A stretch of DNA of 64,000 bases, from the NCBI GenBank assembly GCA_965248755.1, contig OZ252149.1, positions 1,504,001-1,568,000 of the forward strand. The letters are read 5' to 3'. Origin of the DNA: Candidatus Latescibacterota bacterium. GTDB lineage: Bacteria; Latescibacterota; CBDEFO01. Below the pieces are notes generated by a model. That model saw only the letters and a list, made by a program, of their open reading frames with translations. It made no database searches and was not told where the DNA came from. Positions 1 to 64,000 of this stretch are shown in pieces (the first letter of the stretch is position 1; the number at the start of each line of letters is the position of its first letter). The position numbers and the translations under genes were made by a program.

Positions 1-939
1 AGCCAATCTTTTGCCTACGTTTGCCCCTGTGACCCTGGAAAATATCGTCGTTCCTTCATCAGTCGTCCTGAACACCACAATGGGCTGTCCCTGATTCTCA
101 AAGCTCCTCCCCGTAGATACGTTGGCATCCTCTATAATATCCCCTGTCGCCTCATAATTCGACCTGACATAATAGAGCGGATACACCGCGTTCGGGTCTG
201 TACCTTCGGGCTTGCCAAGGACAAACTCACTGTCCTTGGGAATGACTTCCTTTACCCTGGGATTGTTCAAAATCAGTTTGACCTTGTTTATCCGCTTAAC
301 CGGGACTGCTATATCGTCTCTTCGGAAGCCTACTAACAAGGACGTAAATGGATGAGCCTCCTTTGCTTCTTCCTCTTCGAACAGTCCCTCCTGTTCCACC
401 TTGGCGGTATCGGCGGCAGCCGTTACCGCCGCTTCTGAAGTATCCTCCGCTGCAGTCCCTGCAAGGGCGGCATCTATCTTGTTCAGGATATTGCTCAGAT
501 CCTCAGGCTCTCTTACAAGCTTGAACTCCAATCTTGCCGTCTGACCTATCAGCTTCTTGGCCCTTTCGATGTCCTGAACGCCCGGAAGCTCGATTACAAT
601 CCTGTTTTCGCCCTCTTTGTGGATTACAGGCTCAGACACACCGAACTGATCTATTCTGTTCCTTATCACTTCAATCGCCCGATCCACCGCATCGCTCTTT
701 GCATCCTCTGAAAGACCGGTAAAATCGACCTCCATGACCAGATGTATTCCCCCCTGAAGATCCAATCCCAACTTCATAGCTCTGCCCTTTAAGTCCTCAA
801 ACCGGTCAGGATCTTGCATTTCCAACTCGATCAATTTGTCAGCCGGCATCGTATAGAAATTGAAAGTAGGATACAGATACCACAGAGCAATCACAATCAA
901 TACGCCCACAAGTGCAAGCTGTAACTTATCTTTCCTCAT
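1..939 (-). CDS. secD: Protein translocase subunit SecD (5' part; runs off the window edge)
   Basis: Manual translation from ATG at 939: MRKDKLQLALVGVLIVIALWYLYPTF...AMKLGLDLQGGIHLVMEVD. The LGLDLxGG motif after an N-terminal TM helix is typical of SecD. Confidence 0.92.
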   Translation of the reverse strand, partial: MRKDKLQLALVGVLIVIALWYLYPTFNFYTMPADKLIELEMQDPDRFEDLKGRAMKLGLDLQGGIHLVMEVDFTGLSEDAKSDAVDRAIEVIRNRIDQFGVSEPVIHKEGENRIVIELPGVQDIERAKKLIGQTARLEFKLVREPEDLSNILNKIDAALAGTAAEDTSEAAVTAAADTAKVEQEGLFEEEEAKEAHPFTSLLVGFRRDDIAVPVKRINKVKLILNNPRVKEVIPKDSEFVLGKPEGTDPNAVYPLYYVRSNYEATGDIIEDANVSTGRSFENQGQPIVVFRTTDEGTTIFSRVTGANVGKRLA

Positions 940-990
940 TTCCTGTCCTTAATATAGCAAACAAGTTAATAAACTTCTGCCTTCCGATTG

Positions 991-2154
991 TCAAAATAGA
1001 TCAGATATTAAAATATACATACTTGCAACGTTTTTGCAAGCCTTTTTTGTGATCTTTCTGTCGGGTAAAGGCACATGGTATCCACCCTTGATAAAGATAG
1101 AGAGGAGAGAGTCAAGAATCAAGACTGGGAAGTTAAAAAGTTGAGGGTCGAGGTTTTCTGTGGGTGTATGTTCGGTTGCTATGTGCAGAGGGGTTTGGGA
1201 TTCTTTGCAGCTATTATGTCTTTGGGTATTGAAGAACCACTGATAAGTCTGGAGTTTCCGGCAGAGGTTGGCACGGTTGATAGTCTTGATGGTGTCGTAG
1301 AATTCATATTCGATTAGGCCGTGGGCGCGTTCTACATCGGATTGGTATGTAGTAGCCCCTGGTGGGATGCGTTTATGTTCTATGCCTCTTTGTTGGATGA
1401 GGTCGGTAAAGAGGGTCTTTTTGAGGGCATCCTTTGTATTGACGAATTCGCTGCCGTTGTCGGTTTGGATCTTTCGTGGATAGACCTTGTGGTCTTCCAG
1501 GTGTTGGAGTAATGCTTCGGCGAAGATGCAGGAGTTGATCAGGCTCTGTTCGTCTGCCAGGCTTACGAAGAGACCGCCTGTCTTGATATCTCTGGCAGTA
1601 TACTCAAACATAGGGAGTTGGGCACCTGTTTTGTAGTGTTGTTTCAGGTAGTTGGGGATATCGCACAGATGTTTGACATCGATCTGGATATATTCAAAAG
1701 GGCGTAGTTTCTTTTTCCACTGGCAGACAAGTGCCTTTCTCTTCCATTTTCGCATGTGTTTCTTTATGAGATTGTGTTTTTTCCAGATAGCATAGGCAGT
1801 CTGTTTGGAGGGGATTTGATCAATTGGAACATTCTGTTTTTGCAGAAAGCCCAATAGATAGGGATATCCCAAAGAAGGATGGGTCTGTCTGAACTTTACA
1901 ATCAGCTTTCTGATCTCCTGCGGTAGCAAACAGTGAGGGTTTATGGGTGCTTTCGTATGATTTTCTAGATTCTTCAAGGATCGGTCTTCAAGATAACGTT
2001 TCAGCCATTTTCTTATGCTCTTGCGTGTTGTATTAAAAGCCCTTGCAGCATACGAGACACCGTATTGTTGAGCAGTCTGAACCATCTTGATACGAAGATC
2101 AACAGGATTACGATTAAGAACAAGAACATCACTATAAGTGATAGCATTCTCCAT
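991..2154 (-). CDS. DDE integrase-core transposase with N-terminal HTH (IS481-like)
   Basis: Motifs QIDVK, IQTDNGSEF and VERAH (DDE). ATG at 2154 is preceded by the RBS AAGGAGG. Confidence 0.88.
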   Translation of the reverse strand: MENAITYSDVLVLNRNPVDLRIKMVQTAQQYGVSYAARAFNTTRKSIRKWLKRYLEDRSLKNLENHTKAPINPHCLLPQEIRKLIVKFRQTHPSLGYPYLLGFLQKQNVPIDQIPSKQTAYAIWKKHNLIKKHMRKWKRKALVCQWKKKLRPFEYIQIDVKHLCDIPNYLKQHYKTGAQLPMFEYTARDIKTGGLFVSLADEQSLINSCIFAEALLQHLEDHKVYPRKIQTDNGSEFVNTKDALKKTLFTDLIQQRGIEHKRIPPGATTYQSDVERAHGLIEYEFYDTIKTINRANLCRKLQTYQWFFNTQRHNSCKESQTPLHIATEHTPTENLDPQLFNFPVLILDSLLSIFIKGGYHVPLPDRKITKKACKNVASMYILISDLF

Positions 2155-2236
2155 GGTATCTACCCTCCTTTTTTCAGTCCTCACCTAAATATAGGCAAAA
2201 TTATCCCATAAGGGTGCATACCATGTGTCTTTACTC
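1063..2236 (-). mobile_element. IS481-like insertion sequence
   Basis: About 25-bp imperfect terminal inverted repeats: GTAAAGGCACATGGTATCCACCCTT at 1065-1089 and AAGGGTGCATACCATGTGTCTTTAC at 2210-2234. They flank a transposase. Exact ends and TSD are unresolved. Confidence 0.8.
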
Positions 2237-2258
2237 TTCTTCAACTGGCATTTTTCTA

Positions 2259-2287
2259 TTGACATCCAGAAAAGGATTAATTATATT
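2259..2287 (+). promoter_or_regulatory. Sigma70-type promoter of the pyr operon
   Basis: TTGACA-17 bp-TATATT upstream of the PyrR leader. Confidence 0.7.
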
Positions 2288-2375
2288 TGGTTGTAACAAG
2301 AAAACTTGGGCGTTCTGTCCAAAAGCATAATTTTTATCTACCGTCTACTCTAATACACATTGGGTGCGATGAAAA

Positions 2376-2415
2376 AGGCGACTTTAATCTGGTCCAGAGA
2401 GGCCAGCAAGTGCCT
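2376..2415 (+). promoter_or_regulatory. PyrR-binding RNA (anti-antiterminator)
   Basis: CTTTAATCTGGTCCAGAGAGGCCAG matches the PyrR binding-loop consensus (CUUUAA...GUCCAGAGAGGC) and lies directly upstream of pyrR. Confidence 0.9.
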
Positions 2416-2432
2416 GACTTGCTATCAGGAGC

Positions 2433-2472
2433 AAAAATGCCCTCTTGTCTTTTATGACATGAGGGCATTTTT
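2433..2472 (+). terminator. Attenuator terminator of the pyr leader
   Basis: AAAAATGCCCTC-TTGTC...GACAT-GAGGGCATTTTT hairpin with a T-run. Confidence 0.85.
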
Positions 2473-2545
2473 GTATCCGGCTTAACAACTAAATAGGGCG
2501 CCTCAGCTCCCTGTATCTGTGTACTGTCCACTATTGAAGAGGTGA

Positions 2546-4110
<1,565 letters not shown>

Positions 4111-4123
4111 ACAGGAAACGTCA

Positions 4124-4149
4124 GTAGGGGTAAACCTGTGTGTTCTCCC
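4124..4149 (+). repeat. GTAG-type REP-like palindrome (family also at 5690-5715 and 29719-29742)
   Basis: GTAGGGGTAAACCTGTGTGTTCTCCC resembles GTAGGGGCAGACCCGTGTGTCTGCCC at 5690. Confidence 0.6.
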
Positions 4150-4182
4150 AGTAGATTGGTACATCCGTGCGGTCCTTGTGAT

Positions 4183-4221
4183 CCCGATTGAATCCCCGAT
4201 TGAGTCTATCGGGGATCGGGG
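4183..4221. repeat. Nested pair of the 21-bp palindromic element
   Basis: CCCGATTGAAT[CCCCGATTGAGTCTATCGGGG]ATCGGGG. Confidence 0.85.
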
Positions 4222-4353
4222 AAGCCCAGAGCCCTTAGCCCAGAGCGAAGCGAAGGGCCTGCGAAGTTCCAGTGAAGAGATCTTATGTTGCAGTTACAAC
4301 AGGATACAGCACTGCAGATAGGGGCAAAGGCAAGTAGATTCCTGGAGGCATAA

Positions 4354-5673
4354 GTGTCAAGTAGTTCAAAAGGATATAGAGGGATCCTGATCAAAGGTGG
4401 GAAAGTTTTAGATCCGGCCATTGGTCTGGAGAGCGAAAAGGATGTATTGATCGAGGACGGGACTATAAAGAAAATAGATAGAGACATCGCCGAAGAAGAC
4501 GGTCTGGAGGTCATAAGGGCAAAAGGTTTAGTCGTAACACCAGGGCTTATAGATATGCACGTTCATCTGAGGGAGCCGGGCAGGGAGGACGAAGAGACGA
4601 TAGCTTCGGGAACGGACGCTGCTGCGGCTGGAGGGTTTACGGCTGTAGCCTGCCTGCCGAACACAGAGCCGCCTATCGATAATGCCGGCATCGTGAGGTC
4701 TGTGATAGAAAGAGCGCAAGGAGCAAAAGCAAAGGTCTATCCCATAGCGGCGATAACCAAGGGACAGGCGGGCGCAGAGTTGACAGAGATGGGCGATCTT
4801 GTGGATGCCGGGGCTGTAGGGTTCTCAGACGACGGCCTCCCCGTGGAGGACGCCTCTGTGATGAGGAACGCACTGGAGTACTCCGGAATGTTCAACGTCC
4901 CGATCTTGACTCACTCGGAGATAAGATCTTTGACACAGGGCGGCCATATGAACGAGGGGCGCTGCTCGTCTATCTTGGGGATCAAGGGAATGCCAAGAGA
5001 AGCTGAAGAGTTGATGATCGCACGGGATATTTCTCTGGTCGAAAAGACAAAGGGCGGTGCGACCACTCCGTGCAGACTCCATGTCCTGCATGTCAGCACG
5101 AAGGGTTCTGTGGAGCTGATCAGAGAGGCGAAGAAGAGAGACCTGCCCGTAACATGCGAGGTGACACCCCATCATTTTACCCTCACCGAGGATGAGGTAA
5201 TGACGTTCAACACGAACTCCAAGATGAGCCCGCCTTTGAGGACAGCGGAGGATATTGAAGAGATTAGGTGCGGCCTGAGCGACGGCACAATTGACGCAAT
5301 CGCGACCGATCACGCCCCACATTCAAGGGAGGAGAAGGAGACCGAATTTGAGGAGGCTCCCTTCGGGATATTGGGACTTGAGACGGCCCTTGGATTGGTA
5401 ATCACACAGTTAGTGGAGCCTGAAATTCTGTCCTTGAGCGAGGCGATATATAAAATGACCGTTGTACCTGCCAGGATACTCGGAATTGAAGGAGGAGAAT
5501 TGAGGATAGGTGGAAAGGCCGACGTTGCGATTATGGATCCCAATTTGGAGTGGACTGTGGACGTGGAAAGCTTCAAGTCACTCTCAAAGAATAGCCCGTT
5601 TGACGGGATGAAATTGAAGGGGAGGGCAGTAGCAACTATCCTTGACGGGGAAATCGTGCACAGGATTCAGTAA
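4354..5673 (+). CDS. pyrC: Dihydroorotase
   Basis: Motifs DMHVHLREPG and ATDHAPH; pyr operon context. Confidence 0.96.
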   Translation: MSSSSKGYRGILIKGGKVLDPAIGLESEKDVLIEDGTIKKIDRDIAEEDGLEVIRAKGLVVTPGLIDMHVHLREPGREDEETIASGTDAAAAGGFTAVACLPNTEPPIDNAGIVRSVIERAQGAKAKVYPIAAITKGQAGAELTEMGDLVDAGAVGFSDDGLPVEDASVMRNALEYSGMFNVPILTHSEIRSLTQGGHMNEGRCSSILGIKGMPREAEELMIARDISLVEKTKGGATTPCRLHVLHVSTKGSVELIREAKKRDLPVTCEVTPHHFTLTEDEVMTFNTNSKMSPPLRTAEDIEEIRCGLSDGTIDAIATDHAPHSREEKETEFEEAPFGILGLETALGLVITQLVEPEILSLSEAIYKMTVVPARILGIEGGELRIGGKADVAIMDPNLEWTVDVESFKSLSKNSPFDGMKLKGRAVATILDGEIVHRIQ

Positions 5674-5689
5674 CAGTAGATAACGTACA

Positions 5690-5715
5690 GTAGGGGCAGA
5701 CCCGTGTGTCTGCCC
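5690..5715 (+). repeat. GTAG-type REP-like palindrome
   Basis: GTAG followed by the hairpin GGGCAGAC-CCGTGT-GTCTGCCC. Confidence 0.7.
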
Positions 5716-5877
5716 TGGTTAGTGGGGTAATTCCTGGTTTCGTAGCGGCAAGATCAGCTCACCCCAAGGGCATTGAAACACTGTCCCCACATTAATTTTG
5801 CAGCGTAAGCTTGCTCATATAGTCCGAACAGGTGGCTTCACCCCTACAGATGTCTACCTAAAGGCGAAGAGAAAGAG

Positions 5878-7071
5878 ATGAACACTAAGCAGGCAAAGGC
5901 GATATTGGCGTTGGAAGATGGAACCGTATATGAGGGATATTCGTTCGGGGCAGTAGGCGAAAGCTCAGGTGAAATTGTGTTCAATACCAGCATGACAGGC
6001 TATCAGGAAATTTTGACCGATCCGTCCTACAAGGGACAGATTATCACAATGACCTATCCGCTTATTGGCAACTGCGGTGTGAATGAAGAGGATTTCGAGT
6101 CGTTGCGCCCTCATGTTGAGGGCTTCATCGTGCGCGAATGCTGCAAAGTCCCCAGCAGTTGGCGCTCCCAAAAGTCACTTCCAGAGTTCCTCAAAGAGTT
6201 CGACATCATCGGCGTCGAAGGTGTAGATACAAGAGAACTTACGCGCCGTATCCGCATACACGGAGTGATGAACGCAGTCATTTCGACACAGGACCTGGAT
6301 CCGAAGAGCATGATAAGAAAGGCGAAAACCTTCCCCGGCTTGGAAAAGATCGATCTGGTCAAAGAGGTCACATGCACAGAACCGTATGAGGTGGGTCCGG
6401 AAAATCCCCGCTTTCACGTTGTCGCCTTCGACTACGGCATCAAGAGGAATATACTGAGGAAGTTGGTGGAAAAGGATTGTCGAGTGAGCGTAGTTCCCGC
6501 CATCACCACTGCCGAAGGGGCTCTTGCATACGACCCCGATGGCATATTTCTCTCAAACGGACCGGGCGATCCGAGGTCCGTCTCCTACGCCGTAGAGACG
6601 TGCAGGGATCTTATCGGAACCAGACCGATCTTCGGCATCTGTCTTGGCCATGAGATATTGGGACTGGCTCTTGGAGCCAAGATCTTCAAGCTCAAGTTCG
6701 GACATCGCGGTGCAAACCAGCCCATCAAGGAGATGGACACAGGACGCATCCTGATCACCTCCGAAAACCACGGGTTCGGAATAGATGGCGGCACACTCCC
6801 CGATTCCGTGGAGGCGACCCGGATCAACCTGAACGACGGAGTGGTCGAGGGTCTGCGACACAAGGAGTTTCCGGTATTCTCCATACAGTGCCATCCAGAA
6901 GCGTCGCCTGGACCACACGACAGCTTTCACCTCTTTGAGAACTTCGTGCAGATAATGGAACAGTATAAAAATAAAGGAAAAAATAAAAATGATAGCGGGC
7001 GTAATAAAGACAAGGCTTTCAAGAATAGCCGACGACAGAGGCTTTCTAACCGAGATACTAAGATGCGATGA
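5878..7071 (+). CDS. carA: Carbamoyl-phosphate synthase small subunit
   Basis: Motifs FNTSMTGYQE, SNGPGDP, GICLGH, HPEASPGPHD. Confidence 0.97.
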   Translation: MNTKQAKAILALEDGTVYEGYSFGAVGESSGEIVFNTSMTGYQEILTDPSYKGQIITMTYPLIGNCGVNEEDFESLRPHVEGFIVRECCKVPSSWRSQKSLPEFLKEFDIIGVEGVDTRELTRRIRIHGVMNAVISTQDLDPKSMIRKAKTFPGLEKIDLVKEVTCTEPYEVGPENPRFHVVAFDYGIKRNILRKLVEKDCRVSVVPAITTAEGALAYDPDGIFLSNGPGDPRSVSYAVETCRDLIGTRPIFGICLGHEILGLALGAKIFKLKFGHRGANQPIKEMDTGRILITSENHGFGIDGGTLPDSVEATRINLNDGVVEGLRHKEFPVFSIQCHPEASPGPHDSFHLFENFVQIMEQYKNKGKNKNDSGRNKDKAFKNSRRQRLSNRDTKMR

Positions 7072-7438
7072 CCCTCACTTTGTCAAGTTTGGACAGGTCT
7101 ATGTCACGACAGGTAGAAAAGGGGTGATCAAGGCGTGGCACGCTCACAGACTTCAGACGGATAACTTCTACGTGATAAAGGGAACCGCCAAAATCGGGCT
7201 CCACGACGACAGAGAAGAAAGTCCCACAAAGGGAGAGTATATGCAGGTAGCTTTGGGAGAAGAGGGCGAGGATGCGCGTTTAACGATCCCTCCTTTCGTC
7301 TGGCACGGCTTTGTGTCCTTAAGCCAGATGTGCTACGTGCTCAACGTGGTCTCCGAGCCGTATAATAGAGAAAATCCTGACGAACTTAGAGTCCCGATAG
7401 AAGCCTTCGAGGACATCTGGACTATAAAGAGCAGGTAG
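6989..7438 (+). CDS. dTDP-4-dehydrorhamnose 3,5-epimerase (RmlC)-like cupin
   Basis: Motifs DDRGFLTE, KAWHAH, IPPFVWHGF. Confidence 0.85.
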   Translation: MIAGVIKTRLSRIADDRGFLTEILRCDDPHFVKFGQVYVTTGRKGVIKAWHAHRLQTDNFYVIKGTAKIGLHDDREESPTKGEYMQVALGEEGEDARLTIPPFVWHGFVSLSQMCYVLNVVSEPYNRENPDELRVPIEAFEDIWTIKSR

Positions 7439-7583
7439 GCAAGTAGATAAAATACACGGCATCGCCTCTCCGCCTGATTATTGGGCGAGGGAACCTCGCC
7501 CGTACCTTCTGTCTAATGTCTGCCAGATTGCTTGCTTTCCCCGAAAAAGTTCTCGGATATCCCCGTTAAGAGGAAGATAGCCA

Positions 7584-7824
7584 TCTGAACCAGATACATA
7601 AGGCCACCAATGCAGAATACCTATTACAAGATTCTACGAGATGAAGGCAAGTACTGCCCCCGATTGAACCTATCGGGGGGGAAATCCCAGAATGTAAAGG
7701 TGTCTGCGCCACTGCCGACGGTCTCGAAAGTTGTAGAGTGGAACTCGACGAAGTGCTCGAAGATTGGATTCTATTTCGAGTGTATAGAAATCTATCCCTA
7801 CCTTTAATTGCTGGCAACAGATGA
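7584..7824 (+). pseudogene. hicB: HicB-family antitoxin remnant, frameshifted by a palindrome insertion
   Basis: Joined frames read RYIRPPMQNTYYKILRDEGKYC / GEIPECKGVCATADGLESCRVELDEVLEDWILFRVYRNLSLP, which is the HicB pattern. The break coincides with the element at 7658-7678 and the start codon is degraded. Confidence 0.8.
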
Positions 7825-7927
7825 AAGTACAGTTATTAAGTTTAGTATCCACTGCTTCCTCCTTCGTTCGATTTACCTACTCATAATCTTATTGTTTAAT
7901 AGAATAAGCTAATTTTAGGAGCAAGAG

Positions 7928-8857
7928 ATGTCTGAACAGAATTTAAGAGGAGTATTTGCCATCCCTGTAACTCCTTTCAAAGAAGATGGTCAACTCGATA
8001 TTGAATCTTTGGATAGATGTGTGGATTTTTGCCTTGAACATGGATCGCATGGAATTGTCATGCCGGTAAATGCAAGTGAAATTTCGACATTGACTGACCG
8101 GGAATGGGAGAGAGTTATTAGTGCAGGAATCTCGAGAGTTGACAGCAGAGTTCCATTTGTTGCCGGTATAAGTGGAAATTCGTTAGAGCATTCTGTTGAG
8201 AGGGCGAAAAAAGCTCAGGATTTTGGTGCTGGATCTTTGATGGCTATGCCTCCTGGAACAGAAGCGAACAGGGATAATATTAAGCAATTTTACGAAAAAG
8301 TAGCTGATTCAGTTCAGATACCAATATGGATTCAAAATAATAAGCCCCCTAAAATGGTTTCAATACCGACAGATGTGTCTATTGATCTATTAAGAAATGT
8401 TCCTAATATAAAGTATTTAAAGGAGGAAAGTGATTATCCCGGTCATGTAATGAGTAAAGTATTAGAAGAAGCAGGGGAATTCTGTAAATCCATAATGGGA
8501 GGTTTGGGAGGAAGATTTCTCTTGGATGAATTTAGAAGAGGGTCTGCTGGAACGATGCCGGCAGGGCATTACACTGACCTTCAAGTGAAAATATGGAAGG
8601 CCCTAGAAAAAGGCAAGAGAAACGATGATGGTACAAGAGAAATCACAAGAGAAGCCAGAGGCTTATGGGAGAAACTATTACCATCGTTAAACTTTGAGTT
8701 TATGTTTGGTGTAACCGCGTACAAATTAATTTTATGGAAAAGAGGCGTAATATCATCTCCTGCGACCCGTATTCCTACTCGAAGACCTTTTGACGACAAA
8801 GATATGCTTGAACTTGATGAGATCATGAAGAATATGCAAGATGTATTGGATTCTTAG
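7928..8857 (+). CDS. Dihydrodipicolinate synthase (DapA)-family aldolase/lyase
   Basis: GVFAIPVTPF and a Schiff-base Lys in YLKEES. Noticeably AT-richer than its flanks. Confidence 0.85.
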   Translation: MSEQNLRGVFAIPVTPFKEDGQLDIESLDRCVDFCLEHGSHGIVMPVNASEISTLTDREWERVISAGISRVDSRVPFVAGISGNSLEHSVERAKKAQDFGAGSLMAMPPGTEANRDNIKQFYEKVADSVQIPIWIQNNKPPKMVSIPTDVSIDLLRNVPNIKYLKEESDYPGHVMSKVLEEAGEFCKSIMGGLGGRFLLDEFRRGSAGTMPAGHYTDLQVKIWKALEKGKRNDDGTREITREARGLWEKLLPSLNFEFMFGVTAYKLILWKRGVISSPATRIPTRRPFDDKDMLELDEIMKNMQDVLDS

Positions 8858-8940
8858 CGACACTTAATAGTGTTTTTTCACTTCTTTTACATATGCTAAG
8901 GAATAAGATACACTTAGGAAGCAGAGTAATGCCCCTTTAG

Positions 8941-10287
8941 GGGTGTGTAAGGAAATTTGTGTAAATGGGGAAATGAGTTATATTAGTTGTCCACCATTTA
9001 CATAAGGAGTTCTTACATGGACAAGCTAGACCCGAAGTTGATTGATGAGCTTTTGAAGGATTACAAGAAGCCGGAAGACATAATTGGTGAGGAAGGTCTT
9101 TTGAAGCAGTTGACGAAGGCGATTCTTGAGCGGGCTCTGGAGTCAGAGCTTACGTATGAGTTAGGCTACGATAAGAGTTCTCCAGAAGGGAGGAACAGCG
9201 GTAATTCGCGCAACGGTAGGAGCACAAAGGGATTGAAGACAGATTATGGTGATCTGGAGATATCGGTGCCACGGGATCGGAACAGTCAGTTTGATCCGCA
9301 GATAGTGAGGAAGGGGCAGAGGCGATTTACAGGCTTTGATGATAAGATACTGTCTATGTATGCCCGAGGGATGACCACACGTGATATACAGGCTCATTTG
9401 GAGGAGATATACGGTGTAGAGGTGTCCCCTGATTTGATATCGACTGTGACCGATGGGATCATATCAGAGGTGAAGCAGTGGCAGGATCGTCCTTTGGAAG
9501 GGGTGTATCCCATAGTATTCTTTGATTCTCTGGTGATGAAGATTAGAGACGAAGGCCGGATCGTAAACAAGGCGGTGTATCTTGCGGTAGGGGTCGGTCT
9601 GGATGGGATGAAAGACGTTTTGGGTATCTGGATTGCAAAGAGCGAGGGGGCGAAGTTCTGGCTGCAAGTTTTCACGGAGCTTAAGAATCGGGGGATGAAC
9701 GATGTGTTGATAGCTTGCGTGGATGGTCTCCAGGGTCTTCCAGAGGCTATTGAATCCGTATTTCCCCAAGCAGAGGTCCAGCTCTGTATTGTCCATGTGG
9801 TGAGGAATTCCTTGAAGTTCGTGTCGTATAGGGATCGTAAGAAGATTGCCGCCGACCTCAAGAATATATACCGAGCCCCCACGGTAGAACAGGCTGAAGA
9901 GGCCCTTGGAGATTTTCAGGAGGCTTGGGACAGCCGTTATCCGATGATAAGTAAATCGTGGCAGAATAACTGGTCTCGGATCATCCCGTTTTTCGCCTAC
10001 TCTGAAGAGATCCGAAGGGTGATCTATACCACAAACGCCATCGAATCGCTTAATAACTCTCTACGGAAAGTAATAAAGAACAGAAATAGCTTCCCAAACG
10101 ACGAGACAGCGATTAAGTTACTCTATATGACACTCAAGAATATCAAGAAAAAATGGACGATGCCGATCAGGAACTGGAGCTTGGCCATTCACCAATTCTC
10201 CATCCACTTCGAGGGGAGATTTGGTATAGAATAAGCCGAAAAGGGTACAGAAGAAAATCCCATTTACACAAAAAAACTGACAGACCC
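8941..10287 (+). mobile_element. IS256-family element, copy 1 (1347 bp)
   Basis: Terminal IRs GGGTGTGTAAGGAAATTTGTGTAAATGGG and CCCATTTACACAAAAAAACTGACAGACCC. Ends are defined by comparison with copy 2. Confidence 0.95.
9017..10234 (+). CDS. IS256-family (Mutator) transposase
   Basis: Motifs VPRDR, MYARGMTTRDI, QLCIVH, IYTTNAIES. Confidence 0.96.
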   Translation: MDKLDPKLIDELLKDYKKPEDIIGEEGLLKQLTKAILERALESELTYELGYDKSSPEGRNSGNSRNGRSTKGLKTDYGDLEISVPRDRNSQFDPQIVRKGQRRFTGFDDKILSMYARGMTTRDIQAHLEEIYGVEVSPDLISTVTDGIISEVKQWQDRPLEGVYPIVFFDSLVMKIRDEGRIVNKAVYLAVGVGLDGMKDVLGIWIAKSEGAKFWLQVFTELKNRGMNDVLIACVDGLQGLPEAIESVFPQAEVQLCIVHVVRNSLKFVSYRDRKKIAADLKNIYRAPTVEQAEEALGDFQEAWDSRYPMISKSWQNNWSRIIPFFAYSEEIRRVIYTTNAIESLNNSLRKVIKNRNSFPNDETAIKLLYMTLKNIKKKWTMPIRNWSLAIHQFSIHFEGRFGIE

Positions 10288-10373
10288 AATTTTTCCTTCA
10301 TATGAATGCCTATCAAGTAACTTGTCTGTCTAAAGAAGGTTTATACAGATTTCTATGCTATTAACCTATATAC

Positions 10374-10616
10374 TGCGGTGCTCCCCTGGAAAGCGACACC
10401 GATTAAGCAACCACGGGTAGCAGATAAGCTGGCTAATACCATTTTCCCGCCATAGTTCCGATACATTACCGCCTCTCAAAAGACCCAGCACAACCTCTAT
10501 CTTAGGAGTCACCACCCAGCGCGTACCATCCTTCACTTCGGCGCTTGACACTCTGAGCTACTTTCTCAAACCCTAATTTGCGAAATATTTGTCGCTCTGT
10601 CAAGGAGAGCGGTCTG
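10374..10616 (-). mobile_element. Internally deleted (MITE-like) derivative of the IS3-family element at 43822-45087
   Basis: Both ends and the first ~40 codons of orfA align by eye to the full element. Flanks are ATAC/ATCC, a possible decayed 4-bp TSD. Confidence 0.85.
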
Positions 10617-11053
10617 ATCCATCGGTTTGAACCAATTGTTTCATCGATCTTATCTTCTAATTCAGAGAGTTCTTCTGGTGCATTAATGTCACCGTGATAA
10701 TGCGCTATTGCTTTTGTTTCCCCATCAATGGTTATGGAGGTTAAAGCAGAAGAACTGTCGGTAACGAAATACTCTTCGTAGCTATCCTTTAAAGAGTAAT
10801 AGTCTATTCTCTCAAACTCTGAAATCAATTGTCTAATTTTCCGCTTACTGACAGTACTCGTCCTTTTGCCCGTAACCTTAACAAACATCTCACCTTCATA
10901 GACAACCCTCCCCTTGCCATATATTGTTAGCTTATAAACAGGGCAAAGGCCATAACATGGTGTTCTTTCCAGCGTGATAACTACGCCCTTAAAATTCGTT
11001 ATGGTCGCCAAAGGATTCCTTTCGGTATTCGTAGACGTGTGTTTCTTTTTCAT
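10502..11053 (-). CDS. DUF6438-like protein; C-terminal tail is IS-derived
   Basis: Motif ITLERTPCYGLCPVYKLTIYGKGRVVYEG. Residues after NRWI are read from the IS remnant. Confidence 0.75.
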   Translation of the reverse strand: MKKKHTSTNTERNPLATITNFKGVVITLERTPCYGLCPVYKLTIYGKGRVVYEGEMFVKVTGKRTSTVSKRKIRQLISEFERIDYYSLKDSYEEYFVTDSSSALTSITIDGETKAIAHYHGDINAPEELSELEDKIDETIGSNRWIRPLSLTERQIFRKLGFEKVAQSVKRRSEGWYALGGDS

Positions 11054-11273
11054 CTTATGTGTCTCCTGCTGTGAGTGGCATAGCTACTCATCTCTCTATA
11101 TCACAAGCCTACTGAGGTTCACCGCATCAAGACCAGCTTCCTTGTCTTCACAAACCCATCTGTCTCCATCCGATACAAATAAACGCCGCTGGCCGGGCTT
11201 TCTCCGTTATTATCTTTGCCATCCCGGACTATAGAAGAACGTAAGCCTCAGGAACGTCTGATGGTAGTTCTGC

Positions 11274-11795
11274 CTACTCATTTATGGTAGCGGGGGTAGT
11301 GGACAGATTCAGCAACACTGATACATTATTGCTGCCCGCATTAGCCACAGCCAGGTCATTATTACCATCTCCATCTAAATCTGCAATGAAAACCAAACGG
11401 GGACTATGCCCAGCAGCATAGTCAGCCCTACGTGCAAATGTACCATCTCCATTATTCAACAACACTGATGCACCGACGCCTCCAGCCACAGCTAGGTCAT
11501 TATCACCATCTCCATCTAAATCTGCAATGAATACTGATATGGGCCAATCCCCAGCAGGATAGTTTACTTTAGGTGCAAATGTCCCATTTCCATTGTTCAA
11601 CAGCACCGATACATAGTCGAGTCCAGCCACAGCTAAGTCATTGTCGCCATCTCCATCTAAATCTGAGACGAATACTGACGTAGGACGATCCCCAGCAGGA
11701 TAGTCAGACCTGGGTCCGAAAAGATCCTGTGCATAGGGAGTCGCACTCAAAGGGAAAAGCAGTACCAAAGCAGTGTAGAACATTTTCTGTATCAT
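11274..11795 (-). CDS. Secreted FG-GAP/VCBS repeat protein
   Basis: Signal peptide plus three DLDGDGxNDLAVA...VSVLLN repeats. Confidence 0.85.
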   Translation of the reverse strand: MIQKMFYTALVLLFPLSATPYAQDLFGPRSDYPAGDRPTSVFVSDLDGDGDNDLAVAGLDYVSVLLNNGNGTFAPKVNYPAGDWPISVFIADLDGDGDNDLAVAGGVGASVLLNNGDGTFARRADYAAGHSPRLVFIADLDGDGNNDLAVANAGSNNVSVLLNLSTTPATINE

Positions 11796-11958
11796 TATTA
11801 GGTGTCCGTTGCTATGCCAAAGAGAGTTGTTACGGAGATTCTTCACAGTCAATCAGGAGAGAAGATACAACTGAGGTGAGTAGATGTCGATAGAGGATAG
11901 ATAACTGGGAAAATGGTCAGAGAAAATCCTCAAAAGATAAAAGTTTCCGCATCCGAAA

Positions 11959-13305
11959 GGGTCTGTCAGTTTTTTTGTGTAAATGGGATTTTCTTCTGTA
12001 CCCTTTTCGGCTTATTCTATACCAAATCTCCCCTCGAAGTGGATGGAGAATTGGTGAATGGCCAAGCTCCAGTTCCTGATCGGCATCGTCCATTTTTTCT
12101 TGATATTCTTGAGTGTCATATAGAGTAACTTAATCGCTGTCTCGTCGTTTGGGAAGCTATTTCTGTTCTTTATTACTTTCCGTAGAGAGTTATTAAGCGA
12201 TTCGATGGCGTTTGTGGTATAGATCACCCTTCGGATCTCTTCAGAGTAGGCGAAAAACGGGATGATCCGAGACCAGTTATTCTGCCACGATTTACTTATC
12301 ATCGGATAACGGCTGTCCCAAGCCTCCTGAAAATCTCCAAGGGCCTCTTCAGCCTGTTCTACCGTGGGGGCTCGGTATATATTCTTGAGGTCGGCGGCAA
12401 TCTTCTTACGATCCCTATACGACACGAACTTCAAGGAATTCCTCACCACATGGACAATACAGAGCTGGACCTCTGCTTGGGGAAATACGGATTCAATAGC
12501 CTCTGGAAGACCCTGGAGACCATCCACGCAAGCTATCAACACATCGTTCATCCCCCGATTCTTAAGCTCCGTGAAAACTTGCAGCCAGAACTTCGCCCCC
12601 TCGCTCTTTGCAATCCAGATACCCAAAACGTCTTTCATCCCATCCAGACCGACCCCTACCGCAAGATACACCGCCTTGTTTACGATCCGGCCTTCGTCTC
12701 TAATCTTCATCACCAGAGAATCAAAGAATACTATGGGATACACCCCTTCCAAAGGACGATCCTGCCACTGCTTCACCTCTGATATGATCCCATCGGTCAC
12801 AGTCGATATCAAATCAGGGGACACCTCTACACCGTATATCTCCTCCAAATGAGCCTGTATATCACGTGTGGTCATCCCTCGGGCATACATAGACAGTATC
12901 TTATCATCAAAGCCTGTAAATCGCCTCTGCCCCTTCCTCACTATCTGCGGATCAAACTGACTGTTCCGATCCCGTGGCACCGATATCTCCAGATCACCAT
13001 AATCTGTCTTCAATCCCTTTGTGCTCCTACCGTTGCGCGAATTACCGCTGTTCCTCCCTTCTGGAGAACTCTTATCGTAGCCTAACTCATACGTAAGCTC
13101 TGACTCCAGAGCCCGCTCAAGAATCGCCTTCGTCAACTGCTTCAAAAGACCTTCCTCACCAATTATGTCTTCCGGCTTCTTGTAATCCTTCAAAAGCTCA
13201 TCAATCAACTTCGGGTCTAGCTTGTCCATGTAAGAACTCCTTATGTAAATGGTGGACAACTAATATAACTCATTTCCCCATTTACACAAATTTCCTTACA
13301 CACCC
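11959..13305 (-). mobile_element. IS256-family element, copy 2 (inverted)
   Basis: Reverse complement of 8941-10287; the translated transposase is identical. Confidence 0.95.
12012..13229 (-). CDS. IS256-family transposase
   Basis: Protein identical to 9017-10234. Confidence 0.96.
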   Translation of the reverse strand: MDKLDPKLIDELLKDYKKPEDIIGEEGLLKQLTKAILERALESELTYELGYDKSSPEGRNSGNSRNGRSTKGLKTDYGDLEISVPRDRNSQFDPQIVRKGQRRFTGFDDKILSMYARGMTTRDIQAHLEEIYGVEVSPDLISTVTDGIISEVKQWQDRPLEGVYPIVFFDSLVMKIRDEGRIVNKAVYLAVGVGLDGMKDVLGIWIAKSEGAKFWLQVFTELKNRGMNDVLIACVDGLQGLPEAIESVFPQAEVQLCIVHVVRNSLKFVSYRDRKKIAADLKNIYRAPTVEQAEEALGDFQEAWDSRYPMISKSWQNNWSRIIPFFAYSEEIRRVIYTTNAIESLNNSLRKVIKNRNSFPNDETAIKLLYMTLKNIKKKWTMPIRNWSLAIHQFSIHFEGRFGIE

Positions 13306-14214
13306 GAACGTTATTACACCAGCTGAGATAAAAGTCCCGAACAGACACACCAAAAGCCAGGGAAGCCTTATCCCCGCTATCTTGAGAACAGACCGGCTCG
13401 CCTGCTCCTCTTCGCTGGTCCCCGCCATCTTATATGCGTCCTCAGTAGCCTCATCCTCCAACGCCTGCAGGACAGCGTCTGATGTTATCTGACCTAAAAG
13501 CTTATTGTTCCCATCTACAACAGGAACAGCTAAGAGATTGTACCTGCTGAAACTCCTTGTTATCTCCTTTCGATCCAACAGGACATCTACAGTGAGAACG
13601 TCAGGATCTAAGATGTCCGCCATAACCATCCAGGGCTGAGCGGTCACAAGCCTCCTTATAGAGACAACACCTACAAGACGATTCTGGTTGTCCACCACGT
13701 ACACGTAAAATATCGCATTAGATTGGCCCCAATCCCTCATATAATCTATAACCTACGGGACGGTCATGTTCCCTTGAACAGAGATCAGATGCGGAGTCAT
13801 TAAACTCCCCGTCGTGCCCTCGGGATATTGAAAGAGGTCCCTCACCTCCTCGACGCTCGCCTCCTCCAAAAGTTCTATAACCTCTTCGAGCCCTTCTTCG
13901 GGAAGATCAGCTATAATGTCCACCGTTTCGTCGGGAGGCAGATTCTCCACTATCTCTACCAACTCTTTGCTGTCTATGTCCTCTAAAATCTCGACCCTGG
14001 ATGCCCTGTCAAGTTCTTCTAACACAACTCCGAAGTCTTCCTCACCTAATAGACTGAACACAAGTTCTCTTCCATCCTCATCTAAATATCTGAGAGCATC
14101 GGCTACATCCGCAGGATGATGATCCTTTAAAATCCCCACCAAACAATCCAGATCCTACCGTTCAAGACAGTCCTTGATTATATCAAAAAGATATGGGCCG
14201 TTCTCTTCGGACAT
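13306..14214 (-). pseudogene. mgtE: Magnesium transporter MgtE, frameshifted and 3'-truncated by IS256
   Basis: HPADVA, YPEGTTGSLMT, CBS domains and RLPWL are split over several frames; the gene is cut at the IS256 end. Confidence 0.9.
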
Positions 14215-14420
14215 ATCTGTCTATATTCCTTTCAACTCAGTCGACCTTGTGATCTCATCTATGGCTATTCCTTAACACCACTTTGTAATTGAAAGAATAT
14301 AACAATACGATACGTCTATGTCACAGAGAAATCCATATTTGTCCTTGACCCTGATGGAAAGGCTCGTTATTTTAAAGGCAGGAAGAGGCAACGGTTTTTC
14401 TTTTTCGTTTTGGATTTTTT

Positions 14421-16169
14421 ATGATATTCGATGTCCTTACACAGATAGAAGACGCTCTTAAAAAGAGAGCAGAATATGCTATTTCTTCCCTCTTTTCTAT
14501 CACCGGATTAAGCTTCAGATTCACATCTCATATAGATGGCGATGAAAATGCGGTGATACACTACGGTTCAACGTTCTCCGACAAATATACAAAGATGTGC
14601 CGAGGCGGGACACTATTCATCCACATCCCCTGTTGTTCGCACCTGTATGGTTCTGAGTGGGGACAGGAAGAATTCGGAGAGATTGAAAAATCTCTTAGAT
14701 ATTTCAAAGATCCAAAGACCGAGGAGAACATCCCATTTTGGGGCGATGTAAAATCTCAAAATGATACTTCCCACTCGCAGCGGTCGAACCAGCCTGCCAC
14801 GATAGAAAAGATTGGCTCCGGAGCGTTATGCGTCTTCAACTTCGACCTCTTTGCCAATACGTTCTTGCATCTATCCCGAATCGAAGAACAGCACAACGCA
14901 AAACGCGATAAATGGAATAGATTTCCAAGTAGCCAGAGTCTCCTCGGAAGATCGGGACTTCTCGATCGCGCGGTGATAGACGAACACGCGCAGGCGCTCA
15001 TAAACGTCATAATCGAATGCTGTCGCGTCACAGGCAAGATTCTGATCCGAAAATGTGCCTGGCCCCGGGGGAAACCGTTTGCTGCCTTTTTTTCGCACGA
15101 TGTGGACCGAATAAGAAAGTGGACCCCCAAAAGGATCGGCTACGAGACTATAAGAAGTGCAAGACATCCTCTGAAGTTAAAAGAGTTAGCTCTATCCGTA
15201 CTCAGAGATAAAGACCCGTACTGGACATTCGACCGACTCCTTCAGATGGAAGAAAGGGCAGGTGTTAAATCCTCCTTCTACTTCGGAGTCAAAAGGAGAG
15301 TCAAAGCCGACCCCTCCTACCATATCAATCGCAGAGATGTGCAGGAGCTAATAAAAAAGCTCAAAAAGCGAGGATGCGAAATCGGTCTCCATGGGGGTAT
15401 GACATCCTACAGGGACGTATCTCAACTCAAATCCGACAAGAAGGTGCTCGAGGGGATATCAAAAGGAGAGATCTCTGGAGTCAGGCAGCACTATCTCAGA
15501 CTGGACTACGACACCACGCTAAAGAGCCAAGAGATCGCCGGATTTCAGTACGACGCCACATTAGGATATGCAGATTGTGAGGGATTTAGAGCGGGAACAT
15601 CTTTCCCATTCCACCCGTTCGACCACACCCAGGAACAAAAAATGGATTTTCTGGAGATACCGCTCAGCCTTATGGACTCGGCCCTGACAGGATATAAGGG
15701 CTACACTGTCCAAGAAGCCTTCGAGGCGACCCAAAGCCTGCTCCAAAAGGCGGAGAAAAATGGCGGTCTCTTCACTTTCCTTGTGCACCAAAACAGTCTC
15801 GACAAAAGCGAATTTCCATATATAGAACCGCTCTATGAACACACTCTCATGATGATACAGGAGAGTGACCCCTATTGCGCCACTGGAAAGGAGATAGCTG
15901 ATTGGTGGAGGGATAGAGAATCGTTGAGGATAATTCAACAACAACGAAAGGGAAAAACGTTAGAATGTTTCCTCGAATCCGAAAGAGAAATCCCGCATAT
16001 TACCATAACTATAGAGCCTGTCGTTAACCTCGATAGTATTAAGATAGAAGTTGACGGCTGCAACCATGTTGACGGCTGCAACCATAAAGAGGCAAACGAT
16101 GCCCTCAGGATCCAATTGGAATCTGTGCCCCAAAACAGGACCGTCAGGATCAAGTTGAGGCGCTTATGA
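14421..16169 (+). CDS. Polysaccharide deacetylase-family protein
   Basis: Motifs SHDVD, EIGLHG, RQHYLR, YDATLGY, GFRAGT, LEIPL. Confidence 0.85.
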   Translation: MIFDVLTQIEDALKKRAEYAISSLFSITGLSFRFTSHIDGDENAVIHYGSTFSDKYTKMCRGGTLFIHIPCCSHLYGSEWGQEEFGEIEKSLRYFKDPKTEENIPFWGDVKSQNDTSHSQRSNQPATIEKIGSGALCVFNFDLFANTFLHLSRIEEQHNAKRDKWNRFPSSQSLLGRSGLLDRAVIDEHAQALINVIIECCRVTGKILIRKCAWPRGKPFAAFFSHDVDRIRKWTPKRIGYETIRSARHPLKLKELALSVLRDKDPYWTFDRLLQMEERAGVKSSFYFGVKRRVKADPSYHINRRDVQELIKKLKKRGCEIGLHGGMTSYRDVSQLKSDKKVLEGISKGEISGVRQHYLRLDYDTTLKSQEIAGFQYDATLGYADCEGFRAGTSFPFHPFDHTQEQKMDFLEIPLSLMDSALTGYKGYTVQEAFEATQSLLQKAEKNGGLFTFLVHQNSLDKSEFPYIEPLYEHTLMMIQESDPYCATGKEIADWWRDRESLRIIQQQRKGKTLECFLESEREIPHITITIEPVVNLDSIKIEVDGCNHVDGCNHKEANDALRIQLESVPQNRTVRIKLRRL

Positions 16170-16249
16170 ACAGATCTGTGGGAATATATCTGGTGAGAGG
16201 AAAACCAACGTCTTCTACGTACCTTCTCGAGTCGTCAGACAGTTTCTGC

Positions 16250-17846
<1,597 letters not shown>

Positions 17847-18380
17847 ACTCTTTTACCTCCTTAGTTAACCAAAGCTAATTTAGAAGTGTAATTTTACCCT
17901 TGAACAGATCATAATCCGTTTCAAAGGTTGCTCGTATTACTAGACCCCAAACCGTCCATAAGGTTCCCTACTTGCCAAAAATAGCACCCCAATCAGGAAT
18001 TCTGGAAATAAAACACGCTGCAGCTACTTTTGCGAAGGGCAACGTCCTTAGCTCCTGAATGTCTCAAACAGCCTGTATATTTATATAATAGTATAACCAA
18101 TATATGGATAAAAGTCAACAGCTTTTTCCTGTGAGTTTGATAAAATTGGGGATAAAAAGATCGTGGATGACGACCGGAAAACCTGAGTATCAAGATTTCC
18201 TGAAGGTTTATACTTATTAGCAATCTGTAATGGCTTCATCTTTGAAATAGGAACAACCATCGCATCTTCAAACAAAGGCCTTGACAAATACTTTCAGTTG
18301 GGCTACTCTTTTTATGTTTGTAGGATGGTTAAAGACTAATTGACGATAGATAAAAGAACGTTAGACAAAAGGAGATTCAG

Positions 18381-19769
18381 ATGTCCCGGGTGATCAAGGA
18401 GAACCTGCGTTTCGACATCGAAGAGGAATATCAAAGAGTATTTGCCGATTACAAGAGGGCACACGACAGGGCTTTGTCTCTATTTCCGAACGGTGTCACC
18501 CACGACAACAGGTATTATGAACCCTTTCCCATCTACATAGACAGGTGTCAGGGATCGAAAAAGTGGGACAAAAACGGAAGAGAGTACATAGATTATTGGA
18601 TGGGGCACGGAGCATTGATTCTGGGCCACTGTCACCCGAAGGTTGTGGAGGCACTTAAAAGACAAATAGAAAGGGGAACTCACTACGGAGCGTGTAACGA
18701 ACTGGAGATAGAATGGGCGGAGCTCGTACTGGAGCTCTTGCCAAGAATGGACAGGATCAGGTTTACAAGCTCTGGTACCGAGGCCACGCTTATGGCGCTG
18801 AGGCTGGCAAGGGCGTTTACTGGAAAGAGAAAGTTCATAAAGTTTAGGGGACATTTCCACGGATGGCACGACAGTGTGATAGTGGAGACATATCCCCCCT
18901 TCGACGGGCATATCCCGAACGGTCTTTTGGATGAGGTCTTCCAAAGTGCTGTCATCTGTCCGCCTAACGATATAGATGGAGTCGAGGAAGAACTGAAAAA
19001 GGACAACGATATATCTGCAGTGATACTGGAGCCTTCAGGGGCGAACTTCGGGGTTATACCTACTAAGGAGGGTTTCCTCAACGACTTAAGGGCAGTAACA
19101 AAAAGATACAACTGCCTTCTGATCTTCGACGAGGTGATAACGGGGTTCAGATGCTCTCCAGGGGGAGCGCAGGAATATTACGATATATGCCCCGACATCA
19201 CAACCCTTGCCAAGATCCTGGCGGGAGGACTTCCGGTGGGCGCAGTGGCAGGAAGGGCTGATATAATGGAGATCTTACAGTTCAAGGAAGATTTAAGATG
19301 GAACGATCACAAAAAGATGCACCATCCGGGGACGTTCAACGCCAATCCGCTTTCTGCTGTTGCCGGTATAGCCACACTCAGGGAGGTAAAATCCGGAGAG
19401 GAGATAGAAAAGGCTAATAAGTTGGGGGCGTATCTGACCGACCTGTTTAACGAGATTATCTTAAAGCACGGGCTAACCTGGCACACCTACAGGCATTTTT
19501 CGGGCTTCATGCTGCTTATGTACGAAGACGCCTACAAGCTGCGCTCAGGAGAGATGAAGGCCTGGCAGTACGATATAGAGAGGTTGAAGAAAGGCGGTCC
19601 ACCTGAACTTAGCCAAAGATTCGGGAGCGCGATGCGCCTAAATGGGATAGATTTGGGTGGTCTCAAGGGGTTGACGTCTTCCGTGCACTCGGAGGAAGAT
19701 ATAGAAACGACTGCTGAGGCGTTCGAAGCGTCAATAGGTATGCTGAAGAAGGAAGGGACGATACCTTGA
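18381..19769 (+). CDS. Class III aminotransferase (glutamate-1-semialdehyde aminomutase-like)
   Basis: Motifs SGTEAT, FHGWHD, FDEVITGFR, LAKILAGG, GTFNANP. Confidence 0.88.
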   Translation: MSRVIKENLRFDIEEEYQRVFADYKRAHDRALSLFPNGVTHDNRYYEPFPIYIDRCQGSKKWDKNGREYIDYWMGHGALILGHCHPKVVEALKRQIERGTHYGACNELEIEWAELVLELLPRMDRIRFTSSGTEATLMALRLARAFTGKRKFIKFRGHFHGWHDSVIVETYPPFDGHIPNGLLDEVFQSAVICPPNDIDGVEEELKKDNDISAVILEPSGANFGVIPTKEGFLNDLRAVTKRYNCLLIFDEVITGFRCSPGGAQEYYDICPDITTLAKILAGGLPVGAVAGRADIMEILQFKEDLRWNDHKKMHHPGTFNANPLSAVAGIATLREVKSGEEIEKANKLGAYLTDLFNEIILKHGLTWHTYRHFSGFMLLMYEDAYKLRSGEMKAWQYDIERLKKGGPPELSQRFGSAMRLNGIDLGGLKGLTSSVHSEEDIETTAEAFEASIGMLKKEGTIP

Positions 19770-19781
19770 CCTTAAGCGGAT

Positions 19782-20336
19782 TTAAGGTGCAGAAACTGAG
19801 GTAATTTCGTACTGAGCGGCCACCGATTCATGTCTTTCAGGGCCGTGTCGGAGCAGTCTTACAACTTTCTTATATCGGGAACTTGCGGCCTTCCTTGAGA
19901 TACCCATCACCTCCCCGATCTCCCTGAAGGACAATCCCTTCAAGAATAGCCCGACCACCTGAAAATCTTTTTCATCAAGGAACGTCTCCATGATTTCCTC
20001 AAGCCGAGCCCACATTATGGGGTCCATCCCATCGCTTATCAGATCTGCTATACAACAAGGCTTATCCTGAGACTGTCTGGCGTCCGATATAGCTTGGATC
20101 TGTTGCGGAGAGTACGAGTGGAATATCAATTTTTCATTCTTCTTACCCATAGTAACCTGTCCCCAAAAGCGTTCAGATGGAACATCAACATCGAAAGGGA
20201 ATCCCCAAGAGTATCCAAAGAACTTTTCTGGTAAGATCCCAGTTCTTGAACGCATCTGTCCCCCAGGCCTACGCTTTTTCTGCTCAGCTAATTTGCCGAA
20301 CCCATATCCCGATAACTCACTTGGAGTCGTCGCCAT
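19782..20336 (-). CDS. Protein with a C-terminal sigma-70 region 4-like HTH
   Basis: GLSFREIGEVMGISRKAASSRY. Confidence 0.6.
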   Translation of the reverse strand: MATTPSELSGYGFGKLAEQKKRRPGGQMRSRTGILPEKFFGYSWGFPFDVDVPSERFWGQVTMGKKNEKLIFHSYSPQQIQAISDARQSQDKPCCIADLISDGMDPIMWARLEEIMETFLDEKDFQVVGLFLKGLSFREIGEVMGISRKAASSRYKKVVRLLRHGPERHESVAAQYEITSVSAP

Positions 20337-20465
20337 TTGAGCAGTCTGCGTTGTCTCTCCGAAAAGTTATGCGCTAACACATTTACAATATATATCATCC
20401 TGTATCCAATGTCAAGCGGGTTTTTGTCAAAGTGGAGGGTCCACTGCGGCAATGCTCAAAGCTCG

Positions 20466-20725
20466 TAGACGAATAGGTTCACCGGGATACACAGATCCGC
20501 CGAGATGTGCTACATTGCAGGATTAAGGCCCCAAGAGCGCATTTTGTAGAGTCGGGAACAGAGGATAGTATATTCCGAGGCTACAGTGGAGTCCTTCCAA
20601 AAGGCCAAGAGAATCTATAAGGTATTCAAAGTGGAAGACAGAATAGATATGGAGATATTTGAGGGAGAACAGAGCTTTTACGGGAAAGGAGCCTTCAAGT
20701 TCCTCAGAAGTGGCTCTGAATTTAC
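20466..20725 (+). pseudogene. C-terminal remnant of an alpha/beta-hydrolase
   Basis: Frame-broken reading PGIHRSAEMCYIAGL / APRAHFVESGTEDSIF / ATVESFQKAKRIYKVFKVEDRIDMEIFEGE. Confidence 0.6.
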
Positions 20726-20964
20726 ACTTTGGGTAATGTGCACACTCTTGTAGTACTAAACCTTTGGCATGCAAGCTAACATACCTCCGGAATATTGGAA
20801 AGGATAACTTAAGTTCATGTTAGACGTTTGAGCCTACCTTTTCCTTTTGGCCAAGCTCTGAGCGCTCAGTGTGCGGCTTCTACTCCTGTCCATATCAAAT
20901 TAAGAATATAAGGAAGAAAGGCTTCAATCTTTCTTGCCATAGATCAGTTTGCAATAGAAATCCT

Positions 20965-21573
20965 CTACTGGAGGATAGGATCATCGATCCAACGGACTAT
21001 CTTCCACAGGCCCTTCTCGTTCTGCCTCAGCTTAAAGGTCATATTCTGGCTTACGCGGAAGCCGTTTTCCCCTGTCTCATCCACCATAAACATATTCACG
21101 GGACCGAAGAACACCTCCCAATCCTCGTCGGGATGAGCGTTAGGATCGCCCTCAAATTGTGGAAGCTCAGTTCCCTTCTCCTCTGTGAATCTCCCTCGTG
21201 TGCCCCCAGCCTGAGTAAACTCGAAATCAAAGATCGCGAACTCCTCAAAGATGCGTTTCACAACCTCAATATCCCGATCCTTTCCCCATGCGAAATCCAG
21301 ACTATCCGTTTGGTTCGGTTCTGTCCACCAATATCTTTCATCGAGCAGGTCTTCATAGACTGCAATGTCATTATCATCCATAGCAAAATCCAGATTATCA
21401 AGGAAAATCTCAGGCGTTGTAGCATCTGGAATAACACCTATTTTGTCGTCAGGGCCAGGGTCTACGAAGGGTTCCTTCGGCTTAGGGCTAAAGGGATTAC
21501 TGCATCCTATTATGAGTGCAAAGAAGATTATGCACACTGTAGAAACACAAATAAAACACTTCATCATTGCCAT
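20965..21573 (-). CDS. Hypothetical lipoprotein
   Basis: Hydrophobic N-terminus with lipobox IIGC; ends WKIVRWID. Confidence 0.7.
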   Translation of the reverse strand: MAMMKCFICVSTVCIIFFALIIGCSNPFSPKPKEPFVDPGPDDKIGVIPDATTPEIFLDNLDFAMDDNDIAVYEDLLDERYWWTEPNQTDSLDFAWGKDRDIEVVKRIFEEFAIFDFEFTQAGGTRGRFTEEKGTELPQFEGDPNAHPDEDWEVFFGPVNMFMVDETGENGFRVSQNMTFKLRQNEKGLWKIVRWIDDPILQ

Positions 21574-21684
21574 TATCTTCCCATCTCTTTCTTCAATTAA
21601 TTTCAGCTATGGAACATAGCGATTTCCGTGTTTGCGAAGTGCTGAAGGCACACAGTTGCGATCTTAACATGATGTTCTAACTCC

Positions 21685-24600
21685 TCAGCCATTTCTACCA
21701 CAGCACTTTTTGTACTTTTTTCCGCTGCCGCAGGTACAGGGATCGTTCCTTCCCACCTTGGGACCAGCTCTGACCACCCGCTTGAGGGCCTTTTCCCTTA
21801 TGGGCGCGTCGCCCCTATGTTCTACGATCTCAGATTCATCAGGCCCCACATCATAGCCCATTCCCGTTGCGTCTTCGTGTATCAGTCTGATCCCCTCAGG
21901 AGCCCTCCTGCTTCTCATCCTCGGAACCCCGATTGAATCCATGGGGGAACTCTCCTCAATAGGTGTCCTGAACAGGAACTTCAGGGTCTCCGTGTTGATG
22001 CTATCCAAAAGATCGACGAACATATGGAACGCTTCGGTTTTGTACTCGACCAGAGGGTCTTTCTGACCGTAGGCTCTCAGGCCGATCCCCTCTTTGAGAC
22101 TATCTATCTCGTAAAGGTGCTCTCTCCATTTGTCGTCTATAATGCCCAAAAGCACCATCTTTTCTATCTGTCTTAAGCGTTCCGAACCGATTTTCTCCTC
22201 TCGCCTTCTGTAAACCTGCATCACCTCGGATTTTATTCTCTCCCTCAGGTCCTCTTGCTTGAGACCTGCCATCTCCTCTTCATCCGTGGGAAGCTCGATC
22301 AAGAAGATATTTCTCAAATCCATCTTCAATCCGTCCCAATCCCACTCTTCAGGGTAGGACCTGTTGTCTGTGTGAGCCTCCACTAAAGATTCCACCGTCT
22401 GATCTATCATCTCGACGATATGTTCCACTACGTCCTCTTTTTCTAATGCGTCCCTCCTCCTATCGTAGATCACCTCACGCTGTTGATTCATCACGTCGTC
22501 GTACTCCAGAACGTGCTTCCTCATCTCGAAGTTCCTGTTCTCCACCTTCTTCTGAGCGTTGCTGATGGATTTGGTAACTAAGGAGTGTTCTATTACCTCA
22601 TTTTCTTCGGCGCCCAATCTGTCCATAATTGAAGCTATCCTTTCAGAGCCGAAGAGCCTCATCAGGTCGTCCTCTAAGGACAGAAAGAATCTGGATGCCC
22701 CCGGATCGCCCTGTCTTCCGCTCCTGCCTCTCAGCTGTCTGTCGATCCTCCTGGCATCGTGCCTTTCTGTACCTATGATCTGAAGGCCGCACGGAACATC
22801 GGCTTCGCAGTCAGATAGCGTAAGGCCGTCGGCTGTAGGAGTAGATCCGGGGAGCCCCGAACGCACAAGACACTTGTCGCACTTTACAACCCTCAGTCCT
22901 AACTTTATATCCGTCCCTCTTCCGGCCATATTCGTGGCGATAGTAACAGCCCCCGGTTCACCCGCCTGGGCCACGATTCCAGCCTCTTTCTGATGATACT
23001 TGGCGTTCAACACGGAATGAGGTATCCCCCTTCGCCTGAGCATACGGCTTAAAGTCTCGGACACTTCCACCGAAATAGTCCCGACCAGGACCGGAAGATT
23101 GTTCTGGTGCATAGTGGCGATTTCATCTATGATAGCGTTGTACTTTTCCCTCTTGGTCCTGTATATAACGTCATCGTAATCTATCCTTCTGACTGGCTCG
23201 TTGGTCGGGATGACCGACACGTCTAATTTGTAGATGTCGAAGAACTCATTAGCCTCCGTCTCCGCTGTTCCTGTCATCCCTGCCAGCTTGTCGTAAAGTC
23301 GCCTGAAGTAGTTCTGGAGAGTAATGCTCGCTATCGTCTGGGTCTCTCTTTCTATCTTGACGTTCTCCCTTGCCTCCAGAGCCTGATGCAGACCGTCTGA
23401 AAATCTCCGTCCGGGCTGAAGCCTCCCCGTAAATTCGTCCACAATAATAACGTGTCCGTCCTGAACCACGTACTCAACGTCCCTTTCAAAGAGCGAATAT
23501 GCCCTTAAAAGCTGACTTATGTTGTGAATAGTCTCGCTTCTTAGAGCATAAGCCCTGTGAGCTTCATCCTGCTTTTGCACCTTTTCATCCTCGGACAGAG
23601 ACTCGTCGTTCTCTATCTCTTTGAGATTTTCGCTCAAGTCTGGGAGCACTAACATATCCTGTTCCTCAGGAAGGAGTGACGACCTCCCCTGATCCGTAAG
23701 GTCTATCGTATGTCCCTTTTCATCTATGCTGTAGAACAAGTCCTCATCTATCTCCCCCATCTTTTTATCTCGCATAAAGTCAGCTTCCACACGATTTATT
23801 AACTTCTTTATCCCCTCTCCCTGGATCAGCTTCATAAACCTTTTGTTTCGGGGGCTTCCCCTTTGGACCTGTAGAAGTTTGATCCCGATTTCGTACTCGT
23901 CATCGCCGTTTTTCAACATGCTCTCCGCCTCAGCCAGCAAACTGTTCACAAGCCTCGTCTGACTGTTTACAAGCTTTTGAATCAGTGGTTTAAGCTCGCT
24001 GTATCTTTGGGTCGATTCGGGAACAGGTCCCGACATAATATGAGGCGTTCTGGCTTCATCTATTAAGATGCTGTCGACTTCGTCCACGATAGCATAGTTG
24101 TAATCCTTTTGAACTATGTCCTGCGTACTGGTGGATATGTTGTCCCTTAAATAGTCGAACCCGAATTCGTTGTTATTTCCGTAGGTGATGTCAGCTAAAT
24201 AGACGGCTTCGCGTTCAGAAGGTTCGAGGGCGTAGTCCTCTCCCTTTTTGACTAAAATAAACGAATCTGGCTGCGTATAGTCCCCCTTGTCCTGAATCAC
24301 GCCCAACGTAAGACCTAAGAAATCGTAGATGGGACCCATCCACGAAGCGTCCCTTCGAGCCAGATAATCGTTGGGCGTCACAAGGTGGGCGCCCCTTCCC
24401 GAAAGGGCGTTCAGATAGAGCGGCATCGTAGCCACTAACGTCTTTCCCTCGCCTGTGGCCATCTCAGCTACCTTGCCCTGATGCAGGACGACCGCGCCTA
24501 TCAATTGCACGTCGTAGGGGACATCGTTCCAAGTTATCGTCTGGCCGCAGACGTCCCATTGCCTTCCCACGAACCTGCGACAAACTTCTTTGACAACCGC

Positions 24601-24933
24601 GAACGCCTCAGGAAGGATCTCGTCTAAAACAGCGTTCGTCTCCCTTTTTCGCTCCTCCTCCAACTCTTTGATCTGATCCATCAGAGGACCCTTCAGATCG
24701 TGATCCTCCTCCCTTTTTAACTCCTCCCTCAACTCCTCAAGCTGTGCCTCTACCTCCTGGAGTCTTTCCCCTATCCTGTCCTTAAAATCGTCGGTCTTCG
24801 CCCTCAGCTCTTCGTCAGAGAGGCCGTGATACTCCTCGTAGAAGGCATTTATCTCCTCCACAATGGGCATCATCTTCTTGGCGTCCCTTATGTGCTTACT
24901 GCCGAAAACCTTTGTAAATATCTGTCCTAACAT
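21685..24933 (-). CDS. secA: Preprotein translocase ATPase SecA
   Basis: Motifs MATGEGKT, DEVDSILIDEARTP, ATNMAGRGTDI and the C-terminal SEC-C motif GRNDPCTCGSGKKYKKCC. Confidence 0.98.
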   Translation of the reverse strand: MLGQIFTKVFGSKHIRDAKKMMPIVEEINAFYEEYHGLSDEELRAKTDDFKDRIGERLQEVEAQLEELREELKREEDHDLKGPLMDQIKELEEERKRETNAVLDEILPEAFAVVKEVCRRFVGRQWDVCGQTITWNDVPYDVQLIGAVVLHQGKVAEMATGEGKTLVATMPLYLNALSGRGAHLVTPNDYLARRDASWMGPIYDFLGLTLGVIQDKGDYTQPDSFILVKKGEDYALEPSEREAVYLADITYGNNNEFGFDYLRDNISTSTQDIVQKDYNYAIVDEVDSILIDEARTPHIMSGPVPESTQRYSELKPLIQKLVNSQTRLVNSLLAEAESMLKNGDDEYEIGIKLLQVQRGSPRNKRFMKLIQGEGIKKLINRVEADFMRDKKMGEIDEDLFYSIDEKGHTIDLTDQGRSSLLPEEQDMLVLPDLSENLKEIENDESLSEDEKVQKQDEAHRAYALRSETIHNISQLLRAYSLFERDVEYVVQDGHVIIVDEFTGRLQPGRRFSDGLHQALEARENVKIERETQTIASITLQNYFRRLYDKLAGMTGTAETEANEFFDIYKLDVSVIPTNEPVRRIDYDDVIYRTKREKYNAIIDEIATMHQNNLPVLVGTISVEVSETLSRMLRRRGIPHSVLNAKYHQKEAGIVAQAGEPGAVTIATNMAGRGTDIKLGLRVVKCDKCLVRSGLPGSTPTADGLTLSDCEADVPCGLQIIGTERHDARRIDRQLRGRSGRQGDPGASRFFLSLEDDLMRLFGSERIASIMDRLGAEENEVIEHSLVTKSISNAQKKVENRNFEMRKHVLEYDDVMNQQREVIYDRRRDALEKEDVVEHIVEMIDQTVESLVEAHTDNRSYPEEWDWDGLKMDLRNIFLIELPTDEEEMAGLKQEDLRERIKSEVMQVYRRREEKIGSERLRQIEKMVLLGIIDDKWREHLYEIDSLKEGIGLRAYGQKDPLVEYKTEAFHMFVDLLDSINTETLKFLFRTPIEESSPMDSIGVPRMRSRRAPEGIRLIHEDATGMGYDVGPDESEIVEHRGDAPIREKALKRVVRAGPKVGRNDPCTCGSGKKYKKCCGRNG

Positions 24934-24960
24934 TCTATCACCCCGCAACTTGTCAGTATA

Positions 24961-25400
24961 TTATCGAGCAACTTTTTGCAGTCCAGATTCGATGTTTAAA
25001 ACCTTAATCTCCAGATTTGAATTCAGATATTCCTTTATCTGTTCCTTATGAAAATCGCTGTCTTCAGTGGCTACGAATTTATCTCTAGTCTGGTGAGCTA
25101 CTTCAATGAATTTCAAATCATCATTGTGCAATCCCAAATCATTGATCAATTGTTCTTCATCTGTCTTAAGCAACTGCTTTCTTGTGAATATCACTCTATT
25201 GTTCCCTATCATATCTGCAAGCCATCTGCCCACGGCAGTCTTACCCTGTATATTTCTTCCGTACTAACGTCGTATTCCCCCTTTAGGATCAAGCGCAATG
25301 AAATGTTCCTTCCTTATAAAACGCAGAAAAGCTCCAGCATCAAAATGTAAGACGTCATACCAACTGTACACTCGCAGAAGGGCCCGATTTTATAGTAAGT
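24961..25400 (-). pseudogene. Degraded PIN-like protein
   Basis: The 3' part is open (HNDDLKFIEVA...VATEDSDF); the 5' part is interrupted by stops. Confidence 0.45.
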
Positions 25401-25419
25401 AGAAGGAAATCTTTTCCAA

Positions 25420-25851
25420 GCGTCAACTGATATTCTGCGATATATACACTTCTTCATATCCCATCAGTACAGCTAATTCGACAGAAATGTTCAGAGGTAA
25501 GAAACCAGTCTTTTGCATCATATCCTTCATGCTTGGCGTAGTAATGTAGTTTCGTAGCAACAAGAACAAGAATTTTGGAACATTGAGATCTAATGTTAAT
25601 GCAAAGAACATTAGAAACCAATTGGTTATAGATAGAGTCCTCGTAAGAACGTAGCTCTAAGTTCTCGTCCTAACAACAAGTGGACTTTCAATATCTCCGC
25701 TCTCCAAGGTCTGCTTCAACATCAGCAGAGGCTGGAGTATGTTGTTTTTGCCTGAGTTGTTGGTGCCTATGAATATAGTTATCGGCTTTATGTCTATGTT
25801 GCCTGTCTCCTTGAAGCACTTGAAGCTTTGCAGTCTTAAAGAGGCAAGCAT
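25420..25851 (-). pseudogene. Truncated ABC/AAA_21-type ATPase
   Basis: MLASLRLQSFKCFKETGNIDIKPITIFIGTNNSGKN (Walker A) followed by a premature stop at 25657. Confidence 0.7.
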
Positions 25852-25856
25852 CTTTA

Positions 25857-26618
25857 TTAAGTCCTTCTCATTCCAATTACGGCTTTCATCCCGCCTGTTA
25901 CGCCGTTCCCGCCTCTGTATGAATAGTACAAATCCTGATTGCACTTTGTGCAACAGTGCACGATCTCCACATCCTTGACGCCGAGGGGTCGCAACTGTGA
26001 GAAGTTGGCCTCCTGCAAGTTTAAGTGAGGTTTTTCGCCATTTGATCGCTCTAAGAATCGTGAATCGAATCTCTGGGCAATATCCTCATCCACTTCGTAG
26101 CAGCAGACGCCTATGGAAGGTCCTATCACTGCTATGATGTCAGAGGGATTTACTCCAAAAAGATCCACCATCTTACGCACAATCTTTTTAGAGATCTCCT
26201 TCTCTGACCCTCTCCATCCTGAGTGGACTGCACCGCAGACTCGCTTTACAGGATCAAAGAGGAATAGGGGGATACAATCTGCTGTACTGATAGCCAGATA
26301 TACATCCTCCCTATCCGTGATGAGAGCGTCAGTACTTCTGTACATGCCCGGAGACGTAACTACCCCTACCTGATCTTGGTGAATTTGCCGCGTCCGGGCT
26401 AACTTGTTGAAAGGTACATCGATCGCCGACGTAAATGCTTGATAATTTCTCCTGACTTTGTCTTCTGAATCTCCGGAAATAATACTCAGATTCAGAGAAT
26501 CGAAAGGTGGTGGACTGATCCCCTCTTTCCGAGTACTGAAAAGGGCGAGCAGATTCTCGTAGCGATCAAAGGTCTCAAATTTTGTGACTACAACGCTACG
26601 TAGCTTCTCAATATACAT
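25857..26618 (-). CDS. pgeF: YfiH/PgeF-family protein
   Basis: Motifs QIHQD, TADCIP, VHSGWRG, GPSIGVCCYEV, YSYR. Confidence 0.92.
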   Translation of the reverse strand: MYIEKLRSVVVTKFETFDRYENLLALFSTRKEGISPPPFDSLNLSIISGDSEDKVRRNYQAFTSAIDVPFNKLARTRQIHQDQVGVVTSPGMYRSTDALITDREDVYLAISTADCIPLFLFDPVKRVCGAVHSGWRGSEKEISKKIVRKMVDLFGVNPSDIIAVIGPSIGVCCYEVDEDIAQRFDSRFLERSNGEKPHLNLQEANFSQLRPLGVKDVEIVHCCTKCNQDLYYSYRGGNGVTGGMKAVIGMRRT

Positions 26619-26679
26619 ATGGGTCCAAGTAAAGGAAGAAACAGTCCAAATGAGATTGCTTAGTTGCACCCGATTTATC

Positions 26680-26700
26680 CCCCGGTAGATTCAATCGGGG
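26680..26700 (-). repeat. 21-bp palindromic element inserted in another hairpin
   Basis: ACCCGATTTATC[CCCCGGTAGATTCAATCGGGG]GGGT. Confidence 0.8.
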
Positions 26701-26767
26701 GGGTAAGAATGACGTTGCTTGCGCTTTTTTAGAACCTTTGAGTTCCGTCTACTCCCAAAGTGATATG

Positions 26768-27187
26768 CTATTCTTCTTTCAACAACTCTTCTTTTTTCAC
26801 AATCGCGTCCAGAATTCCGTTCACAAAGTCCCACGAGCGATCTCCGCCGAAGTCCTTTGCAAGCTCTATGGCTTCGTTAATGGATACCTTGGGCGGAATG
26901 TCGTCAAAAAATAGGATCTCCGCAAGGGCTATGTACATAATTATTCTGTCCACCTTGGAGATCCTCTTAAACTCCCAATGTTCCACTATCTCTTTGATCA
27001 GCGACTCAAAATACGCCTTATTCTGCAGCACCTCCTGACAGAGCCTAAGAGCAAAACCTCTAAGATCAGGAGTCAATTTCATCTTCTTTGCCACATCTTC
27101 CAGCGCCACTTCTATCGGATCATCCGCACTTTCGGCCCAGTATAACGACTGAAGCGCAACTTGTCGAGCCTTCCTCCTTGTGGACAT
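26768..27187 (-). CDS. nusB: Transcription antitermination factor NusB
   Basis: Motifs RRKARQVALQSLY, INEAIELAK, FVNGILD. Confidence 0.96.
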   Translation of the reverse strand: MSTRRKARQVALQSLYWAESADDPIEVALEDVAKKMKLTPDLRGFALRLCQEVLQNKAYFESLIKEIVEHWEFKRISKVDRIIMYIALAEILFFDDIPPKVSINEAIELAKDFGGDRSWDFVNGILDAIVKKEELLKEE

Positions 27188-27195
27188 ATCTTTCC

Positions 27196-27672
27196 CTAGC
27201 TTTTTCCATCGAACTGGATCATGAGATCGGCCATCTCAATCGCACTTAAAGCGGCGTCCCATCCCCTATTTCCGGACTTCAATCCCGCTCTGTCTAAGGC
27301 CTGCTCCACTGTATCTGCAGTCACGATTCCAAAGATGGTCGGAACTCCCGTTTTCAGTCCCACCTGCGCTATGCCCTTTGCCGATTCGCCCGCAACGTAG
27401 TCAAAATGCGGTGTCTGTCCCCTTAGGATAGCTCCAAGGCAGATAATGGCATCGAACTTTCCGCTCGATGCCAGCTTTTGAGCTACGATCGGAATTTCGA
27501 GTGCCCCCGGAACCCAGGCTATCTCTATACTCTCTTCATCCGCACCGTGCCGCTTCAAAGAATCTAAGGCCCCCTCCAACAGTCTTGTCGTGATTATCTC
27601 ATTGAAGCGGCTCACCACGATGGCGAAGCTCTTCCCGCCAGCCGATAGCTGACCTTCATACACCTTAGCCAT
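27196..27672 (-). CDS. ribH: 6,7-dimethyl-8-ribityllumazine synthase
   Basis: Motifs [25 protein letters not shown]. Confidence 0.96.
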
Positions 27673-27691
27673 GACATTCCTTTCCTTTATC

Positions 27692-28903
27692 CTAATCTTT
27701 GTCGTCAAGCATATGCCCCATCTTATCCCGCTTGGTCTCTAAATATCTCTTATTAAACTTATTAGGTTTGATCTTTATCGGCACTCTTTCAACAATCTCC
27801 AGACCGTGCTCCTCCAACCCCACTCTTTTTGAAGGATTATTCGTAAGGGCTCTTAACTTAACCACGCCAAGATCAGTCAGAATCTGCGCTCCTATCCCGT
27901 AGTCTCTCATATCCGGTGGAAACCCTAATATATGATTAGCCTCAACAGTATCGTAGCCTTCATCCTGAAGCTTGTATGCCCTTATTTTACTTTCTAATCC
28001 TATTCCCCTTCCCTCCTGCCTCATATAGACTATGACTCCCCTTCCCTCCTCATGGATCATCCTCATAGATTGCTCTAACTGCTCTCCACAGTCGCATTTC
28101 AAAGAACCGAAGACGTCCCCTGTCAGGCATTGAGAGTGCATCCTCACCAAGATCGGCTCATCCTTTGAAATATCGCCTAGCGCCAACGCCACATGATGGT
28201 ATTTGTCCACATCGCTCTTATAAAGATGGAGCTTAAAGGTGCCGAACCTTGTCGGGAAGTCGTCTATCACCACCAGGCATTTGACCAGGCTCTCCGACTT
28301 TCGGCGGTATTCGATCAGGGACTGTATAGTTACTATCTTAAGATCGAACTCCTTGGACATACCGACAAGAAAGGTAAGCTTGGCCAGGTCTCCGCTTTCG
28401 TCCATTACCCCACCACACATGACTGCTACAGGCTCCAAACCCGCAAGCTGAATAAGGTCCACCGCCGCCTCAGTATGGCCTGCCCTCCTCAAGGCACCGC
28501 CCGGACGCGTCATAAGTGGGAAGACGTGTCCTGGAGATGAAAAGTCCTCCGGACGGCTATCCGGATCGGCAAACTTCCTAATCGTCATCGCCTTATCCCT
28601 GGCCGAAGCTCCCCTTGTAGTTCCTACGGCATCTATGCTCACCATAAACGCCGCTTTTGTCATAACCAAGTCCACAGGAGCCATCATCTCGAGTCCCAAT
28701 TCCTCTAATTTCTCCTTGGTCGCCGGCATGCAGATCATCCCATGACCGTGTCTGGACATAAAATTTATAGTCTGGGATGTCACCAACTGTGCTGCCATGA
28801 CCAACTCGCCGGGGCTCTCTGCATCCTCGTTATCCACAACGATCACCATCTTGCCCTGCTCTATGTCCCCTACGGTTTGCTCGACGCTGCTGAAATCCCA
28901 CAT
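27692..28903 (-). CDS. ribBA: RibBA fusion: DHBP-synthase domain (degenerate) plus GTP cyclohydrolase II
   Basis: C-terminal [28 protein letters not shown] and TNNP; N-terminal PGHVFPL and RAGHTEA. Confidence 0.93.
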
Positions 28904-28916
28904 CCTTTTTCTCCCC

Positions 28917-29558
28917 TTAAAGTCCCATTTCCTCTAACTGCTCGTACGTTACTCCCGAATCCGATTCTCCTCCAAATTCCGTTAATCTTTCCACGTACCT
29001 TGCAAGGATATCTACTTCCAGATTTACCCTGTCTCCTATCCTGCTCGTCCCCAAGGTAGTATGCTCAAGGGTAAATGGAATGACAGCCACAGTGAATCTA
29101 TCCGAAAGAGCCGACACCACAGTAAGGCTTATTCCGTCCAGGGATATCGAACCCTTAGATGCTATGTACCTTTCTAAAGTTTCGGGAAATCCTATCGTAA
29201 ATAGCAGACTTTGGCTCTGATCTTCCTCTTTAAGTATCTTCCCCACACCGTCTACGTGACCCAGGACCAGATGGCCGCCCAGACGTCCTTCGAGCCTTAA
29301 AGACCTCTCCAGATTGACCTTGTCTCCTGCCTTAAGATCGCCTAAAGTGGTCCTCTTTAGCGTCTCCTCCACGGACTCGAATACGAAAGCTCCGTCTGCT
29401 ATCTCCACGACTGTCTGACAGGCCCCATTTATGTTTACACTGTCCCCGACGTCCACATCTTCGATCGTTTTAGGTGCCCGCACCACTGTCCTTTGAAACA
29501 TCCCCTTTCTGTCCTTATGCGCTACCTCTCCCAGCTCTTCTATTATGCCTGTAAACAA
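28917..29558 (-). CDS. ribE: Riboflavin synthase
   Basis: Motifs MFTGII, VNLERS, GGHLVLGHVD. Confidence 0.96.
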   Translation of the reverse strand: MFTGIIEELGEVAHKDRKGMFQRTVVRAPKTIEDVDVGDSVNINGACQTVVEIADGAFVFESVEETLKRTTLGDLKAGDKVNLERSLRLEGRLGGHLVLGHVDGVGKILKEEDQSQSLLFTIGFPETLERYIASKGSISLDGISLTVVSALSDRFTVAVIPFTLEHTTLGTSRIGDRVNLEVDILARYVERLTEFGGESDSGVTYEQLEEMGL

Positions 29559-29745
29559 ACATCAGTCCCCTGAAATACAAGTAGACGGTAGATAGGGACA
29601 CCGCTCAGTGCCTTGAGGCTGCTTTCCTTTCTACTGGCCTCTGGGCGTCGTAGGCGCTCTGTTGGTGTGTGGAGACAACAAAAAGAACGAAGTGCCCTCG
29701 CCCCTACATTATTTTCAAGGCACACACATGGGTCTGCCCTATTGC

Positions 29746-30852
29746 CTATTGCCTTTCGCCTTTCCCTGTCCACTGTCTACTGATTTTTGCGGAGTACATA
29801 AGATCGTCTCCGATTCTCTCTATCTCCACATCCCTCAGTGCAACACAATCCGACAGATTCTCAACCTTTATGTCCCCTATAGATTCTGTTCCTTTGCCTA
29901 TGATCTTAGGAGCTACAAAGACGACGATCTTATCCACTATCCCCATTGAGAGCGCCGACGACGCCACACAAGAGCCGCCTTCTATCATAACATGGGACAT
30001 CTCTTGCTCTGCCGCTTTCCTCATCACTTCCTTTAGATCCACCTTTCCGTTCAAAGGAGGCAGAAGCCAGACATCAGCACCCCTCTTTTCCAGGCTACTT
30101 ATCCGACTTTTGTCCGCGCCGTTGCAGGCAGCAACTATAAGCGCTGCTCCCGAAAGCACTTTAGAATCCACACGGATTCTGAGGGTGCTGTCCAGAACTA
30201 TCTTTATCGGATCTTCCCCTCTTACCGATCTTGTGTTCAGAAATGGATCGTCCGCAAGCACAGTGTTGATTCCAACCAGGACAGCGTCCACCTCAGCCCT
30301 CATCCTGTGGACATGTTTTCGGGATTCTTCGGAAGTTATCCACTTGGAATCGCCTGTCTTTGTCGCTATCTTTCCATCTAAGGATTGAGCTATCTTCAGC
30401 GTCACGAATGGGAGTCCGACACTTACATATTTCAAATATACTTCATTTATCTTGATCGCTTCATCCTCAAGGACACCGCATACGACCTTTATCTGCGCCC
30501 TTTTAAGCTTTTCTATTCCTATTCCTGATACCTTGTTATACGTATCCTTCATCGAACAGACGACTCTTTCTATCCCCCTTTCGATGATCATGTCCGAGCA
30601 CGGGGGGGTCCTTCCGAAGTGAGAGCACGGCTCCAGGTTCACATAAAGATGGGCCCCTTTTGCCTCATCTCCGGCCTGATTCAAAGCTATAACTTCGGCG
30701 TGTGACTCGCCCGCTTTCCTGTGAAATCCCTCCCCTATTACGATGCCGTTTTTTACTACTACCGCCCCTACGAGCGGATTGGGATTTGCGGTTCCCCTGC
30801 CCTTTTCAGCTAAAGATAGAGTGTAAGCGATGAATTTCTCATCTTGAGTCAT
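29746..30852 (-). CDS. ribD: Riboflavin biosynthesis deaminase/reductase
   Basis: Motifs PNPLVGAV, HAE, LEPCSH...PPC, SLDGK, EGG. Confidence 0.96.
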   Translation of the reverse strand: MTQDEKFIAYTLSLAEKGRGTANPNPLVGAVVVKNGIVIGEGFHRKAGESHAEVIALNQAGDEAKGAHLYVNLEPCSHFGRTPPCSDMIIERGIERVVCSMKDTYNKVSGIGIEKLKRAQIKVVCGVLEDEAIKINEVYLKYVSVGLPFVTLKIAQSLDGKIATKTGDSKWITSEESRKHVHRMRAEVDAVLVGINTVLADDPFLNTRSVRGEDPIKIVLDSTLRIRVDSKVLSGAALIVAACNGADKSRISSLEKRGADVWLLPPLNGKVDLKEVMRKAAEQEMSHVMIEGGSCVASSALSMGIVDKIVVFVAPKIIGKGTESIGDIKVENLSDCVALRDVEIERIGDDLMYSAKISRQWTGKGERQ

Positions 30853-30908
30853 TGTCGGTCGCTTCTGGTAGGCGCTTCACCTGCGCTTCTGATACGTACT
30901 GCTGCCAC

Positions 30909-32819
30909 TCAATTATATTCCCCACCTTCCTCCACAACATATTTTCCATCTTCGCCCTTATCCTGGCGCCACTGTTCATCCTCTTGCCACCATTCTTCGT
31001 CTTCCATCTGATGCTCCTCAATATCAGATGGAAGTGTATCCTCTTGGTCAGCCGAAAGATGCATATCTTCCTTGAGACTCGATGTATCGGTAGCGACACT
31101 GTCAGCTCCTGGAACAAACAGTTCTTTGACTCCATCTGCTTTGAACTTTAACTTCCTTTGAGCTATGGAAGCGTACTCGGTTTTTGGAAACTTCTCGACC
31201 AACTGTCCGTAGAGTTGGTAAGCCGAGGCCGAATCTTTCAACACATTCTCGTAAGCCCAGGCCGCTGCGTAAGATGCCTTTGATGCATACTCGCTCTGAG
31301 GATGATTTGATATTATCTCTTCGAATTTTGATATGTAATCGTTCGGCTCCCCTTTGCCGAACAATAGAGACTCCGCCTCCAAGAATATCACCTTGGCCTT
31401 GTCACTCTTTCCATCCTCAGATTCTGAGAGCCCTAAATGTTCCTTTGCCGCCTCTGCGTACTCCGTCTTCGGATATTTTTCCAATATTTCCTCAAGTGTC
31501 TCCTTCCACACTAAAGTGTCGTTCTGCACCTCCTTTTTTATCCATCCGACGCAGTAAGCGGCCTTAGGTGCAAGATCGCTTTGGGGGAACCTTTCAGTAA
31601 CCTTGTGATACAGAGCCAGCGCTGCATCTATCTGTCCTAATCTGTACCTGTAAAGCTCCGCCATCATGAAGAGAGACCTGGCAGCACTGTCAGTAGTGTC
31701 CGCTGCACCCTTTTGGTATTCTTCCAGCTGCCCTATAACCCGGAGGCGGTTTTGCGCCAGAGTTCTTATTTCTTCGCTTCTTGCTTCCTTTTCAGCACTT
31801 TCCAAAAGCTCCACCGACTTCTCCAGATCGTTCCATTCCCTCTGATAAATAGTGGCCATTAAGTACAAAGCCTCGGCCGATTCATCCGTCTTGGTACCCT
31901 CGTCTGTAATCTTTTGGTAGAGGTTGAGAGCGCTACTCGTATCACCCAGGTTGTCGTAGCATCTTGCAATCCTAAGCAGCGTTCTGGTCTTGTATCCTCC
32001 GAATGTTTTGTCTTTAATGAATTCTTGATATATCTTTAACGCATCCTCGTACCTGCCCTGAGACTCAAAGAGTTCCCCGATCTTCAGCCTGGCTTCATAT
32101 TCTGTATTGGAGTCAGGATTTTGCTTTAAGACCATGCGAAAGGCATCTATAACTTCATTGGGTCTGTCCAGGATAATATTCACCTTGCCGATACGCTGCC
32201 ACAGTTTATCTTTAATATCGCTTTTTTTGAAGCGAGATAGAGCCTCTTTATATTCCTCCAGAGCTGCTATATAGTCCTCATTTTCGAAGTTCATTTCGCC
32301 CAGAGCAAATAAAGCGTCGTCGGCAAGCTTAAAGTCTTCCCTATTTGACGCTTTTCTGAGGAGCACCTTGGCGTCCCCATATCTTCCCGACTTCCAGTAG
32401 CACAATCCCTGCCAGTATTGAGCCTCCTGTGCGAACTTGCTATCTGGGAAATTTACCTGAAGTTCTTCAAACTTACGCGCCCCCTTTAAGTATTCTGATT
32501 GAAAGTAGAATGACTTGCCAAGGAGCATCAGGCTATCGTCCACCCACTTGCTGTTTGGGTAGAACTCTAAGACTGCAGACGCCTTTCTTACGACCTCTTC
32601 GTACGCCTTACGATAAGACCTTCTCAGATTCTGTTTATCCCTATCTGAAAGTGCTTCCTTTTCCACCTTTTTGCGGTTCTTTTCTGCTTGGTTAAAGAGC
32701 CTTTTCGCGTTGTAGAAGGTGTTAAAATATGCGCAACCCCAGGTGGATAGAAGGACGGTACATACTAAAAAAAGCTCCCCCCACGTTAAATATCCAAAGC
32801 TACGAGTTCTGCTCGCCAT
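30909..32819 (-). CDS. TPR-repeat lipoprotein (BamD/CpoB-like repeats)
   Basis: Lipobox-like WGC followed by AYFNTFYNA, many TPR repeats and an acidic tail. Confidence 0.8.
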
Positions 32820-35800
32820 CGACTTGGAGCGCCTCCTTATGATACTCCTGCAAAGTCTTAACTTTCAAAGACCCGTTCCTCAAAGCTTCAACTCCCGATA
32901 CTACCGCCGCAGCCCCAGAAATCGTAGTGGTGTACGTCACATTTTTCATGATCGCTGCTCTCCTGATCTGTCGGTCGTCTACCTGGGACATCTCCCCCAA
33001 CCGCTTGTCGTATGGGGTATTTATCATCAAGTCTATCTCGTCGTTGCGTATGGCATCCAGTATATTCGGACTCCCCTCATGCACCTTTAGAATCTTATCA
33101 GACGGTATTTTGTTCTGTTTCAGGAACTTGTAAGTCCCCTCAGTAGCCACAATCTTAAACCCCATTTCGTAAAGCTTCCTGGCTATCGGGATCACTGAGG
33201 CTTTGTCCTTATCGCTCACGCTCATAAAGACCTTTCCCGACAGTGGCATCCTGAATCCGGCAGATAGCTGAGCCTTCAAAAAGCTGGCTCCAAAGCTGGT
33301 ATCTATGCCCATAACCTCGCCAGTGGATTTCATCTCAGGTCCCAATATAGAATCCGCGCCGGAAAACTTTATAAACGGCAGAACCGCCTCTTTAACTGCT
33401 GTGTGCTTTATGTACACCTCCGACGTGAATTCCTGCTCTTTTAAGGTCTTTCCAACCATCACCCGTGCCGCTATCTTGGCCAGAGGTACCCCTATTGCCT
33501 TGCTTATAAAAGGAACAGTCCTGGAGGCCCTCGGATTCACCTCCAGAACATAGATCTCTTTGTTCTTCACAGCGTATTGCACGTTCATCAAGCCCACGAC
33601 TTTCAAAGCCTTGGCTAGATCCCGAACATGCTCCTTCATCTTTCCAATTTCCCTATCACAGATCGAATTGGGAGGTACCACGCACGCGCTGTCGCCAGAA
33701 TGGATGCCCGCCCCTTCCACGTGCTCCATGATTCCGCCGATAAATACGTCGTTCTCATCACATACAGCGTCTACATCCAATTCGTAGGCGTCCTCCAAAA
33801 ACTTATCTATCAGCACAGGATGGAGCGGCGACACCCTGACAGCTTCATGCATATACCTCTCTAGAGATCCTTCATCGTGGACGATGACCATAGCCCTTCC
33901 GCCCAACACGTAAGAGGGCCTTACCAAAACGGGATAGCTTATGTCCGCTGCGATCTTTCTTGCCTCATGGAAAGTGCCCGCTGTCCCGTTTTCGGGCTGT
34001 CTTATCCCTAATTCTTCGATCAGCGCCCCGAAACGCTTCCTGTCCTCTGCGAGGTCTATGCTGTCCGGCGATGTGCCTAAGATTTTCACGCCCGCTCTTT
34101 CTAAGGGAATCGCCAGATTCAGCGGAGTCTGTCCTCCAAACTGAACTATCACACCGTCGGGATCTTCCTTATCTACTATGTTCAGTACATCCTCCACTGT
34201 CAGCGGCTCAAAATAGAGCTTATCTGATGTATCGTAATCTGTGCTTACGGTCTCAGGGTTGCTGTTGACCATAATGGTCTCAAATCCATCCTCTTTCAAA
34301 GCGAACGAAGCGTGCACACAGCAGTAATCGAACTCTATCCCCTGGCCTATTCTGTTGGGACCGCTTCCCAGGATCACGATCTTCTTCTTACTATTAGAAT
34401 GCACCACCTCACATTCGCTCTCATAAGTCGAATAGTGATAAGGCGTATAGGCCTCAAACTCCGCCGCGCACGTATCCACAGTCTTGAACGTGGCTATTAT
34501 TCCTTTTTCCACCCTCAGAGACCTGATCGTCTCCTCATCTGTCCTCCATATCGAAGCTAACTGGCGATCGCTGAAGCCGAACTGTTTGGCTCTCAGTAGC
34601 GAATCTTTGTCTATGCTGGAGGACAGTGCTAATTCCTCCTCAAACAGAACAATATCCTGTATATTGCCTAAGAACCAGGGGTCTATCTTCGTAAGTTCAT
34701 GGACCTCCTCCAAGGGCATTTTGGACTGGAACGCCTCTCTAATGTAGAAGATCCTCTGAGCGTTGGGAACTTCCAATTTATGCCTGATAAACTCCGATTT
34801 TCCATTTGAGGGGAGTTCCATCTCGACTCCGTCGGCGCCCAGCCCTCCTCTTCCTATCTCCAAAGATCGTAATCCTTTCTGTAGGGCCTCCTTAAACGTT
34901 CTGCCGATCGCCATAGTCTCGCCCACAGACTTCATCTGGATGTTCAGCTCATCTTTTGCCCCCGGAAACTTCTCAAACGCCCACCTTGGCAATTTCACCA
35001 CGCAGTAATCTATTGTGGGCTCGAACGAAGCAGGCGTCTCTCTGGTAATATCGTTTCTTATCTCATCCAGAGTATATCCCACCGCCAATTTGGCCGCCAT
35101 CTTGGCTATTGGGAATCCTGTCGCCTTAGACGCCAAAGCGGAGCTTCTGGATACCCTCGGGTTCATCTCGATTATCACCATCCTCCCGTCCTCTGGATTC
35201 ACTGCAAACTGTATGTTCGACCCACCTGTCTCCACGCCTATCTCCCTGATGACCCTTATAGCGGCGTCTCTCATAAGCTGATATTCCTTGTCCGTGAGAG
35301 TCTGAGCGGGAGCGACAGTTATGCTGTCCCCTGTGTGGACGCCCATCGGATCTAAATTTTCAATAGAACATACAATTACCACATTATCTTTGAGGTCCCT
35401 CATCACCTCCAGCTCGAACTCCTTCCATCCTATCACCGATTCCTCTATCAGTATCTCATTTATCGGACTCATATGCAGACCGTGCTCGGCTGACCTGTTA
35501 AACTCCTCATCGTCACGAGCTATCCCTCCACCTGTGCCCCCCAAGGTAAAGGACGGCCTTATAATTGAAGGGTAGCCTATCTCTTTTTGGAAATCAACAG
35601 CCTCATTGAGGGAATAAGCGAACCTCCCTTTGGGGAGATCGACCCCGGCATTTTCCATAGTCTTCTTAAAGAGCTCTCTGTCTTCTGCCTTTTTGATCGC
35701 CTCCAGTTTGGCCCCTATCATCTCTACGCCGAATCTCTCCAGGACTTTGCTTTCCGCAAGCTCCACCGAGATGTTCAATCCTGTCTGACCACCTAAAGTA

Positions 35801-36063
35801 GGCAGGAGGGCGTCGGGCCGTTCCTTTTCGATAATCTTTTCGCATATCTCAGGGATAATAGGTTCGATGTAAGTTTTGTCCGCCATCTCAGGATCAGTCA
35901 TAATTGTAGCGGGATTGCTGTTTACAAGGACGATTTCGAATCCCTCCTCCCTTAGAGCCTTGCACGCCTGCGTCCCCGAATAATCGAACTCGCACGCCTG
36001 ACCTATTACGATAGGCCCTGACCCTATGATCATAATTTTGTGTATATCGTGTCTTTTCGGCAT
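32800..36063 (-). CDS. carB: Carbamoyl-phosphate synthase large subunit
   Basis: MPKRHDI...[17 protein letters not shown], two ATP-grasp domains and an MGS domain. Confidence 0.98.
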
Positions 36064-36068
36064 AGAAG

Positions 36069-36587
36069 CTATCGCCACAATTGTATCAGGATCAGGTAAA
36101 TAAGCAGAAAGAGAGCGACCACACCCGCTATATAGATTACCTTGTAAACCCACAGCTTGACCCCGCCGGTGTATCTTCCCCTCTTCCGCTTGGAGGGGCC
36201 GGGCTGTGGGCTCGAACGGTATCGTTCTGACTCGATCATACTCACGAATTTAGGATCGCACTTGCCTATGGCCTGTAAGATCCGCCTTTTATTTAGAGAC
36301 ACTCTTTCGGCCAGGACTTCGTGAGCAGACTTTAAGGTACCATCTTCCTTTAACGTACCCTTTGACTCGTTAGGATCAAACTTGTTCTTGATCAGAGTGC
36401 TGACCCTTACGGAGGACAACTTCTTCTCAAGGAGATTGATCGTCTCTTTGTCCTTGACCTCTCTTTTTATTACCCTTTCGCAGCAGGATAAAAACAGGGT
36501 CAGGTCGTTCCATATCTCCTCATCCGTCAACCCCAGAAGATAGGATTCTTCAATCATCTCGTCAATAGCATCTCTGACTCTATTCAT
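36069..36587 (-). CDS. Hypothetical protein with a C-terminal TM anchor
   Basis: ORF with RBS, abutting carB; hydrophobic C-terminus. Confidence 0.6.
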
Positions 36588-36652
36588 ATTTGAACTCCGT
36601 AAGGGTAAACATAACTATCATAATGTAGTATAACGCAAGAGAAGAGGCAAGG

Positions 36653-38263
36653 TTACGAAGTGCGTCCATACATTTTAACTCCCCAATCTGGATTCGGATT
36701 CGATTTTAATATTCCATATACCTCTTGGGTCGCATCGGGAAGAAAATCCACAATATCTCCGGCCGTGAGCCCCAAATCTCCTTTGACATCTCCAGCAAGA
36801 TCTCCAGCAAGACCGTGCAGATAGACTCCCGCAATTGCAGCGTTTGGAGGATCAACTCCACCTCCGATTATGGCGGCAATGACTCCCGTCAGTACGTCTC
36901 CCGAGCCCCCTGTGGCCATTCCAGCGTTTCCTGAGGAATTTACAAATACGCTGCCATCGGGCCAAGCCACCAGAGTCGGAACACCCTTTAGAACTACTGT
37001 AACGTTGAACTTACAGGCGAAGGATCGAGCGGTATCTATTCTATCCACCTGATAATCTTCAAGTTTTCCCGCTGTCAATCTTCTGAATTCCCCCGGATGG
37101 GGTGTGATAACTATAGAGGCTTTTGCCTCTTTCAGTGGCGAGGGGTCACCGCTTAAAGCGTTAAGCCCATCGGCATCTATTACAGCAGGGATCTGCAGGT
37201 CGCTTACTATCCTTTTTACCAATTCGACCGTCTCTCTGTACGTCGAGATGCCGGGACCCAACGCCAAACAATCTGCTCCTTTTAGCATCCTTCTGATCTG
37301 GCCCAGGGCCCTCAAGGCCAGGCATCTGCGCTTTCTAACCTGTGGAAGGGGCCTGGTCATCACTTCTGTCAGCTTGACCTCCATAATATCGTTTAATCCC
37401 TCAGGGATTCCGAGCGTCACAAGCCCGGCGCCCATCCTGACCGCAGACGTGGAAGTCAACGCCGCCGCTCCCGTCATTCCCAATGACCCGGCTACTACGG
37501 CAACTCTTCCGCAGTCTCCTTTGTGAGCATCTGGCGCCCGAACGGGCATAATCTTTGTCACATCCAGAGGTTCGATCAGATCAAGAAAAGATTCCTCCTG
37601 CTCTATCGTCGCCACGGGGACACCTATGTCCAGGACTCTCAATTCCCCGCACAAACCTCTCCCCGGATAGAAGAAGTGACCCACTTTCGGAAGCCCGAAT
37701 GTGACAGTAATGTAGGCACTAACGCACATCCCTTCAAATTTTCCGGTGTCTGCATCCAACCCCGACGGTACGTCTACAGCTACCACAGGCTTTCCGCTGC
37801 TATTTATAGACTCTATTGCATAAGCCGCAAGACCCCTTACCTCCCCCTTTATTCCCGTCCCGAATATGCCATCTATGACTACGTCTGCATCTTCGAGCGC
37901 GTCCTTTAAGGCTCTGGTAGCCTCTGGCTCCACAACTTCCTCAATATCCACATCCAGATCAGCAGCCCTTTTCAGATTCGTCAAAGCATCTCCCTTAACT
38001 TCCCCCACTTTGCCAAGTAGAAACGCAGATGGATTAGCTCCATTCTCCCTAAGTAGTCTTCCCACCACAAATCCGTCCCCTCCGTTATTTCCTTTTCCGC
38101 ACACTATGACGGCTTTCTTGTCTCTCACATCGCTTAAAATATCCTCCACAGCCCTGTATACTCCCTGGCCCGCCCTTTCCATAAGGTCCAGTCCCAAAAC
38201 TCCCATACCCTCTATGGATCGCCTGTCTATATTTGCCATCTGTTTTCCTGTCACCAGCTTCAC
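36653..38263 (-). CDS. nnr: Bifunctional NAD(P)HX epimerase/dehydratase
   Basis: Motifs GKGNNGGDG, DVPSG, DADGL, TPHPGEF, GSGDVL. Confidence 0.95.
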   Translation of the reverse strand: MKLVTGKQMANIDRRSIEGMGVLGLDLMERAGQGVYRAVEDILSDVRDKKAVIVCGKGNNGGDGFVVGRLLRENGANPSAFLLGKVGEVKGDALTNLKRAADLDVDIEEVVEPEATRALKDALEDADVVIDGIFGTGIKGEVRGLAAYAIESINSSGKPVVAVDVPSGLDADTGKFEGMCVSAYITVTFGLPKVGHFFYPGRGLCGELRVLDIGVPVATIEQEESFLDLIEPLDVTKIMPVRAPDAHKGDCGRVAVVAGSLGMTGAAALTSTSAVRMGAGLVTLGIPEGLNDIMEVKLTEVMTRPLPQVRKRRCLALRALGQIRRMLKGADCLALGPGISTYRETVELVKRIVSDLQIPAVIDADGLNALSGDPSPLKEAKASIVITPHPGEFRRLTAGKLEDYQVDRIDTARSFACKFNVTVVLKGVPTLVAWPDGSVFVNSSGNAGMATGGSGDVLTGVIAAIIGGGVDPPNAAIAGVYLHGLAGDLAGDVKGDLGLTAGDIVDFLPDATQEVYGILKSNPNPDWGVKMYGRTS

Positions 38264-38341
38264 GTCTGATTGCCCTTGGGAAAATGTAAAACACTATAAG
38301 TAGGTATATAGGAACAAGTTATACGCGTTTTATATATATCA

Positions 38342-39166
38342 TCAGCGGTTGTGAGGCGGCTCTATCACTGCACGCTGCTCCTCTGTCATGTCCAGAATAT
38401 AGTCGGGGAATGAAATTTCGTGGGCGCCCACGCCGTAAGACTGAAACCCCGGACTGAACTTGTAAAGCAGCGCGCGCCGCTGGTGCTTTCCCTTCCACGG
38501 CAACGCGCCGTGCGTCAGGGCCTCCGTGAAAATTACCGCGTCGCCCGCTTTAGTGTTGGCCTCCATCACATACTGCTGATACTTCTCATAAAACTTCAAG
38601 CTCTGCGGGCAGGGGAGGTTCGCCTTCTGGCTGCCCGGAATGAACGCCAGTCCGCCATCTCCCGGCCCTTCGTCTGCCAGCATAAACTCCACAACTGTCA
38701 GACCGCAGTAGATGGCCCCGTTCTTGAAGGAGTAAGCCTGAGAAAAGTTGGAGCACTCTATACCACCGCCGTGCAGGCGGTGGCCCTCGGTGCCCTGGTC
38801 CATCGCAATTACGCCTGGCCCATGATCCAGCCGATAGCCCTCCCCCAGGATGACATTGAAGTAGGGCACGATGCGCGGGTGCACCAGAATGTCCCGGAAC
38901 GGTTCACACCATGGACGCTCCCATGCCAGCATTCCACCAATATCCTTCCGGTGTGAAGTACCTGCCAATGGCTTAGACTCAAACGCCAGCGATCTGGGGT
39001 ACTCCGTAAGCTGGTCAATGTGATGGTCGATGGCGATGTTACAGGACTCCACCTCCTCGGGCGTCAGCACCTCTGGGATGATGAGATAACCCGTCAGGTC
39101 GAACAAATAATTTTCGTCGTCGGTCACGACACCCCACCTCCTTCTCGGGTTATAGGTCTGTTTCAC
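38342..39166 (-). CDS. Phytanoyl-CoA dioxygenase-family protein
   Basis: Motifs YLFDLTGYL, FIPGS, AGDAVIFTEALTHG. Confidence 0.85.
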   Translation of the reverse strand: MKQTYNPRRRWGVVTDDENYLFDLTGYLIIPEVLTPEEVESCNIAIDHHIDQLTEYPRSLAFESKPLAGTSHRKDIGGMLAWERPWCEPFRDILVHPRIVPYFNVILGEGYRLDHGPGVIAMDQGTEGHRLHGGGIECSNFSQAYSFKNGAIYCGLTVVEFMLADEGPGDGGLAFIPGSQKANLPCPQSLKFYEKYQQYVMEANTKAGDAVIFTEALTHGALPWKGKHQRRALLYKFSPGFQSYGVGAHEISFPDYILDMTEEQRAVIEPPHNR

Positions 39167-39202
39167 AGACAGATAAGATTCAACGTCCGAATACTTATAA
39201 TC

Positions 39203-39583
39203 TCATCTTTCCTGGACATTTTGAATAAGCACCACGGCGACGGCGTAGTTTTCCGTGTGAGAAAGGCTCATCGTTACTTCCCTACTTCCGACCATCTCTT
39301 TTGCCCTGCCGTGGAGCACCATTTGCGGTTTAGAGCCATTTCTGCTCACAATTTCCACATCTTTCCACGCGACTCCCTGTCCCCATCCAGTCCCTATAGC
39401 CTTAAACGCCGCCTCCTTGGCTGCGAAACGCGCTGCTAATGATCTATAGACTTCGCCCTTTTTAAAACAGTACTCTGCTTCATTTTGTGTGAATACGCGA
39501 TTTACGAACCTACCTTCCCATCTTTGGACGAGGTCTTTGATCCTCTTCACCTCTGCGATGTCTATGCCTATGGAATTGTTCAT
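39203..39583 (-). CDS. acpS: Holo-ACP synthase
   Basis: Motifs IGIDI, RFAAKEA, SLSHT. Confidence 0.95.
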   Translation of the reverse strand: MNNSIGIDIAEVKRIKDLVQRWEGRFVNRVFTQNEAEYCFKKGEVYRSLAARFAAKEAAFKAIGTGWGQGVAWKDVEIVSRNGSKPQMVLHGRAKEMVGSREVTMSLSHTENYAVAVVLIQNVQER

Positions 39584-39588
39584 CAAGG

Positions 39589-40299
39589 TCAACTTGCCGT
39601 GGGCGCGCCACTATCATTCTCTTTTTCTACAATGCCTACGATCTGTCTGATATCATCTATCTCATAATCAGCTCCGGCATCCTTAACGTCGAAGGTGTCC
39701 CCATACCGTGCAAAGACAGTCTTTATGCCCACGCTGTGTGCTCCTACCATGTCCCTCTCTGGCCAATCTCCTACCATCAAGGCCTCATCAGGCTCGATAC
39801 TCAAAAGCTCAAGGGCCTTTTTGAAGGGGACGGGATGAGGTTTGGTCACGCCCGTATCGTCGAATGTGATTACAGAGTCAAAAGTGTGATGAAGTTGAAG
39901 CTGGCAGAGTCGAAGCCATGCCTGGAGGCGAGGCGCATCAGAGAGCACGGCAAGCTTTATTCCGCGCTTTGCCAATTCCATAAGCGTAGAGTTCACATGA
40001 GGATAGAGCACCAGCGCCGCCTCCCTTGCTCTCCTGTAGGCCACAATCCCCGCAGCGTGAATCTTATAATCGATTTCTCCCAACGTTTCGGTCAAGAAAT
40101 CGTCGAAGACAGTTTGAAACTCGATCCCCTTCTCGTCGTATATCCTGTAGAGTTCTTTCCTTACCTGCTCTTTAGGCATATTAAGCCCCGCGTCGATCAT
40201 AGCGTCACAGGCGGCATCTACGGAGTTCTCCTTCATCCGCATAAAGTCCACTAACGTATTGTCCAGGTCAAATATCACAGCCTTGATCACAATGATCAT
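39589..40299 (-). CDS. HAD-IA family hydrolase
   Basis: Motifs FDLDNTL, KPHP, VGDWPERD. Confidence 0.9.
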   Translation of the reverse strand: MIIVIKAVIFDLDNTLVDFMRMKENSVDAACDAMIDAGLNMPKEQVRKELYRIYDEKGIEFQTVFDDFLTETLGEIDYKIHAAGIVAYRRAREAALVLYPHVNSTLMELAKRGIKLAVLSDAPRLQAWLRLCQLQLHHTFDSVITFDDTGVTKPHPVPFKKALELLSIEPDEALMVGDWPERDMVGAHSVGIKTVFARYGDTFDVKDAGADYEIDDIRQIVGIVEKENDSGAPTAS

Positions 40300-40873
40300 C
40301 TCCTTGAAGAGTATAAAAATATTACAATGTCCCTTTCCTATATGAAAAATACGTCAATTTCTACTTTAAAGCAACCGTTTTTTATTGCGTCCCTTGCAGT
40401 TATTATGGCAAAATTGAAGAGGGAGAAACTCCAGTTGGGCGATCTACTTAAATACAACAAATGCTCGCCTTTTGAACTTAAAGATCTGCTACAAGTCGTT
40501 GCTCTGCACATCTGTTGCATGTAAGACCTGGGCGCGCAGGGGAAAATAGAATTTCGATGCAATTTGTCTTAACGAAAATGTGACCAGGATCACTGAACAA
40601 AAGTTTGAATAGTGCGATCTTACTACTACATATAGCACTACATATAGTTTGAACTTCGAAAAGGGAAGCGCAAAAATCGATCAAAAAGCAACAGTGCCAT
40701 TTTCCCTTGACAATATGTCTCTTATTCTTATATTGTACTCAAGGTTCGAGCATTATTTCTGGGTAGTAAGGTTCGAAATTCTTCGATTTTCACTTAACTT
40801 ATGGCCTGATAAGGATGTTTTTGCTCTTACAGGAATATGTTGCAATGTGTGAAACCGTATTGGGAGGCTAAAT

Positions 40874-41092
40874 ATGGATAAGGACGTACAGGGGACTGAA
40901 GAGCAGAGTTCCGATCAGAGCAAACGGACGAACAAGTCGAGCAGTCGCCGAAGGTTTATAAAGACAGGAGCCGTCCTCTTGCCGTACGTAGCGCCTGTCA
41001 TACAGACGTTCGTCTTAGACGAGCCTGCCGAAGCCAAGAAAAAGAATAGGATATCTGATCCAGCTCCTCCTCCGCCACCGCCGCCAAATTAA
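40874..41092 (+). CDS. Small protein with an RRRF...YVAP leader and poly-Pro tail
   Basis: RBS GGAGG; upstream TTGACA-TATATT promoter-like site near 40707. Confidence 0.7.
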   Translation: MDKDVQGTEEQSSDQSKRTNKSSSRRRFIKTGAVLLPYVAPVIQTFVLDEPAEAKKKNRISDPAPPPPPPPN

Positions 41093-41391
41093 AATTTACA
41101 GAAGCTAGGTGGGGTTCTGTGTTAGTCTGCAACTTGTGATGGCTCTGTACTTGTCTGCTCAGTTAAAGGACAAGATGGGGGTAGTATGCACAAGCTGAAT
41201 GCAACTGTTAAGCTCAATATAAGTCTATGTCAGCTTATATAAGAAAGAACCTATAGACGAATATGAAGACATTGCTGCGAATCTGATCGATTTATATAAC
41301 GGTCGCCTGTCCTGGGACGGCTCCCGTGGCTGGCAGGGCAGGCGGCTTTTACGTTTCAGCAACTCAACCCATCTTTCAAAGGAGGTGTAAG

Positions 41392-41643
41392 ATGCTTTTT
41401 CATATCACGCAGACCCACGCTCCCGAGAGCTGTCCCAGAGACGAAGGGGGTTCAAAGATACTGTATGATCCGAATGTGGAAGGTGTTAAGATCCGAGCGA
41501 GATATGGAGCGTTTGCCGAGCACGTGATCTACTACGTCGTGGAGGCGGACAGCCTGAACGCAGTCAACAAATTCCTCCTTCCGGGCTTCACACGCTGTAC
41601 CTGCATGGTCACTCCGGTGAGCGAAGAGCCGGCTGTTGAATAA
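41392..41643 (+). CDS. Small DUF3303-like protein
   Basis: RBS AGGAGGT; MLFHITQTHAPESCP...HVIYYVVEADS. Confidence 0.65.
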   Translation: MLFHITQTHAPESCPRDEGGSKILYDPNVEGVKIRARYGAFAEHVIYYVVEADSLNAVNKFLLPGFTRCTCMVTPVSEEPAVE

Positions 41644-42105
41644 AAAGCAAAAAGAACCTAAGTTCTATTGGGAGACGTAGTCTGTTGCCTCATTGTCGTT
41701 CTGCGATCTATAGACCTCCCCGTCAGTTAAGACCACCCTGTCGCTACAAAGCCCTTCGCATTTTGGACCTCGAATAGAAATCAACCTGCCAGGAGTTTTC
41801 CTCAAAAGCCGGCGTGGTCGCTGTGTGTGCGCTGCTTCCAGTACTTTTCCTAAGGATCACGGAGTCCCGGCAAGTGACGAAGTGGGTTGTGTGGCCCCTT
41901 TGCTACGAGAGGCAAGAAGCCACCAGAAAGGTGGGCTAAGAACGTTTCGGGGGAAAGAAAGGGGGGCAAGAGAGCGCCCCTTTGGACGTTCGTACACGTA
42001 GCGGATATTCACGCAGGTTACTGAGGTCGTGTCGATTTGCGGCAGCGTGGAACGAGAACTGATAAACTGCCTGCACTGAGTAACACACATTTTAAGGAGG
42101 GGAAA

Positions 42106-42522
42106 ATGGTCTTTGGGGAGAGTTTTTCGATTCAATCCGAGGGATTTTCAGATATCAAAAATATCACCGATGAAGTTCAGAAGATTGTTTCAAAATCCAG
42201 AATCGAAAATGGCTTGGTTAATATCTTCGTGGTAGGCTCCACTGCCTCTATTTCTACGATTGAGTACGAACCTGCATTGGTTGAAGATGTAAAGGAACAG
42301 TTAGAAAAGATTGTGCCAAGAACTCTACACAGCCGTCATTCCGAAACGTGGGGGGACGATAACGGTTTCTCCCATATTCGTGCGACATTTATGGGACCTG
42401 GGATCACAGCGCCAGTCTCCGGAGGTGCCGTCGTTCTGGGAACTTGGCAGCAAATTGTCCTGATTGATCACGATAATCGCCCGCGCTTACGGAAACTTTT
42501 TGTTCAGGTGATGGGAGAGTGA
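42106..42522 (+). CDS. yjbQ: YjbQ/UPF0047-family protein
   Basis: Motifs GSTASISTIE, NGFSHIRA, LGTWQQI. Confidence 0.9.
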   Translation: MVFGESFSIQSEGFSDIKNITDEVQKIVSKSRIENGLVNIFVVGSTASISTIEYEPALVEDVKEQLEKIVPRTLHSRHSETWGDDNGFSHIRATFMGPGITAPVSGGAVVLGTWQQIVLIDHDNRPRLRKLFVQVMGE

Positions 42523-42531
42523 GAAAGTTTG

Positions 42532-43380
42532 ATGATAGATTTCCCTTTCTACCACGGCATCGGTCAATTCGACCCTGCGTATCAGATCATGCTGGAAAAC
42601 GACACCCATGCCCCCGGTTCAGTAGATCGTGCCTTAGCAGAACTCATGATTCGACTGTGTCCCCAAACCGCCGCTTATCTTTACGGAGAATACACGCCAA
42701 CACAGGTGAGGTACCAAAGGGGTTCACGACCCGAGTTAGAATGCTATGTGGAGGAGGCAATCGCTGAGTGCGGTTCGGATGAGGAACGGGTTGAAAAGAT
42801 TGCCAGATTCTGCTCTGACCTGGGAAAGAGCGTAGGCGATGAACTGGACGAGATGCGATTCGGAGGGACTGAAGAGGAGATCATCCATCGCGGCTCTGAC
42901 TGGTGCACCGATTTGGCGAGGGTTGGATGTGCTCTCTGTCAGGTGGCTGGATTCCCGGCGCGTTTGATTATGATGTTCGACAGGGACATGGCGTACAGCG
43001 GACACCAGATCATCGAGGTGTATCGAAGCGGTATCTGGGGAGCGGTAGACCCGACGCATGGCTTGATCTACAGGGATTCGGAGGGAAAACCAGTTTCGAC
43101 ATGGGAGTTGAGGAATCAGCCTCATCTGATCGAAGCGAAATGGAGGAATCATCAAGATGTGCACAGCAGGTTAAGTCAATTCAGAAATGCAGCTATCGCG
43201 AACTATTCTGTCTGGGACCGAGAAGACTACGACTACACGATAAGTCCGGCCAACGGCTACTACTGGTCTCTCCTACAGATGTCCATTCGGGGATGGCCCG
43301 GAGGAGTCCGATGGCTGCATGGTGAGGATAACACCGGATGCGCAGGCGACTTTAGTAAAATCAAAGCATGGATACTTTAA
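42532..43380 (+). CDS. Transglutaminase-like protein
   Basis: Cys-His-Asp triad pattern WCTDLAR / GHQIIEV / AVDPT. Confidence 0.8.
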   Translation: MIDFPFYHGIGQFDPAYQIMLENDTHAPGSVDRALAELMIRLCPQTAAYLYGEYTPTQVRYQRGSRPELECYVEEAIAECGSDEERVEKIARFCSDLGKSVGDELDEMRFGGTEEEIIHRGSDWCTDLARVGCALCQVAGFPARLIMMFDRDMAYSGHQIIEVYRSGIWGAVDPTHGLIYRDSEGKPVSTWELRNQPHLIEAKWRNHQDVHSRLSQFRNAAIANYSVWDREDYDYTISPANGYYWSLLQMSIRGWPGGVRWLHGEDNTGCAGDFSKIKAWIL

Positions 43381-43886
43381 CCCAAATCACACTCGGCGCG
43401 GGGGTCGGCGAAGCGGTTTTAGGTAGAAAAGTAGGGAACAAAGCTATCCTCTGGGGCGGAGTCGCCGCAGCGATCCCCGATTTGGATATGCTGGCAATGC
43501 CTTTTTTGGATTCTGTCCAAAGATTGACATCCCACAGGGGATTTTCTCATTCTATCGCATTTGCAATACTCTTTGCACCTCTGCTGGCGTATTTGACAAT
43601 TAGAATTCACGGTAGAAAGGAGGCAACCTGGAGTGAATGGACGAAATTAACCTTTTGTTCGATAATCACGCATCCAATGTTGGATTGTTTTACAACTTAC
43701 GGCACACAGCTTTTTGAACCGTTTAGCGAATATCGCGTAGCTTTCAACACCATTTTTATTATCGATCCTCTATATACTGTGCCATTTTTACTGTGTGTGA
43801 TTATGGTGATGTTCTTAAGGCCATACCGCTCCCCTTGACAGAGCGACAAATATTTCGCAAATTGGGGTTTGAGAAGGGAGGTCAAG

Positions 43887-44198
43887 GTGTCGAGCCCCGA
43901 AGTGAAAGATGGTAAGCGCTGGACGGCGACCCGTAAGGGAGAGATTGTGTTGGCTCTTTTGAGAGGAGCAGATCTATCTGAGGTGTGTCGTAAGAATGGA
44001 ATTAGCCAGTCGCAGGCGTATGCTTGGCGTGATAGTTTCTTAGAAGGGGGCCAGGAGAGTCTGAAGTCTCGGCGTGGTCGCAAGGATCCGAAGGAGCGAG
44101 AGGTTAGCCGGTTGGAGCGCAAGGTAGGGCAGTTGACGCTCCAGTTGGAGATACTCGAAGAGGTAGCCCGTCTAAAAAAAACGAAGCGGTTGCCTTGA
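43887..44198 (+). CDS. IS3-family transposase OrfA (HTH)
   Basis: EVCRKNGISQSQAYAWR plus the zipper LERKVGQLTL. Confidence 0.88.
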   Translation: MSSPEVKDGKRWTATRKGEIVLALLRGADLSEVCRKNGISQSQAYAWRDSFLEGGQESLKSRRGRKDPKEREVSRLERKVGQLTLQLEILEEVARLKKTKRLP

Positions 44199-45058
44199 GT
44201 GGGCGGTTTTTGGGTCGAGGCTATTCCCGCAAGGTGGTAGCTTTGGCTTTGGGTTTGCATCGTTCGACTCTGTATAGGTTTAGGGATAGAGGTGTCAGTT
44301 CTTCTGTTAAAGAGCCTGTGATAGATGAGGAGCTTGCTTTTCGTATTCGAGGGATACTGGACCAAGAAGAGGCATTTGGTCACAGGCGGGTTTGGGCGCA
44401 TCTTCGTTTCAAGGAAGGGGAATGTGTCAACGTTAAGAAGGTTCATAGGATAATGAAGCTTAAGGGGTGGCAGTGTAAGCTGTGGAATCGTCCCGGGAGA
44501 AAGGGGCCACAGGTTGCCCAGAAGCGTTCTGTGGTGGATAGTCCCGACAGTTTGTGGTCGAGTGACTTGACAAAGATTTACTGTGGAAAAGATGGTTGGT
44601 GTCCTCTTATTGCGGTGGTGGACAACGGAAGCCGGGAGGTTCCTGGGTATCGTTTTAGTCGAAAAGGGAGGGCACTGGAGGCCACAGATGCCCTGGATCG
44701 GGCCGTGATCTCTCGATACACTTCCAAGGAGGCTGTCCCCCAGGGTCTCACTTTGCGCTCTGACAATGGTTCCATCTTTTTGGCTCGGGCCTATTTGGCC
44801 AGTACCGAATATTGGGGAATTCGTCAGGAATACATACCAAGTGGTAAACCCGATTGGAACGGTGTTGTAGAGCGTTTTTTCAGGACCCTCAAGCAAGAGT
44901 GTGTTTGGCTTCACAAGTTTGAATCCTTTGAACAGGCTGAGAAGATCATATCTCAGTGGATCGATAATTACAACAAGAACAGGCTTCATTCATCCCTGGG
45001 ATATAAGACCCCAAAAGAGTGGAGAAAACAATTTTATCTACTACCCCAGGTTGCTTAA
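44195..45058 (+). CDS. IS3-family transposase OrfB (DDE)
   Basis: Motifs WSSDLT, SDNG, VERFFRTLKQE, HSSLGY. Confidence 0.92.
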   Translation: MSGRFLGRGYSRKVVALALGLHRSTLYRFRDRGVSSSVKEPVIDEELAFRIRGILDQEEAFGHRRVWAHLRFKEGECVNVKKVHRIMKLKGWQCKLWNRPGRKGPQVAQKRSVVDSPDSLWSSDLTKIYCGKDGWCPLIAVVDNGSREVPGYRFSRKGRALEATDALDRAVISRYTSKEAVPQGLTLRSDNGSIFLARAYLASTEYWGIRQEYIPSGKPDWNGVVERFFRTLKQECVWLHKFESFEQAEKIISQWIDNYNKNRLHSSLGYKTPKEWRKQFYLLPQVA

Positions 45059-45748
45059 TTGGTGTCGCTTTCCTGGGAAGCAGTACAAGGCGGACATCTA
45101 AGAAGAGACGGATATTGAACTATATCGGACTCGGTTTAAGCAGTTTATATCTGATCTTTACGGTTATCAACAAATTCTATGTGAACTGGGTATTTGAAGG
45201 GTCGCTTGCAAGACAGAACATCTCATATGACAGATACTTTACGACGCCGACTCCGTTAAATAATATCCTCTGGAGTGGTGTCTTTGAAGACGAAAATGGT
45301 TTTTGGTTGGGACACTACTCTCTGCTGGACAGCAATAAAGACATTACTTTTCGATACATTGAGAAGAACGATCATCTAATTGATCTTATAAAGGATCAGC
45401 GGGCAATAGATAGGCTCATTTGGGTCTCCAAAGGATATTACTCTATTACCACAAAAGACGGTTTTAACTATTTTAACGACCTGAGATTCGGCCAATTCGG
45501 CGGGTGGGCGCAAGAGAGAGATAAGTTCTCATTTTCATATAAGATCATTAACGATGGAAACCGCGTTGACATCCGGAGGGAGCGCCGGTCGCTCGCACTC
45601 AGTTCGCTCAGGGAGCCGCTGAATCAACTTATCGAACGTGTAAAAGGGATTTGATACATTGGTGACCCGGTTCAGATTCAGCTTCTTCGAGTTTGTGACC
45701 CTGCAAAACGTCAGCTGAATATCATTCTTTCAAAGCAGAAAAAAAGAG

Positions 45749-46849
45749 ATGTCATCTTCAAGTCCGAAAAAGATTGTCTTTTTATTTGGTTCTGGAATTT
45801 CAATTTGTGCAGGAATGCCAAGAACCCAAGACATTACTGAACGAGTTCTTTCTGGCGAAGGCATTTCACATTATACAAGTGGGATCTATGGTTGCGATCG
45901 GGTGCTGAACTTTTTGGAAAAGCTGAAAGATGAGATAGATGATTATCACCGTTTATATCAGAATGGGCGGTGCACAAATTATGAAGATCTCTATTACGTA
46001 GCAAGTCAGATTCACGATAGCATATCGGGAGAGTACGATAACCCAGCGGTGCAACCTCTTATTGAAAAAATCTTGCCAGATATCCAGCCACTTCTTATCT
46101 ACAACGAGATCAGTGAGAGAAGTCAACTTAGTGACCTCGCTGACGAGACAACAAATTACATTCAATATACAGTAGAAACACTTCTTTCCGAAAAACCATG
46201 CCGTCTTGACTACTTGAACTGCATAAAGGATACATGTCAAAACATCGAGCACGTGGATATATTCACACTAAATCACGATACAGTTTTGGAACAGTTATTA
46301 AGGACAAACAGTATCAAATTTGTTGACGGCTTTGGGAAACGAGAAAACGATGTTCGATATTGGAATCCAGATTTGTTTGAAAATTCGAAGATTCGGCTTT
46401 TCAAATTGCACGGGTCGGTCGATTGGTTTAGGCATCAAACTAATGATGGAGATAAGTATATAAAAAATCCTAATGAGCAGATGGTAGCAAATATTCAGGA
46501 AGTGATCCTCCTAGTAGGCACTTTCAATAAGATGTTGAATTACACGAGGGCCATATTTACTGAGCTATATTGTCAGTTTCACAGTTCCTTGCGTTGTACA
46601 AAGAATTTAATAGTATGTGGATATAGTTTTGGTGACAAGGGAATCAACACACAGATAGCAGAATGGATTTGCTCGTCATCCGATCATAAGATCATAGTAA
46701 TACATCCCAACCCAGAAAGACTCAAGAGTGGGGCAAGACCTGCTATACGAAATAAATGGGAAACATTCGAAAAACAGAACAAGTTAATAAGCATTTCCAA
46801 GAGGATAGAAGAAGTCAATTGGAAAGAGATTAAGGAACTTGCTAAATAA
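45749..46849 (+). CDS. SIR2-like (SIR2_2) protein
   Basis: Motifs FLFGSGIS, FTLNHD, KLHGS, GYSFGD; AT-rich gene. Confidence 0.85.
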   Translation: MSSSSPKKIVFLFGSGISICAGMPRTQDITERVLSGEGISHYTSGIYGCDRVLNFLEKLKDEIDDYHRLYQNGRCTNYEDLYYVASQIHDSISGEYDNPAVQPLIEKILPDIQPLLIYNEISERSQLSDLADETTNYIQYTVETLLSEKPCRLDYLNCIKDTCQNIEHVDIFTLNHDTVLEQLLRTNSIKFVDGFGKRENDVRYWNPDLFENSKIRLFKLHGSVDWFRHQTNDGDKYIKNPNEQMVANIQEVILLVGTFNKMLNYTRAIFTELYCQFHSSLRCTKNLIVCGYSFGDKGINTQIAEWICSSSDHKIIVIHPNPERLKSGARPAIRNKWETFEKQNKLISISKRIEEVNWKEIKELAK

Positions 46850-47187
46850 ACATAGGGTGTCTCTTCATATAAAATTATATCGGCAACGAAACACGAACTT
46901 GGGCAGTTCCCCTCAAGGTGTGTTCCACGAGATGACGTCTATGTGAGCATCTACTGTGAAACCCTTCGAGAGCTCCCAAAGTGACCCGTAAATGAGCTAC
47001 TTATGAGACTTGGGGAATTTGTATCAGATGCCCATAACGGGCGGTCCCGAAGTAAAAACAATTGACTTTCCGACGTGTGCATCGTATATTTAGTGCAATC
47101 TATGAGTTCTATTCATTAGCTTGAAATGGGGACGGGGGCTTGCCCTGTCTACTACCTACTGTCTACTTTCTTTGGGGTGAGCAGAAC

Positions 47188-47997
47188 GTGGCTAAGGGAA
47201 AATCATATACTGTAATCGTCGTTCCAAACGATGGATCTAGGACTTTCAAATTCACGGCTAGCCAGTTTCAACTCCGGCTGATAAAATATGCTCTTGCTGT
47301 CCTTATAATCCTCATTGTTATCGGAGCGGCCTCTTACTGGACCGTGGCTCGGAGGGCTCTACAGGCTGATGCGTTAGAAAATAGAAACTTAGAATTGGAA
47401 GTCGAAGCCCGCAAGATAGCCCGACTGACTGCTACCCTCGAGAGAATTAAACGGATAAACAGGCAACTCTTGACGCTCTGGAGCGAACGGCAGGGGGAGG
47501 AGCTAAGAGGACTTTCGTACGCAGGAAGCTCATATTTGTCGCCATTTTTGAACTCCAAAGACGCAAAGGGGGCAAAGCGCGGTGAATGGAACAGTATTAG
47601 GTGGAGGCCCACTCTACAGCCTGTGGATGGTTGGATCGTCGAACCATTTGAAATAACAGAGGTTCCTGTCAAGAGGGAACATACAGGTGTAAAGATAGCA
47701 TCTGCTTCTAACTCTATAGTCAAAGCCCCAGCAGACGGAACGGTCACCTTTGCCGACTGGAAAGACGACTGGGGCAGCCTTATAGAAATAGACCATAACA
47801 GTCAATGCTACACCAGATACGGGCACAACCTGAATATACTTGTCCACAAAGGAGAAAGGGTCATAAAAGGACAGGCGATAGCTCTCCTTTCAGGAAATAA
47901 CGGAAAAGTGGAACCATATCTCTACTACGAGATATGGGAGGGCGAACCTGAACACGGAGAACCCCGAGACCCTCAGAACTATTTTTTGAAGTATTAG
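47188..47997 (+). CDS. M23/LytM-domain protein with TM helix and coiled coil
   Basis: HTGVK...VKAPADGTV...TRYGHN...PYLYYEI. Confidence 0.85.
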   Translation: MAKGKSYTVIVVPNDGSRTFKFTASQFQLRLIKYALAVLIILIVIGAASYWTVARRALQADALENRNLELEVEARKIARLTATLERIKRINRQLLTLWSERQGEELRGLSYAGSSYLSPFLNSKDAKGAKRGEWNSIRWRPTLQPVDGWIVEPFEITEVPVKREHTGVKIASASNSIVKAPADGTVTFADWKDDWGSLIEIDHNSQCYTRYGHNLNILVHKGERVIKGQAIALLSGNNGKVEPYLYYEIWEGEPEHGEPRDPQNYFLKY

Positions 47998-48015
47998 ACT
48001 TTGAGGAGACCATTT

Positions 48016-48492
48016 ATGGCAAGGGATAAAAACAAACAAGACGGATTTAACCAGGGAACTATGAACACCATAGTGGGAAAGGGATCCACGATAGACGGGA
48101 CTTTCAACATAGAAAGCAGTATAAGGATAGATGGGATCCTACGTGGTGAATTAGAGTCATCAGGCACGCTGGTTCTGGGACCATCAGGACAGATTGAAGC
48201 TAATGTCAAAGTGCAAAACGCCGTCATCGGAGGGAGAGTCGTTGGTAACCTGGAGGTCGCCAATAGAATACGTCTCGAGTCGAAGTCCATTGTCATGGGC
48301 AACATCAAAACCAAACTCCTCGTAGTCGAAGAGGGAGCCGTCTTTAAAGGCAATTGCGACTCAGGTGAGGACGTAAAGATCTCTCAAAGGGAGAACGAAA
48401 AGGACGTTTTGACCCGCAGGCTGAAGAGAGAAAGCGCTCCAGCATCCGACATCCCTTCTTTTAAGCTGAAGGAGGAGAATACAAAGAAATAA
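48016..48492 (+). CDS. Bactofilin (polymer-forming cytoskeletal protein)
   Basis: TIVGKGSTIDG...LVVEEGAVFKG. Confidence 0.9.
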   Translation: MARDKNKQDGFNQGTMNTIVGKGSTIDGTFNIESSIRIDGILRGELESSGTLVLGPSGQIEANVKVQNAVIGGRVVGNLEVANRIRLESKSIVMGNIKTKLLVVEEGAVFKGNCDSGEDVKISQRENEKDVLTRRLKRESAPASDIPSFKLKEENTKK

Positions 48493-49309
48493 CCATAACG
48501 ATTTCACTCCAAACGCATAGCGTAGTAAATCCATCCCTAAGTCCTGGATCAGAAGAGAACTTACTCCCTATTTTATTTTCCCCTAAAGCCTCTATCTTGG
48601 CATTCTAGATTCCTTCCTCTTTAGAATACTTCAGTGTCTTTTCTACTAAAACCCTTAGGACACCCCGCCTTTGATATTCTGGAAGAACAGAAATGTAAGG
48701 ATTTCTCGCTATCTTTTTTTCTTGTTCCAGAACTGAAGTAATGTAGGGTGGACTTTTCCCGCTGCAGCTCCGCAAATATCCCGTGGGCGTTTGCCTTTAT
48801 ATCGTCCTGAATGTGCCTCCTTTTCTCCACTTCTAACTATTTCCCGACATCACTCCGGATATCTTCTCTATGCTTTGATCTGTGGACGGCATCAAAGCAT
48901 ATTGCAGCGATCTCTTTGAAGACATTCCTCTGGCCCTCGTGGTATTCTATTATCACACAGATGTCCTTTTGCTGTTGAACCCCTCTTATTCAGGGTAGAG
49001 ACTATTTAAGCGCAAAGCATGAAAAGTATGTTCCAATTTCAATTACATGGCGCATTAGAAAACTAACGGTCCCGGCAATGTTTCGTACTATTGGGCAGAG
49101 TAACCTCAAAAGGAAGCAAGAATTTCTTGAATCCCGTACTGTGGTTCTAGATATAGACTTGGATAAAATAGCCGATCAAGAAAATGAATTTAAGATTTTT
49201 TTGTTTCTTTTGGGAATTTGTTTATGTATATTATAGGATGTATATTATAGGATGTCTAGGGCCAAAGTAGATGTGGATCACCTCTGTTTAGCCAAAAGGG
49301 GAGCTACAA

Positions 49310-49735
49310 ATGGGGCAGACTCAGATTCTGATGATCGTCCTGTCTGTGATTATCGTGGGAATTTCTGTAGCCGTGGGCATCAGTCAATTTGGAGAAACGG
49401 CTGTCAGCGCAAACCAAGACGCGGTGGTCTTTGAGTGCCGGCGCATTATGGAGGTAGCGCATCACTGGTATCGTAGGCCCACCAGTATGGGCGGCGGAGG
49501 AAGATCATTTAACGGGCTGACTCTGACTGAGTTAAATACCAGCGGTGAAAACGACATCGGATTCTACAACTTGGGTGGGAGCGGAGACGACCTTACAATC
49601 ATAGGGGAGGGGAAGGAGCAGGACTCCGACGGGAACGTTGCCTATGTGACCGTGACGTTCGATGCCGCCTCTGGAACTCAAACGGGCATTACGATTGTAA
49701 GGGGGACAGTCGGCGGTAATCGGACTGTTCCCTGA
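49310..49735 (+). CDS. Pilin-like protein with a hydrophobic N-terminal helix
   Basis: MGQTQILMIVLSVIIVGISVAVGI...WYRRPTSMGGGG. Confidence 0.65.
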   Translation: MGQTQILMIVLSVIIVGISVAVGISQFGETAVSANQDAVVFECRRIMEVAHHWYRRPTSMGGGGRSFNGLTLTELNTSGENDIGFYNLGGSGDDLTIIGEGKEQDSDGNVAYVTVTFDAASGTQTGITIVRGTVGGNRTVP

Positions 49736-49799
49736 GTTCATTCTGCGCAGGACAAAACACCTGGCTAGATTTCGAATCCGTTAGTCGTTCATAAACAGT

Positions 49800-49884
49800 G
49801 CCGAAGTGGTGGAACTGGTAGACACGCTGTCTTGAGGGGGCAGTGGGGAAACCCGTGCCGGTTCGAGTCCGGCCTTCGGCACCA
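49800..49884 (+). tRNA. tRNA-Leu(GAG)
   Basis: Cloverleaf with a long variable arm, anticodon arm CTGTC-TTGAGGG-GGCAG, T-loop GGTTCGAGTCC and encoded CCA. Confidence 0.97.
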
Positions 49885-49895
49885 CAAATGTTCAG

Positions 49896-49928
49896 AAGGG
49901 TTATGCACATTTGCGTAACCCCTTTTTG
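49896..49928 (+). terminator. Rho-independent terminator after the tRNA
   Basis: AAGGGTTATGCA-CATT-TGCGTAACCCCTTTTT. Confidence 0.75.
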
Positions 49929-50268
49929 TTGATTGTAGATTGCCTGACAAGTCACCTGAAGATTACGTTCCTGTTTGACCTGGTAAACGTAGAAGGAAGG
50001 GAATGCTGATAGGAAGTAAATCGTGGCAGCGGAAAAATCAGAGACGCAGAACATTACGTCGCAACGCAGAGAGTTTTTCGAAGATCAGGTTATCTTACAG
50101 TGGAAAATCTGTTATCACCTGAAAAACCGACAGGGTAACGGGCTGAAGTTCAATATCTGGCCGAGCTTGTAGATAACCTGTGCAGCCATGAAGAGAAAAT
50201 TACCGTGTTTGTCGCAGGGTCCCGACGCAATGTAGGACACTCCCATTCAACTGACGAAATGCCAATCT

Positions 50269-50529
50269 TCAGGACCCCCTTTTCTTGTCTCGAGCCAAGG
50301 GCGACTTCTTCCCCTTCTGTTTATCTCCCTCCACCAGCCACGTCCTTATAATTTGTGTGGCTTCTGCAGGCTTATTCTGGAAAAGGTTTATCAACTGTTC
50401 CAGGAGTTGTGACCTGTTCTGCAATTCTATCTTCAGTCGCTTTGCTGAAGCCTCCTCTTCAGGTGATTTTGCTGAAGCCTCATCTTCGGGTGGTTTTGCC
50501 GAAGCCTCATCTTCGGGTGTCTTGGCCAT
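50269..50529 (-). CDS. Small protein with 3 x 9-aa repeats and a FliF C-terminus-like motif
   Basis: (PEDEASAK)x3 followed by QNKPAEATQIIRTWL. Confidence 0.55.
   Translation of the reverse strand: MAKTPEDEASAKPPEDEASAKSPEEEASAKRLKIELQNRSQLLEQLINLFQNKPAEATQIIRTWLVEGDKQKGKKSPLARDKKRGS
50441..50521. repeat. 27-bp tandem repeat x3
   Basis: TTTGCYGAAGCCTCMTCTTCRGGTG.. units starting at 50441, 50468 and 50495. Confidence 0.9.
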
Positions 50530-50607
50530 ATTTTCTCTCTCTTTGGTAGATTATCCTATTCTGTCACAGTCCACACCATTTTGCCCGTAACACTCGTACT
50601 CATCGGG

Positions 50608-50647
50608 CCCCGATTGAACCCCCGATTGACTCTATCGGGGGGCGGGG
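50608..50647. repeat. Nested 21-bp palindromic element
   Basis: CCCCGATTGAAC[CCCCGATTGACTCTATCGGGG]GGCGGGG. Confidence 0.8.
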
Positions 50648-50701
50648 ATCAATAAGGGGGCAAGATACAAAGCCCTCCTTAGAGTGCACTTGAACGATCA
50701 C

Positions 50702-50745
50702 ATAGGCACCCTATATCTCCAGGGATAGGCACCCTCTATCTCCAG
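50702..50745. repeat. 21-bp direct repeat x2
   Basis: ATAGGCACCCTATATCTCCAG-GG-ATAGGCACCCTCTATCTCCAG. Confidence 0.85.
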
Positions 50746-50856
50746 TATGGTGCTGTTCATGGGTTACCACTATCGCATCTGTTCCAATAAACGAGTCTTT
50801 ACCACGGGACGAGAATCTTCATCGTTTTGATGGATATGACGCGCATTTTATCTTCA

Positions 50857-51723
50857 TTACATCTGTCGGACGAATTTCTGAAGGCGTCCGTTCGCCTGAA
50901 CCTCGCCCACGTAAAGATCTCCGTACGAATCCACCCAGATGCCGTGTGGAAAGGCGAGGAACTCGCCGGGCTGATCGCTTTTCTCTGCACCGCCCCACTT
51001 AGTAAGCAGTTTGCCGTCGAGTGACCAGATGCTGACTTGATGCTGCAACTCAGCGATGTAAATGACATCGTCATCAGGGTCGAAATAGATCGTATCGGGT
51101 CGCAACAAGCCCGTCCACTCTGCCATGAAGCGACCTTCGGTGTCAAAGATCTGGATGCGGTTGTTCTCACGGTCACAGACCCAGACGCGGTCGTGTCTGT
51201 CTACCCGAACGCAGTGGGAGACCTCAAACTGCCCCGGGCCGATGCCCCATTCTCCCCAGGACATCAGCAGCTCTCCTTCGGGCGAAAACCTGTGAACGCG
51301 CGCGTTTTCGTATCCGTCCGAGACGAAGAGCTCGCCCGTTGATGCGATGGCCAGATCTGTCGGCTTGTTGAACGGGTCACCGTCCTTCTGGCCGGGCTGA
51401 TCGGGCGTACCCAACGTCATCACCAGTTCTCCGTTTGCGTTGAACTTGCGGATGCAATGGCGACTCCACTCGGTACAATAGACGTTATCGTCGCCATCTA
51501 TGTAGATACCGTGCGCGTCCGTGAGGATGTCTTCGCCCCACGAATCCACAAAGTTGCCGTCGCGGTCGAAGATGACCAGCGGATGCTCACTGCGCGAATA
51601 GACATAGACGCGGTCTTGTGAATCGCACGCGACCGCCGGAATCCAGCCCCACGTCCAGCCTTCCGGCAGTTGACCCCAGCCCTCCTGGACCTGGTAGGTG
51701 TATTTACCTTCTCCAAATGTCAT
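50857..51723 (-). CDS. NHL-repeat beta-propeller, peptidyl-alpha-hydroxyglycine lyase (PAL)-like
   Basis: AHGIYID, FNKPTD, VSDGYENARVH, DRENNRIQ, PHGIWVD. Confidence 0.88.
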   Translation of the reverse strand: MTFGEGKYTYQVQEGWGQLPEGWTWGWIPAVACDSQDRVYVYSRSEHPLVIFDRDGNFVDSWGEDILTDAHGIYIDGDDNVYCTEWSRHCIRKFNANGELVMTLGTPDQPGQKDGDPFNKPTDLAIASTGELFVSDGYENARVHRFSPEGELLMSWGEWGIGPGQFEVSHCVRVDRHDRVWVCDRENNRIQIFDTEGRFMAEWTGLLRPDTIYFDPDDDVIYIAELQHQVSIWSLDGKLLTKWGGAEKSDQPGEFLAFPHGIWVDSYGDLYVGEVQANGRLQKFVRQM

Positions 51724-52099
51724 TTCACCGTGCCTCCAGACTACACATTTTCGTTCGGCTTGTGTGTTAAAGATCACTGCATGTTGTCCATCCAATGATA
51801 TTACAGTATATAACGAATCGCTGGGCTGGTCAAGGATAATTTTCTCCTCATCTCTCCTTCCTTCTCTTTGAAGGAGCAGGTGTCTCGACCAGCCGAGTGC
51901 CGCACTCTGAGATTATTCTTTAAGGGCGAAGCGGGTGAACTGACCGCTGACAAGATGCTCCTTTCTACCCAAATGACTATACAGAGGACATAAGCGGACA
52001 ATACAGCATGCGTTGCAGAAATGACCTGATTTCCGTAAGGAAGGATAAGTAGGAGGATACGCAAACCGCGCACAGAGAAGATCTCCGGTACCTCTCGAG

Positions 52100-52310
52100 C
52101 ACGACCTTCAGGGGAGGATGACCTCTGACTATCGCAATTACGAAAACAACGAGCAGTTCTGCTACATACTTAGCGGAGAAGGGGGGCTTAATCGGAGATA
52201 GAAAATATCATGTCAGGGAAGGATCTGTGACTTGCTTGCCGCGGAAGCCCTACGATCAGGCGTTCACGGACAAGTATGACGGTTGGATGACGTATCTGGT
52301 CTTGAGCTGA
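52100..52310 (+). pseudogene. Cupin-domain remnant
   Basis: Broken reading ENNEQFCYILSGEG / LIGDRKYHVREGSVTCLP. Confidence 0.5.
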
Positions 52311-52338
52311 AAGGTCTATGCGTTGGTCTAATTTCTAT

Positions 52339-52437
52339 CAGGACGATAAGGACGTTTTACATGGAACTTTTTAAAAAAAGAATTTTTTTAATATAGAAAA
52401 GTTTGCTACAAATCGTCCTTATCGTCCTATCGTCCTG
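52339..52437. other. Iteron-flanked AT-rich core (replication-origin-like)
   Basis: 2 x AGGACGWT, then ~55 bp of very AT-rich sequence, then 3 x ATCGTCCT in the opposite orientation. Confidence 0.55.
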
Positions 52438-52593
52438 CAAAACGTTCACAGTGTGCATATATTATGCATTGCAGTCCATTATATCCCCTTGATCTCTAAC
52501 TCTTTGGAGGTCACGGTCTCTAACGTCTTGTAGATCTAAGCAAAATCTTGCAGGTCTAGATCTTCAATATTCAAGCAGTCAAGGCGGATTATT

Positions 52594-54249
52594 CTATTCT
52601 CCGAAGAGATCCACTGTCTCCTTTTCTACCTTTTTTCTCTTTTCCCTGGGATCTACCTCGCCCATGTCCTTGTAGAACTTCTCGTCGTAATCTCTGGTTC
52701 TTATCACCACCGGCATAGGGACAGCGTGTCCTATCACCAGGGCCTGCTGTTTGGAATCCAGGCTGGCAAGCACGCTCCTTAAGCCCGAAGCGTTGCTGAC
52801 TCCCGTTAAGACAGCCTGTATATCCTTCTCATCGTTCAGAAGGGCCGTTATCTTGGTGCCAATCTGAGACAGCACCTCTTCGTCTATGCCTGAGGGCCTC
52901 TGATCCACAATCAGAAGGGAGACATAGTATTTCCTCATCTCCCTTGCAATAGTTCCGAAGATCGTCTGCTTTGCCGCCACAGGGTTCAGGAACTTATGTG
53001 CCTCTTCTATCGTTATAACCAACTGTTTGGGTTCATCCTCAACATTCTGTGTGGAGTAGTACTTCTCGCTCTTTTTTACGTAGAGCTCGTGTATCCTCCT
53101 TGTGATGATGTTGGATACCAAAAGGTAGCAGAGTATGCTCGTCTGCTGACCGAACTCCAGAACTATGTGAATGCCCCTATCAATATAGTCCATGATCTTG
53201 TCTATCACATCCTGTCCTTGAGTCTTGCTGACCATAAAGGGGAAGTTCTCAATCCTCTTGAGCTTCCTGTGCAGAGCCACCAGAGAACCCGGATGCGCGT
53301 TTATCTCCTCAGCGAACTCCTCGACCCCCTTCCCCTCCTGATCTAAAAGTGTCCTGAGCCATTTTTCTCTGTATATAGCGTAGACAAGATAAGCCGACTC
53401 CACGGCGGTGGGATTCAGTTTTAGCTCCTCCTGAAGGGGAGCTATGTCCTCTACCGTAATCTGATCGTAGCTGATATAGACTTCGTGATCGGGTTGAACG
53501 CCTCTATCCCTGGTAGATTTCGGATCCAGGGAGAATATCGCCATCTTACTTCCGAACAGTTGTTTTAAGCCCTTGACAAAAGCCCCTTTCCCGATGCCCG
53601 ACTCGGCGATCGCCTTCCAGCCGTACTCGTTGTGCATGTCGAAGATGAAGTTTACGGCCGTGTCGCGCTTAATAAGACCTGAAAGCACAAGCCTGGTCAA
53701 AAACGTCTTTCCCGTTCCGGTCTTTCCGAAGATCCCGTTGCTCCTTTCCACGAAGCGGTTCAAGTTCAGGCATACGGGAGTCTCCATATCCAGAGGTTTG
53801 CCCACGCTGAAATACTTTTTCGAGGCGGATTCGTTCCCGAAGATGCGACTTACGTCCTCCTCCTCGGCCTCCTGAACCATCGAAAAGTGGCCGGGTATGG
53901 TCTTGACGGGTCGCGGCTCTGCATCTCCTTCGTCATTCTCTTGCTCATCTCTGCCCAGCATAAGCATAGGGCGCAGAGAAACAACTACGTACGTGCTCGT
54001 ACCGTCCAGCACCTTATGCATCAGTCCATCGCTCCAATCGGGAGGGTTTACCAATATATCAGGATTTGTCGCATCCAGCCGCACATCTGTGATCATGGAG
54101 AAAAAGTCGTTCTGCTGTCCCTCGATGACCACGAATTTCCCCGCCTTAATCTCTTCCACGTTCAGGTTCTTCTGGTCCAACTTCATCTCCAGTCCTTCAA
54201 CGAGAGAACCTTTCGTGATAATACCTATGCTGCTGTAGCGTCTTCTCAA
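52594..54249 (-). CDS. herA: HerA-family ATPase/helicase (N-terminal HAS barrel)
   Basis: Motifs GKTGTGKT, FDMHNEY, IEEAH, AREMRKY, DQRPS. Confidence 0.9.
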   Translation of the reverse strand: MRRRYSSIGIITKGSLVEGLEMKLDQKNLNVEEIKAGKFVVIEGQQNDFFSMITDVRLDATNPDILVNPPDWSDGLMHKVLDGTSTYVVVSLRPMLMLGRDEQENDEGDAEPRPVKTIPGHFSMVQEAEEEDVSRIFGNESASKKYFSVGKPLDMETPVCLNLNRFVERSNGIFGKTGTGKTFLTRLVLSGLIKRDTAVNFIFDMHNEYGWKAIAESGIGKGAFVKGLKQLFGSKMAIFSLDPKSTRDRGVQPDHEVYISYDQITVEDIAPLQEELKLNPTAVESAYLVYAIYREKWLRTLLDQEGKGVEEFAEEINAHPGSLVALHRKLKRIENFPFMVSKTQGQDVIDKIMDYIDRGIHIVLEFGQQTSILCYLLVSNIITRRIHELYVKKSEKYYSTQNVEDEPKQLVITIEEAHKFLNPVAAKQTIFGTIAREMRKYYVSLLIVDQRPSGIDEEVLSQIGTKITALLNDEKDIQAVLTGVSNASGLRSVLASLDSKQQALVIGHAVPMPVVIRTRDYDEKFYKDMGEVDPREKRKKVEKETVDLFGE

Positions 54250-54824
54250 TCCTGTATCCTCCTGATTATCGAACTTAAGCGGTGGTAGTCGTCCCTTATG
54301 AGCCGTGAGAGTTCCTTACCCGTCCTGACCAAGTATTCGGACTCACCTCTGTGCGCCGCGAGGGCGTTCTTGACTACGGCGATTATGAGTTCATCTGTGG
54401 GCGTGCTCTTATAGCCGTTCAGAATAGTCCTCAAAAAGTCCCAGTTTGAAGTGAAATCCCTGACCTCTCCCGGGGAGCACAAATGGACGAAATTATGAAT
54501 GTGTGGCGGTTGAGGAGGGAGATACTGCTTGGGTTCTACGTCGTTGTGATAGCCCACAATGATGGCCTCAAACTCCGTCTTTAGAAGCTCGAATATCTGA
54601 GGCTGTTCCATCCTGAGTTCTTCTTCGCTCTTGCCGTAGGCTGTGGGCCTCCTGTTCGGCTCTATCGAGTGTGTGGAGGTGTTGCAGACGATCCCGAATA
54701 TAGTGGGCTTCGAGTCCGTCTTCACAAATGCCCCAAAAGAAGGCGACTTGTGCAATTCACGCGTCTCAGCCGTAAAGTGAACCGTGCTGCTTTCGATGAT
54801 CTCCCCGATGTAATCTTCTTCCAT
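54246..54824 (-). CDS. Stand-alone HAS-barrel protein
   Basis: IGEIIESST...SFGAFVK...QYLPPQPP; lies between nurA and herA. Confidence 0.8.
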   Translation of the reverse strand: MEEDYIGEIIESSTVHFTAETRELHKSPSFGAFVKTDSKPTIFGIVCNTSTHSIEPNRRPTAYGKSEEELRMEQPQIFELLKTEFEAIIVGYHNDVEPKQYLPPQPPHIHNFVHLCSPGEVRDFTSNWDFLRTILNGYKSTPTDELIIAVVKNALAAHRGESEYLVRTGKELSRLIRDDYHRLSSIIRRIQD

Positions 54825-54863
54825 AAGCGCTTCGCCCCTTCAAAATATAGTAAACAGTCGTCG

Positions 54864-54938
54864 GTAGAACAGACATTCTTGTCTGTTCAGTAGACAGGGC
54901 ATCTCACTCCCAATGTCAGACAGGAATGTCTGACCTAC
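54864..54938. repeat. Inverted REP doublet (REPIN-like)
   Basis: GTAGAACAGACATTCTTGTCTGTTC ... GTCAGACAGGAATGTCTGACCTAC. Confidence 0.85.
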
Positions 54939-54942
54939 TTGT

Positions 54943-56136
54943 TTATACTGTCGGCCCCAGCTTTTTCAGACTCTTTGCTGAAATGGCGGTCTTAATGTCG
55001 TTTTTGACCAAAGCGTCTCTTAAGAATTGGTAGAAAATATCTCTGTCTTTTCCTCTGACCACTGCTTTTTCGTGAGCTTCCGAGAGCACTATCGGATAGC
55101 CCGATCCCTTTTGGGCTTGATCACAGATGACAGAGTGGACAAGCTCCAAGAGTCTCTCGTCCTCGGCTACCCAACCAGGTATCTCGACTCTGGCTATCTC
55201 CCAACCTGCGTTTACGTAGAAGAAGAAGACTCTGTGAACTTCGTATTCATTCAGTACCCTGGAGGAACTTGCAAAGACGGGAGACCTTTCACCTTCTTTC
55301 AGAACTCGGGAGAAGAGAAGACCGTCCGTTACGCCTTCAATCGGCTCACAGGGAAGCTGGGGGATTATGCTATTTTCCACCTCTTCTTTCCACGGGCACC
55401 TGTCGCAGTCGGCTGCCTCTAAAGGGCATAAGCCCACTCTAAGCGTGTTGATGACGTCCGCACTTCCGGGATGGCTTATGTATCCGGCAAGAGGGACATC
55501 CGCCTCTTTGATCCGGTCGAAGGAATCCAAAAAGGGTTTGAGAGCCTGTCCTTTGAAGTCGGGAGGCGTGCCCTCAAGAGTCCACATGATCAGCGTCCCG
55601 TCTGAGAGAGCCACAGCGGTTCTGTCCTCAGAGGCTGCGGTTTCGGAAAGATCCGCCAGCGCCTTAAATTCCAGCGATCCCCTCTTTATAGCCAGAAACT
55701 CGCTGTTCATAAACGACCTCCTGCCTCCCCATGTCTGATAGAGGTCTTTCTCTCTGTAGAACAGCGAAGGCTCGCAGGTGAGGAGTGGCCGCTCTCCTGT
55801 CCCATAGTGGATCATTACAGAGCCGATATTTATCAGATAGCAGGATGAAACCTCGTGTCGGTCTGGGAATATCTGAGAGCCATCCGTCGCCGCAACGGTA
55901 ACCTCTTTAGGCCTTTCCGGCTTCGGATACGACTGCTTCAAAGGTCCCGAGATCCCTGCAAGAAGCCAGGAAGTCTTACTCCTTTCGACCTTATCCGAAA
56001 GCTCCTGCCACTTTGCCGACCACTCTATGAGCAGATTGTAGGCAGTTTCCATCTTATCGAGGAAGGTGTTCTGGCTCTCCTTCTGCTCCTTGGCCATCTG
56101 GTCTATCTGTCTTTTAACTATCGCAAGGTCTAACAT
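54943..56136 (-). CDS. nurA: NurA-family nuclease
   Basis: Motifs ATDGSQI, LSDGTLI, ARVE, GYPIVLSEAHE. Confidence 0.9.
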   Translation of the reverse strand: MLDLAIVKRQIDQMAKEQKESQNTFLDKMETAYNLLIEWSAKWQELSDKVERSKTSWLLAGISGPLKQSYPKPERPKEVTVAATDGSQIFPDRHEVSSCYLINIGSVMIHYGTGERPLLTCEPSLFYREKDLYQTWGGRRSFMNSEFLAIKRGSLEFKALADLSETAASEDRTAVALSDGTLIMWTLEGTPPDFKGQALKPFLDSFDRIKEADVPLAGYISHPGSADVINTLRVGLCPLEAADCDRCPWKEEVENSIIPQLPCEPIEGVTDGLLFSRVLKEGERSPVFASSSRVLNEYEVHRVFFFYVNAGWEIARVEIPGWVAEDERLLELVHSVICDQAQKGSGYPIVLSEAHEKAVVRGKDRDIFYQFLRDALVKNDIKTAISAKSLKKLGPTV

Positions 56137-56175
56137 TTTCGTTGGCTTCCTGTTCTACGTTCACTGCCAAATTCT

Positions 56176-56748
56176 TCACACAATAGACTCATAATAGTAC
56201 TGTCTGCCGCCTCCCTGGACGTTCGGGTCTTTCACCCGATAGGTCAATCCCATCTTCTGAAGGGCGTTGAGCCTGTTGCAGGCGATGTTGACGTTCTTTT
56301 TCAGGGCTTTAGATAATTGAGTTGATGTGAGTTTCTTCTTCTTCAGTAGTATCTCCAGAGCCTCCCTGTTCGGAGGCTTCAATTCTCCCATTATCTCGAT
56401 CTTTTCCCCTCCCCGATTGAATCTATCGGGGATCAAAAGGACGGCAAGGTCCCTTATCTTAAGCACCGCCTCTATGGTCTCTTTAACTGAAGGATTGGCT
56501 CCGACTATGAAGATGAATTTAGAGCCTAACTCACCGCTTCTGATCCTCAATATGAGCTTGGTCAGGAATTCATCGGCGCAGGAAATATCCAAAAATTCTA
56601 TACCTGAAAAATTAAGCGGGACGACTGTGTTCGCTTCGGCTCTTGCTATGTGCGCCATGAGGTCGTCTAGAATTTCCTGTCCCTTCTTCCTTCCACTTAG
56701 AATGGTATTATCTGAAGTAACAACATAGGGTTGGGCATGACTAAGCAT
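56176..56748 (-). CDS. STAS-like (DUF4325-like) plus winged-HTH regulator
   Basis: LNFSGIEFLDISCADE (STAS Ser motif); C-terminal LTSTQLSKAL...NRLNALQKMGL. Confidence 0.75.
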   Translation of the reverse strand: MLSHAQPYVVTSDNTILSGRKKGQEILDDLMAHIARAEANTVVPLNFSGIEFLDISCADEFLTKLILRIRSGELGSKFIFIVGANPSVKETIEAVLKIRDLAVLLIPDRFNRGGEKIEIMGELKPPNREALEILLKKKKLTSTQLSKALKKNVNIACNRLNALQKMGLTYRVKDPNVQGGGRQYYYESIV

Positions 56749-56767
56749 GGTTTTACCCCACTTGTTC

Positions 56768-56822
56768 AGTTTAACTTAATTTAATTAAACTATAAAGATA
56801 AAAAAAATACTTCGGATGTCAA
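56768..56822 (-). promoter_or_regulatory. Promoter with an overlapping palindromic operator candidate
   Basis: Minus-strand TTGACA at 56822-56817; near-palindrome AGTTTAACTTAATTTAATTAAACT at 56768-56791. Confidence 0.5.
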
Positions 56823-56948
56823 GCATTTTCTGAGACTTTTTGCATTTAGCATGAAAATGCGCTTTACAGATGTCTACGAGATTGCTTGCCCGATTGAATC
56901 TATCGGGGATCGCTCGCAATGACGGCTTAGGGGGAGACGGTCCGCTGT

Positions 56949-57821
56949 CTACTCTCTTTGATAGAGAGTTATGCACACCTGCGTGCCCGGAAAGGGGACG
57001 GATTCATACCTATATACCTTCGTTCCCCTTATATAGACCCTCGCATCTCCCGACCTTATGTGCAGACTCCCTCCGTGCTCGGCGCAGGTCCTCCTGACCA
57101 CGTAGAGGCCCAAGCCCCGTGTCGGATCTCTTGAGATGTCCTTCTTCAAAGCGTTCAATATAGCCGTCGCATGGCTCCATTTTGAGACATCAAACCTTGA
57201 AGATAGACTCTTTCTTATCCCGATTCCAAGATCTACCACAGAAATTACCGCAAATTTCTTGTCCTTTTTGTGATCGGTATATCTTTGAGCGGATATGTAG
57301 CCCCAATTCTCGCTGTGATCCAGGACGTTGTGACAGAGTTCAGCGGAGGCGTTCTTAAATTCGGTTATCTCCTTGATCGTATATCTAAGTTCTTCGGTCA
57401 GGATCGAATCCACGCGGCGATTTATAAGCTGTAAGACGAACTCCACATCCCTGGAGCTATGTATATGTGTCACCTCCAGGAGGGCTTCGTTGGCGGGACC
57501 CTCTGCGTATTCCATCCCCCATTCTCTGCCTTCCACCTGTGCGTAATCGCTTATGGCCTTCAGTATCTTCATCCGCCCCAGGTAGCTCTTGATAGGACCG
57601 AATTCGGGCAACTTCAAGACGACTCTGTCGAACCTTTCACACAGATAGCGGCCCAATAGACAGAGCATCCCCATGCCGTAGGGATCTATGAAATCCACAT
57701 TGGCAAGATCCACTATCACCTTACCGCGATCATCCCCGTTTCTCATTGAGGCGTTCAGGTCTTTCAGCACTCTGTCGAAGGACTTAGCAGAAAGTTTGCT
57801 GTCTCTTATCTTCAAGATCAT
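56949..57821 (-). CDS. STAS-like domain plus HATPase_c (anti-sigma kinase-like) protein
   Basis: DLANVDFIDP; N-box ELCHNVLDHS, G1 DLGIGI, G2 RGLGL. Confidence 0.8.
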   Translation of the reverse strand: MILKIRDSKLSAKSFDRVLKDLNASMRNGDDRGKVIVDLANVDFIDPYGMGMLCLLGRYLCERFDRVVLKLPEFGPIKSYLGRMKILKAISDYAQVEGREWGMEYAEGPANEALLEVTHIHSSRDVEFVLQLINRRVDSILTEELRYTIKEITEFKNASAELCHNVLDHSENWGYISAQRYTDHKKDKKFAVISVVDLGIGIRKSLSSRFDVSKWSHATAILNALKKDISRDPTRGLGLYVVRRTCAEHGGSLHIRSGDARVYIRGTKVYRYESVPFPGTQVCITLYQRE

Positions 57822-58009
57822 TCCTCCCCTCCCTATCTCCCCAAGTAGACAGGGGCACTACATCCCATCCTTGAGATTGCTTCGTCAGACAAGAATGTCT
57901 GGCCATTACAAGCATGTGTTGATAATGACGAAGGAACGTAGCCACATATGGTCTGTTAGGCGACGTGGGATTACAACACTATTTATGCTTCCATCATAAA
58001 TATGGAAAA

Positions 58010-58507
58010 CTACTGTCCTTCTGCTACTCTTAAGTTTGCAATCTTTTGCCAAGTCGGGTCAGGCTCAAGAACAACGGCAACATAAACTGCATCCTCTTTG
58101 TACATAAATGCAATTTCTCCCTTTCGGAACTCTGCAACAACCTGTTCGGGAGTGAGCTTATACAAGGCCCCAGAAATTGCATCAACAGCAAACCCTATCA
58201 AGGTACCGAAAACTATAGACTCAACCACCCTACTTCCCTTGATACTACGAGTTACTGTACATTCAAAAGGCATATAGCCATAGCCACGCATCTCAATTTT
58301 AATGATGTGGTGGTCTTTACGGCTCAAGTCTGCGAAGAGGGGAGTATTACCATAAAACCTGTTGTCAATTGTTACCAAAGCCCCAGTTGGAGTACTCGAC
58401 ACTCCAACTTCTTGCCTTGTACCGTGCATGATTGTTGAACAACCCACTAGCACCACAATGCAAAAAATAGCTGTAAAGGCACTAATGTACTTACCTCTAC
58501 GTGTCAT
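58010..58507 (-). CDS. PEGA-domain lipoprotein
   Basis: Lipobox LVGC; SSTPTGALVTID...GNTP; VDAISGALY. Confidence 0.8.
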   Translation of the reverse strand: MTRRGKYISAFTAIFCIVVLVGCSTIMHGTRQEVGVSSTPTGALVTIDNRFYGNTPLFADLSRKDHHIIKIEMRGYGYMPFECTVTRSIKGSRVVESIVFGTLIGFAVDAISGALYKLTPEQVVAEFRKGEIAFMYKEDAVYVAVVLEPDPTWQKIANLRVAEGQ

Positions 58508-58545
58508 CGTACTGCCCTCCTCCACAGGTGTCTACTGTTTGCTGT

Positions 58546-59307
58546 CTACTCCTCTTTTCTATCAGAGAAGAACCCGCGCATTAAGTCGATCGGCAAGGGG
58601 AAGATCAAAGTAGTGTTTTTATCGACCGCAATCTCAGTGACAGTCTGAAGGTATCGAAGCTGCAGGGCGGCTGGCTCCTGAGCAATGACGGCTGCTGCTT
58701 GAGTTAATCTCTCCGCCGCCTGAAACTCGCCCTCTGCGTGAATCACCTTGGCTCTCCTTTCGCGCTCTGCCTCTGCCTGCTTGGCTATAGCGCGCTGCAT
58801 CTCCTGAGGCAGGTCCACAGTCTTTACCTCCACAGCCGATACCTTGATCCCCCAGGCGTCCGTGCGCTCGTCTATGATCTGCTGGAGCCTCTGGTTTATC
58901 ATCTCCCTGTTGGCTAACAGGTCATCTAATACGTGTTCACCCAGGATGCTCCTTAGAGTCGTCTGCGCCATCTGGGACGTGGCGACGACGTAATTCTCCA
59001 CGTTGACTATGGCCTCCTGGGCCCTTATAACGCGGAAGTAGAGCACAGCGTTCACCTTTATGGTGACGTTATCTTTGGTTATAACGTCCTGTGGTGGGAT
59101 GTCCTCAGCTACTACTCTCAGCGATACTCTCACCATCCTGTCAACTATGGGGATCAGAAATATTAGACCCGGGCCCTTTTCTCCTATCAACCTGCCCAAT
59201 CTGAAGATGACGCCGCGCTCGTATTCCCTTAAGACCCGTATTGCTGCTGAAAGGATAACAATGGCAAAGAGTATCAAAACTATCAATCCAAAACCCCAAT
59301 TCGGCAT
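58546..59307 (-). CDS. Stomatin/SPFH (slipin) protein
   Basis: [36 protein letters not shown]. Confidence 0.95.
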
Positions 59308-59346
59308 GGCTTTATCCTCTGTTTTCTGGTTGTTCTAGTCGCTCGC

Positions 59347-60657
59347 TTACGTCTCAATCTTCGAGACCTTTAACACGGAGCGATCTGTGCTGATTACGTT
59401 CACTTTGTCCCCTTTGGATATGGGGACATCCGATTCTGCGTTCCAGTGTTCGCCTATCAAAAATACAGTTCCCTCGCCCTTTATGTCGGTTCTTGCCTCA
59501 CCGATCTTTCCCACAAGGCTCTCCGATCCGCTAAACACCTCCTTTTTCTGCGCTCTGAGACCCATGCCTACAGCTAAGATGAAGAAAAGAGTGGTAAAGG
59601 TAACAGTCGCAATTATCACCTTCCACGAGACCCTCAAGAGTGGATCGGGCGATTCAAAGAGCATTAAGGACCCTAAAGTCAAAGATATGATCCCGCCCAC
59701 GGTCAGGATTCCGTGAGTGGGGGTCTTTAATTCTGCTATGAACAGGATCACCGCAAAGGCGATTAGGAGCAACCCGGAATAGTTGACAGATAGGGTCTGC
59801 AGACCGAAGAACGCCAGGATAAGGCAGATGCCTCCCACAACTCCGGGGAGGATCGCTCCGGGATTTGAAAGCTCGAAGATAAGGCCGTAGATACCGAGCA
59901 TCATCAGTATGTAGGCGATATTGGGGTTGGAGATAGCCGATAGAATCCGGCGTCTTAGTCCCATCTGGATTTCTTTTATCTCTGCTCCTTTGGTCTGGAG
60001 CGTTCTATTTGATGATGGGAGTTCGACCTCCGCTCCGTCCAGGGAATCCAAGAGCGCTGACACGTCCTCACACACGAAATCTATAATCCCTATCTCCAGC
60101 GCCTCGCTCTCGGTTGCAGAGACGCTCTTCCTAACTGCGTCTTCAGCCCACTGGATGTCTCTATTGCGCTTTTCGGCGATTGTCCTGATGTAAGCTGCAG
60201 CGTCGTTTGTGGCCTTTTCCGCTAAAGTAGTGTCCATTGCCGCCCCTCCGGCGCCTATCTGCACAGGGTGGGCAGCGCCCACGTTGGTCCCCGGTGCCAT
60301 AGCTGCAAAGTGTGCAGCCAGCATTATAAATGCCCCCGCCGACGCAGCTCGGGATCCACTGGGAGAGACATAGACTACGACGGGCACCTCGGCCGCCATT
60401 ATTCTCTTGACGATGACGCGCATAGAGGCGTCAAGTCCCCCTGGAGTGTCCAACTTTATTATCAGACACTCTGCCTCATCCGATTCGGCTGTCTCTATGG
60501 CCTCGACTATGAACTCGGCCGATGTGGGACCGATGGCCCCGGCCACGACCGCAAGGTTCACGGTCCGTTCCCCGATTGAATCTATCGGGGATGAGAAGGA
60601 GGACGATGCTATAAAAAAGATGGATAGTAATAAAACCGAAGCTTTTTTGATGACCAT
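59347..60657 (-). CDS. nfeD: NfeD (long form, ClpP-class protease domain)
   Basis: DTPGG, AASAG, GAAHP, TM bundle and GEHW OB-fold; adjacent to the stomatin gene. Confidence 0.95.
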   Translation of the reverse strand: MVIKKASVLLLSIFFIASSSFSSPIDSIGERTVNLAVVAGAIGPTSAEFIVEAIETAESDEAECLIIKLDTPGGLDASMRVIVKRIMAAEVPVVVYVSPSGSRAASAGAFIMLAAHFAAMAPGTNVGAAHPVQIGAGGAAMDTTLAEKATNDAAAYIRTIAEKRNRDIQWAEDAVRKSVSATESEALEIGIIDFVCEDVSALLDSLDGAEVELPSSNRTLQTKGAEIKEIQMGLRRRILSAISNPNIAYILMMLGIYGLIFELSNPGAILPGVVGGICLILAFFGLQTLSVNYSGLLLIAFAVILFIAELKTPTHGILTVGGIISLTLGSLMLFESPDPLLRVSWKVIIATVTFTTLFFILAVGMGLRAQKKEVFSGSESLVGKIGEARTDIKGEGTVFLIGEHWNAESDVPISKGDKVNVISTDRSVLKVSKIET

Positions 60658-60927
60658 GGCGCACTTCCATAAGGATTATGGTTGAATGCCAAATGGAGAT
60701 TACGAGCTACGAATATAGCTCTAAATTCTTCGTTTGTCAAGGACGAAGCTACGAATGTCAGCCAAATGCAGGGGCGAGATAACCCCACGCCTGCGAACGT
60801 CAGATTCAAACCTTTGACTTTTCATCTTGACTTTAGACATAGCCTTTCTTTATCTTATCCTCACCGAGAGGCATCTGTTTGGTTAGCGGGCTAAGTGTCG
60901 CCGTCATTACATAAGGAGAGCAATTCT

Positions 60928-62082
60928 ATGCCGATCGCAAAAGACCTATCGTTCACTGTGGACGAATACCGTTCAAGGGTGAAAAAGGTTCAAAGTATCA
61001 TAGCCAAAAAAGATATCGACGCTATGCTATGCCACGCCTTCCCGAGTATCTGCTATCTGACCGGGATTCAGACGATCGGAGTGGATAAATACTTCATGGT
61101 ATTAGTGCCGAAAGAGGGTGATCCCGTCCTGTTGAGTCAGGACTTTGAGTCGCACAACGCCGCGTTAGGATCGTGGCTGGACGCGTGCGTCACTTACGGA
61201 ATAGGAGAGGATTACATCGAGGCTACGAGAAAGCTGCTCGACGATCGCGGTCTTGCCGAGGCGAAAGTTGGAATTGAGTTAGGCTCCTGCGGCCTCAGGG
61301 TTACGAATTATCTTCGTCTGTTAGATCTGTTGCCCCATGTCAGCTTCGTTGACGTTAGCGGCACAGTCGAACAGGTAAAGGTCATCAAGTCTCCCGCTGA
61401 GGTAGAGTACATCCGCCAGGCGGCAAACTTGAGCAGTGCTGGAATGCAGGCTGCCGTCGAAGTCGCAGGGGAGGGGAAGACAGACAACGACCTGGCTTTG
61501 GCAGGATACGAGGCCATGATCGGCGGTGGAAGCGAATATATGTGCTACGATCCTATAGTCACAGTCGGCGAGCGTTCTGGAATCCCTCATTCCACCCACC
61601 GCCGGATAAAGATCAAAAAGGGCGATCCCATCTTTATGGAGTTTGGAGCGTGCATCAACCGCTACAGCGCGCCAATTATGCGCACTGTGTTCATCGGGCA
61701 ACCCCCTGATATAGTCAAACGGATGGCCGACTCCTGTCGCGACAGTGTAAATACGGTCATCCAGAACGCCAAGCCCGGCATCTCAGGCGACGAGGTCGCC
61801 ATAAAGGCAAGTAGATGTCTGAATTGGCTGCCGTCCCACTTTATCTGGCACGGTTGCTACGCCTACTCCATCGGCATAGGGTTCCCACCCGAATGGGGCG
61901 ACTGCTCCACTGCTATCACAGAGGGCGACGATACTATGCTACAGTCGGGCATGGCCTTTCACTGCACCACCTCTCTTCGCGACCCAGGGAAATATGGCGC
62001 CACCGTCAGTGAGACCATCGTGATCACAGATGACGGATGTGAAGTCCTCACCGATCTGCCGAGGGAACTGGTCTGTAAGTGA
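60928..62082 (+). CDS. M24 pita-bread family hydrolase (creatinase/ectoine hydrolase-like)
   Basis: YLTG, IKSPAE, YSIGIGFPPEWGD, VSETIVIT. Confidence 0.85.
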   Translation: MPIAKDLSFTVDEYRSRVKKVQSIIAKKDIDAMLCHAFPSICYLTGIQTIGVDKYFMVLVPKEGDPVLLSQDFESHNAALGSWLDACVTYGIGEDYIEATRKLLDDRGLAEAKVGIELGSCGLRVTNYLRLLDLLPHVSFVDVSGTVEQVKVIKSPAEVEYIRQAANLSSAGMQAAVEVAGEGKTDNDLALAGYEAMIGGGSEYMCYDPIVTVGERSGIPHSTHRRIKIKKGDPIFMEFGACINRYSAPIMRTVFIGQPPDIVKRMADSCRDSVNTVIQNAKPGISGDEVAIKASRCLNWLPSHFIWHGCYAYSIGIGFPPEWGDCSTAITEGDDTMLQSGMAFHCTTSLRDPGKYGATVSETIVITDDGCEVLTDLPRELVCK

Positions 62083-62153
62083 TGGTTGATCTTTGATAGA
62101 TCTCCTGATGGTAAAATATAAGATTGCTGTGCTTTTGTCCCGAAAAATTATTG

Positions 62154-62218
62154 GTGGGTCAGACATTCCTGTCTGACGAAGAACCTTTGGAAGGAACAGA
62201 CAAGAATGTCTGTTCTAC
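62154..62218. repeat. Inverted REP doublet (same family as 54864-54938)
   Basis: GTGGGTCAGACATTCCTGTCTGAC ... GAACAGACAAGAATGTCTGTTCTAC. Confidence 0.85.
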
Positions 62219-62616
62219 TATCTGGTGGAGTTAGGGGATGAGAGACAGTACCCTGTCTACTGTCTACAGAATGAAGGGAGATAGATGCGATGTTGAGAAA
62301 GGATCAGATTGAGTTCTTTAGACAGCGCGGCTTTCGCCGCCTGGGAAAGGCCTTGACATCGTGGGGCGTTGAGGAATTAAGGTAGGAGTTAGATTACGCT
62401 ATCCAGACGTTCTGCTCGTCCGTTCGAAGCTGGGAAGTCTTGGACTTATACTGTAAGGTGTGCGCTCAAAAGTGGAGGACTTAGAGCTTGTACCCCTATG
62501 GGCCGTGGGCAGAACCTGCACCCAAGGGGTAGAAATACAAGCCGCTTCAGGCACTGCTAGGTCGTTCCTTGGCGTTGGGTGTCATCCAAGCTAATGTCAC
62601 CAAGATAGGACAGTAC

Positions 62617-63792
62617 TTAGAAATACGTCGCGGTGCTGAACAGAATGGCTGCGCTGCTCACACGCACGTCCAGGCGGTCCCGAACCCAGTTGTACTGGTA
62701 GTCGAGCTTGAAGACTGAATCTTCTGTCGGCCGGAAATTCAGCCCCAGGGTGAGCCGCGTGTGGGTATCCCCCTTAAGTTTCGTGTCGAAGTCAACTAAT
62801 CCGTAACGGGCCACTCCTGCAAAGAACGAGCGGGGGAGAGATGGGAAGGCGCCCCGCAGGAAATCGGCGCTCCCCTGAATATACAAGCCCTGCTGCCGTT
62901 CGGAAAAGATAGTCCCCATGAGGCTCGGCGGAAGGTCTATCCAGGATTGCGCGTACTCCCCCAATACCTCGTAGCGATCGCGACGGAACTCCCCGTCGAT
63001 CGCCAGGATGGTCAGATTGCGCCCTTCGTCTATCTTCAGACCTTCCTCGCTGGTCTTGTTGTACTTTCCCGTATGCCATGAGATTCCTACTTCTCCCTCC
63101 GGAAGCGGACTGAGCGCCACACGCCCTGTGAACGCTGGACTGTTGTTGTTATCCTCTACGTTCCTTTTCCCCTGCGCAACACGTGTTCCCTCAGGACTCT
63201 CTTCGATTATGTCGGCGTTAAAACCATTTACAGCATAGAGTTCGTAGGTCAGCCGGGATCTGGCCGACGGGTAGACAGCCCCGTAGAACCCCATGCCGGG
63301 CTCCGACAGTGTCGTCGAGATTATTTGGGTACTCACTAACGGCCGATCGGTCATCTTGTTGGCTGGACTGTCGTGTGCCAGGTTAAACTTCCCGAGGGGG
63401 GTCAAGAGCATACCTCCCCGGAATGTAAACATCTCGTGAACTTCGAAGTCCAGAATAGCAAACTCTAACAAGATCTCCTCCGTCCCCTCTTCAAATTCTA
63501 ACTCGGCAGACGTACTGAAGCGCTCTGAAATGGATGCAAAGGTGAAGATATTAAACCGTTTCGGGACAAAGGTCAGCTCCTCTGTGATCCCCTCCTCTCG
63601 CTCGTAGCGGAAGTGCGCCTCGGTATAACCTCCGACTGAAGCCCTCCGCGAAGATGACTTAAACAAGTAGGGCTTGTCGTAGACGCCACCTTTGACGAAC
63701 GGACGTTCCTCGACTCCTTCCTGGGCGTACAGGGGGAGATTCCACGTTCCCATTAGCATAAACAGACCTAACCAGACAGCACGTTGACACAT
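62617..63792 (-). CDS. Outer-membrane beta-barrel (porin-like) protein
   Basis: Signal peptide, alternating beta-strand pattern and C-terminal Phe (VFKLDYQY...ATYF). Confidence 0.75.
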   Translation of the reverse strand: MCQRAVWLGLFMLMGTWNLPLYAQEGVEERPFVKGGVYDKPYLFKSSSRRASVGGYTEAHFRYEREEGITEELTFVPKRFNIFTFASISERFSTSAELEFEEGTEEILLEFAILDFEVHEMFTFRGGMLLTPLGKFNLAHDSPANKMTDRPLVSTQIISTTLSEPGMGFYGAVYPSARSRLTYELYAVNGFNADIIEESPEGTRVAQGKRNVEDNNNSPAFTGRVALSPLPEGEVGISWHTGKYNKTSEEGLKIDEGRNLTILAIDGEFRRDRYEVLGEYAQSWIDLPPSLMGTIFSERQQGLYIQGSADFLRGAFPSLPRSFFAGVARYGLVDFDTKLKGDTHTRLTLGLNFRPTEDSVFKLDYQYNWVRDRLDVRVSSAAILFSTATYF

Positions 63793-63804
63793 AATCGTTC
63801 CTCC

Positions 63805-64000
63805 TCATTTAGCAACAATAATATCTACAAAGCTATTATTCACCCGTGTCTCAAAGATCCGAAGCGAATTCGGCGCCGGCCCCCGCACTACCTTTCCATC
63901 CAGATCGAACGTGGAACCGTGGCACGGACACCGCAGAAAGTTTCCTGAACTTCGCACTCGACAGCCCAGGTGTGTGCAGATTGCAGAGAGAGCCCTGAAC
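63805..64000 (-). CDS. Rieske [2Fe-2S] protein (3' part)
   Basis: Manual translation gives SAICTHLGC...RCPCHGSTFD...GPAP. Confidence 0.9.
   Translation of the reverse strand, partial: FRALSAICTHLGCRVRSSGNFLRCPCHGSTFDLDGKVVRGPAPNSLRIFETRVNNSFVDIIVAK

Follow-up and report, generated by a model that had tools for sequence, protein, structure and literature searches.

The window analysed here, a 64,000-nucleotide stretch of the genome of a Candidatus Latescibacterota bacterium (G000; a single contig, 98% complete), contains eight copies of a short hairpin that lie between genes, within genes, within other repeats and within one another. All eight copies listed in the original prediction are confirmed in place, as are the complementary bases that flank seven of them, but the unit it described, 21 bp with a 7-bp stem, proves to be the core of a 23-nt element, Y-CCCCGATTGANTCTATCGGGG-R, with one further terminal base on each side and an 8-bp stem. 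Only the copies at 56411 and 60570 match the 21-mer exactly, the other six differing at one or two bases; 100 shuffles yielded no match, and an Rfam search of the window returned tRNA only.

Two of the copies are common to the 95%-identical sister genome G001: an intergenic 23-nt element of C..G type at 7657..7679 (plus strand), and an older, decayed copy at 21926..21948 (plus strand), which is translated in frame as SPMDSIG within the C-terminal linker encoded by secA (minus strand) and amounts to 7-8 extra residues relative to four or five of six other phylum members. The split outer copies predicted at 4194 and 50620 are real: at 4181..4222 (plus strand), bases 12-15 (TCTA) of an outer copy are replaced by an inner 23-mer of T..A type (4193-4215), where G001 has a shorter form, and at 50607..50648 (plus strand) a C..G 23-mer (50619-50641) lies in an outer copy, where G001 has a single copy. 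The one minus-strand copy, at 26669..26703, is a C..G element (26679-26701) within the remains of a 17-nt relative. The last three copies, all T..A and on the plus strand, are a perfect element at 56410..56432, in frame in a 190-aa ORF (56176-56748, minus strand), lineage-specific and empty in G001, with five target bases replaced for a net gain of 18 nt (6 codons); an element at 56887..56909, inserted at the loop of a hairpin belonging to a CGTC-type REP with a net gain of 18 nt, the site being empty in G001 and in run X5; and a perfect element at 60569..60591, in frame within the N-terminal region of a gene for an NfeD-family protein (minus strand), where it reads SPIDSIGE just after the signal-like start of the protein and where G001 has a 17-nt-type variant. 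Three copies, in SecA, the 190-aa ORF and NfeD, are thus in frame in intact ORFs, as predicted.

The genome-wide count of the 21-mer proposed with the original prediction gives 431 copies in G000 at up to two mismatches (105 exact, 293 at up to one mismatch and 530 at up to three). An assembly or adapter artefact is ruled out by the 374 copies that the same search pattern finds in G001 (versus 360 in G000) and by a public short-read contig that spans 54870-63866 without a difference, probably from the source sample and compared as contigs rather than raw reads. The element is a short imperfect hairpin with an internal T-T mismatch, high in copy number and mostly extragenic, as REPs are, and its 8-bp stem provides terminal inverted repeats, as in MITEs. 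Inverted doublets are not the main arrangement: 430 of the 530 copies have no neighbour within 400 bp, 100 have one at up to 400 bp and 55 at up to 150 bp. Copies in G000 show no bias between replichores (p=0.36) or in orientation to flanking genes (125 versus 145). The terminal pair is tied to internal variants, a centre G occurring in 26 T..A versus 2 C..G copies (p=8e-6; p=0.012 with nested copies left out). The same sequence recurs, letter for letter, in unrelated bacteria including another phylum, and the element had no match among viral contigs. Besides G000 and G001, its carriers include 9 of 41 genomes grouped around a third genome, G041, and hosts of high GC content. A 23-nt hairpin in about 500 copies, it is among the smallest mobile-looking DNA elements.

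Empty counterparts of filled sites, expected by the original prediction in a relative, are found in G001, although 215 of 259 paired G000 sites are common to both genomes. The net sizes of 71 clean polymorphic events fall into two clusters, with none at +22 or +23 (+18, 8 events; +19, 15; +20, 10; +21, 3; +24, 1; +26, 3; +27, 16; others, 15; three +27 events were counted twice, seen from both tandem copies, and sizes in CTACTGT repeats are ambiguous by 7). In the +18 to +21 cluster 2-5 target bases, mostly 3-4, are lost; in the +26/+27 cluster the product carries an apparent 3-4-bp target duplication or a carried CCTG. Target bases are deleted in 36 of the 71 events, and complementary ends are present in 35 of 36 replacement products versus 13 of 36 empty targets. 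Direct repeats of 4 nt, identical on both sides, bracket 22 of 517 unique sites versus 4.0 expected, which, together with the 36 deletions, differs from the fixed-length target duplication of a MITE; a fixed 2-bp duplication was tested for and is absent. The original observation, sound as to the copies, their complementary flanks and their nesting, is not borne out in its lack of target duplication or in its length of exactly 7 codons: only 3 of the 71 events add 21 nt, and the copy at 56411 adds 18.

At either end the junction is R^Y, preceded on the 5' side, in the strand concerned, by a loosely conserved YYNR half-site; left and right half-sites vary independently, TTGA and TCAA being among the common ones. 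The match of the flanks before insertion is loose. Mismatch in the four bases beside the element is 0.08-0.28 versus about 0.05 at shared sites, and, because the genomes differ by about 5%, some junction changes will be later mutations or slips of the ungapped alignment model. Polymorphic copies are nearer the consensus than shared ones (0.75 versus 1.15 mismatches, p=0.017), the empty state is ancestral at nested sites, IS copies and SecA relatives, and a third lineage (X8) has a copy at 44489 where G000 is empty. The element has very probably been gained at new sites, that is, it is mobile, and the empty sites in G001 and the younger polymorphic copies support the original description of a minimal element, not autonomous, whose insertion targets include genes, other repeats and its own copies.

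The element prefers three kinds of target: bases 12-15 of its own copies, the hairpins of other REPs, and CTACTGT repeats. Exactly TCTA (bases 12-15) is replaced in 32 of 63 nested copies, 16 in each orientation, inner variants are tied to the configuration, and at about nine orthologous sites a single copy in one genome corresponds to a composite 17-20 nt longer in the other. CGTC REPs hold 57 of 517 sites versus a background of 1.3%. Composite families could also reflect independent insertions of the same inner variants, and there are IS copies broken by insertion of the element.

The original interpretation went further, holding that the element is built to write 7-aa peptides into proteins, and here it finds no support. 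Four of the six frames are indeed stop-free (PRLNLSG, PIESIG, PDRFNR, PIDSIG), but this is the chance level; most insertions shift the reading frame, and coding copies (113 of 530 versus an 82% coding genome, with 62 of 530 internal to called genes in G000) number about a third of what would be expected if in-frame insertions survived neutrally. Roughly 60 proteins of G000 are longer by 5-11 residues owing to the element, and we infer that these in-frame peptides are survivors of selection, not its purpose.

How might so small an element spread? Judging from the sequence comparisons, we favour, at somewhat less than an even chance, a non-autonomous 23-nt hairpin that is copied into target DNA at nicks or breaks. 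Extruded hairpins or single-stranded DNA would be nicked by a nuclease or strand-transferase acting in trans; the free 3' ends would then pair, through a few bases, with the arms of a donor copy or with its flanks, and synthesis would extend them across that copy. In this way bases from the donor's flanks would be brought along, and copies already in place would become composites by conversion. The helper might belong to the housekeeping enzymes, be encoded by an unannotated gene, or have been a transient visitor that has been lost. More doubtful is the broader proposal of a class of ultra-small selfish hairpins, lacking both tag and dedicated transposase, that would provoke a nick in their own copies and in similar DNA, be copied in by host repair synthesis, pass between phyla as oligonucleotides or IS passengers and be homogenised by conversion. 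Cas1, Ku, NucS and IS110 genes were not found in G000, and none of these, nor RT or IS1380-like genes, is common to all carriers examined; none of six IS families checked fits both the ends and the target rule of the element, genes flanked by it on both sides in G000 are ordinary housekeeping genes, and no recurring mobile gene appears around 120 metagenome loci. Four-helix-bundle, GxxExxY and DUF559 genes were considered as helpers and rejected, being patchy and flanked by the hairpin (<=4 mismatches) at 0 of 34 loci; three of these loci have a related hairpin more than 1 kb away.

It is possible, if unlikely, that the element is instead a singlet of REP type that owes its movement to a RAYT/Y1 HUH transposase, with the helper present in G001 and lost from G000. 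Half-sites TTGA and TCAA resemble IS200/IS605 cleavage tetramers. In size and in its internal T-T mismatch the element is like the HUH substrates described in PMC6006769 and PMC8266576. RAYT-like genes occur in 6 of 7 carrier genomes (E<=0.1), and lineage-specific events are more numerous in G001 (37) than in G000 (19), although sampling was unequal. However, 23 of 39 relatives that lack the element have RAYT-like genes too, and none was found in G000 by Pfam, NCBIfam or our own profile on six frames (PF01797 matched nothing in either genome, missing even the RAYT of G001, so the search was repeated with NF047646 and our own profile). The original prediction's RAYT/TnpA(Y1) gene flanked by the hairpin did not materialise in G001 either, where the RAYT bears different, GTAG-type REPs, although one perfect element copy is nested in the downstream REP. 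Nor was the hairpin present near any of nine deltaproteobacterial RAYT loci inspected (a count separate from 28 further RAYT-like matches). Flanks are heterogeneous, with GTAG immediately to the left in 12 of 517 unique sites; copies are mostly singlets, and the symmetric half-sites and even replichores are unlike what single-strand peel-and-paste predicts.

Distinctly improbable is that the element is the hairpin of a CGTC-type REP (an Ssn-related motif) without its tag, nicked by the GIY-YIG nuclease Ssn. In deltaproteobacterial loci the hairpin of CGTC REPs is laid out over 21 nt in the same way, and one exact copy of the element's sequence occurs in such a setting (L142, L321, L349), and the excess of sites within CGTC REPs points the same way; Ssn genes occur in G001 and in 3 of 9 other carriers, and Ssn cuts single-stranded DNA near such hairpins, according to PMC11893778. 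Yet, apart from UvrC, the GIY-YIG search of G000 yielded no more than the 5' remnant of an Ssn gene, the Ssn gene of G001, the one whose flanks were compared (four matches lie in three other carriers), is flanked by a different hairpin, and Ssn is not known to move DNA. The CGTCAT tag, which PMC11893778 calls crucial, is not among the 30 commonest left flanks in G000 and G001, and a CGTC tag stands beside one exact copy among 82 metagenome sites.

We give little credence to an RNA intermediate with target-primed reverse transcription. Target duplications and deletions are both typical of target-primed insertion, and G000 has two RT genes, but these are a retron-like RT cut by an IS and a lone 507-aa RT, neither of which lies in the G001 DNA retrieved; G001 and three of four other carriers yielded no RT, and copies lack orientation bias to flanking genes. 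Very unlikely, too, is an immobile origin, as a binding, uptake or terminator motif arising by point mutation or as ancestral copies subsequently removed through deletion of the hairpin: CG is present in 15 of 36 replaced stretches, which is what deleting the inner 19 bases would leave behind, and most paired sites are shared with G001, but the length changes of 18-27 nt are not point mutations, target ends are mostly not complementary, and the ancestral empty sites, the youth of polymorphic copies and the third-lineage copy all argue for gain. Scarcely credible is an extreme form of MITE moved by a DDE transposase, for which the IS1380-like element would be an example: it has about 50 copies in G000 and many in G001, and its left end (CCCCCATT) is similar to the C-type end over the first 8 bases. 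Against this stand its target duplications of about 5 bp, TA-rich, versus 3-4 bp YYRR here, deletions as the commoner outcome here, no IS1380-like match in any of the four deltaproteobacterial carriers examined, whose genomes are incomplete, and a 23-bp length too short to synapse two ends.

The closest known systems are the small dispersed repeats (SDRs) of Nostoc (Elhai et al. 2008) and REPs. SDRs measure about 20-27 nt, and we know of no mobilising enzyme for SDRs or CGTC REPs. PMC4390886, PMC5861425 and PMC2884548 describe SDRs of Nostocaceae (e.g. SDR5) as apparently mobile, without a known enzyme and not found outside Nostocaceae, SDR5 inserting precisely into the short palindromic target HIP1. 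The present element is likewise very short, dispersed and recently inserted, but apparently differs in sequence, occurs in other hosts and, unlike SDR5, deletes or adds 3-4 bases and targets itself at a fixed site. GTAG REPs and REPINs, in PMC3733652, PMC3116915 and PMC6006769, are short imperfect hairpins in hundreds of copies, mostly intergenic and some intragenic, much as here, whereas our element lacks the GTAG tag, the doublets and a cognate flanked transposase; REP singlets are held there (PMC3116915) to be immobile remnants, while these singlets come and go. CGTC REPs and Ssn-related motifs, to which PMC3733652 and PMC11893778 assign no dedicated transposase, have a very similar hairpin core and occur in deltaproteobacterial hosts, but the element has no CGTCAT tag, forms no head-to-head pairs, does not flank the Ssn gene of G001 and inserts into CGTC REPs. 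Rickettsia palindromic elements also insert in frame into unrelated proteins, but, in PMC10969869, are about 150 bp and nearly half coding, versus 23 nt and at most a fifth coding here. In the literature covered, which left aside subscription journals (including Elhai 2008) and supplements, we found no published account of the element's sequence or junction pattern.

How repeats of 20-30 bases spread in bacterial genomes is an open question. The dozens of filled and empty site pairs, the unusual two-outcome junction rule and the fixed self-target constrain the chemistry, which can be tested with short oligonucleotides; a tag-free process that needs no dedicated transposase, if true, would give bacterial DNA a novel way of propagating itself. 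The element can also confuse gene starts and short-read assembly.

The element is a very small hairpin, and the family it forms is real and mobile-looking. Eight copies lie in the window, starting at 4194, 7658, 21927, 26680, 50620, 56411, 56888 and 60570, each where the original prediction had placed it (two as the exact 21-mer, six with one or two base differences), and 100 shuffles gave no match. Across the single 4.54-Mb contig of the genome containing the window (G000), the 21-mer count is 105, 293, 431 and 530 at up to zero, one, two and three mismatches, with copies evenly distributed. With a free center base and one mismatch, there are 360 copies in G000 and 374 in its same-genus, ~95%-identical sister G001, and a search of 39 further members of the phylum gave none. 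Several deltaproteobacterial genomes share the exact pattern (of 41 genomes around G041, nine have the exact 23-mer), as do metagenome contigs whose G+C content ranges from 36 to 69%; no match was found among viral contigs. A public contig, assembled and not raw reads, covers window positions 54870-63866 with zero differences and is probably from the source sample. In run X5 the position at 56888 is without a copy, and run X8 carries an additional one at 44489.

The unit proved to be 23 nt, Y-[21]-R, and not the 21 nt proposed, the terminal pair belonging to the element. With two mismatches allowed, G000 contributes 431 copies and G001 contributes 290; removing same-flank repeats left 517 unique sites, where this pair is T..A at 222 and C..G at 173; ends are complementary in 79 of 82 metagenome sites. 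The pair is co-inherited with internal variants, a center G accompanying T..A 26 times versus C..G twice (p=8e-6; p=0.012 without the 172 nested sites), and of 36 replacement products 35 have complementary ends, versus only 13 of their targets. The 23-nt unit folds with an 8-bp stem, in whose loop a T-T mismatch and two more pairs may form around the free center base. The same ends recur in a 17-nt relative, with 40 copies when up to two mismatches are allowed, and in a 27-nt form that begins with CCTG.

Our comparison of G000 with G001, which took in 2.8 of ~4.6 Mb of the latter plus short loci, located counterpart sites in the other genome for 259 of the 530 G000 copies and, from the G001 side, for 308 of 385, and revealed the predicted empty orthologous sites opposite 44 and 85 of them, respectively. 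Removing identical contexts left 115 element-lacking pairs, 82 with clean flanks and 71 without paralogues. The usual direction of change is insertion, not loss, because polymorphic copies are closer to consensus, SecA relatives are mostly without the extra residues, and IS copies and outer elements supply the ancestral empty state. Net gains among the 71 events were +18 (n=8), +19 (15), +20 (10), +21 (3), +24 (1), +26 (3) and +27 (16, three events being counted twice, once from each tandem copy), with none of +22, +23 or +25; the remaining 15 are composites (a copy nested in a copy), slippage or mispairs. The element thus either replaces 2-5 target bases or brings 3-4 extra. Nine of the 19 rows at +26/+27 carry CCTG, mostly not matching the target, and the others show true or near duplication (TCAA, TGAA, TTG). 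The claim that targets are not duplicated was not confirmed, duplications occurring at a minority of sites: exact 4-nt direct repeats flank 22 of the 517 (4.0 expected), and 3-nt repeats 51 (17.6 expected).

What does the element choose as a target? Both junctions read R^Y, and each has a loose YYNR on the 5' side, read on its own strand, that is independent of the one at the other end; no bias by replichore or gene direction was found among the copies. Judged by a permissive motif test, 155 of the 517 fall within or next to another copy (random intergenic sites: 7.6%), 57 within CGTC REPs (background 1.3%), 54 within CTACTGT repeats (3.5%) and 30 within GTAG REPs (1.8%). A stricter fit gives 63 nested copies, partly non-independent in that certain inner variants are tied to certain configurations, of which 32 replace exactly TCTA at outer-copy positions 12-15, 16 per orientation. 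About nine orthologous sites, window 50620 among them, hold a single copy in one genome and a composite in the other, several (again including 50620) sharing an unusual T-to-G change that follows the inner copy, and one composite was gained whole at an empty site (+38). Bases adjoining new insertions mismatch the target at 2-5 times the background rate. The nesting, the single-to-composite changes and the altered adjoining bases suggest that the element would be copied from donor copies, both ends annealing, a tentative mechanism of spread to which we give slightly less than an even chance.

The element had been proposed to write 7-aa peptides into proteins. The peptides are present in the proteome (PIDSIG 13 times, PDRFNR 8, PRLNLSG 9, PIESIG 15), the window copy at 56411 adds six codons, and our gene calling in G000, which gave 3714 genes and 82% coding sequence, puts 113 of the 530 copies inside genes, 62 of them more than 30 codons from either end; many near-start copies may reflect wrong start calls. 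As a role, however, peptide writing lost its footing: four open frames of six is the chance level (4.3-4.6 in shuffles), only 44% of intergenic events have a length that is a multiple of three, and at most 21% of copies are in genes versus 57% under neutral survival. Peptide writing is a by-product.

A helper acting in trans had been expected, possibly RAYT, the Y1 HUH transposase of GTAG REPs. No Y1/RAYT gene, hairpin-flanked or otherwise, was found in G000, nor an intact gene for Ssn, the GIY-YIG nuclease tied to CGTC REPs, nor Cas1, Ku, NucS or IS110. In G001 a single RAYT lies between GTAG REPs (locus L369, G001:C8:1474678-1478115), undetected by Pfam PF01797, with a perfect hairpin copy nested in the downstream REP; the matching G000 site is without both gene and REPs. 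G001 also has one Ssn between copies of a different hairpin. Of the carriers, 6 of 7 have RAYT-like genes, but so do 23 of 39 non-carriers. These searches were a loose first look and carriers other than G000 and G001 are incomplete genomes, so members of the helper families may have been missed; the helper may be an unannotated gene among those of G000.

Similar in look to REP hairpins, the element was not found to have the tag, the mainly doublet organization or the cognate gene described for REP/REPIN (PMC3733652, PMC3116915, PMC6006769, PMC8266576) or, as far as G000 and G001 show, for Ssn-related motifs (PMC11893778). It behaves like the small dispersed repeats of Nostoc (PMC4390886, PMC5861425, PMC2884548). 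Rickettsia elements are ~150 bp (PMC10969869), against 23 nt here. IS insertion into pre-existing breaks without duplication, proposed in PMC11708052, offers a loose analogy. No description of the element was found in the literature searched, supplements aside.

For the two RT genes of G000, no match was found in G001. Locus L242 (G000:C1:3730098-3733640) holds a retron-like reverse transcriptase with an effector-like gene upstream, disrupted by an IS3-family insertion, and L243:775-2298 a lone 507-aa defense-type reverse transcriptase with proS on one side and a HicB-like gene on the other. One sub-lineage of a 75-copy IS3-family element has the hairpin as a +20 insertion, multiplied together with it (G000:C1:863046 and ~15 other sites). 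In deltaproteobacterial contigs (L245, L255, L298 and others), a longer recurrent intergenic repeat that opens with a CCCCAAAAA...TTTTTGGGG hairpin is a frequent host of the element. CTACTGT tandem repeats, dispersed genome-wide, flank an internal-stop four-helix-bundle gene of the 23S rRNA IVP family (L388, G000:C1:2579400-2580000). An element with a variable right end at window 43400-45100 and ~50 other sites, without a Pfam match, is presumably IS1380-like; in moving to new sites, its copies take along adjoining DNA, namely fragments of rlmN-like and Ssn genes. NurA and HerA-like genes adjoin at window 52594-56136, and two identical inverted IS256 copies at 8987-13259 enclose a fragment of a 141-nt repeat (NHL-like) gene. 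CTAG is strongly avoided across G000, at 0.25 of expectation, and the largest gene family comprises ~150 NHL-repeat secreted proteins.
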